A stretch of DNA of 64,000 nt. Origin: Kudoa neothunni (taxonomy: Eukaryota > Animalia > Cnidaria). Positions 1-64,000 of this stretch are shown here, piece after piece. Location: contig OZ199840.1 in assembly GCA_964304625.1 (NCBI GenBank), positions 209,309 to 273,308 on the forward strand, given 5' to 3'. How positions within the stretch are numbered: the stretch's first letter is position 1; each line of letters opens with the position of its first letter. A program made the position numbers and the translations under genes. The notes beneath the pieces are model-generated. The model did not search any database. It was not told where the DNA came from and saw only the letters and a list, made by a program, of their open reading frames with translations.

Positions 1-1400
1 TAAATATGATAAGGGAAGAATGCCTAAAAATTGAACCTGAATACAACCAGTGTGTGGATGAGCAGATGATTCCAATTTAAAGGTAAGTCTGGCCTCAAGA
101 GATACTTGCCTTCGAAACCTACAAAATGGGGCTTCAAGGTTTTCACTAGAAATGGCTCTGGTGGTATAGTGCACGACTTTTTTTTTTTGAAGATGGGGAT
201 TTTTCCCTACGATGGTGAAAGTTCTGGTTTTCACTTCTTTGACATCGTATTAAAATTAGCAGGATCCATAAAGAACGGAAGCAAACATCATTTTTATTAT
301 GATAATTATTTTTCCACGTTATCATTACACTCGATTCTGCTGAAGATGGGCCATCATTCAATCGGTACAATAAGATCGAATCGTCTTAGAAATTGTCCAT
401 TTAGTGATGATAAGATGTTTAGGAAGCTAAAATGAGGAAAGTTACGAATATGCTTAACACCTTGACGGGTTGTTATAAAACAAACATTGCACGTTGGTTA
501 GATGGGTCAGCTGTAACAATGACATCAACCGCTCACTCTATTTTCCCCTTGAGTTCTATTGATAGATATGATCGAAAGGCAAAAAAGGTTATAAGAATTG
601 GACTGCCCCAATATAATTAAAATGTACAACCAAATATGGGCGGTGTAGATTTTTTTCGACATGCTAATGGTTCTGTGTAGACTTGACCACAAGTCCAAAA
701 AGTGGTACGAGAGAATCTTCTTGTGGGCGATAAACCAATGCATCCTTAACGGATGGCTCTCGTATAAACATCAATGTTCTTTACATGAAATCCCAACAAA
801 GAAAAGCTTGTGTTTGTTAGATTTCAGTGTTTACGGTAAGCGAACGATTGATGCATGAGAATCAAGTGGTAAGTGTTGCTAGTAAAAGAGGGAGGCCATC
901 CACATAAGGTATCACTATCTCGATCCCTATGTCTAGTAGAATCTATCATCTACCAGAATCAAAAGTAAGTGCTATTGTGCGTTTTAACGAAATTTCCTAC
1001 TTCCCTTCATGTACATCAACGAAAGTTAGGTGTAAATTGTGCGGAATGCACTCTAGAATTGTACGCATGAAATATAAAATTCATCTGTGCTTAAATATCA
1101 AAGGAAATTGTTATTTAAATTTCCACAAACAAAATTAGAAATATTTGTTGTTATTAAATGTGTTTAAATGTGCGTAATTTTAAGTGCAAAGAGGTCTTCC
1201 TACCAACCGCGCGTGCGCAATATTGTTTTGGGGATTAAGGTGTCTCCGAATGTTGCCACATGGCAACATTTAATTAGATATGGTTCCTAATAAAATATTT
1301 CCGAAATTTTTATATATGTTGTTTATTACTAAAAATATAGATATTTTTCCGCCTTTAAAAAAAATAAATTATTACAGCTTGATTTTCAGGCATGAAAGGG
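1..1400 (+). mobile_element. piggyBac transposon, 3' part with frameshifted transposase (same family as 42328-44723)
   Basis: Fragments CVDEQMIP, KPTKWGFKVF, YYDNYFS, GGVDFFDM and Cys-rich tail RCKLCG..HLC. Ends ...CATGAAAGGG followed by TTAA (1401-1404). Peptides closely match the minus-strand copy at 42.6-44.3 kb. Confidence 0.92.
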
Positions 1401-1943
1401 TTAAAGAAACTAGCCCAACATTACAACCAATAATCTTCTGATAGGATTAATTCGGACTATATTTAATTATATAGATGATACATCGTTACGATTCTAAGGA
1501 CCACAACTAATTACATATAACTGATTTATATAAATAAATTAAGTATATCATCTATAAGCACGAGTCGTTATTCTTTAAAATTAATATTGCGCGCAAGCGC
1601 ACACATTATCTAGGACGGCGCTTCTGAACAAAAAACAGGACCTCGCACCCCTTTGCATACGGTAAGGTGACTGACTCAAAATTTCTCAAAAATTAACTTC
1701 AATTTTGATCAGATCTCGTACTCCCAGTTGGGAACCACTGATTTAGGATTAAATTCGTTCGTAAAAATAGTCACACCCTGCTTAACACATTTTAATCTTG
1801 TTTGACGCAAACCGATCATTTAGGCTTCCCAACAAATTTTAGATAATCATTCTTCGCATCTATTTCGAAAATTTTCATAATTTTATTAAAGTCGGTAAAG
1901 ACTAAAGGAAAGATTCAATATATTTCTTCTTTATTATTTCATA

Positions 1944-1985
1944 AATAAATGTCGGCGGATTAATTAAATGTCGGCGGATTAATTC
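1944..1985. repeat. 19-bp tandem duplication AAATGTCGGCGGATTAATT x2 upstream of CARM1
   Basis: Seen directly. Further GGCGG/CCGCC motifs at about 1998 and 2300. Confidence 0.7.
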
Positions 1986-2384
1986 TTTTAAAACCTACCG
2001 CCACCGATAAAACTCCGCATGCCTTCGTAAGCTTATAATTTTACTTTTTAACAGCTTTGAATATCATTAAAAATAAAAAATAAATAATTTGCAAGTAAAA
2101 TATTCTCTTAAATAGATTGTTAGTTAACCTCAAATCATAAAATAATATAATAATAATAAATTTTCGCCACTTAAAATAAAGAGTATATTTATACAAAATA
2201 AGTTATTGTATTTAATATTAAGTAATTTGATTTATTATAGTAACTAATAACCTAATGCAATGTACGTTAAATAAGTCGCGCATTCATCAATCCATTAGAG
2301 GCGGATTAGAGGTGTCGTCCGGGAAAACTAATCTCGAACGCATTAAAATAAACTTGGAGCCAGCGATTTATTGTCCTTTTTAAA

Positions 2385-4797
2385 ATGAGCCATATTAATT
2401 TATTAAATTGTGTAACAATTGGGTAACTTTTGAAAAATACAATAGTTCGGCAGATTTTATGCTCCGCGCAAATACCAACAAAATACTCTCTTTATTAGTC
2501 GGACTGCAATGAATGAGTGTTCCTACAAATTGACTAATTTTGAAGTGACCTCTAATGGAGTTGATTTGCCGGGAGCTACTAAAGCTATTGATTGTTTTGT
2601 GACATTACAGTTAACCAATAATGACGCTCTCGTAGGCATCAAATTAGATGATTCAGCTGATCGAAGTAGAAATTTTGATTTTTGATCGTTCAAATTAATC
2701 TCCCATCTAGTTTACAAGTTGGGTCATAAAGAAATTCAATTTGTTCGCAACCACGAAAATCATTTACAAATTTCTACCAATTCTAATGTATTTAATTTTT
2801 GGTTCGAATCAGCTGAACAGAAATATGAGTTTGCCGAGCAATTGGAGTATTTGAAAGGATCGAATTTATCTCAGTTAAAAAAGAAATAATGTAAAATCCT
2901 CCATTTCAGCGTTTGACAAACGAACTGAAAAAGAAGCAGCCAAGATCTACTTTGACGTGAGTTGTAGTTGGATGTCAACATTTAACTAATAACCACTCAT
3001 CGAATGTAGTTTTATGCCCAACTCTCTCAACAACAGAATATGTTACAGGTAAGTTTGGTCTCGATTTCAACTCATAAGACTAACTCATGGCTCTGTTGAG
3101 CTAATACCATAATTCGTGGTTTTAGGATAGTATACGAACACACACCTACTTTGAAGCAATCATGCAAAATTCCATAGATTACAAAGACAAAGTGGTTTTA
3201 GATGTTGGAGCCGGTTCTGGTAAGCGTTTCTATTTCCATTTCTGTTTTAGTTGTGTACTGGTACTGACTCACAACTAATAACATCTTAGGAATTCTTTCA
3301 TTTTTTGCCGCCCAAGCAGGAGCTAAAAAAGTCTATGCTATAGAAGCTAGTGACGTCTCATTTTATACAAAAGTATTAATGCTTTCTCGACAATGAACCA
3401 CGTGTAAAAATTTTTATTATCGCCTAGAAATTAATCCAACATAACGATCAATATTCCAATGTCATTGAGCTTATAAAAGGCATGGTGGAAGAAGTAATAA
3501 CTCGATTTTTATGCGTAAACACATCACCACGTCGATTCCATTGTATATTGTAGATACAATTGCCTGAATTGGTCGACACGATTATATCAGAACCTATTGG
3601 ATATTTGCTGTTGAACGAACGAATGCTTGAATCATTCGTTCATGCGAAAAAGTTTTTAAAACCAGGAGGTATTAAGATGGGAGTGTCTATAGGCCCTTAC
3701 AATTTTAATCCTTTACGTATAATATTAATTATTGTTAATTGTCTTTGACCTTGAGAGTCAATTTATCTATGAAAAAATAAGTTGAGGAATCTGGGTGAAC
3801 CAAATAATGTTTATTACTATAAAGTATGAGCTATTAATGTTAAAATTGGACTCCGCACATACGCGTAACTTCTTCAGGATTAAATTTCTATGGGGCAAAT
3901 AAACACAACCACTAAAATATGACTTGAAAGGTTGCATATTATGTGAGTATATTTTTTGGATTAGGAAAAATATTTCCTTCATATTCTATCCTATACTTCG
4001 TGCCATTTACCAATGAATATCTCTATTCGTACATTAGTAGTAGATGCTCTTTTTGGTCAAATACCTCCTTTTATGGAATCGACTTATCAGTGCTTGGCGA
4101 AGATGCTCACAATGAGATCTTATCTCAACCTATTATTGTAGGGTGATATTTAAGGCAACTCATTTAATAATGTGCAATGTAGGATTGTGTTGATATTAAA
4201 TCGATTCAGTCGGTTCCTGGTGAATATCATTTCGACTTCACTGTTCTAAACGAGAGCGATTTTTCTCGGTATGGTTTATATCGTTAGTGGAATGAGTTTG
4301 ATGGAAAATTAACCATCTGTATTCCATTTTAGATTTGAAATACCATTTTCCTTTATCTGTGGTAATAGTGGTCTCACACATGGATTTGCTTTTTGGTTTG
4401 ACGTTGGATTTGCCGGATCGAAGTTTTTTTGCTTTACAACCCCATTATCTAAGTTATATTTTAGAAAAGAGATCTGGCTTTCAACCGCTCCCAACCAACC
4501 TACCACTCATTGGTATCAGGTGAGTGTTGGATGTTTATTAACGATCTTTCTGATATCTACTTGTGTCTCTAGGTCAAATGTCTTTTCAACAAACCCATCA
4601 ATTTTCAAATAGGCGACGTGTTAGTTGGGCAAATGATAATGATTCCAAACAAAAAGCAAAGTTATTTTATTGAAATAGAAGCATTTGTTGAGTCGAATCC
4701 TACGCTTGTTGCCAAAGCATATATTGATTTAAAGAATCCCATTGTTCTAGCAGGCTTTACTATGCCCCAAACCCTCTGTCATGTATTGCCCTTCTAG
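2385..4797 (+). CDS. CARM1: Histone-arginine methyltransferase CARM1/PRMT4, multi-exon (about 12 short introns)
   Basis: Spliced peptide [127 protein letters not shown] contains the SAM-binding motif I, double-E loop, THW loop and the CARM1-type QQQNM helix. TAG at 4795-4797. The 5' exons are less certain. One apparent +1 frameshift in the A6 run at 2877-2882. Confidence 0.93.
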
Positions 4798-4949
4798 CCA
4801 GCTTCAATTTAGCAGCGTGGATCAATAAGGAACGTTTTATTGTTACTGAATTTAATTTTCTTGATATAGCCTATAGAAATATTTTTTCCAGTCATCTTTT
4901 TTTTCGTAACCGATTATCTTGCATGATTTAAAGTGATTTAAAGGAGCGT

Positions 4950-5483
4950 TGTAACGTGCGTGGTTTTAATCGATGCTTGTGTTGCCGAGGACAGATAGAG
5001 CACATCTGTGTGACACTCGGGCCCAGAACCATGAGATAATGGGTTCGAATCCGCCGATGATCCGACTACTGTTTCCGTGTCGGTGGGTCTCTATCCCATA
5101 TTTGGGAGCTGTGGTTACAATGTACGCTCGCTGTGGAGTGAGGTGCATTAGCAGCCAAATTCGCGTGAAATGGGGTGAGCGTAAGTAAGAGTTGGAATCT
5201 CCGAGACACATTGAAACATCGAAAGGAAAGTAATTTGTAGGCCTCACAGAGCCAACGTCCTTAAAGGGATAGGGTTTGGGTGGCGGTCGCCCCAAGCCGA
5301 GGATGATTAGCGGGTTAAAGTCACACACTACCGCATAAGGATAAGGGCGGGGTTTCATGTTATGTCCTGCGGTGCCTAAAGCATTAATGGAAGAAGCCTG
5401 ACCAACCAAAATTCCACAACCTAATAAGTTGCGCCGGGGGTTTTACCTTGTAAAAAATGGTTTTCGTCGTGAACAAAATGATT

Positions 5484-5508
<25 letters not shown>
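4950..5508 (+). mobile_element. Candidate tRNA-headed SINE / non-LTR 5' relic ending at a (TA)n tract
   Basis: GC-rich island. tRNA-like GGGCCCAGAACC..GGTTCGAATCC (B box, 5042-5052), several hairpins, (TA)n at about 5484-5508. Confidence 0.5.
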
Positions 5509-5514
<6 letters not shown>

Positions 5515-5599
5515 ATAAAAACTAATCTTATTTGGCATGAATTATCATATTTATGTCTCTAATTTTTGGTGAAATAGTTTTTAGCAGATTGAACAAGTT

Positions 5600-5679
5600 T
5601 AAGGTGTATTTCGGCTGGGGCAAGTTAGTGATCCCAGTTGGTCACCCGCGTTCTGTTATCGTAGTTAGAACAGTAAGGG
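5600..5679. mobile_element. Orphan piggyBac-type terminus
   Basis: ...CAGTAAGGG|TTAA with an imperfect subterminal palindrome GTGATCCCAGTTGGTCAC. It lies near where the shared 3' flank of paralogue A ends. Confidence 0.45.
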
Positions 5680-5916
5680 TTAATAAATAATTGGGATCAC
5701 AAAAAACAAATTCAAATTTAATATATAATGGAGAAAAATCTATTGAACTCACATAATTAATAAAAACATTGGAGATCATATTTTCTCTCTAAAGTCGCAA
5801 GCGAAATTCAAAAAACAATAAATTCAACCAATGATTCAAAATATAAAATAATGCTACGTGATCGAAAAATTTCTATCATAAATATTACCTATAAACTATA
5901 GTTAACAAAAATTAAT

Positions 5917-8900
5917 TTAATCTCTTTTCTTCTTCAATACCACGATGCCAACTATTGCAATAACCATAACCACAGCAACGCATGCAATAATAATTCTAAA
6001 ATCAGTTAATTCAAATATCAGCATTTAAAAATGTTTACATTAGTTTGGTTTTATTCCTAAAAAATATTAAATTTGATAAAAGCATATTATTAAGCTCACC
6101 CTGAACTACTCTTTGCTCCTACGATATATAACATTAAATTACACTGTGAACAAATAATATACCTTGTTGTATGTCAGCACCGCCAAAAATTGTATCATCT
6201 TCAACACTGTAAACAGTCAAATAATAATCATTTCCATCAGGTAAATTATTTATTTTGAATTCTTTACAGGTCACAAAGGCAGCACATCTGTCTACGTTTT
6301 TTCTCATGCAAGATTTTACCACCGCATTAGACTTGACACTACTGTTACGTAACTCCCATCTGCATTTTGATTTATCGTTCATACTGGATGGAACTGTGGT
6401 GGTTACAATGAAACTGTCCCCATCACGTGTAATGACGACTGATATCAATTTTGAGGAGTCAGTTGGGTTTAATTGTGGTGCAGCTAATACAAGTTTCGTT
6501 TAAAAAATTCTTAATAGAGACATTAATTGTAATACTTGATTCTATAATATGCTCTTTTTGTGAAGATTTTCCAATAGCTGTGACTAAAATTTTGTATGTA
6601 TTTGCTGCTTCATACTCGGGAAATGTTATGGAACTGCAAAGGGGGTTTGAAGAACATGTGTTTGCGCTGTTCGCGACATCAGCAAGCTGTGTATCTGAAG
6701 TATCCGGAACTGAAGATTTCGCTATTGTCATTGGGCCACCATCTGCTACCATTGGCACAGCAATTCTAGCTATGTTGAGATCTGCGGAACTTAAACTAGG
6801 AGGGGCAGCTAAAGGGGGTGCTGGTGCTACTGGGGCGGTAACAGGTGTCGTTACTTTCGGCACCACAGGACATGTGTAATAGTCTGTGTAATCGTTACCA
6901 GTCTTCTTTTGTACGACATAACTGCAAGTTGCAGTTGGATCCACGGAATTTAATCGTGCCTTCAATGACAAACCATCCAATGTGATCTTATGTGTTATCG
7001 TTAATGTTGTTAATGCTATTAAGAATTTAAAGAGTAAATTATAATTTCAATAACCTGTTTGTATATTTGTGTAATCTTTTATGTCGTAATCCTTATGTGC
7101 AATCACCCTGATATCATAAGGTTTGTTTGGCTCGAGGTCTTCTATCGTAACTTGTTCACTGCAAATTCCTCTACATGGGGTGTTGCCATTGCATTTCGCG
7201 TGGAAAAAGCTATCTAATCCGGTTGGACTTATTAAATACTCACATGTAGGTTCATCTTTCTTTTGATCATTTGTAGCTGCGGTAGTAGCTATAGCTGTAA
7301 GAGAGACTGTCGTGTCTGTCTTTGTTGATGCGGTAGCTGAAAATGATTTGCTTGCTTCTTTTTCTTTATAATTCATTATTTTTTAATATAAGTATGATGA
7401 TTTACTTGTTCTTATGAATATATTTTCTTTATAATTCGTTGAAACACCATTTACTTCTAATGTGATCTCAATCATGTACGCTTTTCCCGGTGTAAGTCTT
7501 TGAATCACCAATTTTGTTGTGCAATCAGTTTTGCAACTGCCACTTTCTGTACTGGTATTATCGCATGTTGTTGTTGTTAAGGTGTCTGGTTTGATTTTGT
7601 CTGCTAAATAATGTTTAAGAGTACATTTATTAATTATTGGATCAGTTGTTCTTTTAAACAGGACAATATCAAACGACACTCCCTCATGTGTGTATTCTGA
7701 CAGGAATCCTGAAGTTGGTTCAGTAATTGCTAAATAAAATAAGAAAAAAATGCATATTAATATAAGGGTTACCAATTTTAGTTTGCTCGTAACCTATCAA
7801 ATTACCACTAGCAGGTTTTATGTCGTGATGCCTTGTTTGGATTAAAATTTTATAAATCTTTTTATCCGTGATACCATTAAGTTCGACGTACTTACATGGG
7901 GGCGTAACAATCTTTACCGGCACCACCACAAACGGACGTATATGATTGATCAGTTGCTGTATTCAAACCATCTTTTAGACGGAACAAACATATTTCAGAT
8001 GATAGGGAATTGGTAAACTTAACTCCGACTTTTCCTTCGGTTTTTTCTACAATATAAAACTGAGGCTCATACATGGCTATTTTTTCCTTCATATATTGAT
8101 TGGGCATATTGTAAAAGAAACCGGGATATTTTTCGCACCTCACCTCGTAATGCGGTAACAATAAATCAAAGTCAATTGCATTTGCTGTATTATAATTAAC
8201 ACAGTCTTCCCCCTTGGTACCATCTGCATATTTAATATCCTTATAATAAATAGGACAATCTACTGGTGCACATGTTTTTGCTGCCAATTTCAGTTTATTT
8301 GCATCGGCAGTACCTGTAACCATAGACACGCTAATTAGTGGACTAGCCAATAATGCTAAATTAAATTTCTTTCTATGATAAGTTAAATTTATTTACGTAT
8401 TGAATATCCGAACACTTTTGATCCAGCTCCACTAACTGCATTTTGAACATTAGCTGTTTCAATGTCAACATAAACATGTATGTATTTGGTTCTCGGTGAC
8501 ATCTTTTTGTAATCAAAGGTATTCGTATCAGTTTCACAGTCGACGACACATTTATTATTTTCAGCATCACTAACCTTAGCATTGCAGTTGTCGATGTTGG
8601 TAAACGCAGCTGGTGTCGTATTCGCAGCATTCGCTGCAATTTCTACTTCGTTTGATCGCCTTATAAGGCATTTTTTGCCAGCTCCATATTCAGAGCCTTC
8701 AAGTTTGATTTTAATTTCGTATGTGCTATCAGATGCTTTTTTAACAATCTGATATTTCAGAGTTTTATTTGGCGCTTCAGCTGCAGGAACAGCCGCAACT
8801 GCACCTGGAGGACTTGATATTACAACAGTATTTGCTATACCTGATATTAAAACACCTAAACTTACATTGGTATTAAAATTAACTCAGGAAGATACCTAAA

Positions 8901-8929
8901 ACAAGGTAGAGAAATCCAGCTATTTTCAT
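5917..8929 (-). CDS. Paralogue A of Cys-rich FN3-like type I membrane protein family (10 exons; one +1 frameshift)
   Basis: MKIAGFLYLVLG signal exon, same exon structure as copy C, ends IVVLKKKRD*. An extra G in the G5 run at 7898-7902 turns CYAPC into CYAPM*. Confidence 0.88.
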
Positions 8930-9133
8930 GGTTGACAATTAAATGAGCTACCAATTGATGGTTCGGAATACAATTGACCCGAATTCCACTCATCTGTGGA
9001 TATAATAATTCATTCATTGTCAGATAGCAAAACTTATGCTAGACAATAATTATTCAAGTTATTAAAAAATTTATCTAAACCAATTTTTTACCATCTAGCT
9101 CAAATCGGTGTGGTAGATTAATTACGACTTTAA

Positions 9134-10853
9134 CCCTCGAAGGACCGACCGTGCTGAAAAAACTTACGAGTGTAACAATGGGAATACCTCAGGTATCCCA
9201 GGTATTTTCTATGATAGCGATTGTATTCCCTCTTAATCTTTTTTAATCACAAAGAGTAAATTTATGGCTATTAAAAAAGTACTTGAATAATTAGACTAAT
9301 AAGTGAATCAATTTAAAATTTCTAGAACATTTCAATAAGCGTTACCTATATTATCTCTTACAATCCATCTTATTGTTAAATAATAAGATAGAACCACCTA
9401 ATCAAATCCGTTTCTATCGGTAGGAAATAAAATTAATGCTTATTAGTTCTTTTTTCACAAATAATAGGACAACCCTAACGAACCGCATGATTTACGCATA
9501 CGGTTGACCTCGGTAATCTATACGTTGATTGGTAGATTATATTTGATCTAATTCACTGAACGGAATAAAAATGTTATGGTCCAAGTTTTGATTAATGTTT
9601 ATTTTAGGGGTTTCTTGTTAAGCTATATTTTCCCAAAATTAGTTAATTCTTTCCTCTATGAAATTAATTTCGCGCCACCCTAATTAATCCTCCCGGGACC
9701 ATGCGGGGTCTTTCGAGATCCCATTTTCTTAAATCTGTGTTTTTACTTATCAAAATTCTAAATTCTAACTTATAGGTTCGTGTAATCTCCTATAATTATG
9801 TCGATTTTGTTTATATTATCTTTTGTAAAAAAGAGACGACATATATTCTGGTAAAAATATGTTCAATGTGTCGTCGGTTTATTAACACGCCTTAAAAATC
9901 ATGTCTTAAGCGAATTATCAAATTTTATCTTATTATATAGAAATAGAGTAATTATAATGATAGGAGTGAACACAAAAATACAAGGAGAACTTTTCGGTTT
10001 TGATTTCCCTCATGTTGTATAATAGAATTCCGATGATGTCAAAGGATAATTTTAGGGATTCACATTAATAATTACCAAAACGTGTTAATTCTCAATAATT
10101 AAGGGTGGTATCATATTTTTGATATGTTTTTATAACATTCATTAATGATCATAATTTATTAAAATATGACGCTTCAATTCGTCCTAAAACGCCCATATAT
10201 ATTTCCATTCTATATTCAATATTATCATAATGGATTAAATTATGCAATTTCGATTCATCTTAAAATATTTGATTAGTGTGGCGCAAAAGTAATTGAATGA
10301 AGAAAAGAATGTACTAATTTTGAGAAAATAGGCTAAAATGCAGTTTAGCCGAGAAAATATAACAATAAAAAACCCGCAAAATAAACATTAATTAAAACTT
10401 GAACCATAGCGTACATTTTTATTCCGTTCAGTGAATTAGATCAAATATTATCCACCAATCAACGTAGAAATTACCGAGGCCAACCGTGTGTGTAACCCTG
10501 TGGATGCATTGCCGTTTGTGTTATTATTCGCGAAAAGAATAACTAGGAAGCATTTATTTTATCTTCTGCCGATCGAAAATAATTTGATGTATTCGCATCT
10601 ATCTCATAACTTAGAAATTAGATAGATTGTAAGAGATTATGTTGGTAATGCTTATTGAAATGTTCTTGAAATTTCCTATTGATTCATTTATTAATTTGAT
10701 TATTCGGATATCATTTTGAATATTCATAAATATACTATTTGTAGATTTAAAAAATAAAGAGAAAATACAATCGCTATCATAGAAAACTTATGGAATACCT
10801 GAGATACCCCCATGGTTACTCACGTAAGTTTTTTGAGTACGGTCCTTCGAGGG
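9134..10853. mobile_element. Non-autonomous piggyBac-type element with about 490-bp imperfect inverted arms
   Basis: TTAA|CCCTCGAAGGACCG...CGGTCCTTCGAGGG|TTAA. Arms 9134-~9620 and ~10370-10853 are reverse complements. Paralogue B shows the empty site (GACTTTTAATGG at ~27047). Confidence 0.9.
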
Positions 10854-10859
10854 TTAATG

Positions 10860-11400
10860 GATGTAGTAGGAATATAAAGCAAAAAATATCAAAAAGAGTG
10901 AATGTTTCACTGTCACTTATCTTAAATAGGGGTTAACTTCCATCAGTTTTAATTGGTAAATTTCAAAATCCTGGGTGTTTTGACTGATTTAAACTTCTGC
11001 CGCATGAGTATTATTCAAAAAAACACAAGGATGATGTGTAGTAGATTTATAAACATAATTAGAAAGTTGGATCAAAGAATGATAGATGAGAGCAGAAAAG
11101 TTTTAATTTTGTTGGATTAATATCCTCTTCATCCCAAAAAATATTGATTTTTTTCAAATATCGAAATTATTTCCTGCAAAAAAAAAACAACTGATGTTCT
11201 ATCAACCTTAATTAAAGCATCATCAAATGCATTAAAAGTAAGGCAGGAATACACTGGCCAAACACACGGTTTTATGTGATGCTTTTATCACCGAAAAATA
11301 AACATTACCAGATTCAACCATGCCAATAACAAAACTTTGGGAGAGAATTACGCCAAAAACAATTCACAAAGAAATATTTTATGTATACATAATTAATCTT
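10860..11400 (+). mobile_element. pogo/Tigger DDE_1 transposase relic
   Basis: Degenerate VLIGKFQNPGCF..KLDQRMIDESRKVLILLD*YPLHP. Homologous to the minus-strand relic at 57.3-58.0 kb. Confidence 0.75.
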
Positions 11401-11742
11401 TTTAAATGAATTCGAAGTTTACGAAAATATATTTGACGATGATAACGCTGCAACGTGTGAGAATCGAAATAATGACAGACTTTTTTATAATGGGTTTTTT
11501 ATAATAAATATTGACAAACGAAGGTTTGTCAATATTGAAGGTGTCAAAAACGAGGATGTAGAGATAGGCTAAGAACATTTCCGGCAAAACAGATAGAGAG
11601 GTTGGATACGTTAGGTTTTCATAATCAATTAGTATCCGAGGAAGAAAGAAACAAGCAATTTTTCAAGGATAAAATCAATGTCGTGACCGATTATTTAGTT
11701 ATTTATTTATCTACTGCGTATGCAATAGGCGGAATTTAAAAC

Positions 11743-12180
11743 TTGTTCAATTGGTGTTTCTCTCAGCAGCAAATTATAGTTAAAACCAAACTAATAACTA
11801 CAATCAAGCATATCGCAGAAAATACCGTATATCCAATCAATAAAGTATATGATATTGCAACTAATCAAGAAGATTTCCAAAAATTGCTAAATATTCCCAA
11901 AAAGTCCGTTTATCAAGTGATTGGGGATATAAGAAAACGAAAGAGCATTGATTTAAATCCTGAGAAAAATCTTTGCGGATCGATAATGACCTTAAGAAAC
12001 ATAAATTTTTGTATATACGATTCTGGATCTGAGGGTAGTAATAGAATTATTATTTTTGCAACAGAAGAAAATCTTTCGCACTTAAAACATTCCAAATTCT
12101 GGGTTTGCGACGGAACGTTCAAGGTTGTTCCGAAAACGTTCTTCCAAATGTACACAATTCATGGTCGCGTTTTTAACAAA
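11743..12180 (+). mobile_element. Mutator (MULE) transposase fragment
   Basis: RIIIFAT..LSHLKHSKFWVCDGTFKVVPKTFFQMYTIHG, the first catalytic Asp motif of MULE transposases. Truncated. Confidence 0.82.
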
Positions 12181-15100
12181 CTTTCTTACCTATTACATAC
12201 AAAACCCCTTATCTTTGACAAATTCGTTATCGCATGCGCCTTTAGCCACCCATGGGTTTATATTACGGGTTTTTTACTTTAGCGTACGTATATAGATCTG
12301 TATTCTTGTAGCTGCAATAAAATTATTTTATTTTAGTTAATGAATTTTTTATATGGCGTTTATATTAGTTTCCTGTGTTTTATTTCATGATAATACTTTT
12401 CTCATCGATCTACAAATTAAATTTTACAACCAACTACACAAACATATATACATTATTTTAAGTATTTTTAGGGTTAAAATAAATACCTTAAACATGATTA
12501 AAATTAACTACATGTCAAACAAATAAATCTATAATTACCCAAGAAACTCAATTCATGTCTTAAAACTAAATGCAACATTTATTTATAAACAACATAACCG
12601 CTTTTTCGCACATATACACATATATTCATTAATTAATCGGGCATGTTTTTACATATTCTGTATGCTAGGAAATGTAAACAAATATATAAATTTAAATTAT
12701 CGATGGAATGATAAACCTTTTTAAAATTTACAGATCAGAATTGTAGATTCTGCTTCAATTCCTTTGTTTTCCATTCGCTTGCATTTCATTTTTGACTGCT
12801 GTATTGAGTAGGATTGAAGATGTAATTGTGTCTTATGAAATTGGCTTACCTTATATAAAATGGAAATAATATCCCAAAAGGTTCATCAAAAAATGACTAT
12901 TCCTGTAAATGATAAGGTTAGCAAATTGTAAACTTGAACTTAGCTTTCTGGACAATGCTTAAACAAAACAAAAATTTGATGGGAATGTTAAATTTAATTT
13001 ATTCTTAAAACTGATTTATTTCAAGTTTTAAATCTCTATTTATCTTATTAAATCAAAACAAAAAATATTAAACTATTAACGAATGTGTTAAATTACCGTT
13101 ATAGTTAATTAAATTAGAAAAAATATAAATTTAAGAAATCATGAATTTTTTGTTGAAAACTTTTAAATTATTCAATAGGATTCGGTAATAACTAAGTTAA
13201 GTAGTTACCATAAATTTGTGCCGAGGATAGTTATAGTTGTATTATCTTCTTTCTATAGTGTTGACAGAAATTAAAGACGAGTTGATGGAAGATGGCGTCA
13301 AATGTAATATTCAATGGTTTTAACAGATTATAAATCCGACCTAGAGATTGATATTGACTTTTTAAATAAAATAATGAATTTATTAGATACAAGCACAAAT
13401 AATACATTTCAAATGTTTAATAATGTTAAAAAACGTAATATTTTAATAAATAGTTGGTTATTAGTATGTGGATATATATTTTAAAAAAGTATCAAACATT
13501 ATATATTCTTAAAGTGTGCATAAAATTACAAAAATTGGTCCGCGTTGCATTTTAAGTATTTTTTGTCGAAGATAAAACAGGAAATCGGTTACATACTGTT
13601 TTAACCCTTATAATTCACTTTATGGGGAATAGTCATAAGAATTTATTCAAAAATTGTACCACAAAAATTAATAAATCTCATCGCTGGTAAATGCAGAATT
13701 CAAAGTGCAGTTTAATGATTAGAAATAATTAACAAATTATAATATTGTTACGTGCATAAAAATTTTACTTACTAATTGTACATGATATGGTTTATATAAA
13801 CTTAAATAATAATATAAGAAGTATAGGAAACATTTAAAAAATGCATGTATATTACTATCGTATTTTTATTAGGTGAAAACAAAATAGATCGAAAAATTGT
13901 GGTATTGATTTTAATTTATTATAATCATATTATCTATTATCGTTAATCATTTGTTAAAGCTTGCATCATATTAAATATACAATATAAATTGTATATAACT
14001 TTTATTCCTTAACATCTTTCGTATATTATTATTAAATCTTAAGACTCAGGATAAAATTAAATTCACCCTCTCATATATATAATACTAAATGCCAAAAAAT
14101 AAAAATAAAAACTTTATGGGATTAATTTTTAATTTTCATGTTTCTATTATGGTGAGTAAGTTGGATTTAAATATTATAAAAAAGAACTAAATGATGCCGG
14201 CTTATAAGCAATGGTTTTGGCAATCAGTGTTTATATGCCACCAAAAATAAGTGATAATATTTACATACTTTCCATCAGTTTTAAGCATTAAAATGATAAC
14301 CGATTTAAATACAAATTCTACAATAGGAATATGAATTTTATTTTATATTGAAAACACACAAAAGCAAATAGCAACGCATATCATTGAGAAAAGAAAAGGT
14401 ATGCATACGTGTCAACTGATCTATTATAATACACCAATTATACATTAAAAATAAGAATATCTATAATATAATTGATTAATGTACGTAGTTATTACATAAC
14501 TATAATTTAAACCTACAAAAAGACTAAATAAAAAGAAACTTGGCAGGCGGATCTAGCGTAGAAATAGAAGGAAGCTTAAATTTACGAAAGGTAATATTTT
14601 TTCCCTCCTGTTTAGTATACTTTAATAAAATCAATAAATTTATATTTTGGTTTTATTATTTCCTCATTATTAAATTTTCCAGTCATTATAAATGTAAAAA
14701 AAAGCACACCACTAAATCCACATGTAGCTGAACAATTACGGGAAATCGGTTAAGCGCCAATAATAGGAAAGACCACTATCCAGAGTTCAATTTTTAAAAA
14801 AGTTGTAAAATATTATTAAACGACAAATAAAATATATAGCTTAAAATATTAAAATAATATTTTAAGGGAAATAAGTCTGAAATTACCGAAAATCTTTCAT
14901 TACAGAAAATAGGTTACCTACTGTATAACCAAGACCGTTTGAATTACAAAATAGGATTTTAAGAAATAGACATAAAAAGCACGTAGTTGCAATGAATTGC
15001 AGTTTTACTAATCAATTATGACAATTAAAAAAATTTAGAAGTCAATTAGTTTTTGATGACCACCGATTAGTATTAATTTTTTTAAAATATATTGCCTCAC

Positions 15101-15261
15101 AATAGAAAGAGAAAGGTCGATGACTTTAGATCTATGGGTTAGGTGCTATGATTCTAATTATATTGGAAGAAAATAGAACAGGACCACTATGGTTCTGTTC
15201 AGGTATTCGAATGTTAATTTAGGCATTGGCTATTTTACAGGTACCTAGTAATCCCCTAGCA

Positions 15262-16683
15262 CAGGGTTTCCCTATAGGGGGTGCATGAAGCAATCACTGG
15301 GGTTGCGAGAGCGCCCCATGATGAATTAAGAATTTAAGCCCGACTATATGAATGAAAGAAAAACTTGAGTTCAGAAATTTAGTTTGAAGCTACCGTATTT
15401 AATTAAATATCACATAATGGAATATTTTGTTGATGAAATAATCTAATAATAACAGATTTTATATAGTGCACTTTCCATTTAAATCATTCTATCTTTTAAA
15501 ATCAAATAAATTTATAATTCAAAAATCGTTACTTATTTACCAAAAACTTATTAATTACTAATAAAATACTGTCAACTTGTATCTTGGAGTATGAAGACGT
15601 TGACAAATTTTAACATAATGCTGTGTATTTAATGAGCGAATTAACATCGCCTACGCGTCATCATGGTTGCTTCCCAAAAGGTTAGAAAATGGAATGAGGA
15701 TTATACTCGGTATGTCTTCAGAAGAGTTACATTGTAGGTAAGATATCATGAATAATACCATGTATCACATAAATAAATTGAAATTATCCTTTTATGGTTA
15801 TTATTCTCCCGACCAGTTACAAGATTCTGATATTTGGATTGTTGATCCATTTTCATTTAATGTTGATAATATGAATAATGATGATAATGATACTGAGGAA
15901 TTAATAGATTTTCAGGAAAACTACACAATGAAGTTGAGTTACAATGATATCCACTTGAGAACTTTTTGTGCAATGCCCAATGCAGTTAACCGTCTCTTGC
16001 AAAATGAGCATTGGAAATTCTTATCCCATTCGCAACGACCTGGTTGTGCGAGTCAAGATTTTCATCTTTGTTGTATTTAAAAAATAAATATAGAAATTTA
16101 CTGAATCCAGAAAATGATTTACACATCGCATTGACAAATGTAGTACCTCGATTTGAATTATTAGTGGAAGAACGCCAATAGAGGGAAAGCCGATAAATCA
16201 AAATTAAACTCAATAGTTTTTAAATATGTTATCATTTTTTTGAATTTTGGTCTCTTATATGCTTATTAAAGTGACTGAATTTGATATCAAACTTTATATA
16301 TTACCTAGATATCTGTCTATACGTAATATTTTATTAATTGTTTTATAAAATAAATAAATAAATTTTTTATTAATAATGTTATATAAAATAGAAATTTTAT
16401 AAGTTTTGGCTTTCTTTTTAAAATGTATGATTATCATAGGAATGCTTTTTTTAATTTTATTCATAAAGTAGTAGCGATTAATCGACTAAGCTCACGAAAA
16501 TTATTTTAATATATTTCTTTAAAAATTACAAAATTAAAATGCATTATTTGGAATATAAACTTAAAGTAAAAAAAAGGAAACACAAATTTACCATTAATAT
16601 TTTTATAAATATTAACATAGGGGTGCGAGAGTGAACTTGATAATCGTTTGGGGGTGTGGGGAAAAAATAAAAGGGAAACGCTG
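15262..16683 (+). mobile_element. hAT (Charlie/Buster-like) deletion derivative
   Basis: TIRs CAGGGTTTCCC / GGGAAACGCTG, 8-bp TSD CCCTAGCA/CCCTAGCG. C-terminal dimerisation relic WIVDPF..LIPFATTWLCESRFSSLLYLKNKYRN. Confidence 0.88.
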
Positions 16684-17545
16684 CCCTAGCGGAACTGGTT
16701 ATTTCGCAGACAGTGAATATCTCTAAAAATAACAAGTCGAGTTTATCGAACATTTATATATCAACCCTCTAATATATTAAAATTCAATTAGACTCCGATG
16801 AATTTGGAGTTAATTTAATCTATCAAGATGAATTGTTTGTACATTCTTAATCATAAACAGACGTTTATATGTAACCTTATAAACGTAGTAAAATCTTAAT
16901 AAAAAGACAATTTTTATTTAATTTAGTGAATAGGTTTTAATACATTTCCATTTTTCGGATATAATGGTTTTAGTTTTTTTAATCAACTTAATATTTATTT
17001 GTCAAATCCCGATTTATAAATGATCATGTTAAAATTATTTTTACATAAATTAACAAAAAATTTTGTTTAATCAACTGTTATATTAAAAAGAATTTCCATA
17101 ATGTTTTATTAGTTCACATAATTTTATTTTATATGATGTATTAATTCAGAATTATCGTCCTCAAAACGTTAAATTTAATGGAAAATCGGTATAGTTTTAA
17201 ATCTAAATAATAAAAAAAATTGGTATGATATTTCACGGAGGTTTTCTTATTTCTAAGCTACTACTACGGGAAAATTTTCAATCTTATTATTGTTTTTAAC
17301 AACGAAAGATATACTCGATTAATTGATAATAATAGTTCCAACACGATTAAGAATCAAATTTTGAATATTATTAAACACGAATTACTTAATACAACTGTAA
17401 TCCATCTTTTCTATTCGGAAGTTCAATTAAGCTGAACATTAAGTTTTACTTACCTACCTTCATCCATATCATTTCAATCTTCATACCTCTTTCTTATCTC
17501 ACTAGTAATTCAATATTATAAAAACCTCATCCTCAATAATTTTAG

Positions 17546-18947
17546 AAAGTCAAAAATATGACTTTCGTAATGAAAAAAACTATAGAATACCATTAAGATT
17601 ATATCCTATAAGCTATTATCTTGATAAAACGACAGCTGCTTGCAAAAAATTTGAGTACAGTGGGCCGGTGGGACTACCTTCAATAACTTCCCGTCGTTAG
17701 AAGAATGCAACAAAGAATGTACTTAAAATTAATTTTACACTCCTACAATAATTCTTTTGAATATGACTACGCTAGTCGCGTTGATGTTTGCACAGCTGAT
17801 CTTCAAGTCGATGGGACAAACGACTTCAATGTATATGAAAAAACTCAAGTAAACAGATATTATTTCAAGAGAGCTTCCGGTGGTGGTACAGGAGAATGCA
17901 AAACATATAATTATAAGGGATGTAATGAGCCAAATACTCATTTCCAAGTGGGGACGCATGTAATGGCAACTGTATAAGTAATTAATTATTTATTTTTACT
18001 GTTATTAATCGAAAATGCAACTAATTAATCTCAAAAAATACTTAACAGAGTTGATTGCCAAGCGTGAGTTATGTTGAACTCCGCTGCAACTGGTACCGAA
18101 AGAGAAATCAAGATCGTAAGGGACAAGGAAAAGTCCACTTGTGTTCATGCGATTGTAAACAAAAGAGATGGATTACGTGGAGTCTTTGATTTATTTTCTC
18201 AATGCCAAAAGAAGTGTCAGGGTAACTCTAAAAATTAAAATATATGAACTCAGTATGTAAATTTAGCTGATGACGCGGCTATTAAAAGATGCAAATATGA
18301 CCCATACCAACCAACCACCGAAGGGCACATGACAACCAAATATTATTATAATTCTACAAACCAGTTATGTATGCAAATGATGGCTGTTGATATTGAAGTA
18401 GATTCAACCAAAAATTGTTTCGATACAGCTGGAGAATGTATTAGTGCCTGTCCAGCTCGTATGTTTCTGTTATAACCTAAAATTATATTATTTAATTTTT
18501 AAAGTTAACGACGATCCAACAGAAACCAATTTTCCCGATATATCCCCCGTATGCAGCGAACCAAAAGAATCTGGTAATGGAAATGAAGCAAGCACACTAC
18601 CAAGATGGTACTATAATGATACACAAAAGGCGTGTAAACGATTTGCATATACTGGAATTGGTGGAAAAGCGAACAACTTTAAAAGCGAAGCTCTTTGCGA
18701 TTACCTTTGCATTGAAGGAATGACTGAAATTACTTTACCCGAACTAACAACTACCCCGGTACCTACAACTGAGACTACAACAACTTCTACAAGTGACGAC
18801 GAATCTGAATCAACCTCTTCCGATACCCCTCCTGACTCACAAGTGGCTGAGGATATCGATAACCATGAAGATAAAACAAGTGAGCACCAGCCCGCTGAAG
18901 CAGGGGAGGAAACCGAACAGCTGGATAATGCCCAACATACGATATAA
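17546..18947 (+). CDS. Multi-domain (5x) Kunitz/BPTI-like protein with Thr/Ser/acidic tail; disrupted as read, start not found
   Basis: One domain per exon, e.g. YYLDKTTAACKKFEYSG..NNFPSLEECNKEC, RYYF..ECKTYNYKGC..ACNGNC and CSEPKESGNG..PRWYYNDTQKACKRFAYTGIGGKANNFKSEALCDYLC. Frameshifts near 17663 and 17943, stop near 18065. Confidence 0.8.
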
Positions 18948-19439
18948 CCTTATGAAATAAATACTTCCGAAGTAAAATATTTTACAGAATATTTTTGTAA
19001 TTTATTAGTAAACATATAAATATTTAATGATATATTAGTTATTATATTTATTGATAACTTTATTTTATAGTGTGTGAATAGGTCTAATTATTTTGTCATT
19101 TGAATATCATCCAATTAGTCAAACATTTTCTTAGAAAATTTAAACTAAGTTTATATTTTGAATATGCACAATTACTTTTATATAATTCTTTGCAAAAAAG
19201 CCAGAAATACTATAATGGAACTATAATTTTGTCAAATAATTACTAAAAAATAATTTCTTAATTTATAAAAATTTATTTTGTATCAAATTATAAAAAACAA
19301 ATTCCAATTATACGTCGTCTAAATAATAAAGAATAATCAAATTTTACGGCGCTCCTAGTTTGCGCGTGAGTTATAAAAGGTTGTAGAATACACTAGTTAT
19401 TAGAATTTTCAACTTAATAATATTAACGACATATTATCA

Positions 19440-20640
19440 TTAAAATCTTATTCGCTTGAAAGAAGAAATTTGTCGTTAACTATAAGTACGTTAGAAATAT
19501 ACGAGGATTTTATTTTTGTAGGCATATTTTCAGTTGCATCATAGTTACTTCTTATACTACATCGATTATTTTAAGCGGTGGTTTATTATTGTCAATTTAT
19601 TGCGAAAAAGATGAATAATTAATCTAATGTCTTAAAAGGAGGAGAATTTTTAATTCTGACAATTTCTAAAATAAGGAGTAAAATCAATTTATTGGATTTT
19701 CTCATTTTAAAATTATTATAGCTATTGATCGATTCAATTCTACTCTACATTTGGTATTTATAGCGAATGATTATTCATGCAGAATAGTCGTCAAACTTGA
19801 TTCTTGTGAATCCGGAAGTTCAGTGTCAATTTTAGCGAAGATTCTAAGCCACGCTTCAATCATAGATATTGAGTTATACGAGATGTTACCCTTGGACGAA
19901 GTTGAGTCTACCTCTTTTTATATATCTGCAGTATCAAAAGACACCAATATTGAAAAAGGAAAAAAATTGAATATGATTGACTATAATAATTCCAAATACA
20001 AATAAGGCTTTTATGAAGAGCCGTTATCTTTTCCTGGCGACGGATTCGGTCGTATGGATTGTGTAGCACATAAAACAGTCAAAAATTATTAACCTGTTGA
20101 TTGTAATCTTGATTCCGAATAAATTGTAGAAAATAAACCCGACTATAATTAAAACTTGATTTATGTTACTGTAGACGGTTGTGTGATTTGTTGGAATAGT
20201 ATATATAATAAAAACAAGAATATAATTATCGACACTTTGGACACCACCTCAACATCAGTTTATTTCTGCAGAAAAAGTGTAGATTCGCCTCAATCGTTAT
20301 CGTTAGTAATTGAGACCAACGATGGCAGCATACGATTCTTTTATAATGATGGTATAACAAGAACAACTGAAAGATTCGATCAATCTGTTGTCACCCCCCA
20401 GAACTGCTAGACATGAAGGGCGTGTATTTGGGCTGGTATGTCACGCTGTTGAAGCAAGCCCACATAGATTGCATTATTGTGCAAGCGTTGGAGAGGATCG
20501 TTCATATAATATGGATACAATGTGAACAATAGCTTACAAATAAAAAAGTCTATTTTACATTATCAAGATTTTTTCAGTGACGATTGTGCCTCATTATGAT
20601 CACAATACAGATACAGACAACAACGGTTATTGGGTAGGTG
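19440..20640 (+). pseudogene. Degenerate WD40-repeat gene fragment (possibly WDR6-like)
   Basis: ARHEGRVFGLVCH..CASVGEDRS..W and YVTVDGCVICW WD-type motifs. Multiple stops and frameshifts. Confidence 0.5.
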
Positions 20641-20764
20641 GATATTGCGAATTTTTCGTTATGTATCATTATTTTATCGTTTTATAAGGTGCAGTTCTAT
20701 GTTATAAGTCTTTAAGCTATTACGGAAACATTTTGAATTATTTATTAAAATAAATTTTTATATG

Positions 20765-20865
20765 CTGAAACTTTTTAGAGTGAATGAACTATATCTACGA
20801 AAAAATCAGCCGAAAAAAGTCACGACATCATGCCGAATCTTGGTAGCCGGTAAGTACCCCATTAC
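20765..20865 (-). repeat. Dispersed ~100-bp repeat (also 27169-27260 + and 32800-32910 -), probable transposon terminus
   Basis: Shared GGTAATGG.GTACTTA(C/T)CGG.TA.CAA.ATTCG..ATGATGT..(C)TC.AAAAAGTT.CAGC in three copies. Confidence 0.7.
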
Positions 20866-20869
20866 CCCA

Positions 20870-21100
20870 AAATATATATTTAAGCAATCAGCAAATCCTT
20901 GTATTCTATGTGTTGCATAAGCAGTAACACCTGGGGATTTGTTTAAAATATTTTCTTTGCACACTTTCGATGCTTCCAGGACTTCAGTATTCCATATTAT
21001 ACCATTTTTGTCGGAGTATACATCAAGGGATTCAATATCATTATCATCAGATTCGAAAGAATTAGAAGAGTTATCGCTATACTGTTCCACAACAACGGAT
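20870..21100 (-). mobile_element. piggyBac transposase N-terminal fragment
   Basis: Acidic N-terminus then SDKNGIIW..ENILNKSPGVTAYA..DCLNIYF, typical of piggyBac N-terminal regions. Confidence 0.6.
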
Positions 21101-21284
21101 TCACTGCAGTAACTTTCAGAACTATCCGAATATAATAAGGTCTGCTATGTATTAGAGAAGGGACACGTATCCAAACCAACAAATAATACTAATAACTAAT
21201 AAGGCCCGATATTCACGTTCGGGGTCCGCAATATCTAATAAGGAATTTTAACAAACACTTTGTTTGTTATTTTTCCTCTCACAA

Positions 21285-22491
21285 CAGTCTCGATATTGCG
21301 AGGTGTGATATAGGGTAGTCGACATTTTTTTCAGATTTCTGTAACCAACATTGTAACCTTTTCGATGTATATAGGCTTCTACTCTAGCGCTATACCTAAA
21401 GATACGAAATAACATTTAAAAAGTGCATTTTTTGTAAAATTCAGGGTTTTTTTATTGGACAGTGGTTACTTCAATTTTAATCCGATGAATCCACAACATT
21501 ACACATTCGAACGATCGGTATTGTGGGGAAGAAAAAAATTTTGTTACAAAATTGGAACTATTAAATATTATGATTCAATTATCTCAACCTAAAATGCCAA
21601 AAAGTCCCTCTATAGCGCCAGAGGATACCATGAATTCTGTTATTGTGAGTTTTATTCAAATTAAAATTAGTTATCCTTCACTGAATAGAATTGTATCTAA
21701 TAAATCTGATATAATGAACTTCAATGTTGTTCTCTCAGTAAAGGAATTACAAATAAAAATACATTTAACTTCAAATTGTGTTATATGTTTGGATTGTACC
21801 ATAATACCAAAAAAGGCAAATATTCTAGTGTTTTCAACACTGAGAAAGCAAACTTTTCGCTAATGATCTTAAATTACTGGTTTAAGTGGAACAGAAGGTT
21901 TCCTTCAAAATTTAAAGATTCTCTGTTTTTTAAAAATTCACTCTTCCTGGAGAAAGGGGGAAAAGTTGACGATAATACTGTTACTGATTAAGTAATTAAA
22001 TTTTATAAGGTAAAAAGTAGATATGAAATATAAAACATTAAATCTCGATGAGACCGCTTTTTCCTACGAACAATGCACTCAACGAACATATGATACAAAG
22101 AAAGAGTTGAATTAAAAGGAAATGAAACAATAAAAAATCATGAAATAGAATTATAATGTGCTTTATTTATAGGAATAAAATTTCCACATAGTGTCATCGG
22201 TAAATTTAACGAGACAACCTGTTTTAAAGGAATTTATGAACTTTCTTTTAAATATTAACGATCAAAAAAGTGGTTGGATGTCTTCAACTATCTTCATGAT
22301 ATTTTAAAAACCCTTGATGAAAAGTTCGTATATTATTAGATCGATGCCTTTCACATCTTTAATTTAATAATACAAACAAATAGGTGTTTTTCTAGTTGCG
22401 CACGCGCAAAACCCAGATATTGGGTAGTGATTTCTTATCAGGTAGTAAAAGTTCAGGTCCCGATTGAATTCGCAATATCGAGACCATACTG
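21285..22491 (+). mobile_element. pogo/Tigger relic
   Basis: Inverted ends GTCTCGATATTGCGA / TCGCAATATCGAGACCATACTG-TA. Internal NLDETAF and GWMSSTIF relics. Confidence 0.65.
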
Positions 22492-22654
22492 TATATATTG
22501 TCGGATGCACTCACATCTACAGTGGTGTGATTCGATATTCTCTCCAGATTATCGTCGTTGTTTGTTTCGTTATTTTCTCTTATTTTATTCGATAGAATCT
22601 ATTTAATTTTAATAAGATGCGTATAATAATTTTTACACTTGTTTAAACTAATAA

Positions 22655-22866
22655 AAACGTGGAGTCTAATAGACCCCCAAAAGCGCAAAGTGTATTAAGT
22701 TTACTTATTTCCCTTATAACTTTAATATTTTTATAAAATAAAATAACATCCATATGTTCCTTTTTAGAGAATACACCGGATATAAATCTTATCTGATTCC
22801 AATAAGTATATAAAGTTAGTAACACAAAATGCTTTGGGGTCTAATAGACCCCAAAGCGCTCGAAAG
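22655..22866. mobile_element. piggyBac-type terminus with duplicated palindrome GGGGTCTAATAGACCCC
   Basis: Palindrome at ~22661 and ~22836, ending ...GAAAGG|TTAA. Confidence 0.55.
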
Positions 22867-23852
22867 GTTAAAACTTCGCAATTGTCATAATTGAAAGTCA
22901 TGGATGTTATCTTCTACATCAATGACTTTGTCAATGTTTTCTGGCGGTAAAATGACAATATAGGTACATTCATCAGGGAAAAATTCATCAACCTGATCAT
23001 ATAGCATCGCTTAGTCTGACTAGCCTCTCGAAACTCATGACAGGGAATTAGGGAACCTCGTGGGTTAATAATAAAGACATAATATTGTGAAGCATTTCAT
23101 CATATAAAGAATAAAACAACTTTTTTTAATTTTACATAAAATAAACTTTAAGTTATTTAGAATATTTTTAAATAAAACGTATTATTATGAAAAAATTTCT
23201 GTTTTTCTATTTAAGTCAATTATTAGTAAGAAAATTTGAAAATGTGAGTACTCACCTATTATCTATTATGTATAAATTAACTTTTCATAATTCTTAATTG
23301 CTACTTGAAAATCGTAAAATTTCGTCATTTCAAAATTTTTTTATAAATTTTCGTTAAATATTTAAAAAATATAGATAGAAACTTAGAAATTATTAAAATC
23401 AAGCATCACGATTATTTGAATATTCATTAATTTTAATATCGTCCACAATGTTACGTAAGAAGGTTCGTTTTATATTGACTTAGAAAATTATATTATTCTC
23501 AATTAACAAGAATTATTTACTCAAGCTTTTTATCATAATTTTTTTCCAATAAAGTCAAGCTCAAAATATTAATATTTTAATCTTGAAATTTATTAACATA
23601 ATCAAATCACAAGAGCTTAAACTATAATTACAGTCATAACAAACTAATTCGGGATTAATATAAAATAGATGAAAATTTATGAAATCACATAATTAAAAAA
23701 AGCATAGGAGATCATATTTTCTCTCTAACGTCGCAAATAAAATTCAAAAAACAATAAATTCAACCAATGATTTAAAATATCAAATAATGTTACGTGGTCG
23801 AAAAATTTTTATCATAAATATTACCTATAAACTATAGTTAACAAAAATTAAT

Positions 23853-26852
23853 TTAATCCCTTTTCTTCTTCATTACCACGATACCAACTATTGCAATAAC
23901 CACAACCACAGCAACGCAAGCAATAATAATTCTAAAATCAGTTAATTCAAATATTAACATTTAAAAATGTTTACATTAGTTTGGTTTTATTCCTAAAAAA
24001 TATTAAATTTGATAAAAGCATATTATTAAGCTCACCCTGAACTACTCTTTGCTCCTATAATATATATAACATTAAATCACACTGTGAACAAATAATATAC
24101 CTTGTTGTATATCAGCACCGCCAAAAATTGTATCATCTTCAACACTGTAAACAGTCAAATAATAGTCATTTCCATCAGGTAAATTATTTATTTTGAATTC
24201 TTTACAGGTCACAAAGGCAGCACATCTGTCTACGTTTCTTCTCATGCAAGATTTTACTACCGCATTTGACTTGACACTACTGTTACGTAACTCCCATTTG
24301 CATTTTGATTTATCGTTCATACTGGATGGAACTGTGGTGGTTACAATGAAACTGTTCCCATCACGTGTAATGACGACTGATATCAATTTTGAGGAGTCAG
24401 TTGGGTTTAATTGTGGTACACCTAATATAAGTTTCGTTTAAGAAATTCTTAATAGAGACATTAATTGAAGCATTAATTGTAATACTTGGTTCTATAATAT
24501 GCTCTTTTTGTGAAGATTTTCCAATAGCTGTGACTAAAATTTTGTATGTATTTGCTGCTTCATACTCGGGAAATGTTATGGAAATGCAAAGGGGATTTGA
24601 AGAACAGGTGTTTGCGCTGTTAGGCATCCTCAGCAAGCTGTGTATCTGAAGTATCCGGAACTGAAGATTTCGCTGTTGATATTAGACCACCATCTGCCAC
24701 TATTGGCACAGCGATTCTAGCTATGTTGAGATCTGCTGAACTTATACTGGGAGGAGCAGCTGAAGGGGGTACTGGTGCTTGGTGCTACTGGGGCGGGTAA
24801 CAGGTGTCGTTACTTTCGATACCACAGGACATGTGTAATAGTCTGTGTAATCGTTACCAGTCTTCTTTTGTACGACATAACTACAAGTTGCAGTTGGATC
24901 CACGGATTTTAATCGTGCCTTCAATGACAAACCATCCAAGGTGATCTTATGTGTTATCGTTAACGTTGTTAATGCTATTAAAAAATTAAAGTGTAAATTA
25001 TAACTTCAATAACCTGTTCGTATATCTGTGTAATCTTTTATGTCGTAATCCTTATGTGCGATCACCCTGATGTCATAAGGTTTGTTTGGCTCAAGGTCTT
25101 CTATCGTAACTTGTTCGCTGCAAATTCCTCTGCACGGGGCGTTACCATTGCATTTCGCGTGGAAAAAGCTATCTAATCCGGTCGGACTTATTAAATACTC
25201 ACAGGTAGGCTCTTCTTTCTTTTCTCCCGTTGAAAGTCCGGCCATAGCTGTAAGAGAAATTGTTATGTCTGTTTTTGTAGGATCAGTAGTTCCATATGCT
25301 TTACCATCTCCGATTTCTTTACAATACATTATTTTATAAAATAAATATAATGATTCACTCGTTCTTATGAATATATGTTCTTTAAAACCTTGTGTAATAT
25401 CAGTGCCTTCAAATGAGATCTCAATCATGTAGGCTTCTCCCGCTGAAAGTCCCTGAATTACCAATTTTGAGCAATCAGTGTTGCAAGCGGTGCTGCTCTG
25501 GGTGGTACATATTGTGCCGGTCAGGGTGGCTGGCTTTGGTTTATCAGCAAAATAATGTTGAAGAGTACATTTGGTCATTTTTGGCGCTAGGGTCCTCTTT
25601 TAATGAGGATCCATCAAACGTTACACCATCTTTGACATAAGAAGAAAGCAACTCTCCAGCTGCTTCATTAATTACTAAAGAAAATAATAGAAAAATTCAG
25701 ATGAATGTAAGAATTACAAAACTTAGTTAGTTCGTAGCCTCGCAATACTCCACTAGTAGCTGTTATGTCGTGATGCCTTGTTTGGATTAAAACTTTATAA
25801 ATCTTTTTCCCCGCAATGCCATTCAGTTCGACGTACTTACAAGGGGCGTAACAACTCTTTCCGGTTCCACCACAAACTGAAATATATGATGGGTTGTTTG
25901 CTGCGTTCTGGCCATCTTTAAGACTGAATAGGCATATTTCAGATGATTGCGAATTAGTGAATTTGATTCCGACTTTGCCCGCAGTTTTGTCTACAATATA
26001 AAACTGGGGTTCGTAAATGGCTATTTTTTCCTTCATATATTGATTGGGCATTTTGTAAAAGAAGCTGGGATATTTACCGCACCTAACTTCGTAATGCGGT
26101 AACAATAAATCAAAGTCAACTTTATTATTATTGTTTTCGGAACTACAAGTGTTCCCTTTGGTACCAGTTTCGTATTCAATATCTCTATAATAAATAGGGC
26201 AATTTACAGGTGTACATGTTTTTGCTACGAATTTAAGCTTATTGTCGGTAGTGTCTGCAGACACCGTAATTTGTGGATTAGCCAATAATGCTAAATCCAT
26301 TTTATTATTTTGAAAAATTAAGTTGATTTACGTATTGAGTATCCGAATACTTTTGACCCTGCCCCGTTAATTGCGTTTTTAACATTATCTATGCGATCGC
26401 CCGACGAATACATATATGTATTTGGTTCTTGGTGATAGGTTGTCATAAGTGATTGCATTTCCATCAGTTGAACAATCGATAACACATTTATTAGTAGTAC
26501 TAGCATCATTAGGAGGGCAGATTGCGATGTCTACAAACGAATTTGCTGTTTCAGAAGTATTAGCTAAAATTTCTGCTTCTTTAGATCGCTTTATAAGGCA
26601 TTTTTGCTAGCACCATAATCAGAACCTCCGAGGTTGATTTTAATTTGGTCTGGGCTATTAGTTTCACCTTTCACAACCTGATACTTGAGCGTTTTCATTG
26701 GAGTTAGAGTAGGAGATGCCTCCGCAGCTGCAGAATCTTGACTTATAGCAGCATTGGTTTTTCTTGACGTTAAAACACCTGAATATACATCAGTACTAAA
26801 ATTAACTCATGATGATACCTAACGCAAGGTAGAGAAATCCAACTATTTTCAT
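23853..26852 (-). pseudogene. Paralogue B of the membrane protein family; at least 6 single-base indels (pseudogene or poor consensus)
   Basis: MKIVGFLYLALG start, all 10 exons present, ends VVMKKKRD*. Indels near 26602, 26401, 25580, 24796, 24779 and 24624, each changing a run length by one base. Confidence 0.8.
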
Positions 26853-27514
26853 GGTTGACAACTAAATGCACTACCAATTGATGGTTCGGAATACAATTGA
26901 TCCGAATTTCACTCATGTGGATATAATGATTCATTCATTGTCAGATATATAAAACATATACTAGATAATAATTATTCAAATTATTAAAAAATTAATCTAA
27001 ACTAATTTTTTGCCATAAACTCAAATTGGTGTGATAAATTAATTATGACTTTTAATGGGACCAAAAGTGCTTCCATGGTACATTGTTTTTAGGGAAATAT
27101 CGAAGTAAAATGTTAAGTTTTAGAAAAAATAATGACTCAATTATTTATTAAAGTAGGTAAGTATTTAGCGGTAATGGCGTACTTACCGGTTATCAAAATT
27201 CGACATGATGTCGCGACTTTATACGAGATATAGTTTATTCACTCCAAAAAGTTGCAGCTTACAAAAATAGCTCAATTTTTTTGTTTCTAATGTTTCCTAA
27301 ATTCAAAGCCATAATTTCCTATGAGTGATATTAATCACTTTTACAATACTATCTTAGGTATTGTTTTCCAATTTTAACATATTTAAATAAACGTTTTTGT
27401 TAACTTATTCTATTTAATTACTAAAAAAACAATTTTTGAAATATGTAGAATCTATTTATTTGCAGATTTGATCAATCAAAAATGAATCGTTTTACTCTGG
27501 AAATGTTGACAATA

Positions 27515-28471
27515 CAGTCGAGATTGAATATTACGTGATTTGGCCTTTCGTAATTTAAGATTTTCATTTTGATAATAATTAAGTTTGAATTTAATTTTCA
27601 AATATTATCATAATCACGATTAATAAGTTCTTAATTTCAAAAAAACATAAATAATATTGTTTCTATATGCCCATGTCTCAGTATTGCGGTAACGAAAAAA
27701 TCAACATGACTGGATATTGCGTGATTTTATCTTCAATATGTGGTGGAAACAGCATGATAATTCTACGAAAATCGGAATAATGCAGTATTTCAATTGAATA
27801 AAAACTATAAAAGATACCAAGAAAATGACGGTTGAGAAATTTAAACTTAGTGGTATAGTTAGTTTAATTCTATTCTTAATATTTATCTCCAGGGACATTC
27901 AATTCTTGGCAGGATTTCTTTCTCATGAAACCGAACTAAAAAATTCATACGTTACAAGGGATAGGAAGATGCATCCAAATGGAAGATTCATCAACAAAGA
28001 TGAAGAAGCTTCTCAATGGTTTATCAATAACCGCACGAATGGTTACATTATTTATGGAGACCATTCTTGAAATGGTACCATCATTGAAAAAATGGACGAC
28101 GTTTAAAATTTTACAGCAAGTAAGGAAGGGTTAGGGGAGTTTAAAAAAAGATTAGAATTCATTCGTAAACATTTTCACCGTGAAGCTGAAAGCATTATCC
28201 TTATATCTATTGATTTGTGGATTTATGAAAATAAAAATTGGATATACACGAATATCCAAGAGACAATAAATATTGATAAAACTTCTTTTTTTTTGTTAAC
28301 AGTTACAGAACAACAGTAATGTATTAAAAGAAGAAAATGACATAAAGATAAAAAACTTTAAAAAAAGAGTATCGATTTTGGTATCATGCTCTAAAAGTTG
28401 AGAAACATTTCCTTTATTCATAATCGGAAAACGTCAAAATCCTACTTGTTTCAGAGGGTTCAAAATTTACC
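27515..28471 (+). mobile_element. pogo/Tigger relic truncated by a piggyBac insertion
   Basis: TA|CAGTCGAG start. CENP-B HTH-like DEEASQWFINNR, FTASKEGL, FHREAES, FIIGKRQNPTCFRG. Confidence 0.7.
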
Positions 28472-28475
28472 TTAA

Positions 28476-30700
28476 CCCTCGCGGGACGGTGTGGGGTTCA
28501 CGCGGACCCCAATTTTTGTATTTTTGTGTTTACGCTTCGCTTTATGAATGAAAAAATTTTTTAATCCCGTGAACTCCAAACGAGGGTATCAATTTTTTTT
28601 ATGTTCCTTTTAAAGTTTTTTTTATTTAAAATTAATCGAAATAAACTTACTTCTTTCGTTCATGTTTTGATAAAAGGGGTTATTTAGTTAGCCCTATTAA
28701 TTGAGATTAATATATAAAATAAAATCATTAATGAAACTTCATTAAACATGTGTTTAATTATATTTTAAATCAGTATGCTTGTATTTTCTATCATTTTATA
28801 TTATCGCCGACAAATACCGATAAATATGCCCATAAATTATTGAAGAATGATAGGCTTAAATTTAAATCCACGTTGTTTGTGTACAATATAAGTAAATTAT
28901 TAGTTATTGTTTTTTTAATTAAACTCGAATAGAAAAATGTCAAAAGAATATTCTGATGATTTATTAAGTGATCCTGTTGAGAATGATGAAATTGACAGCG
29001 ATCTTAATTTTGAGGGACCGCTATCTGATATTTCAGATTGCGATGATATTGTAGAAACAGTGGATTCCTCATCTTGCAACGAAGATAATGAAGATTTAGA
29101 AAATTTAATGAAAATTTCTAACCCCAGCATTGGATTCAAATGGAGTTGCAGTGAAAAAATGAGGAGGAGAAAACAAAAGCAACAATCTAGACTTGCCAAA
29201 ACCTGGACTTAAAGAGGAGTCTAAAAATTTACAAACGATTATGGAAACATTATCTCTATTTTTTCGAGTATCATGTTGGAAAAAATATTATATTTTACCA
29301 ATAAGTACTTCCTATCGAATGAAAAATATAGCGATAAGGATACCATAACAATGGAAGAGACGAAGGCTTTTATTGGAATCATGGTCATATCTTGCAGATG
29401 TATTGGAGCCAAATTATCACGAAAAAATCTTTGGGATTTGAATCCGTTGTTCAAACATCATTTTTTCGATGGCTATATCGAGGGATCGTTTTTTGTCAGA
29501 TATACAGAAAGATTCGTTCTGATGATCGACTCACGAGAGCATCAAGAATGAGAACATCTGGCAACAAATTTGAGGCAATGCAAGCAATCTTCGACGATTT
29601 AAATTCCTCGTTCACGCGGAATTATTCACCAGGTACACATATAACTGTAGATAAAAGAATGATTTCATTTCGCGGAAGGTGCCCTTTTCGTATTTACATG
29701 AAGAATAACCCGATCGCTTCGGGATGAAGTTGTGGGTGGCTTCAGATGTGGATACATCATACCTATTAAATACCCAACCTTACATTAGTAAAGTTAAGGT
29801 ATCAGAGAGAAAAACCAAGGGGAACTAGTCGTCAAGGATTTAGTTTCTCCTTATTATTGAGGTCATCGTGGTATAACGACTAATAGCTTTTTTACAACCG
29901 TTCCTCTAGCCTTATTTTTTACTAAAAAATGATTTAATTCTGACTGGAACTATGCGGAAAAATAACCGATATATTCACAAAATATTCTTAGAGTGAAAGA
30001 TCGTGATGAAAATTCCTCAATGTTTTGCTTCTCCGATGACTTAACCATAGTTTCATATGTTCCCAAGAAAACAGAAATATCATTTTATTATCAACAGAGT
30101 TCCACGGTAGTGCCATCGAAAGAGGTGATAAAAAAGACCTGAACTTATCGTTTATTACAATCACACAAAAGGGGCAGTTGACAATGGAGACCGGATGACC
30201 AAATTTCAGGGCTGTTATAGAAGAACCAATGGTTGGTCATTCCATGTTTTCATGGATCTGATCGATATATCTGCGTTTAATGCACATTTTATATGGACAA
30301 CCAGATTTCCTAATTGGCATTCGAACGATCGCAGTCGACGTCAAACCTTCCTTCGAGAATTAGGGATTCAACTGGTCACCTCTAACGTATTGCGTCTTCA
30401 AGAAACCATTACTAGGTACAATTCAGATTTAAAATACGGATTCAAAATGTTTAATAGCCATTTCTCCAATTCCAACACAAATATGCAAAATGGTTCAACA
30501 TTATCTAAAAAGGGACGATGAGTATATTTGACCACGTAAAATGGACAGGAAAACCAAAACAAAATGTTCTTCTTGTAACGAGACAATTTGCTCACTTCAT
30601 AAAACCCAGAAAATTATAATCATTTGCCCAAACTGTCAAGATGATTTGAGTGTTAAGTTGATTGTTGAATTATTATCCTGTCTAACGATGGTTAAATATA
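28476..30700 (+). mobile_element. Degenerate piggyBac transposon (possible right end at 34664)
   Basis: TTAA|CCCTCGCGGGACGG. Fragments ITVDKRMISFRGRCPFRIYMK, YNHTKGAVD, WSFHVFMDLIDISAFNA. The subterminal GGGGT..GGACCCC palindrome recurs at 34604-34622 before GAGTG|TTAA. Confidence 0.88.
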
Positions 30701-32689
30701 TTTTATATTGACTCATTCTTTTACTGCATTATAAAAAAATATTTTTAACTGGCGCAAAAGCCCCGTTTCGCGAAGGCTTCCTTGACTAGCCAAGTAGGCT
30801 AAAACCTGGCGCAGAATAAAGCCTTGTTGATTTTAAGTAAATAGAGCTAATGCCAAGCTTTGCCTGATACTGTGAGATGGAAAATTTTAAATTTTAGTTT
30901 TATTTCTGAATTTAGAAATTCTTCGATTAAATTAATTTAATTAGCATGTTAATCCCTGTAAATTCTATTTTTCTATTTTAATTGATACACTTTGAAGCTT
31001 GTCATTATTCTTGCAATGTGATGATTTAGTTAAACAAAATGATGCGCACATTTTCCATTCAAATATAAATAGAGGTATCGAGAGAAATTAATTAGTATTT
31101 TTAAGTTTATTTTACAAATTATTGACTAAAAATATAATGAACTTAGTTTTATGAGCAATTTAATTAACGATTAAAGTTCATTTATTCATTAAACAAAATC
31201 ATTACATAACTTAAAATGGGACTTCCAGTTCCTATTAAAATCTTTCGATAAAAATTAATCCTTCTAGTTATAAAATTTATTATTAGTCTACAAACGATAA
31301 AAAAAATAAAATCGACCTAAGGTGCGTCAGAAATAAAAATATTAATTATTACTCCTTTTTTGAAATTTTATAAAGGATGTTAATGATATTTTAAAAAGCT
31401 GTGAGTGGTAACTTACGTCTTCATTAATTTAACATAATTTCCCGATTTTTAAATAAATGAAACCTTTCTTTTTACTATAAATACTTACTGATTCAAATAT
31501 ATACAAATTTAATTAACTAAATAAGATTAAATCTAAAATGTAAAGGTGTTTTTGGTTTGAAAAATTATCGTTATGCTTAAATATCAACTGGTTTTCTCAA
31601 AGGAGTGTACCTTTTTAAAATAAACGTACTGTATAATTGGCCCAAAAAAAATTTCTTCGTATTCATCTATTCTTAGTTTAACGAAAACTTTGTGACAGTA
31701 TCGGTTAGATCGATCGGACCAATAATTTCTTATTAACTTACATGACACGTATTGAGAGTGGACTGTATATTTTTCAAAGTGATCATGAATATAAATTCTT
31801 AAACTACATATAGAATGATGTATCGCGTATTTTCATGCAATTTTTATATTATAATGAATAGAAAATTATATATTGATTCGAATATTAACCTTAAGGTTTG
31901 GGGGTAAGGAATAATTAGGTTACTAAGAACTTAAACATAATTTAAAGTTATCTCATCAAATATAAACATAAAGAATTAGTTTTTGCCTGCTGTTTTACAA
32001 GAAAGCTTAGGAAAACCAAAAAATGAGTAAAAACTTATCGAAATGATGAATATAATTTCACATTTAATCGAATGTTTGATTAACATAAATTTTCACATCT
32101 CAGGAATTTTAATGAAGCATAATTTTCATTTAAGAAGGTATCACAAAAATTTAATTATTTGAAAACTGTACTTACTTCTTACATGGTTTTTAGAATGCGT
32201 ATAGAGACTCAATTATTCCAACATGGCTACAACTTAAATCTCGAATTATGCGTTTTATTTAAAATGATCATAATTTTTTTCGCTTGACTATATCCATAAA
32301 GCTTGAAAAATGAAGATATGTCCTAAATAATTTGGTTTCGCTTCAAATTTTAAGGGAAATGCAGCATTTCTTGTAAATTTGGCTCTAATGTCATTATCTG
32401 TCTTAAAATTACTCCAAACATATGTAACATTTCTAAACATTATACATCATATTTAGCAGATTCTCTTTGTATAAAATGAGTAAAAGTTCATTTTAACTGA
32501 GTATCACTTTGAAGTAAATAAATCTCAATATTATGCAGTTGCCTTTTAATCTGGTAATTGATGTAAACAGCCAGAAAATTCCTTACTTCTGATAACGATA
32601 TGGATCCTATTCATATTTCTAAGTAAATTAACGGTTTTTGTTAATGGTATCATCTATTCAAATGCGAATTAAAAGCTGTATTTAAAAAG

Positions 32690-32770
32690 TTTCTCCGTTG
32701 CACATACGCACTCGTGGACACACGCACAGACAGACACACTGGCAGATAAAGGATTTTATATATATAGATG
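32690..32770 (-). mobile_element. Possible Helitron-like 5' end with (GTCT/GT) microsatellite
   Basis: Minus strand reads A|TCTATATATATAAAATCC...GTGTGTCTGTCTGTGCGTGTG. A Helitron-like 3' hairpin plus TAGT also occurs at ~34677-34709 on the plus strand, so it would belong to a different copy. Confidence 0.35.
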
Positions 32771-33194
32771 TGAAACAAAAATAATTGATTTGTTGTTACA
32801 TGCTGCAACTTTTTAGAGTGAAAGAATTATATCCAAGGAAAAGTCGGACGAAAAAAATCACAACATCATTCCGAATTTTGGTAGCCGATAAGTACACCAT
32901 CGCCATTACCGTAGATATATTATTCGAATTATTTACTAAATAAAATACCATAGAAATAAAACTAGAAATACAATCATATTCCAAAGTAACGTATAAACAT
33001 GTAATCTGGCACATTCCCAAGTAAGACATAATCTTAATTATTGACCGTTTATGCATAATTCAAAAGATGAACTTTCCTCATATATTTTCTGTCGGTACTA
33101 ACTTTTATTTTAGAAAAATTTCATGAAATAAAAATGCGAAATACATTTTTACCTAATTTTTATTTGGAGGGTATAGATTTTTCAGCTATTAAGA

Positions 33195-34277
33195 GGGTTA
33201 AAGTTTAGAATGTCCCCGACCGTCGGGAAAATTCCGGAAGACACATCTAATGATCCTCGAATAATGTTACCTCTCATTTATACTGCCGAGAATTTAAGCA
33301 ACCTCATTTTTGAGGGTATTCGTTATTTTAAAAACAATCAAACCGATTTGGTTGATTTTTTATAAAATATATATCTTCCCCGAGATGGAGAGCCTGTGAC
33401 TGTGGCGCTACAATGAGACTTACTTCAGAAAAAAAGTGTCGACGCATTTAGTTGTAATGTTACGTTAAAATATGCCAAAAAGAAAAATAAATTAGATTTG
33501 GGTCATTGTTTTACCAGTCAAAGCTACCATTATATAAGATATTGAAGATAATATATTTTTGGAGCAAAGGAGCTTGTAATCAAGAGTTTTTGATGGAACA
33601 ATGTGACATTAAATCTATTAAAATAGCTTTTGATTGGAAAAACTTTATGCGAGATATTCGCTTAAATTATTTTATTCGTAATCCAATAAAAATTGGGGCC
33701 TGGAATAAGTGTGCAGATTGACAAGGGTCAAATCTGTAGAAGAAAATTCGGAATAGGGAGAGTCTTAGAAAGTTAAAGCATATGGATAATTCGAGGCGTG
33801 GATGAATATAGAAAGATTTTTATGGTCGAAACCGAAAAAAGGGACGATTTGACTCTTGGAAATATTATCAGTACCTATACCGGAAGAGGATCCATCATCC
33901 ACTCCGATGGATGGCGTGGCTACAACTCACTAAGTGCTCTAGGTTATATTCGCGAAATTGTAATCCATAAAAAAGAGTTTGTGTCGTCCGAAGGTGTCCA
34001 TACCAATCGAATCGAAGGTATATGGAGCGCGTTCAAATGAAAATATCGAAGCATCACCAATATACAAAAATCTATGATATCATCGTATATAGCTGAGTGG
34101 TGCTTCAGAAAAGTCCATAAGACCGCAATGTTAGAACTGGTTTTTGACGCTATAAATTTAATTTATAATTTTTATTAAAAATGTTGCAATTATTAGTAAA
34201 ATAATTAATTGTGTGGATCGGGTGTTTTTGATAATCGAATTTTTCCCGATGGTTAGGGACATTCTAAACTTTAACCC
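33195..34277 (+). mobile_element. Merlin (IS1016/IS1595-like) DNA transposon, degenerate
   Basis: About 40-bp TIRs GGGTTAAAGTTTAGAATGTCCC... Transposase VQID..IIHSDGWRGYNSL..VIHKKEFV..GVHTNRIEGIWS. Confidence 0.9.
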
Positions 34278-35017
34278 TAATGGTTAATAAAAACTAGCCA
34301 ATTTTAATAATTAATTAACGATTATTTTTTGTATTGTATATTGAGTTACTTGTGAAGCTGTATAAATAATTTTCTTTTACACATATTTTATTATGATTTA
34401 TTAATTTATATTGTTACGAGTATGAAAACTAACAAAAAATCCAATATATACGTAAGATAAGCAGAGTTTGGATGATCGGGAGTGATCGGAAGGTATCGTC
34501 CACCAGTAATCTTAGATTTTTTCCTTGTTCATTCGATAGAATTATTTGTTATTAGAAAATATGAACCAGTATGATTTTATAAACTAAAATAAATAATAAA
34601 AAGTGGGGTCCATTGGACCCCAATAACGAAATGGTGCGTAGGCGATTTTAACGTGCTTGGAGTGTTAAATTAGCCCATTCCCGTGCGGAGCCGGTGTTTT
34701 CACTTTAGTATAATAATAAAGATTAATACACAATTGAGTTGTTCCTCACTTAATTATCCTTTATCGCAAAAAGTTAGCCTTACTAGTTATAGAGCTTATT
34801 CATGGTGAACAAATAATATTCCGCGATTTATTCTTCTAAGTAATTTCAAATATACTGAGATATGTATTCATTTACAATTATAATTATGATTTTGAGCTAA
34901 TTATTTTCACCACATTTCTTTAAAAAGCTAAATTAAAATAATATATTTTGAGCTTATTAAACGTCAAACATTTTGTTACGATAAAAATGGACGGGAATAT
35001 GAGAGTAAATATAATAC

Positions 35018-38000
35018 AATCGGTGACGGGTCGTGGGCACCTGTCATGATTTGATTAGTTTTAAATGAGAGTTCGTACAATTTTACGACTCGTGGGCACT
35101 AAGCTCGAGAAAAAAGTCGCTCAAATGATGGGTCGTGAACACTTGAAGAGAACCAAATAGTTCGTTCCCAGAAAGATAGAGTGGGTATACAGTAATGGAC
35201 CGGTCGTACGTAACACCGCTCGTAGGTACATTAATTATTTTACATATTAAAAGCTTCTCTCGAATTTAAAATGATTTAAAAATGATTTAATGTCATTATT
35301 AGTCGCTTTAAATAATTTATAAGCATAATTAGTAAGATAAAATGAAAAATAAAGAGCCGCGTGAGGACCGGTCGTACGTATCTTTTTGTTTTGACCGCAT
35401 TATTAATTTAAGCGTTTTCTTTCTTTTTATCACGATTAAACAATTAACAAGTTTTTATGGTTACATCAATGTGGTAGCTAGTTGAAAAATGAAGGATAAA
35501 CCCTGAAACATGTCGTAGATACGTAGTAGTGTGTTTATAAGGATGTCCTGTCTAATTCGTAGAAATAACAATATCGCCATGACGGTCCCTCCCCAATAAT
35601 TCAGAAACGAATGGTGATTTTATTGAACAAAAATTGAGCCTTTCAGAGATAGCCTTATTTTATTTAGAGGGACTTGGCAACTATTTTAAATATCATGGCT
35701 CAAAATAGTAGAAGTTAATGTCTGGATCTATTCCAGATGTTTATTAATCTTTAAATCGTAAAAAAAACAAAAAAAACAATTGTCCTTTCATTAATATTTA
35801 AGTTATAGCTAGTTTTGTGTTTCAATATTTTTTATGCGTTTGCGCAAAAAATACGTACTATCCGGCCGGGACCAGTAGTATGTACAATTTCCTCATCCCC
35901 AAGGGGATTACCTACGACCGATCCATTACTGTAATCCAATATTATGAGAGAATATCAAATGAGAAAAACAGCAAAACAAAAATCCTCGATTATTTTAACT
36001 TAAAAGCTCTGTCCTCATTGAATAGGATTTTGAATAATAAAGAATGTATAATGAAGGCTCATAATGAAGAAAAAACTACAAAAATCTGAAAAACATTAAA
36101 AAAAGGTTATATCGATACGCTAGACCAACAAGTAAACAATTGGATTGAAGTCATGAGAGCGAAAAATGTGGAAATCTCCGCGGATGACATAATGGAAAAA
36201 GCTAATACTTTGTTCCCTAATGATTCTAATGTTTTGAAGATATTGTCTTCTAGTTGGTTTTGAAGATTTTAAAATTGTTTTGGAATAAAAAGAACTAAAT
36301 TCCATGGCGAAGCAAAAATCGTGGACATTAACGTAACTGAGGATTGGAAACTTCATCTCAACGAAATATTAGAATCTTAGGAGCCTGATAGCATATTCAA
36401 CCTTGATGAAAGCGAACCATTTTATCAAAAAAGAAGACTTATTATTTTTACGGCTAAATTATTCTAATTCATTTGATAGAGAGTGGTTATGTTTTACCGT
36501 TCGAAGACAATATCGAAGGAACAAAAGTGTCGAAAAAAAGAATTATCATAGTTCTTACATGTTCAATGACAGGCGAAAAATTAACACCATTAATAATCGG
36601 GAATTATGCTAAGCCTAGATGTTTAAATGGTATAAAGGAATATGCTACTTTATATAAAGCAAATTCGAAAGCATGGATGACTTCCCAATTATTTACTGAT
36701 TACCTGATATCAGTTGGGACAAAAAACTCATTAATTCAAATAGAAAAGTTATTCTATTTAACGACAATTGTCCAGTACATTCCAGCTTAACATTATCAAA
36801 TATTACATTATATTTTTTCCCAGTGAATTTCACCAATGTGTTACATCTACTGGACCAAGGTATTATTCACAGTTTCAAAGTTTAATACCGGAATTATCGG
36901 ATGAATTCAATTATGTACCAAATAGAATCCAAATGTTAAAAGTCAAATTGCCAGATATAATGGATGAGATGGTCATCGTTAAAAAATCTTGGGAATCGGT
37001 CACGACAAGTACTATTAGTAACTTTTCCAATAAGGCTGTGGCGGATGATCCACCTATTAACTTAACATTTGGAGATTATAATCACGTGTAGTTGGTCATT
37101 AGTTAAATGTCTTCAAGGTCTATGGCGCACTTAGCTAGTAGTGACAAAGACTATTTTTTTATTTCGAAACAACTACTGAGGAAATATCAGTAAACGAAAT
37201 GTGTACACTTTGCGGAGAAGACAATCTCGTGTGCCGATAACCAAAAACAGGAGAAAATACATCTCCTATGAAAAATCTGACGTAGAAGATGAAACTTTCA
37301 ATGAAGCACTATTTCTACGAATGAAGCATTGCTTTCTTTGAGTAAAATGTACACATTTTTCAAAAAACACAATCCTTAAATGTTATGTACGGTAGTTGAT
37401 CTTCAAACGGCGATTTACGATTAAGAAAGTCAGAGTTATGCCAGTCGAAAATTATTGATATTTTCTAATAAAAATCAAATTAATAAATATGTTGAAAGTT
37501 TTTAGTTGTATTTTATGTAGTACATCATTTAATTTTGTGAGTTTTATGCGTATCATTATATATTTAATTGGCACTGGTTACTAACTCTTACTCCTCCTTC
37601 TTTTTGGCACGTGGGATTATTAATTTGTTATGTAACGTTTTTTTACGATAAAACTATTCATAAAGGTAGTTTTCCGCTTGTATCTATTTAAAATCACCCA
37701 ACACTTATGAAAATAAAAAAATAACTTTGATTTCCTTCATTACATTGAAATCGGGATTGTGAATTGTATTTATTATTTTTAAATTTTTGATGGGCAGCAT
37801 TAATGTTATCACTACGTTATCTAAATAATTTTTTTTCTACAAATTAAAGTCCCGGATGGATTAAATTAATCGCACTTAACCTTGAAATCATTGTCATAAG
37901 AAGATTTATATGTATTAAATATATTTTTGATTATAAGGGAAAAAATAATGATAAATAAGAGTGAGTAAATTGCAAGAGCCAAATTAAAATTCTTCTTTGT

Positions 38001-38053
38001 TCGCATGCGCCATGACGGCTCGAGGATATTTGACAGGTCGTGGGCACCTACTG
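35018..38053 (+). mobile_element. pogo/Tigger transposon, degenerate
   Basis: HTH plus KFHGEA, IFNLDES, VSKKRIIIVLTCSMTGEKLTPLIIGNYAKPRCL..YKANSKAWMTSQLF. The TCGTGGGCAC motif occurs near both ends and the right end is ..ACTG|TA. Boundaries approximate. Confidence 0.85.
35190..35931. mobile_element. Tc1/pogo-type MITE nested in the 5' end of the Tigger ORF
   Basis: TA|CAGTAATGGACCGGTCGTACGTAA ... TTACCTACGACCGATCCATTACTG|TA. Removing it rejoins QKDRVG/IIQYYE. Confidence 0.88.
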
Positions 38054-38639
38054 TATAAATATTAAGATAGTATATATGGCAAATAAATGTATTTATTATT
38101 AATGCTGAATAAAAAAAATCGTATCTATACAACACTTCGTATTATAAATGCTGTAGTCTATTATATTGATGATTTTGTAGTCTGACCTTTATATTTTTAT
38201 TTAATAACTTCACATATGGTTTTATATAAATTTTTTTGGTATTTGACCTAAAATTAAATGCAGCTATTATATGTGGAAGTAAATTTATGAAGTAATTATT
38301 GTAGAATAATTAGGAATTATTATTTAATATCTTTTTGGTTACAATAGAAAAATTACGCAGCTAATATTTTTCGGAATCCTTCCGCATTGTTACAATAATC
38401 ATAATAGACATATGTTAATTAAGACATAAGATTTTGATGTCTTGGGGAACCGATTCATTTAAGAAATGATGAGAAAAATACTAAATTCTCTTTAGAATAA
38501 ATAGTATTACCATTATTTTGTTAAAGCTTAATATTTTACTTCGATGTTATCCAAAAAAACATTGAATCGTGGAAAAACTTTAAATTTCATTAAAAGTTCT
38601 AAATAATCCAACACATTGATATAAGCTAAACGGCAACAA

Positions 38640-38790
38640 TATGGTTAAGACTAATTTTTTAATAACTTGAATAATTATTATCTAGTCTAAGTTTTGCTAT
38701 CTGACAATGAATAAATCATAATATCCATAAATGAAATTTTGGTCAATTGTATTCCGAACCATCAATCGGTATTTCACTTAATTGTCAACC
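38640..38790 (+). promoter_or_regulatory. Conserved upstream region shared by all five paralogues
   Basis: GTCAATTGTATTCCGAACCATCAAT(T/C)GGTA..TAATTGTCAACC-ATG and TGACAATGAAT..ATCA are conserved upstream of A-E. Function not shown. Confidence 0.5.
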
Positions 38791-41789
38791 ATGAAAATAA
38801 CCAGATTTCTCTACCTTGCTTTAGGTATCATCCCGAGTCTATTTTAATACTAATGTAAGTTTAGGTCTTTTGATATCATGCACAGTCAATGCTACCGGGC
38901 CTTCAAGTCCTCAAGCTGCACCTGCACCTGCGGCTCTAGCTCCAACGAAAACGCTGAAATACCAGATTGTGAAAGGTGCATCTAATAGCCCAAACCAAAT
39001 TAAGATCAAACTTGAAGGCTCTGAATATCCGAGGGGCAATAAGTGTGTTTTAAGGCGATCTAACGAAGCGGAAATCGCAGCCTCTACTACTGCTCCTCGT
39101 GTAACAACAGCTGAGTTTAAAGACATCTATAACTGCGCTGCTAATGATAGTGATAATGCTTCTAATCAATGTGTTGTCGATTGTAATACTGATGAGAATA
39201 AAATCACTTACGATATACTATCACCAAGAACCAAATACATATATGTCAACGTCGGCAGTGGCACAGATACTGTTAAAGAAAAAGTAAATGGAGCAGGATC
39301 AAAAGTATTCGGATATTCAATACGTAAATCAACTTAATTTAATACGAAAATAAATTAAATTTAGCACTATTGACCAACCCACATATCGCCGTTTCTACAG
39401 ACACTGCCAACAATAAGTTGCAATTCCTAGTCAAAACTTGTGCTCCCGTAAATTGCCCAATTTATTATAAAGATATCCAATATGAAGTTGGTACCAAAGG
39501 GGAAGATTGTAAAACTGGGAATACTGCAAACACAGTTGATTTTGATTTATTGTTACCTCATTACGAAGTGAAGTGCGGAAATTACCCCAGTTTCTTTTAC
39601 GATATGCCCAATCAATATATGAAGAAAAACATAGCCATTTATGAGCCTCAGTTTTATATCGTAACTAAAATTGAAAACAAAGTTGGAATTAAATTCACTA
39701 ATTCCTTGTCGTCTGAAATATGTTTGTTCCGTCTAAAAGATGGTTTGAATGCAGCAACTGATCAATCATATACGTCCGCTTGTGGTGGTGCCGGTAAAGA
39801 TTGTTACGCCCCATGTAACTACGTCGAACTCAATGGCATTGCGGGGAAAAAGTTTTATAAAGTTTTAATCCAAACAAGGTATCGCGACATAAAAGCTACC
39901 GGTGATAGTCCGGATGGTTACACGCAAACTAAATTCGGTAATTCTTACATTAAGACGAATTTTTCATTATTTTCATTAGCAATTACTGAACCAGCTGGAG
40001 GATTTCTTTCTACTTATACTAATGTTGGCGTTTCGTTTGACGGTACCCCATTTAAAGAAGGAACTAATCCACAAATTAATATATGTACTCTTAAACATTA
40101 TTTTGCTGATAAACCAAAGCCAGCCACCCCAACCGGCACAACATGTACCACTCAGAGCAGCAGCAGCACCACTTGCAACACTGATTGCTCAAAATTGGTA
40201 ATTGAGGGACTTTCAGCAGGAAAAGCGTACGTGATTGAGATTACATTTGGTGGAATTAATGATCCAAGTGGTTTCAAAGAACATATATTCATAAGAACAG
40301 GTAAATCAGTATATATATTTTATAAAATAACGAATTATATATAGCAAAGGGAACAGGTAAAGAGTATGGAACTACTGATCCTACGAAGACAGACACGACA
40401 GTCTCTCTTACAGCTATGGCTGGGCTTTCATCGGGAGAAAAGAAAGATGAACCTACCTGTGAGTATTTAATAAGTCCGACCGGATTAGATAGCTTTTTCC
40501 ATGCGAAATGCAATGGCAACACCCCGTGTAGAGGAATTTGCAGTGAACAAGTTACGATAGAAAACCTTGAGCCAAACAAACCTTATGACATCAGGGTCAT
40601 CGCACATAAGGATTACGACATAAAAGATTACACAAATATACAAACAGGTTATTGAAGTTATAATTTATTCTTTAAAATTTTTATAGCATTAACAACGTTA
40701 ACGATAACACACAAGATCACATTGGATGGTTTGTCATTGAAGGCAAGATTAAATTCCGTGGATCCAACTGCAACATGCAGTTATATCGTAAAGAAGAAAA
40801 CTGGTAACGATTACATAGATTATTACACATGTCCAGTGGTGTCGGAAGTAGCGACGCCTGTTACTGCCCCGGTAGCACCACCACCACCCGCTTCAGCTCC
40901 TACTTCCAGTTTAAGTTCTGCGGATCTCAACATAGCTAGAATTGCCATACCGACGACAGCAGATGATGGTCCAATGACAGCAGCGAAATCTTCAGTTCCG
41001 GATACTTCAGATACACAGCTTGCTGATGTCGCGAACAGCGCAAACACATGTTCTTCAAACCCCCTTTGCAGTTCCATAACATTTCCCGAGTATGAAGCAG
41101 CAAATACATACAAAATTTTAGTCACAGCTATTGGAAAATCTTCACAACAAGAGCATATCATAGAATCAAGTATTACAATTAATGTCTCTATTAAGAATTT
41201 TTTAAACGAAACTTGTATTAGCTGCACCACAAGTAAACCCAACTGACTCCTCAAAATTGATATCAGTCGTCATTACACGTGATGGGAACAGTTTCATTGT
41301 AACCACCACACTTCCATCCAGTATGAACGATAAATCAAAATGCAGATGGGAGTTACGTAATAGCAGTGTCAAGTCTAATGCTGTAGTAAAATCTTGCATG
41401 GGAAGAAGCGTAGACAGATGTACTGCCTTTGTGACCTGTAAAGAATTCAAAATAGATAATTTACCTGATGGAAATAACTATTATTTGACTGTTTACAATG
41501 CTCAAGATAATAATATTTTCGGTGGTGCTGACATTCAACAAGGTATATTATTTGTTCACAGTGTGATTTAATGTTATATATTGTAGGAGCAAAGAGTAGT
41601 TCAGGGTGAGCTTAATAATATGTTTTTATCAAATTTAACATATTTTAGGGATAAAACCAAACTTATGTAAACATTTTTAGATGCTAATATTTGAATTTAC
41701 TGGATTTTAGAATCATTATTGCATGCGTTGCTCTGATTGTGGTTGTGGCGGTAGTTGGAACCGTGGTATTGAAGAAGAAAAGGGATTAA
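38791..41789 (+). CDS. Paralogue C, intact, 869 aa type I membrane protein with Cys-rich FN3-like modules
   Basis: Exons 38791-38824, 38865-39323, 39365-39937, 39980-40300, 40345-40647, 40687-41169, 41222-41542, 41587-41605, 41649-41666, 41711-41789 (2610 nt, open frame, all GT-AG). Signal MKITRFLYLALGLLISC, TM IIIIACVALIVVVAVVGTVVL, tail KKKRD*. Confidence 0.93.
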
Positions 41790-42129
41790 ATTAAGTTTCG
41801 TTAACTATAGTTTATAGGTAATATTTATGATAGAAATTTTTCGATCACGTGGCATTATTTTATATTTTGAATCATTAGTTGAACTTATTGTTTTTTAAAA
41901 TTTGTATGTGTCTTTAGAGAGGAAATATGATCTCCGATATTTTTTTATAAAATTATATGATTTTAGCAGAATTGTCTCCAATTTATATTAGCTTCAAATA
42001 AGCTTTTTGTGACTCTAATTATAATTTGAAATCTGATCAAATTATGTTCATGAATTTCCAGGTTAAAATATTAATATCTTGAGTTTGAATTTATTGGAAA
42101 AATTTATCATAGAAAAGTTAAATGAAAAA

Positions 42130-42323
42130 ATCGGAACGACAGCACATTCTCTGGTTCACATTACGCGTGCGCCGACAATTTTTACAGAAGAAAAACATCA
42201 CTCTCAGAACTGAGCACATCCACACCATTCCTTAACATCTTCTCATAGAATTAATCTATTCGCGAATCCGACTCATTTAGCTGTCGAACATACGCTGAAA
42301 CCTTGACTTGAAACCGAACCTCT
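42130..42323 (-). mobile_element. Possible LINE endonuclease (APE) relic
   Basis: VSAYVRQLNESDSRID*FYEKML..SESDVFLL weakly resembles the RTE-type xSAYAP..D.FY..L motif. Confidence 0.3.
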
Positions 42324-42327
42324 TTAA

Positions 42328-44723
42328 CCCTTTGATGCCTAAAAATCAAGGAGTGAGAAAATATTTTTATTGAGAATGTAAAAATACCTAAAAAATAAAA
42401 ATTAATAATATATATACAAATTTAAGAAATATTTAATTAGGAAGTCTATTAAACTTAATGGTGCCATATGGCACCATTCGGAGACAGCATGGTCTCCAAA
42501 ATGCAATGCGCATGCTCGAAATTTAAAAAAAAACAACGTCGCTCCCAAAAAGTACACGTATAACAGATAAACCTAATAAAAAAATTTATTTTTTTGTATG
42601 ATAATCTAAGAAGCAGTTTCTATTTATATTTAAGTATAAGTGGGCATCGCATTTGAGGCACATTGTTCTGGAATGCAGTCCACAAAATTTACATCTTATT
42701 TTGGTCGTTGTGCATTCTGGGAAATGTGAGATTTGGTCAAATCGTACATTTTTACTTACCTTTTACTCAGAAAGATTATAGACCCTAGCTGTCATTGGAA
42801 TTGGTGTGGTAACAAAATCGGATGTGGACGGCCTACCTCTCTTCCTCATCATATTTACCACCTGATTCACATGCATCATTTGCTCGTTCACCAAAACGCT
42901 AAAATCCATTAAACAGAGAATATTTTTGGCAGGAATTTCGTTTAGCAGGCACTGGCGTTTGTAAACAAGCCATCCGTTAAGGATACACAAATTAATGGCC
43001 CACAAAAATATCCTCTTGAACCATTTTTTGGATTTATGGTCCAATCGATAAAGAGTCATCAGCATGTCAAAAAAGTCCACTCCACCCATGTTTCGATTGT
43101 AAATTTTGATGATATGTGGGAAATTGATTTTTACAGCTTTTTTTCTCTTTTCGGTCGTATCTGTCGATAGTGCTCATAGGAGAAATAGAGTGAGCGGTCG
43201 ATATCACAGTTACGACGGAGCTGTCTAACCAACGCACAATGTTAGTTTTTGAATTTTTATCTGCATATAGTGCGTATTCGTAACTGCCCCTTTTCAATTT
43301 TTTAAAGGTCTTATCATCACTGACAGGACAATTACGGAGGCGATTTCGTCTCATCGTACTCGTGGAGTGATGACCCATTTTGAGTAGAATCGAATGCAGC
43401 GGGAGCGTTGAAAAATAATTGTCAAAATATAGGTGGTGCCTGTTTCCCTTTTCAATAGACTGGACTAATTTTAAAACGATATCGGAGGATCGAAAACCCG
43501 AGTTTTCGCCATCATAAATAAAATTGCCATCTTAAAAAAAAAAGTCGTGGACAATACCACCAGACCCATTTCTTGTAAACACCTTGAACCCCCATTTTGT
43601 AGGTTTGGATGGCAGATATCGCTTGAGGCCGGACTTAACTTTAAATGGAATCATCTGCTCATCCACGCATTGATTGTTGTCGGGTTCGGTTTTCAAACAG
43701 GCCTCTCGAATAATGTCTAATAGGGGCCTTACTTTAAAAAATCGATCATAATCCTTGTGGTTACAGGATTTAACAATATCATTGTTACCACAAAAATGAA
43801 TGAATTTTTGCATATCCATGAAGCGATCTCTCGACATTTTATCAGCTATAGTTGTTATGTTGAGTTCAGCACTCCAGTAGCTCCTTATTCTAGGTAATTT
43901 AATAATGGCCATTCTTATAAGCATTCCAATGAATAACTTTATTTCGTTTACGGTAGTTCGAAACAACGAATTTTTTTCTATGGAATACTTATTAGTTTCT
44001 TTACAAATTAATTCAAATAATTTGTCGGAAAAGAACATATTAAAATATGAATAAGGATCCAAAATATTCTCTTTTTTGAGTTTCTTATTTATGAGGACGC
44101 TTTCATCTACCATGTTTAATGAGTTTTTTATAAATCGTGATTGATGGTCGTTATGATCCTCCGTGTCAGAACTAGTATCTGAGAGAATATCGGTTTTCAA
44201 ATTTTCGATTACATCATCAGATATGTTTTCAGCGTCAGATATATTGGCATCAGGTAGTAATATTAACTCCTCAACAATATCCCCATTATCGCTAATCTTT
44301 TTCACCAAATCAGAGTCCATGATAATGCCAATGCGACACAACGTGGGCGCCGAACGGTGACATATGGCACCACGAATTAATCATTCACTGTAAACCTCGA
44401 CATTTACGAACTAATAACGGCGATATACATTTTTTTAAAATTTTGTATAATTTCCAATATATATTTTTTAAATGAAAATATAATAATTTTAGGAATATGA
44501 TTCAGTCAATCAAACATTACCTGTTTATTATACAAAAAACATCGATTTGATTTGCATTTTTATTGATAAAAAAATAAAAAATACTGTTATTTGTTTTTTG
44601 ATAAAATAAAGTGGCAATTAATAATGCCCTTATAGGATATATTTATGCAGAGACACTAATACACGCCAAGAAATTTCCAAAACAATGGCATGGTGCCATA
44701 TGGCACTATTCCGTCTTAAAGTG
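42328..44723 (-). mobile_element. Full-length piggyBac transposon, transposase frameshifted
   Basis: TTAA on both sides. CVDEQMIPFK, YFDNYFS, MGGVDFFD catalytic triad and C-terminal Cys domain. Palindrome TGGTGCCATATGGCAC near both ends. Confidence 0.93.
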
Positions 44724-44984
44724 TTAACATAATCAAATCACAAATAAGAGCTTAAACTATAATTACAGTCATAAAAAATTAATTCAAAGTCAATATAAAA
44801 TGGAGAAAAATCTATTGAAATCACATAATAAAAACATCGGAGATCATATTTTCTCTCTAAAGTCGCAAGCGAAATTCAAAATATGCTAAATTCAGCTAAT
44901 GATTCAAAATATAAAATAATGCCACGTGATCGAAAAATTTCTATCATAAATATTACCTATAAACTATAGTTAACAAAAATTAAT

Positions 44985-47900
44985 TTAATCTCTTTTCTTC
45001 TTCAATACCACGATGCCAACTATTGCAATAACCACAACCACAGCAACACATGCAATAATGATTCTAAAATCAGTTAATTCAAATATCAGCACTTAAAAAT
45101 GTTTACATAAGTTTTGTTTTATTCCTAAAAAATATTAAATTTGATAGAAGCATATTATTAAGCTCACCCTGAACTACTCTTTGCTCCTACGATATATAAC
45201 ATTAAATTACACTGTGAACAAATAATATACCTTGTTGTATGTCAGCACCGCCAAAAATTGTATCATCTTCGACACTGTAAACAGTCAAATAATAGTTATT
45301 TCCATCAGGTAAATTATTTATTTTGAATTCTTTACAGGTCACAAAGGCAGTACATCTGTCTACGTTTCTTCTCATGCAAGATTTTACTACCGCATTTGAC
45401 TTGACACTGCTGTTACGTAACTCCCATTTGCATTTTGATTTATCGTTCATGGTGGCTGGAAGTGTGGTGGTTACAATGAAACTGTTCCCATCACGTGTAA
45501 TGACGACTGATATCAATTTTGAGGAGTCAGTTGGGTTTAATTGTGGTGCACCTAATATAAGTTTGATTTAAACAATTCTTAATAGAGACATTAATTGAAG
45601 AATTAATTGTAGTACTTGATTCTATAATATGCTCTTTTTGTGAAGATTTTCCGATAGCTGTGACTAAAATTTTGTATGTATTTACTGCTTCATACTCGGG
45701 AAATGTTATGGAACTGCAAAGGGGATTTGAAGAACAGGTGTTTGCGCTGTTAGTTGCACCAGCAAGCTGTGTATCTGAAGTATCCGGAACTGAAGATTTC
45801 GCTGCTGTCATTGGGCCACCATCTGCTACCATTGACACAGCAATTCTAGCTATGTTGAGATCCGCAGAACTTAAACTGGAAGTAGGAGCTGAAGCGGGTG
45901 GTGGTACCATTGGGGCGGTAACAGGTGTCGTTACTTTCGGCACCTCTGGACATGTGTAATAATCTGTGTAATCGTTACCAGTCTTCTTTTGTACCACATA
46001 ACTACAAATTGCAGTTGGATCCACGGAATTTAATCTTGCCTTCAATGACAAACCATCCAAGGTGATCTTATGTGTTATCGTTAATGTTGTTAATGCTATT
46101 AAAAATTTACAGAATAAATTATAACTTCAATAACCTGTTCGTATATCTGTGTAATCTTTTATGCCGTAATCCTTATGTGCGATCACCCTGATGTCATAAG
46201 GTTTGTTTGGCTCAAGGTCTTCTATCGTAACTTGTTCGCTGCAAATTCCTCTACATGGGGTGTTGCCATTACATTTCGCGTGAAAAAAGCTGTCCAATCC
46301 AGCCGGACTCACCAGATACTCACAGGTAGGTTCATCTTTCTTTTGTGAAGATTCAGTTGTGGTAGCAACCGTAGCTGTAAGAGAGACTGTCGTGTCTGTC
46401 TTTGTAGGGTCAGTAGTTCCATACTCTTTACTTGCTCCATTTTCTATATAATTTATTATTTTACAAAATAAATATATTGAATTACTTGTTCTTATGAATA
46501 TATATTCTTTAAAATCACTTGGAAGACTTTGGCCTGTAAATGTGATTTCAATCATGTAGGCTTTTCCCGCTGTAAGTCTTTGAAGCACTAACTTTGTTGA
46601 ACAATCAATTTTGCATTTGTTATCACCGGAACCTCCTCTGGAACTGTCAGTGTCGCATGTTGTTTCAGTTGGAGATCCTGATTTGATTATGTCTGCCAAA
46701 TAGTGTTTAAGAGTACATGTATTAATTTGTGAATTAGTTTCTCCTTTAAATGAGGTACTATCAAACTTAACACCAACATTGGTATATGAAGAAAGCAATC
46801 CGACGTCTTTTTCAGTAATCGCTAGGGAAAATAATAAAAAGTGCGTGTAAATATAAGGATTACCATATTTAGTTTGTTCATAACCTCTCAATGTACCGGC
46901 AGCGGCTTGAATGTCGTGATGCCTCGTTTGAATTAAAATTTTATAAATCTTTGTATCCGTGATGCCATTAAGTTCGACGTACTTACAAGGGGCGTAACAA
47001 CTCTTTCCGGTTCCACCACAAACTGAAATATATGATGGGTGGTTTGCTGCGTTCTGGCCATCTTTAAGACTGAATAGACATATTTCAGATGATTGCGAAT
47101 TAGTGAATTTAATTCCGATTTTTCCTTCAGTTTTGTCTACAATATAAAATTGAGGATTATAAATGGCTATGTTTTCCTTCATATATTGATTCGGCATATT
47201 GTAAAAGAAACCGGGATATTTTTCGCATCTTACTTCGTAATGCGGTAACAATAAATCAAAGTCAACTTTGTTCGCTTCATTTTCAGTATTACAATTTGTC
47301 GCCTTGGTACCTTCTGCGTATTTGATATCTTTGTAATAAATAGGACAATTTACAGGTGCACATGGTTTTGCTGCGAATTTCAACTGATGAACATCTGTAG
47401 ACACGGTAATTTGTGGATCAGCCAATAATGCTAAATTAAATTGATTTTATGTTAAATTAAATTGATTTACGTATTGAATATCCGAATACTTTTACTTCTG
47501 ATGTTCGACTTGTCCCTGTAACAGTCTGCACATCATTCCCGACATCGACTAATATGTATTTGGTCCTTGGCGAAAGCATTTCATAGGCGATTTTATTCTC
47601 ATCGGTATTACATGCGATGACACATCTACTGGTATCAGAATTATCGTTGTGGTTAGCGGCGCAGCTGGCAATATCTGCAAACGCAGCTGCTGGTACAGGA
47701 GGAGTACGAGCTGTCATTTCCGCTTCGTTAGATCGCATTATAATGCACCTTTTGTCACTTCCATAGTCAGAGCCTTCAAGTTTGATTTGAATATCGTCCA
47801 TGCCATCACTTTTCTTCACAATCTGATATTTTAACGTTTTCGTTCGAGCTTCAGCTACAGGTGCAGCTGCAACTGCAGCTGGAGGACTTGAACTTACAAC

Positions 47901-48003
47901 AGTATTGGCTGTGCTTGATATCAAAACACCTATGCTTACATTAGCATTAAAATTAACTCAGGAAAATACCTAAAACAAGGAAGAGAAATTCAGCTATTTC
48001 CAT
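44985..48003 (-). CDS. Paralogue D, apparently intact
   Basis: MEIAEFLFLVLG start, same 10-exon structure, ends IVVLKKKRD*. Introns 3 and 4 are 42 nt and stop-free, which produces the 432-aa read-through ORF. Confidence 0.92.
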
Positions 48004-49161
48004 GATTGACAGTTAAATTATTTACCAATTGATGGTTCGGAATACGATTGACCCGAATTTCGCTCATGTGTAGATGTAGTGATTCATCTATCGTCAGATA
48101 GCAAAACCTAGACTAGACAACAATTATTCAAATTATTAAAAAATTAATCTAAACTAATTTGAGGCTATCTATCTCATATCGGATTGGTAAATTAACCCTC
48201 CTAAGTTTTTGGGGTATATTCTACCCCAAAACTATTTTTACATCGCAATATCTCATTGTTTTCAACAGTCAATTTCAGGTAATTTTTTATTTTCATAAAA
48301 AAATTAATTGAGTTAATTTTAAATTGAAAATTTTTTAATTGATTAAATAGTAAACTTTCTATATAAAAAATATCCCAATATTTTTTTTCTAAAAATGACG
48401 GAAAAATTGTATATAAATTAATTACATTTCAGTGATATTGTGTGGGTAGTTACGGAGATAATCCAAGTTTATTGCGCATTTATTCAAACGGCGCATGCTC
48501 AATCCTTCACAAGTTCGACCATGAGCGATAGCGTTGACTTTAGTGTCGATATTTCTTCATCTGGAAGTGTATTTGAAGATTATGTTATAGATGAATATAA
48601 ATTGACAGATGATGAAATTGAAGTTAACGAGATTCATGTTGATTCCTTGCTTAGCAAAAGTTGGATTTCATGGAGCGTTTCAAAGCTCCCCATAACCAAA
48701 ACATGTGCGGAAAATATAATGCACTCTACCCCAGAACCTACTTGCTACACAACTCTAAAAGTAAAAAATTTGCTGGACTGCTTTCAGTCTTTTTTGCAGT
48801 TGAAATTTGGAATAAAATTATATATTTCGCTAATATATTTGGGAAACATAAATTCAAAGATGACTGATGCGACGTGGACGATATAGAATTTCGGTGTTAT
48901 TTAGGTCTTCTCGTATTAATGGGAACTCACAAAGATAGACAAGAACCCGTATGCGAACTTTTTAGCCTTAAAGAAGGAAAAGAAATATACTGGCAGTTGT
49001 TTTCTCTTCAACGATTCAAGCAGATTTCGCGTGCCCTTCATTTTGACTATTTAAATACCAGAATGCAACGCAGGGATGCCGATAAATTTTGTTCTATATG
49101 CGATTTATGGGATAACTGGGCTGAGATACTACCTAAATGTTTCGCTCCACATCAAGATGTA

Positions 49162-50680
49162 AAGTATTTCAAGATCTAAATGCAACTGGGTAAAATCAAA
49201 ATGCAACCATCCTTAGCAGAAGAAAATCTCATAGTTATGTCACGAATTTGTTTATTAAATGTTATAATTAATGGTAAAATTAAAAATACAATACTAAAAA
49301 TGTATGAGATAAACTTAAAAAAGCTAGCATAGAAGCTGATCTATTTCTGCAATAATTAGCCTATTTTTTATATCAAATGTATGTACTAAAATTTCTCCAA
49401 AATAAACTACGGTATATTCCCGTCGCTTATGTGTAGATTAATGGGGGTTTTCCATTTCAACATAAAGATCATTTGGTAGAACGATTTTTGAGATTAGAGC
49501 AAATTTCAAAATTTAAAACTTCTAATCTAACATAACATTAATTTCAGCCCTGTATTGAGAATCAGGATTTTTAATGAGGATCTGTAAACCAACATATATT
49601 TCTTGTTTTTATCAATAAGTTATTCAATAATCTGGATAATGAAGGAATCGAAAGAGTTATCCTTGTTATAGACCAGGGGTCGGCAACCCTATTAAGTTGC
49701 CGGGCCGGATAATCGTGTCAAACTAGGAGGCAGGCCAGAATATATTTAAATCCAGTAGATGTAATAAATTTTTCACAATACAATTGAAAATTGGATTAGT
49801 AAATTTATATTTTGAAATTTAAAATAATATATTTTTATCTTAACGAGAAAAAGAAACATAAAGAATGTGAATGTTCGATATTTTTATGAGGGAATTACTG
49901 GTTTTATACAATTTTTTATTTCATAATTTACCTGATATTTTTGGTGCTGAATTTAAACGTTTTTATATTCAAATTATGGTTCTAAATCGTAAAGAGCAAT
50001 AATTAAACGTTTCCATTAGCTACATAAAACTAATATCGTACAATCGGCAAAAATAAGCAAGGAATCTGCTCGGGGAAAAATTTTAATCTTTATTTTTTTA
50101 AGCTCTTTTATGCTTAAAAAAAGGGAATAATACTTAAGTAACATAGTTCACATTGCTATTAAACTTATTTATATGCTGAAGAGATCAGCATTAAAGTTGG
50201 GGAAATTATATAAGCACTGTCGAAAAAATTAACTTTATCAATGACATCCCTTGCGGGCCGGATGAGGAAAGCTCCCGGGCCAAATTTGGTCCGCGGGCCA
50301 GTCGTTGTGGACCTCTGTTATAGACAATGTTAGGTTCTATAAAACATATTTAAATATCGAACTAATTCAAAAAAACAATCATAAGCTTCTATTTTCGCCA
50401 TCATATTCGCAATTTCTTAATCCTTTCAAGAAGTTTTCTCGTCAATTAACAACGATTTTAACGAATAAATCTCCAAAAAATTAAGGAGAATTACTAAACA
50501 TCATTATGAAGAGTCTAGTAGAAGTTACTTCACAAAACTGTCCTAATTATTCAAACCACGCCGAATTCTATTTTCAAGGGTGTTTTAATATTGAAAAAAA
50601 CAGTAAATAACTAAACTAATTCATTTCTAAGAAAGTTGCATTTTGATTTTACCTAGTTGCATTTAGATCTTGAAATAATG
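49162..50680 (+). mobile_element. Tc1/IS630-like element, degenerate
   Basis: TA TSD, about 45-bp TIR TATTTCAAGATCTAAATGCAACT.GGTAAAATCAAAATGCAAC. DDE_3 relic VILVI/DNVRFYK..FSPSYSQFLNP. Confidence 0.88.
49674..50317. mobile_element. hAT MITE
   Basis: Perfect 8-bp TSD TTATAGAC. TIRs CAGGGGTCGGCAAC / GTTGTGGACCTCTG, with subterminal CGGGCC motifs. Confidence 0.92.
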
Positions 50681-51487
50681 TAATTATCGACGGGCGGGCA
50701 GCTGGTTTCATTTCGAGGTCAATACCCATTTAGTCAGTATATGTCTATGAAACCAGTAAAGTACGGCATTAAATTCTTTTTGTTGGTTCAACCAATTGCT
50801 AATTATGTTTTCAACGTTTCAATTTATCTTGGTAAAAATAATTTTGAAGTTCTGCGACAGTGTAACGCTGGAGCAAGTGTTGTCCTTTCATTGTCGACTC
50901 GATTGTTCTACTCCGGCAGAAATATCGTAGCTGATAATGTGTTTTTATCTCATCCGTTAGAAAAAAAATTACCTTAAAAAAAGGTTGACCTTCTTGGGAA
51001 CACTACGAAAAAACAAAAAAGAATTACCAAACTATCTTTCCCCCTTAAAAAAATGGACTTTTTTATAGCAGAACATTTGTTTCGCGAAAAGTTCATGTTG
51101 GTATCATACATGTCAGAAACTTAAGTGTGTTATCCTTTGGCCACTGGTACAACGGACAATACTATTTCGGACAAGACATTAAATTTCGAGCCCAGGATAA
51201 TACTGGGTTACAACGAATCTAAAGATGGTGTGGATAGTGTCGATAGGATGTTGGCTTCGGTCTCTGTTCGCCGATTCACCAGAAGATGGTCTTTAGTAGT
51301 GTTTTTCAACATGATCGATTTGTCTTTAGTCAACGCCTTTGCAATATACAAAGATGTATTAAACGATTCAAAGATTAAACGCACTTTTTTTAAAAGAATT
51401 TGCAGAGAAGCTCTATAATCCTTCGCTAATGTGGAATTCATTAGATAAGATCATTAAGAGGAAATCACCAATTCTGCCATCAATTAA

Positions 51488-53706
51488 CCCTTTGTGGCTA
51501 ACCATTGGATCCACGATCCAAGTAGGTGTATAAATCTCATTCATAGACCAAAATAAGGCGCGATTTTTGTTCTAATTTCACGTAAATTACAAGCAAAACA
51601 ATTTCTATCATCTGATCAAATTAGAGGGGAAAAATTTTTTCGTACTTTAATCCGTTTGTTCAACTCTTGGTCTTAATATAAGTTGACTAATATTGGTTAT
51701 GCACGACAATTAATCATCCCTCTGATGCGTTCCAAAGCTAGAATGGCAAGTTTTGATTCGTCGAGTGACTCTCTTTCCTCGGATAATGAAAGTGTTGCGT
51801 CGCTTGAGTTAGAAAATTAATAAAACGAATCCGACTTGAATAGCGATGAAGAACAAAACAATATAAATGGTAAACAATACTTTTAAATAAGTAGATTTTA
51901 TATGATTAATAAAGGTGCATTCGATAACGACAAAATCAGGTGAACTGATTAGTCTTATATTCTCCACAAGAATGATGATAATAATAATAATAATAATAAT
52001 AGACTAAAAGATAACTTTGTTTCGAAAGACGAATCAATTATCTGGTCATCCCGACCGAGATCTGGAAGAACTCCCTCCACCAATATAATAAGCGCTAATA
52101 TTCAACAAGGTGCCCCCAATCGATTCAATAGACACAACAACACCAATCAGCACGTTCACCCATTTTTTTACCCTGAGGATGATGGATGATATTATTTTAT
52201 ACACTAATAGAAAAGGTTTCGACGTTTTAGCAGAAAAATGGAAATCTCCCGATTTGGATCAATTCAAAGCGTTTACTGGGCTGCTACTTCTGGGTGGTGC
52301 TTATACATCTAACTTTGAAACAAGCGAAATATTGTGGCATGAAATACACGGAAGGCCATTATTTCGTGCCACGATGTCCCGTGAAAGATTTAAAAAGATT
52401 TCTAATTCATTAAGATTTGATGAATATTGGAATCGAAATAATTCTGATAATTCGACCGACAAGTTTAGACCTATACGGGATATTTTTAATCAATTTAGGA
52501 ACATCTGCAAAATAAGTTACTTACCAGGTGTAAACTTAACTGTAGATGAACAGTTATATCCATTTCGAGGGAGAGTATCGTTTTTAGTCTATATGCCTAA
52601 GAAGCCATTTAAATATGGTATAAAATTTTGGGTAGTTTGTGACAGCGAAACTCGATATGTATCCAACATAATCCCATATGTGGGTAAAGTAAACAACCAA
52701 CGTGAAGCAAACACAAGTTTTAAAGTAGTCGTTGATCCCACTCAGCATTTGCTCAACTGTGGTCGAAGTATTACTTGTGACAATTTTTTCACAACTTGGA
52801 AACTTGCCCAATATTTACACAAAAATAACACATCTATACTAGGAACTGTAAGAAAATGTCGATCATTCATCCCGTCAGAATTTCTACCTAATAGGCGCAG
52901 AGAACTATATTCATCTATGTTTGGATTTTACAAACAGTTTACGCTAATGTCGTACGTCCCCAAAAAGGGCAAGTGTGTAATAGTTCTTTCATCAGAGCAC
53001 CGCAGTGGCAGCGTAAGTTCTGGTTATAAATCCAAACCAGATATGATATTGGATTATAACGTCAAAAAGTGTGGTGTTGACACCATGGATCAATGCGTTT
53101 CCACTTACACCTGTAAGAGGAAATGTAAAAGATGGCCTTACGCTGTATTTTCCCAAATCCTAGATGTAGCCGCATTTAATGCATTTGTGGCTTTCAACAA
53201 AAAAAATCCAAGGTACTTTAAAAAAGATAAATCAACTCATCGGCAAGATTTTTTAATAACATTATACATGGAACTAATTAAACAGCACCAGGACAGAAGA
53301 TTTACTAATCTTAAGATTTCACACCAACCCGCGGTAAAACGGTCATTAGAAATAATTGGATACAGGTTCGATAATGGGGTGGTCTCTAAAAAGTTTGTAT
53401 ACCAACATGTGAGAAAACGCTGCAAATATTGCCCCCTTGCACTTGACAGGAGAAGTAAGCAAACTTGTACAACATGCAACAAATATGTTTGCAATGAGCA
53501 TTCAACCAAAAACATTATATGTATAAATTGTGAATCGAAAAATTAATTGCTTTTCTGAGCTGTATATTTCTCTCTGCGTCTACTTCATAGAATATTTAAA
53601 ATAAATCGGATTATTTTGTAATCGATTAATCCCAAATTTTAATCCGATGGATCGTGGATCAAATGGTTAGCCTTAACGTAACAGTTCCATGGTTAGCCGT
53701 TAAGGG
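51488..53706 (+). mobile_element. Near-intact piggyBac transposon
   Basis: TTAA TSDs. TIRs CCCTTTGTGGCTAACCAT / CCCTTAACGGCTAACCAT plus internal IR CTAACCATT.GATCCACGATCCA. Confidence 0.95.
52110..53546 (+). CDS. piggyBac transposase (PGBD4-like) with DDD triad and C-terminal Cys-rich domain
   Basis: LTVDEQL, ITCDNFFT, GVDTMDQ, and RCKYC..CTTCNKYVCNEH..CINC. The true start is probably upstream at 51725 or 51743. Confidence 0.95.
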   Translation: MPPIDSIDTTTPISTFTHFFTLRMMDDIILYTNRKGFDVLAEKWKSPDLDQFKAFTGLLLLGGAYTSNFETSEILWHEIHGRPLFRATMSRERFKKISNSLRFDEYWNRNNSDNSTDKFRPIRDIFNQFRNICKISYLPGVNLTVDEQLYPFRGRVSFLVYMPKKPFKYGIKFWVVCDSETRYVSNIIPYVGKVNNQREANTSFKVVVDPTQHLLNCGRSITCDNFFTTWKLAQYLHKNNTSILGTVRKCRSFIPSEFLPNRRRELYSSMFGFYKQFTLMSYVPKKGKCVIVLSSEHRSGSVSSGYKSKPDMILDYNVKKCGVDTMDQCVSTYTCKRKCKRWPYAVFSQILDVAAFNAFVAFNKKNPRYFKKDKSTHRQDFLITLYMELIKQHQDRRFTNLKISHQPAVKRSLEIIGYRFDNGVVSKKFVYQHVRKRCKYCPLALDRRSKQTCTTCNKYVCNEHSTKNIICINCESKN

Positions 53707-53872
53707 TTAACAAAATTACACCTATTGACGTAAAACTTTCAAGGTGTGAATATTGTGAGCGGAAAAGTACAAGAAAACAGCGAAATGGTGAAAAATTTGT
53801 TATAAATTTTAATGTCCTATGCACGCATCAAACACTTGTTGGAAATGTTGTGAATAAGAATATATTTAAATT

Positions 53873-56800
53873 GGCAGTGGCTATTACCACAGGAATCAAT
53901 TTCTCTGCAATTGTTGTCTCTATTAAATAACTAATTTCACATTACTATTATTTATATTTTTCTCTACTAAATTATAGAATTAGGTAACAATTGAGAATAT
54001 CTTTTTTTACGTATTTATATTTTTTATTTTATTGATTGTTTTCCATAATTAAATGAAAAATTTATTAATCTTAATTTATTGCATGATCAAAATTGTATTA
54101 TATCATTTTCTGTCAATAATAAGGCTAAAGCTGACGAATTTTGTGTGTTTTTGTAGGTCTGACATTACTTTAGGAGCGCGCGCTTCCACATGATATATTC
54201 AATTTCGTGTTATTTAATTTATTTCCAATCTTTACAATGTTTAAATTATGTGATTTATTGTATTCTATTCATAAATTATGAACTTCAAGATAAAATATGC
54301 TCACCATATTTCATAGAAATGATGTGAATTTTCCGCGTTAGATTTCGATATAGACAAAAATTTTGAGAAAACTAATCATAATTAGGTCGTTTTTCAGAAA
54401 TTAGATGAATATAACACGATGAAAAATGGCTATCCTAATCAAATAAATAATGAGACATCTAAGAAAATTTAGTTTTCTTTTTGTATCCGATAGTGGTTAA
54501 AGCGTATCCCTTTGGTCTCTCAACCGACTTCACTCGAGATGGAATTTTTAAGGCTAAAATAATTTAAAAAGAGAAAGGAAATAAAAGTACCATCAAGCTC
54601 GATCGTATTTAAAGTAGGTGCTAATTGATCTTTAGATAAAACAGTTTGGAGCTCGAGAGCATTTTCATTTGAAATATTATTAACAATAATATTCTCGATA
54701 CTCTCCTCACCTTGCGGAACAATATTATTACTAACACCCTCAACAATTATTTGAGATTTAAAAATATTCCCAACAACATCTATTTTTTGCAATTTAGATA
54801 CGAGTAATGTATTTAAATTAAGTGCCTTATACCTCTTCCTTCAATAATATCTCCATCTTCGTCTAAAGCCTCGGAGTTTTCACTGGTGCGATTTACTAAA
54901 ACTAAATCGAGAAAAATTAAGTTACCTAACTGATTTATTTGTTTTATTAATTTGATGTCGTGGTTCTTGATTGCTTTTTCTATTGTGTTGAATAGTGATG
55001 GGCAACTATCATAAAACTCCCCACAATATTCAGCGGGAAACGCTGCGGACTTATTTGTGTAAATCACAGAGTTTTTTAAGTATTTTCCATAATAATTAAA
55101 AATTCCTTTGGGCTTTATTGAAATTCTCTCTTTTGGATTGATATCTATAGTTCCAATTTCCAAGAATCGGCTCATATAACCTTTGGACCATCTAGGGTGG
55201 TATCGATTTGAATCGAACATTGGAAGCAGGTTAAACGCTCTCTTTTTAAAAATACGACTACATGGAAGGAGGTACGATCTGTAAATATAACAATTGCATT
55301 TTATGGATGTAGTTAAACTATCTGTATTAGTGTTTTTGTCAAAATTTTGAATTTGTTTGTGGATTATATTGAAGGCAAATGGATTTAAATGATTAAAATA
55401 CGCGTTTAGAACTTCATTTGAGGTATCAAAATTAACTGGGTTCAGTAATATTTTGGTTATATTGTATCTCCTTTCTATTCTCATTGATTTGAGAGCGTCA
55501 AAGAAATAACGGAAAAAATCATTAAGATTTGAAAATTTCTTTATTGTTTGTTTTAATTGACCATTAATGGCTTCTAATCTATTATTGGTCAAGTTTTCAT
55601 AGAAATGATGTGCTTCACTTAATCCTATGACCCATTCATCAGCGATTGGTTCCCAATTGGATTTAAAATAGTTAATAAACTTATCGTTGCTTTGTTGAAA
55701 AAGGTTATTGCATAATTTATAGAATTCATGTTTATTTTTCGAATAGATAATTTTATTAAGAGTTTCAAGCAATTGGTCCCTTTTCTCTCGTGTGATACCG
55801 TATTTCGACATAGTTATTTCACGTCTGAAACTTTGAGAAACATGAAATATACAGATCATTAGATTGGAGTTTGGAAATAATTCTTTCAAACATTTCCTTA
55901 GAGTGTGGTGCTTGTCAGTAATGATCTTTCGGACATTTTGAGTCATGTTCGGCATCATTTTTATTAGTTGAGAAATATACCATTTAATTGACTCCGCCGT
56001 TTCATCGTACGAGATGCAGCCGCTAGTTATGTGGGTTTCACCAACCTAGTCTTCAGCAACAGACAGATACAATAGCGCACTAACAAACTAATAAAATAAC
56101 GAAATAGAGAAAACCTCCTAAGATTACCGTGAGTCTAGCAGTTTATAGGTTGCATCAAGCATGAGTAATTCTGGAAAGAAATTAATTGTGTTGAGTATCT
56201 GTTTATCCATAAAAAAGATTCCACAAACATTTTTATTATCATCTGATAAAACGCTCACCATGCAATTGTATTGATTCTTTAAAATTTCTAAAATTAAAGT
56301 AACGTTATCAGTCCCAACTTCAGAGGATTTTTTAATGTTGTGGATAGCTTTCAAAGGTATATTCTTGCCTGTCTCGTCATTTATCTTGGCTTGTATGAGC
56401 TTTTTGTTTGCTCTGACAAATAGCCATCACATTGGTTTAATTTCCTCTGACTAGGTAAGTTTTCTTAGATCCATGGATCATTTGGATGGTTATGGGTAGT
56501 GTTAGAAGATCTAATCTCCAGGAAATTTCCATCTACACTTACTCTTAATGTAACTTTAAATGGGCAATCTCTTTTAAGGGAATTTTTCTTGCGTTCGCCT
56601 TTACCTCTGGTTCGGTAATGGGCTCCAAAGTAACATACGTAAGTTATTTCGTAATACACTAGCGTGTTTTTAATATTTCGATTAACCCGGTTTTGCACTG
56701 AGTCATTTCTTCTTGAATCTCGAGCCTTTAAATTCACAAAATGACTTTTCTCATACTCCTGAATATAAAATTTTAAACTTTCCAAAGTTCCAAATTTCAT

Positions 56801-57135
56801 TCCAACATGAAAATTGTCTGAATTCGAATCACTCATTGTAGTTCAACCAAACTCGTGAAACACGTGGAGTTATGTTTACACTGCATGGCTCAAAGCAATA
56901 ATTTAGAACTGATTAATATTTATAATTAATTCAACTTTAATATTGTTTTAGTCTATTAAATTCGCTAACATTTATATTTCTGACTGTCTATTTTACATAA
57001 ATTTACAACCATCTCAAATTTCTTTATTTTTCATAATTTAGTAGAGAAAAATATAAATAATAGTAATGTGAAATTAGTTATTTAATAGAGATTATAATTG
57101 CAGAGAAATAGATTCCCGTGATAATAGCCAGTGTC
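53873..57135 (-). mobile_element. Mutator/MULE element, ZSWIM3/FAR1-like transposase, degenerate, with a probable intron
   Basis: About 100-bp TIRs. FAR1-like C..CPF..HNH domain (56465-56836), LMLDATYK, IITD..ICIFHV, TNNRLEAINGQLK, SWIM-like CNC..LPC. Stops and frameshifts present. Confidence 0.9.
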
Positions 57136-57249
57136 TTAAATATTTGTTGATTTGTTAATCCTGTTGTCTTATTTCAAATTGTCTTCTTTCGCTGTCTTAC
57201 AGTATACATAAAATATTTCTTTGTGAACCATTTTAGGCTCGGGATATCT

Positions 57250-58665
57250 TTCTTAAATCTTCTTGTTCTATAATCTGATTCAACTTTTTTATTACAGTTT
57301 TATATATTACTACCAAGCATTTTTGATTTTTAAAACAATTAAATATAATTTCTGGCGTAATACTCTCCCAATGTTTCATTAATGGCATGATTGAGTTTAG
57401 TGATGATTATTTTTCGATGATAAAAGCTTCACATAAAACCATGTGCTTAACTAGAGTAATCCTGCCTTATTTTTAAAGCATTTTATGATGTTTAAACTAA
57501 GGTTTGTAAAATATTGGTTGTTTTTTTTTTGTAGGAAAAAAATTTCGATATTTTATAAAAATCAATTGTAGTAATCCCCCAATCAACCGAGGCTGGGCTC
57601 CGCGCTAGCCCACTACATTACTGGGCGGAAATCCCCTAGACAACAACAATCAGGGTGATCACCATAGCTTCGTTTACTATAATAACTTAGTTGTATTATT
57701 CCTTAACACTAATCGTTTCCTCGCGCAAATACAACACCAATATTTTGGGGATCAAGAGGATATTGACCTACAAAATTAAAACTTTTCTATTCTCATTTAT
57801 AATGCTTTGGTTCAACTTTCTAATTATGTTTATAAATCTACTACACTTCATCCGTGGGGTTTTTTTGAATAATATCCACGTGGTAGATGTTTAACTCAGA
57901 TGAAACGTCTAAGATTCCGAAATTTACCAGTAAAAATTGATGTAAGTTTACCCCTATTTAAAAAAGAGTGACAGTAAACATTCACTCCATTTGGATATTT
58001 TTCGCCTAATATTCCGACTTCGTCCTATAAAACATAACTAATGTTTTGTACCTGCTCATAAAAGAAGGGCAGTTTCATCAATGTTTATGACTTCTTTAGG
58101 ATTACATCCCTTAACCAAATTAGTGTTTTCAAGGGATGAAATATCTGTATTCGCATCCTCATCATGAAACATTTTGAAAGATATTCCATATTTTAACGTG
58201 GAATCTGAAAACCACCCTTAACTAGACTATAAATTGGAAACTTCTTGTTTATTTGGAATATATAAAACAACTTCGATAATAACACACCTGAGCAGAACAT
58301 TATCATTCGACCATTGTTTAACCATCCAATCATACAGCTCACATCTGTATTTATAATTTCCCCGAAAAATGTGCCCTCTTTTTAGTTTCAATATCCGTAA
58401 TCCGTAATGTTGAATTTATTTTCATGTGAACAAATTCAATCAATTTTTAAATGACCTTAAACGTGACAATGTATTAATATTCAACATAGATAACTATGTC
58501 ATTCAATTTAAATTTAGAAATTGTGATTTTTCGACAACTTTCAATATTTTTATCGAATTTAATAATCAATGATTTCTGGTTTCTCTTAACTATTACGTTT
58601 TTGACAGGACACAATGAAGAAAACACTTCTATTTTTAAATAAATGGGGTTACTAAAACAACGCAA
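57250..58665 (-). mobile_element. pogo/Tigger relic
   Basis: ELYDWMVKQ..GWFSD..KYGISFKMFHDE HTH relic, then a DDE_1 relic homologous to 10860-11400. Confidence 0.72.
57567..57736. mobile_element. 170-bp candidate solo LTR
   Basis: TGTAG...CAACA ends with TCAAT/CCAAT flanks. Absent from the homologous Tigger copy at ~11140. Confidence 0.65.
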
Positions 58666-58827
58666 TAACGAGACATTATATATGAGTAATAAATTTTCTT
58701 ATTTTTTAATGTTAACGATGTTTAAGAAATGATAAGATAATAACAATACAAAAAACTAGGTTTCTCTCTAAAAAGAATAACGTAAAAATTTTGGAATTAC
58801 GCAGTATCCAATCTCGATTGTATTATA

Positions 58828-59505
58828 GGCTAAAGTCCAATATCTGTATCTGTTCTCGGGAATTTTCGACGCACTTCGCCCATTTAGCGCAGTGAACGAT
58901 TTCAAGAAAAAATCAATGTTTTTGAAAACATTAATAATATTATATTTCTCCGATATAACTCGGTTTAAAATATCTAACGTATTGTTGAACAAACTTTCAA
59001 TCACCTTGGTTGTTAAATAAGTATTCGAAATGTTCTGGTGGTGGAAGTTTGGCAATATTATCAAGGAATGACACCGATGATGGATACCAGAATAAGTTTA
59101 TAGTATGTAAAAAACATAATTTCATTATAATTGCACCCGTTTTTGAATCATAAAAACTTTCTTAATGGAAATTATTTCAGTTTGTTATCTGTATCTTAAA
59201 AGAACCAGATTTAATTTTATTATATCAAGTGTAATGTTTAAATTTATATATTATCTATTATTTATGAGTTGAAAAAAATCATATGGGATTTTATGGTCAT
59301 GAAATCCGAAATGTCATAAACAAACTCTCACAAGGAGTATGTGGATAAATTTTTGATTTTTTGGTCAGAAAAAAATATTTTAAATTAAGTTAGGAATATC
59401 ATTTAACCTAATAATGAAGTTACGGCCGTTTTAAAGCTAAATTCCGACTTTTGCCGATTGGCTTTATTTCGGTCCGAGCACGGACACAGATATTGGACTT
59501 TAGCC
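58828..59505. mobile_element. MITE (Merlin-like by TSD length)
   Basis: TIR GGCTAAAGTCCAATATCTGT.TC.GT.CTCGG, flanks GTATTATA/GTATTATT. Confidence 0.8.
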
Positions 59506-59978
59506 GTATTATTTAATATCTTTTTGGTTACAATGGAAAAATTACTAGGCTAATGCTTTTCGTAATCCTTCCGCGTTAGTACAATAATCAGAATGGGTAT
59601 ATGTTCGTTGAGACAAAATTTCGAAGTCTCGAGGAACCTATTCATTTAAGAAATGATGGGAAAAATATTAAATACTCCTTATAATAAATAGTATTACCAT
59701 TATTCTGCTAATGCTTAATATTTTACTTTAATGTTATCCCAAAAAACAATTAATCATGGAAAAACTTTAGATTTCATTAATGTTTTAAAGAATCCAACGA
59801 ATTTATATAAGCTAAATTGCAACAATATGGTTAAGACTAATTTTTAATAATGTGAATAGTTATTCCCTAGTCTAAGTTTTGCTAACTGACAATGAATGAA
59901 TCATTATATCCACAAATGTGTGAAATTCGGGTCAATTGTATCCCGAACCATCAATTGGTAGTTCATTTAATTGTGGCA

Positions 59979-62900
59979 ATGAAAATAACTAGATTTCTCT
60001 ACCTTGCGTTAAGTATCGTCGTGGGTCGATTTTAATGCTAATGTAAGTTTAGGTGTTTTGATATCAAGCACATCCAATACTGATGGAGGTTCAAGTCCTC
60101 AAGCGGCACCTGCACCTGCGACTCCTGCTCCAGCTCTAGCTCCAACAAAAACGCTGAAATACCAGATTGTGAAAGGTGAAACTAATAGCCCAAACCAAAT
60201 TAAGATCAAACTTGAAGGCTCTGAATATCCGAGGGGCAATAAGTGTGTTTTAAGGCGATCTAACGAAGCGGAAATCGCAGCCTCTACTACTACTTCTCGT
60301 GTAACAACAGCTGAGTTTAAAGACATCGATAACTGCGCAGCTAATGATAATGTTCCTAATAAATGTGTTGTCGATTGTAATACTGATGAGAATAAAATCA
60401 CTTACGATATACTATCACCAAGAACCAAATACATATATGTCAACGTCGGCAGTGACACAAATACTGCTAAAGTCAAAGTTAATGGAGCAGGATCAAAAGT
60501 ATTCGGATATTCAATACGTAAATCAACTTAATTTAATATGAAAATAAATTGAATTTAGCATTATTGACCAATCCACATATTGTTGTTTCTACAGACACTA
60601 CCAACAATAAGTTGCAATTCCTAGTCAAAACTTGTGCTCCTGTAAATTGCCCAATTTATTATAAAGATATTCAATATGAAGTTGGTACCAAAGGGGGAGA
60701 TTGTAAAACTGGGAATACAGCAAACCAAGTTGATTTTGACTTATTGTTACCGCATTACGAAATGAGGTGTAACAATTATCCCAGTTTCTTTTACAATATG
60801 CCCAATCAATATATGAAGGAAAGCATAGCCATTTATGAGCCTCAGTTTTATATTGTTAAAAAAACTGATAACAAAGTAGGAATTAAGTTCACCAATTCCC
60901 CATCGTCTGAAATATGCTTATTCAGTCTAAAAAATGGTCTAAATGCAGCAACCGATAAATCATACAAGTCTGTTTGTGGTGGTATTGGTAAAAGCTGTTA
61001 CGCTCCCTGTAAGGACGTTGTGTTAAATGGTATTGCAAACCAAGTAATTTACGGTATTTTGATCCAAACCAGACATCACAACATAAAAGCTACTGACAAT
61101 GATTTGGAAGGTTACAAAACAACTAAATTTAGTAATCCTTAGACTAATATGCATTTTGTATTATTTTCATTAGTCATTACTGAATCAGGTGCAGGTTTGC
61201 TTTCGGCTTATACCAATGTTGGTGTGACGTTTGATGCTCCCCAGTTAAAAGCGAGCTTAGATTCAAAAGTGACAAAATGTACTCTTAAGCATTATCTTGC
61301 TGATAAACCAGAGCCAACCTCCCTAACTGGTACAGCATGTGCCCAGAACGGTGGCGCTAGCGCCACTTGCGGCACTGAATGCGCAAAGTCGGTGATTCAG
61401 GGCCTTAACGCGGGAAAAGCATATATGATAGAAATTACACCTGAGACTATCGAGGATCCAAGTAGTTTCAAAGATCATATATTTATAAGAACAAGTAAAT
61501 TCTAACGTATTTATTGTATAAAATAACGAATTATATATAGCAAAGGGAACAGGTAAAGAGTATGGAACAACTGATCCTACAAAGACAGACACGACATTCT
61601 CTCTTACAGCTATGGCTGCTACCGCAACTGAAGCCGAACAAAAGAAAAGTGAACCTACCTGTGAATATTTGGTGAGTCCGGCTGGATTGGACAGCTTTTT
61701 CCACGCGAAATGCAATGGCAACACCCCATGTAGAGGAATTTGCAGCGAACAAGTTACGATAGAAGACCTTGAGCCAAACAAACCTTATGACATCAGGGTC
61801 ATCGCACACAAGGATTACGGCATAAAAGATTACACAGATATACGAACAGGTTATTGAAGTTATAATTTACTCTTTAAATTTTTAATAGCATTAACAACGT
61901 TAACGATAACACATAAGATCACCTTGGATGGTTTGTCATTGAAGGCAAGATTAAATTCCGTTGATCCAACTGCAACTTGCAGTTATGTCGTACAAAAGAA
62001 GACTGGTAACGATTACACAGACTATTACACATGTCCTGTGGTGCCGAAAGTAACGACACCTGTTACCGCCCCAGTAGCACCAGCACCCCCTTTAGCTGCT
62101 CCTCCTAGTTTAAGTTCCGCAGATCTCAACATAGCTAGAATTGCTGTGCCAATGGTAGCAGATGGTGGCCCAATGACAGCAGCGAAATCTTCAGTTCCGG
62201 ATACTTCAGATACACAGCTTGCTGATGTCGCGAACAGCGCAAACACATGTTCTTCAAACCCCCTTTGCAGTTCCATAACATTTCCCGAGTATGAAGCAGC
62301 AAATACATACAAAATTTTAGTCACAGCTATTGGAAAATCTTCACAAAAAGAGCATATTATAGAATCAAGTATTACAATTAATGTCTCTATTAAGAATTTT
62401 TTAAACGAAACTTGTATTAGCTGCACCACAATTAAACCCAACTGACTCCTCAAAATTGATATCAGTCGTCATTACACGTGATGGGGACAGTTTCATTGTA
62501 ACCACCACAGTTCCATCCAGTATGAACGATAAATCAAAATGCAGATGGGAGTTACGTAACAGTAGTGTCAAGTCTAATGCGGTGGTAAAATCTTGCATGA
62601 GAAGAAACGTAGACAGATGTGCTGCCTTTGTGACCTGTAAAGAATTCAAAATAAATAATTTACCTGATGGAAATGATTATTATTTGACTGTTTACAGTGT
62701 CGAAGATGATACAATTTTTGGCGGTGCTGACATACAACAAGGTATATTATTTGTTCACAGTGTGATTTAATGTTATATTTATCGTAGGAGCAAAAAGCAG
62801 CTCAGGGTGAGCTTAGTAATATTTTTTTATTTTATTCAATGTTTTTTAGGAATAAAACCAAACTTATGTAAACATTTTTAAATGCTGATATTTGAATTAA

Positions 62901-62989
62901 CTGATTTTAGAATCATTATTGCATGTGTTGCTGTGGTTGTGGTTATTGCAATAGTTGGCATCGTGGTATTGAAGAAGAAAAGAGATTAA
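59979..62989 (+). CDS. Paralogue E, apparently intact
   Basis: MKITRFLYLALS start, 10 exons with open frame, micro-exons GAKSSSG/NKTKLI, TM, tail KKKRD*. Confidence 0.92.
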
Positions 62990-64000
62990 ATTAATTTTTG
63001 TTCATTATGGTTTATAAGTAATATTTAATATTATTCGAACGCGCAGCATTATTTGATGTTTTAAGCCATTAGCTGAATTTCTTGTTTTTTGAATTTTCGC
63101 GTGTGGATTTAGAGAGAAAATAGGATTTCCGTTGTTTATTTTTATAAAATTTTATGGTTTCAGAAGATTTGTCTCCATTTTATATTAACTTTAAATAAGT
63201 TTTTTGTGACTAATTATAATTTGGAATCTGATCAAACTATGTTCATGAATTTCCAATTCAAAATATTAATATCTTGAGTTTGAATTTATTGGAAAGAATT
63301 ATCATAGAAAAGTTAAATGAACAAATTCTTATTATTTGAAAATAATATAATATTAAAGTCGAAATAAAATGAATTTTCTTACATAACATTGTCTACGTCA
63401 CGAAAATTAATGAATCTTCAAATAATCGCGATGCATCATTTTATTTATTTTTAAGTTTTTATCTGTTTTTTGAATGTTTATTTAAATTATATAGAAAAAT
63501 TTTTGAATAGTAAAATTGTATTATTTTCGCGTGGAAATTAAGAATAATGAAAAATTAATTTATACGTAATAAATGAAAGATGAGTATTCACATTTTCAAA
63601 TTTGATCACTGATATATGACTTCAATAGGAGAATAGAAATTTTTTCATAATAATACGTTTAATTAAAAAAATCCCAAATAACTTTAATTGTATTAATACG
63701 TAAAATTTAAAAAAGTTTTTTCATTCTTTATGATGAAATGCTTCACAATATTATGTCATTATTAGTAAGGATGAAGCTTTAAGAATTTATATGTAATACT
63801 GAAGTAAATAAAACACGAAAATCAATTATTTACGTTTTTAATTATATTGTTGTAGATCGTGATTTTATAATAAATTAAAAAACCCCTATTGTATAAGTTA
63901 GGTGAGAAAACAACGGAATAGTGAATATTTATCGTTCGTATTTGTTGATATCTATAATTATTACACCAATTTGGAATACAAACGTTATTAAAAAAAAAAA

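What the first reader, a model, noticed from the sequence alone, without database searches (positions are those of the whole stretch)
5917..62989. Five-copy family of an unrecognised ~870-aa Cys-rich type I membrane protein: candidate variant surface antigen system
Seen: after splicing, five dispersed paralogues (A 5917-8929-, B 23853-26852-, C 38791-41789+, D 44985-48003-, E 59979-62989+) encode a signal peptide, tandem disulfide-rich modules, a single TM helix and an invariant 5-aa tail KKKRD. Known: a variable Cys-rich ectodomain with a conserved TM and tiny tail is the layout of parasite variant surface proteins such as Giardia VSP with its CRGKA tail. This is an analogy, not homology. Inference: a lineage-specific host-interface family expanding in TE-rich chromatin. 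I do not recognise it as a named family.
Basis: partly seen in the sequence, partly recalled or inferred. Interest (0 to 1): 0.88.

Follow-up and report, generated by a model that had tools for sequence, protein, structure and literature searches.

The report
Huge FN3 surface-protein family in Kudoa
The five repeated genes are real members of a very large, undescribed family (at least 150 copies) of single-pass membrane proteins built from seven fibronectin-type-III domains in the fish-muscle parasite Kudoa neothunni; they are a strong candidate for the parasite's host-facing surface coat, but a role in antigenic variation is untested.

Summary
The observation largely holds. Five paralogues, each about 3 kb and 82-87% identical in DNA, sit exactly at the stated coordinates. 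Each has 10 exons and 9 mini-introns of 39-64 nt. Copies C, D and E are intact (869-873 aa). Copy A has one frameshift and copy B has at least six indels.

The protein has a signal peptide, seven FN3-like modules with four invariant Cys each, two micro-exons, one TM helix and a KKKRD tail. It is not Cys-rich (3.4% Cys, no CXXC motif). The fold is fibronectin type III: the AF2 model reaches pLDDT 90 and matches titin, EpoR and CD45 FN3 domains.

The genome matches the published Kudoa neothunni assembly (Myxozoa, a tuna parasite) in size, three chromosomes, mitochondrial contig and a single (TAAACC)n telomere. That paper's main text does not mention the family.

Genome-wide, at least 150 intact copies of the exon-3 double module exist, out of 439 first-look candidates, and they lie in tandem arrays. 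The copies are mosaics made by gene conversion. The membrane-distal modules evolve fastest (dN/dS 0.5-0.6, locally above 1). Module 5 is strongly constrained.

No named relative exists among 5.8 billion proteins. A surface or host-interface role is likely. One-at-a-time expression is untested because RNA data could not be reached.

First-stage notes of this scan flag the same family in several other windows of this genome.

The parts
38791..41789 (+). Copy C, intact gene (869 aa), 10 exons
   Evidence: Splice model and translation. No stop before the terminal TAA.
44985..48003 (-). Copy D, intact gene (873 aa). Introns 3 and 4 are in frame and stop-free, which gives a 432-aa continuous ORF.
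59979..62989 (+). Copy E, intact gene (872 aa). Its 5' third is 94-98% identical to copy C.
5917..8929 (-). Copy A, frame-broken by a single +1 insertion (C5 run versus C4) in exon 3 at about 7897. Probably a pseudogene; an assembly error is less likely.
   Evidence: The published assembly QV is 48.5.
23853..26852 (-). Copy B, pseudogene. Indels that are not multiples of 3 occur in exons 2 (-1, +1), 4 (+1) and 6 (+1, +4, +1), with in-frame stops.
38791..38824 (+). C exon 1 (34 nt): first 11 codons of the signal peptide
   Evidence: A split signal-peptide exon is found in 19 of 20 paralogues.
38865..39323 (+). C exon 2: remainder of the signal peptide, a Pro/Ala linker and module M1. This is the most variable module (dN/dS 0.64, locally above 1).
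39365..39937 (+). C exon 3: modules M2 and M3 (8 conserved Cys). This is the part best conserved across the superfamily.
39980..40300 (+). C exon 4: module M4, variable (dN/dS 0.47), with an indel-rich loop bounded by Cys
40345..40647 (+). C exon 5: module M5. It gives a weak Pfam fn3 match and its core is under very strong purifying selection.
40687..41169 (+). C exon 6: module M6, with a Pro/Ala/Ser/Thr-rich insert between Cys2 and Cys3
41222..41542 (+). C exon 7: module M7, membrane-proximal FN3 domain
   Evidence: AF2 pLDDT 90.3 and pTM 0.84. Foldseek matches FN3 domains.
41587..41605 (+). C micro-exon 8 (19 nt). It is needed to keep the reading frame.
   Evidence: Conserved in distant paralogues.
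41649..41666 (+). C micro-exon 9 (18 nt). Skipping it would also stay in frame, so its inclusion needs RNA evidence.
41711..41789 (+). C exon 10: TM helix plus the KKKRD tail and stop codon
38581..38790 (+). Conserved 5' flank of about 210 nt, shared by all five copies and better conserved than exons 1-2. Candidate common promoter or 5'UTR.
41790..42020 (+). Conserved 3' flank of about 230 nt, shared by all five copies. Candidate 3'UTR.

Best explanation
These genes belong to a massively expanded, Kudoa-restricted family of type I membrane glycoproteins. A cleavable signal peptide targets the protein to the secretory pathway. Seven FN3 domains, each probably stabilised by disulfides, form a rod-like ectodomain. 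A short stalk encoded by two micro-exons and one TM helix anchor it in the membrane. The 3-5-residue Lys tail is too short to signal, so the protein acts as a displayed scaffold rather than a signalling receptor.

The family grows by tandem duplication in arrays. It is reshuffled by segmental gene conversion between copies, including pseudogenes. Conversion homogenises the 3' half and the flanks. The membrane-distal modules M1 and M4 accumulate amino-acid changes fastest.

Most likely the proteins coat the parasite surface and mediate contact with the fish (or annelid) host, through adhesion and/or presentation of a diversified surface.

Shown here: gene structure, fold, copy number, mosaicism and selective constraint. 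Inferred: surface location, host-facing role and disulfide bonding.
For: Gene model and paralogy.

FN3 fold: the exon-7 model has pLDDT 90.3 and matches titin Fn3, EpoR, integrin beta4 and CD45. The exon-3 model is a tandem FN3 that resembles cytokine-receptor and CD45 d1-d2 modules. Pfam fn3 matches exon 5 at E=1.8e-4. The language-model search returns only fn3 clusters. HMMER hits to DSCAM-like and fibronectin-like proteins fall on module M5.

Four invariant or nearly invariant Cys occur per module.

Real coding constraint: dN/dS is 0.2-0.35 in M2, M3, M5, M6 and M7, and 0.02-0.1 in the M5 core.

Distal variability: dN/dS is 0.64 in exon 2 and 0.47 in exon 4, with windows above 1 at codons 71-105.

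Gene conversion: mosaic identity tracts; a runs test gives p<=0.001 in six of ten pairs and p=0.004 in a seventh; dS falls from 0.73 in exon 3 to 0.10 in exon 7.

Family size: at least 150 exon-3 matches, all with E<=2e-68, 147 without stops, out of 439 candidates. At least 150 exon-7 matches out of 305 candidates.

Conserved architecture in the 20 sampled paralogues, including signal peptide, micro-exons and TM with Lys tail.

Organism and context.
Against: The genome paper itself reports very few parasite RNA reads.

The tail ...KKRD fits the canonical C-terminal KKXX di-lysine ER-retrieval motif. This holds for the five window copies and for 15 of 21 tails sampled across the family. It could mean ER or Golgi residence or regulated surface delivery.

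Whole-exon dN/dS never exceeds 1, so diversifying selection is not demonstrated.

K. neothunni plasmodia live inside muscle fibres (my own knowledge, not tested here), where antibody pressure may be limited.

Signal-peptide and TM calls rest on hydropathy only. SignalP and DeepTMHMM were not available.
Confidence: 0.6

Rival explanations
1. True antigenic variation system. One or a few family members are expressed at a time. Switching, together with gene conversion from silent or pseudogene copies, changes the exposed distal modules to evade fish antibodies.
For: Large archive of at least 150 copies. Tandem arrays are about two-fold enriched within 1 Mb of contig ends (47 of 150 versus about 15% expected, counted with contig lengths). 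Mosaic conversion tracts and pseudogenes are present. The distal modules are variable. A strongly conserved 5' flank is shared by the copies and could support common regulation. Antigenic variation has been reported phenomenologically in other myxozoans with no known mechanism (bioRxiv 10.64898/2026.02.11.705288).
Against: There are no expression data at all. dN/dS is below 1 for every whole exon. Many arrays are chromosome-internal. About 98% of the exon-3 copies scored are free of stops (147 of 150), unlike archives dominated by pseudogenes. The parasite's main fish stage is intracellular (my own knowledge).
Confidence: 0.15
2. Parasite-to-parasite recognition or adhesion repertoire. Diversified homophilic or heterophilic FN3 receptors would mediate cell-in-cell organisation, plasmodium fusion or non-fusion, or gamete and sporoplasm recognition. 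Functional analogues are the Hydractinia Alr allorecognition genes, Dscam and clustered protocadherins.
For: The host is a cnidarian lineage. A clustered family of single-pass proteins with unusual Ig-fold domains and variable distal domains is known from the Hydractinia allorecognition complex (Huene et al. 2022, seen only as a reference in PMC11792419; what that family looks like is my own recollection). FN3 and Ig rods are typical adhesion modules. Module M5 is extremely conserved, which would suit a shared cis or trans contact.
Against: There is no cytoplasmic signalling tail, unlike my recollection of Alr1/2, Dscam and protocadherins. No sequence or fold match to Alr-type Ig domains was seen. 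The scale of expansion in a genome of about 5,300 genes looks more like host-driven diversification.
Confidence: 0.17
3. ER or early-secretory resident family. The invariant KKXX-type tail would retrieve the proteins to the ER, where they would act as lumenal scaffolds or chaperone-like factors rather than as a surface coat.
For: KKKRD has Lys at positions -4 and -3. Fifteen of 21 tails sampled across the family keep that register. KKXX as a COPI-dependent retrieval signal of type I membrane proteins is established knowledge.
Against: Six of the 21 sampled tails break the register (KKK, KNKN and KNKG endings, plus two loci with no clean Lys tail), so the conserved feature is a Lys cluster typical of a stop-transfer signal. 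Hundreds of rapidly diversifying ER residents would have no precedent. Variable distal modules argue for external ligands.
Confidence: 0.05
4. Non-functional repeat: decaying copies of a duplicated segment or transposon cargo with no protein function.
For: Two of the five window copies are frame-broken. The surroundings are rich in transposon remnants.
Against: Of 150 exon-3 copies, 147 lack stops, as do 143 of 150 exon-7 copies. dN/dS is well below 1 with high dS. Exon indels come in multiples of 3 while intron indels do not. Cysteines are invariant across copies sharing only 40-50% identity. No transposase lies inside the 3.45-kb unit and its aligned ends show no obvious inverted repeats (by eye).
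Confidence: 0.03

Closest known systems
Animal FN3-repeat type I membrane proteins (cytokine-receptor ectodomains, CD45 d1-d4, DSCAM/sidekick/neogenin FN3 stalks)
   Same: Same fold: Foldseek probability 1.0 and TM 0.5-0.65 for the single module. Both are tandem arrays of about 100-aa beta-sandwich modules ahead of one TM helix. One module per phase 1-1 exon is typical of animal extracellular modules. From my own knowledge, CD45 and cytokine-receptor D1 domains also carry extra disulfides.
   Different: Sequence similarity is marginal: Pfam scores 22 bits against a cut-off of 25, and for one module only. There is no WSxWS motif, no other domain type and no signalling tail. A family-specific four-Cys pattern recurs in every module. 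The family has hundreds of paralogues that evolve in concert and by mosaic exchange.
Giardia/diplomonad VSPs, and the 'VSP-like' genes reported in Sphaerospora molnari (bioRxiv 10.64898/2026.02.11.705288)
   Same: Signal peptide, variable ectodomain, single TM, very short conserved basic tail, multigene family in a parasite. S. molnari is also a myxozoan.
   Different: VSPs have more than 10% Cys and many CXXC motifs, with a CRGKA or [KR]X[KR]XK[KR] tail. This family has 3.4% Cys, no CXXC, an FN3 fold and a KKK(R/S/K/N)(D) tail. S. molnari has 18 such genes; this family has at least 150. No homology is indicated.
Hydractinia Alr allorecognition gene family (Huene et al. 2022 PNAS)
   Same: From my own recollection of that work: a clustered cnidarian family of single-pass proteins with tandem divergent beta-sandwich domains, a variable distal domain, pseudogenes and recombination between paralogues.
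   Different: As I recall, Alr domains are Ig V-set and I-set-like and the tails carry ITAM/ITIM-like motifs. Here the domains are FN3 and the tail has 5 residues. No sequence comparison was made here; the paper was seen only as a cited reference.
Taeniid oncosphere antigens EG95/45W
   Same: From my own knowledge: parasite surface or secreted proteins built on an FN3 domain with a signal peptide and a C-terminal anchor, encoded by small multigene families.
   Different: As I recall, those have one or two FN3 domains, few copies and belong to an unrelated lineage (cestodes). No similarity was detected in any search here.

Membership tests
Fibronectin type III domain (Pfam PF00041, E-set fold) | Seven-stranded beta-sandwich of about 90-100 residues with FN3 topology | tested here: met
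   The exon-7 AF2 model (pLDDT 90.3, pTM 0.84) has seven strands. The top Foldseek hits are all FN3 domains at probability 1.0. The exon-3 model matches tandem FN3 receptors.
Fibronectin type III domain (Pfam PF00041, E-set fold) | Sequence match to the Pfam fn3 HMM above the gathering threshold | tested here: not met
   Only exon 5 matches, at 22.1 bits against a cut-off of 25 (E=1.8e-4). The other five module exons give no fn3 hit.
Giardia-type variant-specific surface proteins (VSP) | Cys-rich ectodomain (more than 10% Cys) with repeated CXXC motifs | tested here: not met
   3.3-3.5% Cys; zero CXXC and zero CXC motifs.
Giardia-type variant-specific surface proteins (VSP) | Conserved C-terminal CRGKA tail (or [KR]X[KR]XK[KR] in S. 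molnari) | tested here: not met
   The tail is KKKRD here and KKK(R/S/K/N)(D) across the family.
Giardia-type variant-specific surface proteins (VSP) | Mutually exclusive expression with switching | not testable with these tools
Class I cytokine receptor homology module | WSXWS motif in the membrane-proximal FN3 domain | tested here: not met
   No WSxWS motif in C, D or E; only one Trp in the whole protein.
KKXX di-lysine ER-retrieval signal bearers | Lys at -3 and -4 (or -3 and -5) from the C-terminus of a type I membrane protein | tested here: inconclusive
   Met by the five window copies and by 15 of 21 tails sampled across the family; not met by the other 6. Function was not tested.
Parasite variant surface antigen families (general kind) | Large paralogous archive with segmental gene conversion or mosaicism | tested here: met
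   At least 150 copies. A runs test gives p<=0.001 in six of ten pairs and p=0.004 in a seventh. Identity tracts are mosaic.
Parasite variant surface antigen families (general kind) | Positive (diversifying) selection on exposed regions | tested here: inconclusive
   Whole-exon dN/dS is 0.64 (M1) and 0.47 (M4), against 0.2-0.35 elsewhere. Only short windows exceed 1. No recombination-aware site model was run.

The most novel reading that the evidence does not exclude
This family is the molecular basis of antigenic variation in a metazoan parasite. It would be an archive of several hundred FN3-rod surface proteins expressed one or a few at a time under a shared promoter. New variants would be assembled by segmental gene conversion from silent and pseudogene copies. 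That would give Myxozoa (parasitic cnidarians) a system functionally equivalent to those of trypanosomes, Plasmodium, Giardia and Pneumocystis, built on an animal adhesion fold.
Probability: 0.13. Interest if true: 0.92.

Novelty: new variant of a known kind. Interest (0 to 1): 0.7.

Why it matters
Kudoa genomes are among the most reduced animal genomes, with about 5,300 predicted genes. Yet this one family supplies at least 150, and possibly about 400, genes. That makes it at least 3% of the predicted genes and so one of the genome's large families.

The main text of the genome paper does not mention it (word search for fibronectin, surface and antigen). No named relative exists in public protein collections.

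Myxozoans cause major fishery and aquaculture losses. From my own knowledge, K. neothunni causes post-mortem 'jelly meat' in tuna. How myxozoans persist in immunocompetent fish is an open question. Antigenic variation has been inferred in other myxozoans without a known mechanism.

A defined and well-modelled gene family gives concrete targets for expression profiling, localisation, serology, diagnostics and vaccine work. It is also a case study of concerted and mosaic evolution of FN3 modules.

Tried and rejected

2. Joined spliced protein. All searches used exon-wise window references or naturally continuous ORFs, such as D's 432-aa read-through ORF. Joined translations were used only inside local scripts to count residues, Cys, motifs and hydropathy.

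3. One alignment of D's 432-aa ORF with exon fragments for a multi-domain fold (A1). MAFFT stacked all the fragments onto module M5. I dropped A1 and folded exons 3 and 7 separately.

4. PDB profile searches. Exon 3 gave nothing. Exon 7 gave only a weak titin match at E=0.007.

5. Profile-profile comparison between modules. These gave only marginal E-values (0.007-0.33), although three of the four alignments put the Cys in register. Descent of the modules from a common repeat is therefore likely but not proven.

6. Organism guesses. Orthonectid (Intoshia), Strongyloididae, eriophyoid mites and Oikopleura were all rejected on intron length, mitochondrial features, HSP70 identity or genome size.

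7. Transposon-cargo reading. No transposase lies within the 3.45-kb unit and its aligned ends show no obvious inverted repeats.

8. 'Introns more conserved than exons' as proof of positive selection. Rejected, because dS in the same exons is 0.4-0.9 and 40-nt introns are mostly splice signals.

Full report
**1. Observation**

A blastn of the five stated intervals against the window recovers each copy against every other over its full length of about 3 kb, at 81.9-87.2% identity. A MAFFT alignment shows nine short gaps in coding potential, each bounded by GT..AG.

Removing these nine introns (39-64 nt) gives uninterrupted reading frames in three copies:
- copy C, 38791-41789 on the + strand, 869 aa
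- copy D, 44985-48003 on the - strand, 873 aa
- copy E, 59979-62989 on the + strand, 872 aa

Copy A (5917-8929, - strand) has a single extra C at about 7897 in exon 3. Copy B (23853-26852, - strand) has six indels that are not multiples of three, in exons 2, 4 and 6, and several stops. The published assembly quality is QV 48.5. B is therefore a pseudogene and A probably is one too.

All five copies end ...KKKRD-stop after a strongly hydrophobic helix of about 21 residues. All begin with a hydrophobic signal-like peptide that is split by intron 1.

**2. Support for the splice model without RNA**

Exon lengths among the intact copies differ only by multiples of three (459/465, 573/567, 321/336, 303/309, 483/480). 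Intron lengths differ freely.

I fetched twenty further paralogues from all three chromosomes. Their protein identity to copy C ranges from 93% down to 27%. All keep the same collinear exon 2-7 layout.

Further support from these paralogues:
- Nineteen of 20 have an ATG, a short exon 1 and a mini-intron that read in frame into exon 2 and give a hydrophobic N-terminus.
- The two micro-exons (19 and 18 nt) and their splice sites align across paralogues whose flanking introns cannot be aligned.
- All but one have a TM segment, followed in nearly all by a tail of 3-5 Lys-rich residues, about 245 nt after exon 7.

Exon 9 could be skipped without breaking the frame, so its inclusion needs RNA evidence.

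Only exon-wise references and naturally continuous ORFs were used. Joined translations were used only in local scripts for counting.

**3. What the protein is**

Module exons 2-7 all begin and end in phase 1. Each module carries four invariant or nearly invariant cysteines. Exon 3 carries eight, because it holds two modules. That gives 28 ectodomain Cys in seven modules.

Overall Cys content is only 3.3-3.5%. There is no CXXC or CXC motif, no WSxWS and no RGD.

Pfam finds only a sub-threshold fn3 match, in exon 5 (22.1 bits, cut-off 25).

An exhaustive HMMER search of 1.84 billion representative proteins with D's continuous 432-aa ORF returned 29 hits. Most were short unannotated ORF fragments from ENA and Logan contigs. 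The rest were animal FN3 proteins (DSCAM-like, fibronectin-like) that hit module M5.

Structure prediction gave the following:
- AlphaFold2 on exon 7, with a 24-sequence paralogue alignment, gives a confident seven-strand sandwich (pLDDT 90.3, pTM 0.84). Its Foldseek neighbours are all FN3 domains: titin Fn3-90, EpoR, integrin beta4 and CD45 d3-d4. The ESM-Atlas neighbours are mostly fn3 clusters or phage tail-tip Ig-like (tip attachment protein J) clusters.
- Exon 3 folds less confidently (pLDDT 68.7) into two beta domains. Its best matches are tandem-FN3 receptor modules: IL-17RA, IL-2R gamma, gp130 and CD45 d1-d2.
- The language-model search returns only fn3 clusters.

Profile-profile comparison between modules is only marginal (E 0.007-0.33), although three of the four alignments put the cysteines in register.

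The resulting architecture is:
- signal peptide, then a Pro/Ala linker
- M1 (exon 2)
- M2 and M3 (exon 3)
- M4 (exon 4)
- M5 (exon 5)
- M6 (exon 6), with a Pro/Ala/Ser/Thr-rich insert
- M7 (exon 7)
- a 12-residue stalk from the two micro-exons
- TM helix
- KKKRD tail

**4. Organism**

The genome has 40,260,978 bases in four contigs: 17.15, 12.04 and 11.05 Mb, plus an 18,219-bp contig. The small contig uses TGA as Trp, has 44% GC, and carries highly divergent genes and no convincing tRNA set.

An intronless HSP70 is at most 78% identical to any animal protein, which indicates a very fast-evolving animal lineage.

These features match the Kudoa neothunni assembly of Weber, Paulini and Blaxter (G3 2025, PMC12239612). 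That assembly is 40.2 Mb with N50 12.0 Mb, three chromosomes plus a circular mitochondrial genome, 30.4% GC, median intron 49 bp and 45.6% repeats. It has a (TAAACC)n telomere at a single chromosome end. I found that repeat only at the right end of contig 2.

K. neothunni is a myxozoan (parasitic cnidarian) recovered from yellowfin tuna sequencing data. The annotation used protein hints only, because few RNA reads mapped. A word search of the paper's main text finds no mention of fibronectin, surface or antigen; its supplement was not examined.

**5. Size and distribution of the family**

A profile of the exon-3 double module finds 439 first-look candidates in the genome. Only 150 of them are scored. 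All 150 have E<=2e-68, nearly all are full length, and 147 lack stops. Exon 7 gives 305 candidates, of which 150 are scored and 143 lack stops. The family therefore has at least 150 members and possibly about 400, against 5,316 predicted proteins.

The copies lie in same-strand tandem arrays on all three chromosomes. Examples are C3:37-460 kb, C3:8.65-8.75 Mb, C3:9.75-9.86 Mb, C2:9.79-9.87 Mb and C1:16.3-16.9 Mb.

Of the 150 scored copies, 47 lie within 1 Mb of a contig end, against about 15% expected. This is enrichment, not restriction. Tandem clustering also makes the count non-independent.

The window lies at C3:209-273 kb, inside the largest array.

The intergenic DNA in the window is mostly remnants of piggyBac, MULE and pogo-like transposases.

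**6. How the family evolves**

Pairwise identity along the gene is mosaic:
- C/E are 94-98% identical in alignment columns 150-750, then 67-81%.
- B/D are 95% identical in columns 900-1050.
- B/C are 91% identical in columns 1350-1500.
- A/E are 98-100% identical in columns 2100-2850.

A Sawyer-type runs test over 914 polymorphic sites gives p<=0.001 in six of ten pairs, p=0.004 in a seventh and p=0.02 in an eighth. Copy B, a pseudogene, takes part in these tracts.

Synonymous divergence falls from 0.73 in exon 3 to 0.18 in exon 6 and 0.10 in exon 7, and the 3' introns are equally homogenised. The near-identity of the membrane-proximal half is therefore recent gene conversion, not extra protein constraint.

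About 210 nt upstream and about 230 nt downstream of each gene are also strongly conserved. These may be a shared promoter or UTR, and they would also provide substrates for conversion.

dN/dS by exon:

| Exon | Module | dN/dS |
|---|---|---|
| 2 | M1 | 0.64 |
| 3 | M2-M3 | 0.23 |
| 4 | M4 | 0.47 |
| 5 | M5 | 0.28 |
| 6 | M6 | 0.25 |
| 7 | M7 | 0.35 |

In sliding windows, pN/pS exceeds 1 only at codons 1-35 and 71-105, and in a few low-divergence 3' windows where pS is tiny. The M5 core sits at 0.02-0.1 despite pS of 0.15-0.45.

The genes are thus clearly under protein-level selection. Constraint is relaxed, or selection is diversifying, on the distal modules, and M5 is unusually constrained. 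Positive selection is not demonstrated.

**7. Interpretation**

The best reading (confidence about 0.6) is a lineage-specific, massively expanded family of surface-displayed FN3-rod glycoproteins at the parasite's interface with its host. The family diversifies by duplication, birth and death of copies, and mosaic conversion. The tail of up to 5 residues rules out direct signalling.

Whether this is an antigenic-variation system in the strict sense (about 0.13-0.15) cannot be judged without expression data.

A parasite-to-parasite recognition or adhesion role is a serious rival (about 0.17). It would be analogous to the Hydractinia Alr, Dscam or protocadherin families.

However, KKK, KNKN and KNKG tails also occur, so the conserved feature may simply be a Lys stop-transfer cluster.

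A non-functional repeat is excluded by the constraint data.

**8. Relation to known work**

No paper in the searchable library links Kudoa to FN3 proteins.

Two recent Sphaerospora molnari studies report 18 Giardia-like, Cys-rich 'VSP' genes plus RIFIN/STEVOR-like and ETRAMP-like genes. They note that antigenic variation has been observed in myxozoans without a known mechanism. Those genes differ from this family in having more than 10% Cys, CXXC motifs and a different tail.

A profile search of 5.8 billion proteins with the exon-3 alignment finds only four unannotated fragments at about 40% identity, from ENA and Logan contigs. One of them (L001, 29% GC) carries collinear exon 2-6 homologues with exons 2 and 3 fused. 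The family therefore extends to at least one related, unidentified organism.

The family is undescribed, but its fold and general logic are familiar. I class it as a new variant of a known kind.

First-stage notes of this scan flag the same family in several other windows of this genome. Those notes are unverified. My genome-wide counts are consistent with them.

Noticed in passing
window 52092-53543 (+); also 70-432 (+), 29338-30518 (+), 43070-44380 (-): piggyBac-type transposase ORFs (Pfam DDE_Tnp_1_7). One is a near-full-length 484-aa ORF (E=3e-64). The others are fragments lying between the family genes.
   Followed up: partly
window 54816-56045 (-) and 36458-37088 (+): A MULE/Mutator-like transposase ORF of 410 aa and a DDE_1 (pogo-like) fragment. 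MULE expansion has been reported as a shared myxozoan trait (bioRxiv 10.64898/2026.02.11.705288).
   Followed up: partly
window 18402-18944 (+): An ORF with a clear Kunitz/BPTI protease-inhibitor domain (Pfam PF00014, E=2e-16), lying between copies A and B. Its gene model and any secretion signal were not examined.
   Followed up: no
G000:C4 (L006+L007, 18,219 bp): A mitochondrial contig with 44% GC, well above the roughly 30% of the nuclear genome. It uses TGA as Trp, has a highly divergent cox1 and no convincing tRNA set.
   Followed up: partly
L013:1174-2094 (-), L016:4928-5836 (+), L024:1192-2046 (-), L028:1192-2028 (-): In four paralogues, exons 6 and 7 lie in one continuous ORF of 279-307 aa. 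Intron 6 has therefore been lost or is in frame and stop-free. Similarly, L001 (from a related organism) has exons 2 and 3 fused. Intron presence varies within the family.
   Followed up: no
window 40345-40647 (exon 5 of C) and its equivalents in the other copies: The core of module M5 has pN/pS of 0.02-0.1 while synonymous divergence is 0.15-0.45. It is by far the most constrained part of the ectodomain, which suggests a conserved binding or assembly surface.
   Followed up: partly
G000:C2:12039536-12040069: A (TAAACC)n telomeric array at only one contig end in the whole assembly. The other five chromosome ends are uncapped, so 'subtelomeric' statements about the gene arrays are provisional.
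   Followed up: yes
L001 (Logan SRR33849685), L002 (ENA ERZ795007), L031 (ENA ERZ28624939): Short AT-rich contigs from unrelated public assemblies encode homologues of the family at 27-42% identity. They probably come from other Kudoa-like parasites in host or environmental samples. The sample origins were not resolved.
   Followed up: partly

What the first reader, a model, noticed from the sequence alone, without database searches (positions are those of the whole stretch)
5917..62989. Paralogues are patchwork mosaics: closest relative switches every 100-400 bp
Seen: exon 2 and the start of exon 3 pair C with E (NSPNQIKIKLEGSEYPRGNKCVL; LQFLVKTCAPVNC). EVRCEKYPGFFYNM pairs A with D. The second half of exon 3 pairs A with C (NSLSSEICLFRLKDGLN..DQSYTS.CGGAGKDC) and B with D (NSQSSEICLFSLKDGQNAAN.PSYISVCGGTGKSC). 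Exon 4 pairs B with C (HYFADKPKPAT..CNTDCSKLVI) and A with D (TKLV.QRLT). Exon 5 pairs D with E (YLVSPAGLDS, DYGIKDYTDIR) and B with C (AMAGLS.GEKK). Exons 6-7 pair A with E (almost identical). PPPASAPTSS pairs C with D. A 12-nt insertion in intron 6 pairs B with D. No single duplication tree explains this. Inference: recurrent segmental gene conversion producing combinatorial variants.
Basis: partly seen in the sequence, partly recalled or inferred. Interest (0 to 1): 0.82.

Follow-up and report, generated by a model that had tools for sequence, protein, structure and literature searches.

The report
Mosaic surface-protein genes in Kudoa
Five neighbouring copies of a fibronectin-type surface-protein gene in a fish-muscle parasite (very probably Kudoa neothunni) are real patchworks of each other and of nine further copies nearby, made by repeated short gene conversion, a known way of shuffling variable surface proteins that has not been described in this group of animals.

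Summary

The mosaic is far beyond chance:
- PHI z = -19.5, with 0 of 2000 permutations reaching it.
- Seven segments carry mutually exclusive cherries, each with 100% bootstrap support.
- 100 simulations without recombination, keeping the regional rate profile, gave at most 3 segments and z no lower than -3.6.

Fourfold-degenerate sites follow the patches, differing at 2-8% inside and 27-44% outside. This is shared descent by recombination, not convergence. Breakpoints lie inside exons, not at introns.

The genome holds at least 33 copies. Fourteen of the 30 analysed lie in one 275-kb cluster, and most of the best donors are cluster members outside the window. Near-identical tracts are almost confined to that cluster (61 over 91 pairs against 2 over 224), regardless of orientation or distance.

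Copy B is a pseudogene, as are about a third of the family.

The gene encodes a signal peptide, a chain of FN3-like domains and a membrane anchor. The membrane-distal half is variable and the membrane-proximal half is homogenised.

Programmed antigenic variation is not shown. Read-level confirmation failed. Earlier unchecked notes of this scan report similar mosaics elsewhere in this genome.

The parts
5917..8929 (-). Copy A (c1), ATG to stop. The 10-exon gene is open except for one +1 change in a C5/G5 homopolymer at about 7897 in exon 3. This may be a real frameshift or a consensus error.
23853..26852 (-). Copy B (c2), a pseudogene. Frame-breaking indels lie near 26606 and 26402 (exon 2), 25585 (exon 4), and 24797, 24783 and 24624 (exon 6). 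It still shares patches with intact copies.
38791..41789 (+). Copy C (c3), intact and used as the reference model. Exons: E1 38791-38824, E2 38865-39323, E3 39365-39937, E4 39980-40300, E5 40345-40647, E6 40687-41169, E7 41222-41542, two micro-exons, E10 41711-41789. E2-E7 are in phase 1 with AG/GT borders. The product has a signal peptide, FN3-like modules, a Pro-rich linker, a transmembrane helix and a KKKRD tail.
44985..48003 (-). Copy D (c4), intact. Exons 3-5 and their two introns happen to read through as one 439-aa open frame (46130-47446), which was used as the search query.
59979..62989 (+). Copy E (c5), intact.
38920..39519 (+). Patch of C closest to E (94-98% identical): exon 2 and the start of exon 3. 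The matching stretch in E lies at about 60110-60715.
   Evidence: fourfold sites differ at 4/71
39520..40275 (+). Patch of C that is 98-100% identical to copy L002 (G000:C3:330550-333978). L002 lies 83 kb away in the opposite orientation and is itself a pseudogene. In this stretch C and E are only 67-79% identical.
40276..40970 (+). Further patches of C: L005-like (97.6%) at 40276-40487, then L002/L004-like (99-100%) at 40488-40970. Beyond them C is E/A-like at 40971-41376.
25840..25974 (-). B-D patch in the second half of exon 3 (97% identical; the cherry B+D has 100% bootstrap; the global tree is worse by 45.6 lnL). Its partner in D lies at 46986-47120. In the same columns A pairs with C.
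25031..25296 (-). Exon 5 segment in which B pairs with C (40365-40630) and D pairs with E (46152-46423 and 61561-61832). Both cherries have 100% bootstrap support.
6123..6941 (-). A-E tract of about 800 nt at 99.3% identity, covering exon 6, intron 6 and exon 7. Its partner in E lies at about 61963-62781. The two copies are 54 kb apart and inverted.
   Evidence: fourfold sites differ at 2/116, against 34/98 in the 5' half

Best explanation
The five genes belong to a family of at least 33 copies. The family encodes type I membrane proteins: a signal peptide, a chain of FN3-like four-cysteine domains, a Pro-rich linker, a transmembrane helix and a five-residue tail. The genome is very probably that of the myxozoan Kudoa neothunni.

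Fourteen of the 30 analysed copies lie within 275 kb on chromosome 3 (G000:C3:186-462 kb), in both orientations and separated by transposon-rich spacers; further split copies there bring the cluster to about 16. Within this cluster, short stretches of roughly 100-1000 nt have repeatedly been copied from one paralogue into another by homology-dependent, non-reciprocal repair, that is, ectopic (interlocus) gene conversion. Each gene is therefore a patchwork whose nearest relative changes along its length.

In the membrane-proximal half (exons 5-7 and their introns) conversion is frequent enough to homogenise the cluster, which is concerted evolution. In the membrane-distal half (exons 2-4) old, highly diverged sequence types persist and are reshuffled into new combinations, with most variability in the predicted loops. 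Pseudogenes such as copy B and L002 take part in the exchange.

Shown: the mosaic, its statistical significance, its restriction to the cluster, and the fact that synonymous and intron sites follow the patches. Inferred: the repair mechanism, surface exposure, and that the reshuffling serves to diversify a host-facing or cell-recognition surface.
For: Mosaic and incongruence. Null simulation.

Family-wide signal: PHI z is -42.8 for the 14 cluster copies and -23.0 for the 16 dispersed copies, with 0 of 500 permutations reaching either.

Patches of 98-100% identity sit inside pairs that are 80-88% identical overall, with flank identity dropping to 0.69-0.94.

Fourfold-degenerate sites differ at 2-8% inside patches and 27-44% outside, for the same pairs.

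Intron 6 and the 3' exons are two to three times more alike within the cluster than between cluster and dispersed copies (0.045 against 0.112). The 5' exons show no such structure, at 0.27-0.28 everywhere.

Near-identical tracts number 61 over 91 cluster pairs, 2 over 224 cluster-dispersed pairs and 6 over 120 dispersed pairs (Fisher p = 1.6e-39). Orientation has no effect (0.175 against 0.177) and distance within the cluster has none (rho -0.1).

Breakpoints fall inside exons.

Gene model and protein: signal peptide, transmembrane helix; six phase-1 exons with AG/GT borders and no stops; weak fn3 match; HMMER hits to annotated FN3 proteins, E about 1e-9 to 1e-5; exon 3 folds as two tandem FN3 domains; Foldseek probability 1.0 to cytokine-receptor modules. 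Variability is concentrated in loops, 0.95 against 0.53 bits. dN/dS is below 1 in nearly all windows, so the intact copies are under constraint.

Assembly: the statistics match the published K. neothunni assembly. These are 40.2 Mb, three chromosomes plus a circular mitochondrial contig, (TAAACC)n at one chromosome end, GC 30.4%, median intron 49 bp, built with hifiasm-meta from HiFi reads, QV 48.5, with the word 'polish' absent from the text (PMC12239612; own checks).
Against: - No single long read was inspected. The only reads reachable were short de Bruijn contigs from the same sample, which break inside the family and span no junction convincingly. Parasite coverage in the source data was only about 7x.
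- Non-reciprocity and the direction of transfer cannot be read from one haploid assembly.
- Some chimeras may come from unequal crossing-over or from duplication of already chimeric genes. C and E share an upstream flank, and B and E share a downstream flank.
- Many of the short segments in the 5' half of the copying model have only 75-90% identity to their 'donor' and may be noise.
- There is no evidence of expression or localisation.
- Overall dN/dS is below 1, so positive diversifying selection is not demonstrated.
Confidence: 0.85

Rival explanations
1. The chimeras arose mainly by unequal crossing-over and birth-and-death duplication. On this view each mosaic is a crossover product that was later duplicated, rather than the result of patch-wise conversion between fixed loci.
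For: The family is a tandem or inverted cluster with about 18-21 kb spacing. C and E share 84-88% identical upstream flank, and B and E share 74-81% identical downstream flank. So segmental duplication with flank exchange has certainly happened.
Against: A single crossover yields one switch and carries the downstream flank with it. The copies show 7 to more than 13 switches, and internal patches return to the original partner, as in C: E, L002, L005, L002, E. Half of the exchanging pairs are inverted, where a crossover would invert the interval, yet they exchange as often as direct pairs. Patches differ widely in age within a single gene.
Confidence: 0.07
2. The mosaics are artefacts: chimeric assembly, haplotype switching, or read correction across paralogues in a low-coverage metagenome-type assembly.
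For: Parasite coverage was about 7x, haplotypic duplication had to be purged, and the assembly was curated by hand (PMC12239612). My read check spanned no junction, and there is a hole at 39640-39773 in all four runs.
Against: - The assembly was built from HiFi reads, which (from my own knowledge of the platform, not checked here) are far longer than one 3.4-kb gene plus flanks. QV is 48.5 and the word 'polish' does not occur in the paper.
- Neighbouring patches differ by 20-35%, far too much for reads to be mis-overlapped or 'corrected' across copies.
- Most patches are 92-99% identical rather than 100%, so they carry later substitutions that an artefact cannot create.
- Short contigs assembled independently from the same sample match unique parts of C exactly, for example 39820-40123 and 38683-38967 with 0 differences.
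- Haplotype switching acts at read-length scale between alleles, not at 100-400 bp between paralogues.
Confidence: 0.03
3. No recombination occurred. A limited set of alternative motifs at each position is reached repeatedly by convergent or balancing selection, and regional rate differences mimic a mosaic.
For: The protein has conserved cysteine frameworks and variable loops. Rates differ strongly along the gene.
Against: Fourfold-degenerate sites and introns co-vary with the patches. Simulations that keep the regional rate profile but lack recombination never approach the observed signal.
Confidence: 0.01

Closest known systems
Segmental gene conversion in parasite variant-antigen families (Trypanosoma brucei VSG mosaics, Babesia bovis ves1, Plasmodium var/SICAvar, Anaplasma msp2). 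The comparison rests on my own knowledge of these systems; the review of common strategies is cited in PMC11792419.
   Same: A large, clustered family of surface-protein genes in which many members are pseudogenes. Short internal patches are exchanged between copies, producing mosaics. A variable exposed part is joined to a conserved anchoring part. The cluster lies near a chromosome (contig) end.
   Different: Those systems have a demonstrated expression site or mutually exclusive expression, and switching occurs within an infection. None of this is shown here. The fold here is FN3-like, and the organism is an animal (a cnidarian) rather than a protist or bacterium. The mosaics documented here are germ-line, on an evolutionary time scale.
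Interlocus gene conversion and concerted evolution in animal multigene clusters (MHC class I/II, KIR, globins, chicken Ig pseudo-V genes); from established knowledge.
   Same: Short-tract, non-reciprocal exchange among tandem or inverted paralogues. One gene part is homogenised while another stays diverse. Pseudogenes are involved in the exchange.
   Different: A different protein family and phylum. The density of patches is unusually high, at 13 or more per 3.4 kb. Exchange shows no dependence on distance or orientation across 275 kb.
Hydractinia allorecognition complex Alr family (PMC9546547).
   Same: A cnidarian example: a clustered family of type I membrane proteins built from Ig-like domains plus an Fn3-like fold. 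Single exons encode single domains. The extracellular parts are highly polymorphic, and 12 of 41 loci are pseudogenes.
   Different: Alr proteins have V-set and I-set domains and long cytoplasmic tails with ITAM or ITIM motifs. The Kudoa proteins are chains of FN3-like four-cysteine modules with a five-residue tail. No sequence homology between the two was tested or found here.
Proposed variant surface protein families of the myxozoan Sphaerospora molnari (VSP-like, RIFIN/STEVOR-like; bioRxiv 10.64898/2026.02.11.705288).
   Same: The same parasite phylum, with expanded lineage-specific membrane protein families proposed to vary the surface. That paper states that the molecular mechanism of myxozoan antigenic variation is unknown.
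   Different: The folds differ (Cys-rich CXXC proteins, two-transmembrane RIFIN-like proteins). That work reports no recombination or gene-conversion analysis and no FN3 family.
Class I cytokine-receptor homology module and IL-17RA ectodomain (fold level only).
   Same: The exon 3 model is two tandem FN3 domains with conserved cysteines. The top Foldseek hits (E 3e-5, probability 1.0) are common gamma chain, IL-17RA, gp130 and IL-7R alpha.
   Different: Sequence identity is 7-14%. Global TM is about 0.3 because the domain orientation differs. No WSXWS motif was looked for. This is a fold resemblance, not membership.

Membership tests
Fibronectin type III (FN3) domain superfamily | Match to the Pfam fn3 model (PF00041) at or above the gathering score. 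| tested here: not met
   Exon 5 of C scores 21.8 bits (E 2e-4) against a cut-off of 25. The other exons give no hit.
Fibronectin type III (FN3) domain superfamily | Beta-sandwich fold of about 90-100 residues, similar to solved FN3 domains. | tested here: met
   The AlphaFold2 model of exon 3 (pLDDT 80, all-beta, two domains) gives 46 PDB matches at E <= 0.001. All matches listed are tandem-FN3 receptors or fibronectin itself, with probability 0.95-1.0. This is a prediction, not a solved structure.
Fibronectin type III (FN3) domain superfamily | Sequence-level relation to annotated FN3 proteins. | tested here: met
   phmmer against 1.84 billion representatives hits DSCAM-like/titin-like and 'fibronectin-like' mollusc proteins at E 1.4e-9 and 1.4e-5. 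The language-model neighbours are all fn3 clusters.
Interlocus (ectopic) gene conversion | Significant phylogenetic incongruence along the alignment, beyond what rate heterogeneity explains. | tested here: met
   PHI, segment trees with AU tests, and no-recombination simulations.
Interlocus (ectopic) gene conversion | Internal patches bounded on both sides by non-donor sequence, with the flanks of the locus retained. | tested here: met
   C reads E, L002, L005, L002, E. A reads L013, E, L013. Patch identity is 97-100% against flank identity of 0.69-0.94. Homology among the five copies ends within about 0.1-0.5 kb of the gene, apart from the limited C-E and B-E flank similarity.
Interlocus (ectopic) gene conversion | Silent sites (synonymous, intronic) share the patch history. 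| tested here: met
   Fourfold sites differ at 2-8% inside patches and 27-44% outside. Intron 6 is homogenised within the cluster.
Interlocus (ectopic) gene conversion | Non-reciprocal transfer: the donor stays unchanged. | not testable with these tools
   This needs outgroup or population data, or parent-offspring comparison. Only one haploid assembly is available.
Programmed antigenic variation system (VSG/var/vlsE type) | An archive of silent or defective donor copies. | tested here: inconclusive
   12 of 30 copies show a defect, and at least 5 of them (B, L002, L010, L028 and L030 or L025) have frame-breaking indels. Whether they act as donors is unknown.
Programmed antigenic variation system (VSG/var/vlsE type) | A dedicated expression site or mutually exclusive expression, with change during an infection. 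| not testable with these tools
The source paper reports very few parasite RNA reads.
Exon shuffling through symmetric phase-1 exons | Switch points coincide with introns or exon borders. | tested here: not met
   All six breakpoints among the five copies lie 12-317 nt inside exons. Of 45 clean switches in the family, 35 lie in exons.

The most novel reading that the evidence does not exclude
The 275-kb cluster is a diversity-generating locus used during the parasite's life. On this reading intact genes are rewritten by 100-1000-nt conversion patches drawn from neighbouring intact and pseudogene copies. Different plasmodia or lineages within a host, or successive generations, would then display different membrane-distal FN3 surfaces. 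That would be the first molecular mechanism for antigenic or recognition variation in Myxozoa, and an animal counterpart of VSG, ves1 or msp2 mosaic formation.
Probability: 0.1. Interest if true: 0.85.

Novelty: new member of a known kind. Interest (0 to 1): 0.6.

Why it matters
Myxozoans are economically important fish parasites, and how they deal with host recognition is largely unknown. A 2026 preprint on another myxozoan states that antigenic variation has been observed but that its molecular basis is not known.

This work documents a concrete, undescribed family in a Kudoa genome: membrane-anchored FN3-type proteins with a hypervariable distal half, a homogenised proximal half, a pseudogene fraction, and dense conversion mosaics confined to one cluster. 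The library searches and reading of the assembly paper found no description of it.

That gives specific loci to test for expression switching, for diversity between isolates and for surface localisation. It is also a clean animal example of short-tract ectopic conversion that does not depend on orientation or distance over hundreds of kilobases.

As a mechanism, however, it is a known kind of event.

Tried and rejected
- **Read-level confirmation.** The only holders were four runs of one sample, kept as short de Bruijn contigs. These contigs break inside the family, give no junction-spanning record, and leave a hole at 39640-39773. This was uninformative rather than negative. It did show 10-20 times higher word depth over the 3' half, as expected if that half is shared by many copies.
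- **Organism identification from proteins.** COX1 on the mitochondrial contig is cut by 8 TGA codons, so it yields only short pieces. A search with HSP70 gave only about 78% identity to assorted animals and no close relative. The organism was instead identified by matching assembly statistics and the telomere motif to PMC12239612.
- **Pfam.** It gives only a sub-threshold fn3 hit.
- **The large protein search.** It found 29 hits. The family-specific ones are unnamed ENA or Logan fragments at 30-45% identity, so no named family exists.
- **Exon shuffling at the symmetric phase-1 introns.** Rejected, because breakpoints lie within exons.
- **Convergent selection and rate heterogeneity.** Rejected.
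- **Distance decay or an orientation effect within the cluster.** Not found.
- **Strong positive selection.** Not found. dN/dS is about 1 only at the Ala/Pro-rich N-terminus of exon 2 and in the Pro-rich linker of exon 6.
- **Spliced model.** All queries were single exons, or the natural read-through frame of D, given by reference. The joined-model step was left out.

Full report
**What is in the window.** A self-comparison finds five blocks of about 3.4 kb that are 78-85% identical overall. Three are on the minus strand (5687-9131, 23634-27052, 44769-48195) and two on the plus strand (38593-42022, 59810-63217).

Reading copy C directly and checking it computationally gives a 10-exon gene:
- a 34-nt exon with the ATG and most of a signal peptide;
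- six large exons (E2-E7), all in phase 1, all with AG/GT borders and open frames, separated by introns of 39-52 nt;
- two juxtamembrane micro-exons;
- a last exon encoding a transmembrane helix and the tail KKKRD.

**The observation.** In sliding windows the closest pair changes repeatedly, and the swings are large. C-E falls from 97% to 67%, B-D from 97% to 62%, and A-E rises to 100%. Among 323 parsimony-informative sites, all ten possible pairings have 12 or more supporting sites, and these sites come in runs.

**Is it more than chance?**
- The PHI statistic lies 14-20 standard deviations below its permutation mean, with 0 of 2000 permutations reaching it.
- A run-length test in the style of GENECONV is significant for most pairs.
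- A parsimony segmentation gives seven segments with different best trees.
- Maximum likelihood on those segments gives mutually exclusive cherries at 100% bootstrap: C+E in the first segment, B+D in the second, A+D in the third, then B+C together with D+E.
- The AU test rejects the best single tree in three segments, for example by 45.6 lnL units over 135 columns.

The segments were chosen from the data, so I also simulated 100 alignments on the best tree without recombination, keeping the observed regional rate profile. These gave a mean of 1.06 segments (maximum 3), a parsimony gain of at most 1, and a mean PHI z of -0.7 (minimum -3.6). The observed values are 7 segments, a gain of 42, and z of -19.5.

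**Recombination rather than convergence.** For the same pair of copies, fourfold-degenerate third positions differ at 2-8% inside the shared patches and at 27-44% outside them. Introns follow the exons around them. Selection for a limited set of protein motifs cannot produce this.

**The wider family.** The whole genome (G000, 40.26 Mb in four contigs) holds 46 matches, at least 33 of them near full length. Fourteen of the 30 analysed copies lie at C3:186-462 kb, around and including the window.

With 30 copies aligned, the closest relative of each window copy is, over much of the gene, a cluster member outside the window. Copy C, for example, reads as follows:
- E-like (94-98%) at 38920-39519;
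- 98-100% identical to L002 at 39520-40275;
- L005-like (97.6%) at 40276-40487;
- L002/L004-like (99-100%) at 40488-40970;
- E/A-like at 40971-41376.

L002 lies 83 kb away on the opposite strand.

Near-identical tracts have a median length of 346 nt and reach 965 nt. There are 61 over the 91 cluster pairs, 2 over the 224 cluster-dispersed pairs, and 6 over the 120 dispersed pairs (Fisher p = 1.6e-39). Within the cluster, neither orientation (0.175 against 0.177) nor distance (rho -0.1) matters. PHI is significant for cluster copies (z -42.8) and also for dispersed copies (z -23.0), so older exchanges involved those too.

**Polarity along the gene.** Exons 2-4 are very diverse, differing by 0.20-0.31 per site. 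In exons 2 and 4 this exceeds the divergence of their own introns, and it is equally high within the cluster and between cluster and dispersed copies. Exons 5-7 and intron 6 are two to three times more alike within the cluster than outside it, which is concerted evolution. dN/dS is below 1 almost everywhere. It is near 1 only in the Ala/Pro-rich N-terminus and the Pro-rich linker.

**Where the switches fall.** All six breakpoints among the five copies lie 12-317 nt inside exons. Of 45 clean family-wide switches, 35 lie in exons. The symmetric phase-1 exon structure would permit exon shuffling, but it is not what made these mosaics.

**Pseudogenes.** Eighteen of the 30 copies are fully open with intact splice sites, and 12 have defects. 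Copy B has six frame-breaking indels, near 26606, 26402, 25585, 24797, 24783 and 24624. L002, L010 and L028 also have several. Copy A has a single extra base in a five-base homopolymer at 7897. At the published consensus quality (QV 48.5) only about 1.4 errors are expected across all 30 copies. The clustered defects are therefore real, while A's single change may not be.

**What the protein is.**
- Pfam gives only a sub-threshold fn3 hit in exon 5.
- An exhaustive HMMER search finds 29 relatives. The family-specific ones are unnamed fragments from metagenome or run assemblies at 30-45% identity. The named ones are ordinary FN3 proteins.
- An AlphaFold2 model of exon 3, built on a 28-row alignment (A1), has pLDDT 80 and is two tandem beta-sandwiches.
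- Foldseek places that model with tandem-FN3 receptor ectodomains at probability 1.0.
- Family variability is concentrated in the predicted loops, at 0.95 against 0.53 bits (p = 0.001).

With the signal peptide and the C-terminal anchor, this is most simply a surface protein whose membrane-distal domains vary.

**Whose genome.** The window also carries piggyBac-type and MULE transposase ORFs and an ORF with a Kunitz domain. HSP70 is closest to animal sequences but only at about 78% identity. The mitochondrial contig reads TGA inside COX1.

The assembly statistics match the published Kudoa neothunni genome, recovered from yellowfin tuna HiFi data (PMC12239612). The matching features are:
- 40.26 Mb in three chromosome-sized contigs of 17.15, 12.04 and 11.05 Mb, plus an 18.2-kb mitochondrial contig;
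- (TAAACC)n at exactly one chromosome end;
- GC of about 30%;
- introns of about 40-50 nt.

That paper does not mention this family: the terms 'paralog', 'surface', 'fibronectin' and 'gene famil' do not occur in it.

**Could it be an artefact?** The assembly was built with hifiasm-meta from HiFi reads at about 7x parasite coverage, and the word 'polish' does not occur in the paper. From my own knowledge of the platform, HiFi reads are far longer than one gene plus its flanks. Adjacent patches differ by 20-35% from the alternative copies. Most patches are 92-99% identical rather than 100%, so they carry later substitutions.

My one read-laying run reached only short contigs from the same sample. 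They match unique parts of C exactly but break within the family and span no junction. I put the artefact reading at about 3%.

**Mechanism and comparison.** The best-supported mechanism is recurrent short-tract ectopic gene conversion among clustered paralogues, with some contribution from duplication and unequal crossing-over (flank sharing between C and E and between B and E).

This is the same kind of process known from the variant-antigen families of protist and bacterial parasites, and from MHC, KIR and Ig clusters in animals. A cnidarian comparator with clustered, exon-per-domain, polymorphic membrane proteins and many pseudogenes is the Hydractinia Alr complex (PMC9546547).

Three things are new here: the phylum, the protein family, and the density and cluster-restricted nature of the exchange. 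One thing is not shown: any programmed or somatic use, or even expression. For another myxozoan, variant surface families have recently been proposed and the mechanism declared unknown. This locus would make that question testable in Kudoa.

**Earlier notes of this scan.** Unchecked first-reader notes describe the FN3-like four-cysteine phase-1 module, polarised divergence, juxtamembrane micro-exons, and similar mosaics in neighbouring and distant windows of this genome. I confirmed the module, the phases, the polarity and the micro-exons on my own data. The distant mosaics were not examined.

Noticed in passing
window 52110-53546 (+); 43532-44341 (-); 27-1407 vs 42321-43693: There is a full-length piggyBac-type transposase ORF (DDE_Tnp_1_7, E 3e-64). 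A truncated copy sits in the 2.7-kb spacer between the tail-to-tail genes C and D. A third, 70% related copy lies at the window start.
   Followed up: partly
window 54813-55958 (-): A MULE/Mutator-type transposase ORF. A 2026 preprint reports that MULEs are expanded in myxozoans.
   Followed up: no
window 18444-18947 (+): An ORF with a Kunitz/BPTI protease-inhibitor domain (E 2e-16) lies between copies A and B.
   Followed up: no
window 9130-9632 and 10353-10857; 10859-11359 vs 57349-58025: A 500-nt inverted repeat (79.5% identical) lies immediately upstream of copy A. An adjacent 500 nt recurs at 82% identity near the MULE ORF. These may be the long terminal repeats of a non-autonomous DNA transposon.
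   Followed up: no
window 23853-26852 (-) and 7897: Copy B is a pseudogene with six frame-breaking indels. Copy A has one extra base in a five-base homopolymer in exon 3, which could be a consensus error.
   Followed up: yes
G000:C3:186356-188409 and 193187-194512: A family copy is split at query position about 1357-1360 by roughly 4.8 kb of inserted DNA, probably a transposon insertion.
   Followed up: no
G000:C3:1359883-1475088: A second cluster holds a related subfamily, four matches at 69-71% nucleotide identity. An earlier first-reader note reports mosaic paralogues there as well.
   Followed up: no
G000:C2:12039536-12040069: The telomere-like repeat (TAAACC)n is present at only one contig end in the whole assembly. 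This matches the published description and helped identify the genome.
   Followed up: yes
window 39365-39937 (exon 3 of C): The predicted fold is two tandem FN3 domains. The best structural matches are class I cytokine-receptor modules and IL-17RA. This is a fold-level lead only.
   Followed up: partly
window 39640-39773: None of the four runs has a contig at 97% or more over this stretch, while neighbouring bins are covered. It is probably a low-coverage or filtering gap, but it remains unexplained.
   Followed up: no
L036 (Logan SRR33849685 contig, 2166 nt) and L037 (ENA ERZ795007): Contigs from other public samples encode exon-3-like modules at about 44-45% identity. The family therefore exists in at least one other, unidentified organism.
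   Followed up: partly
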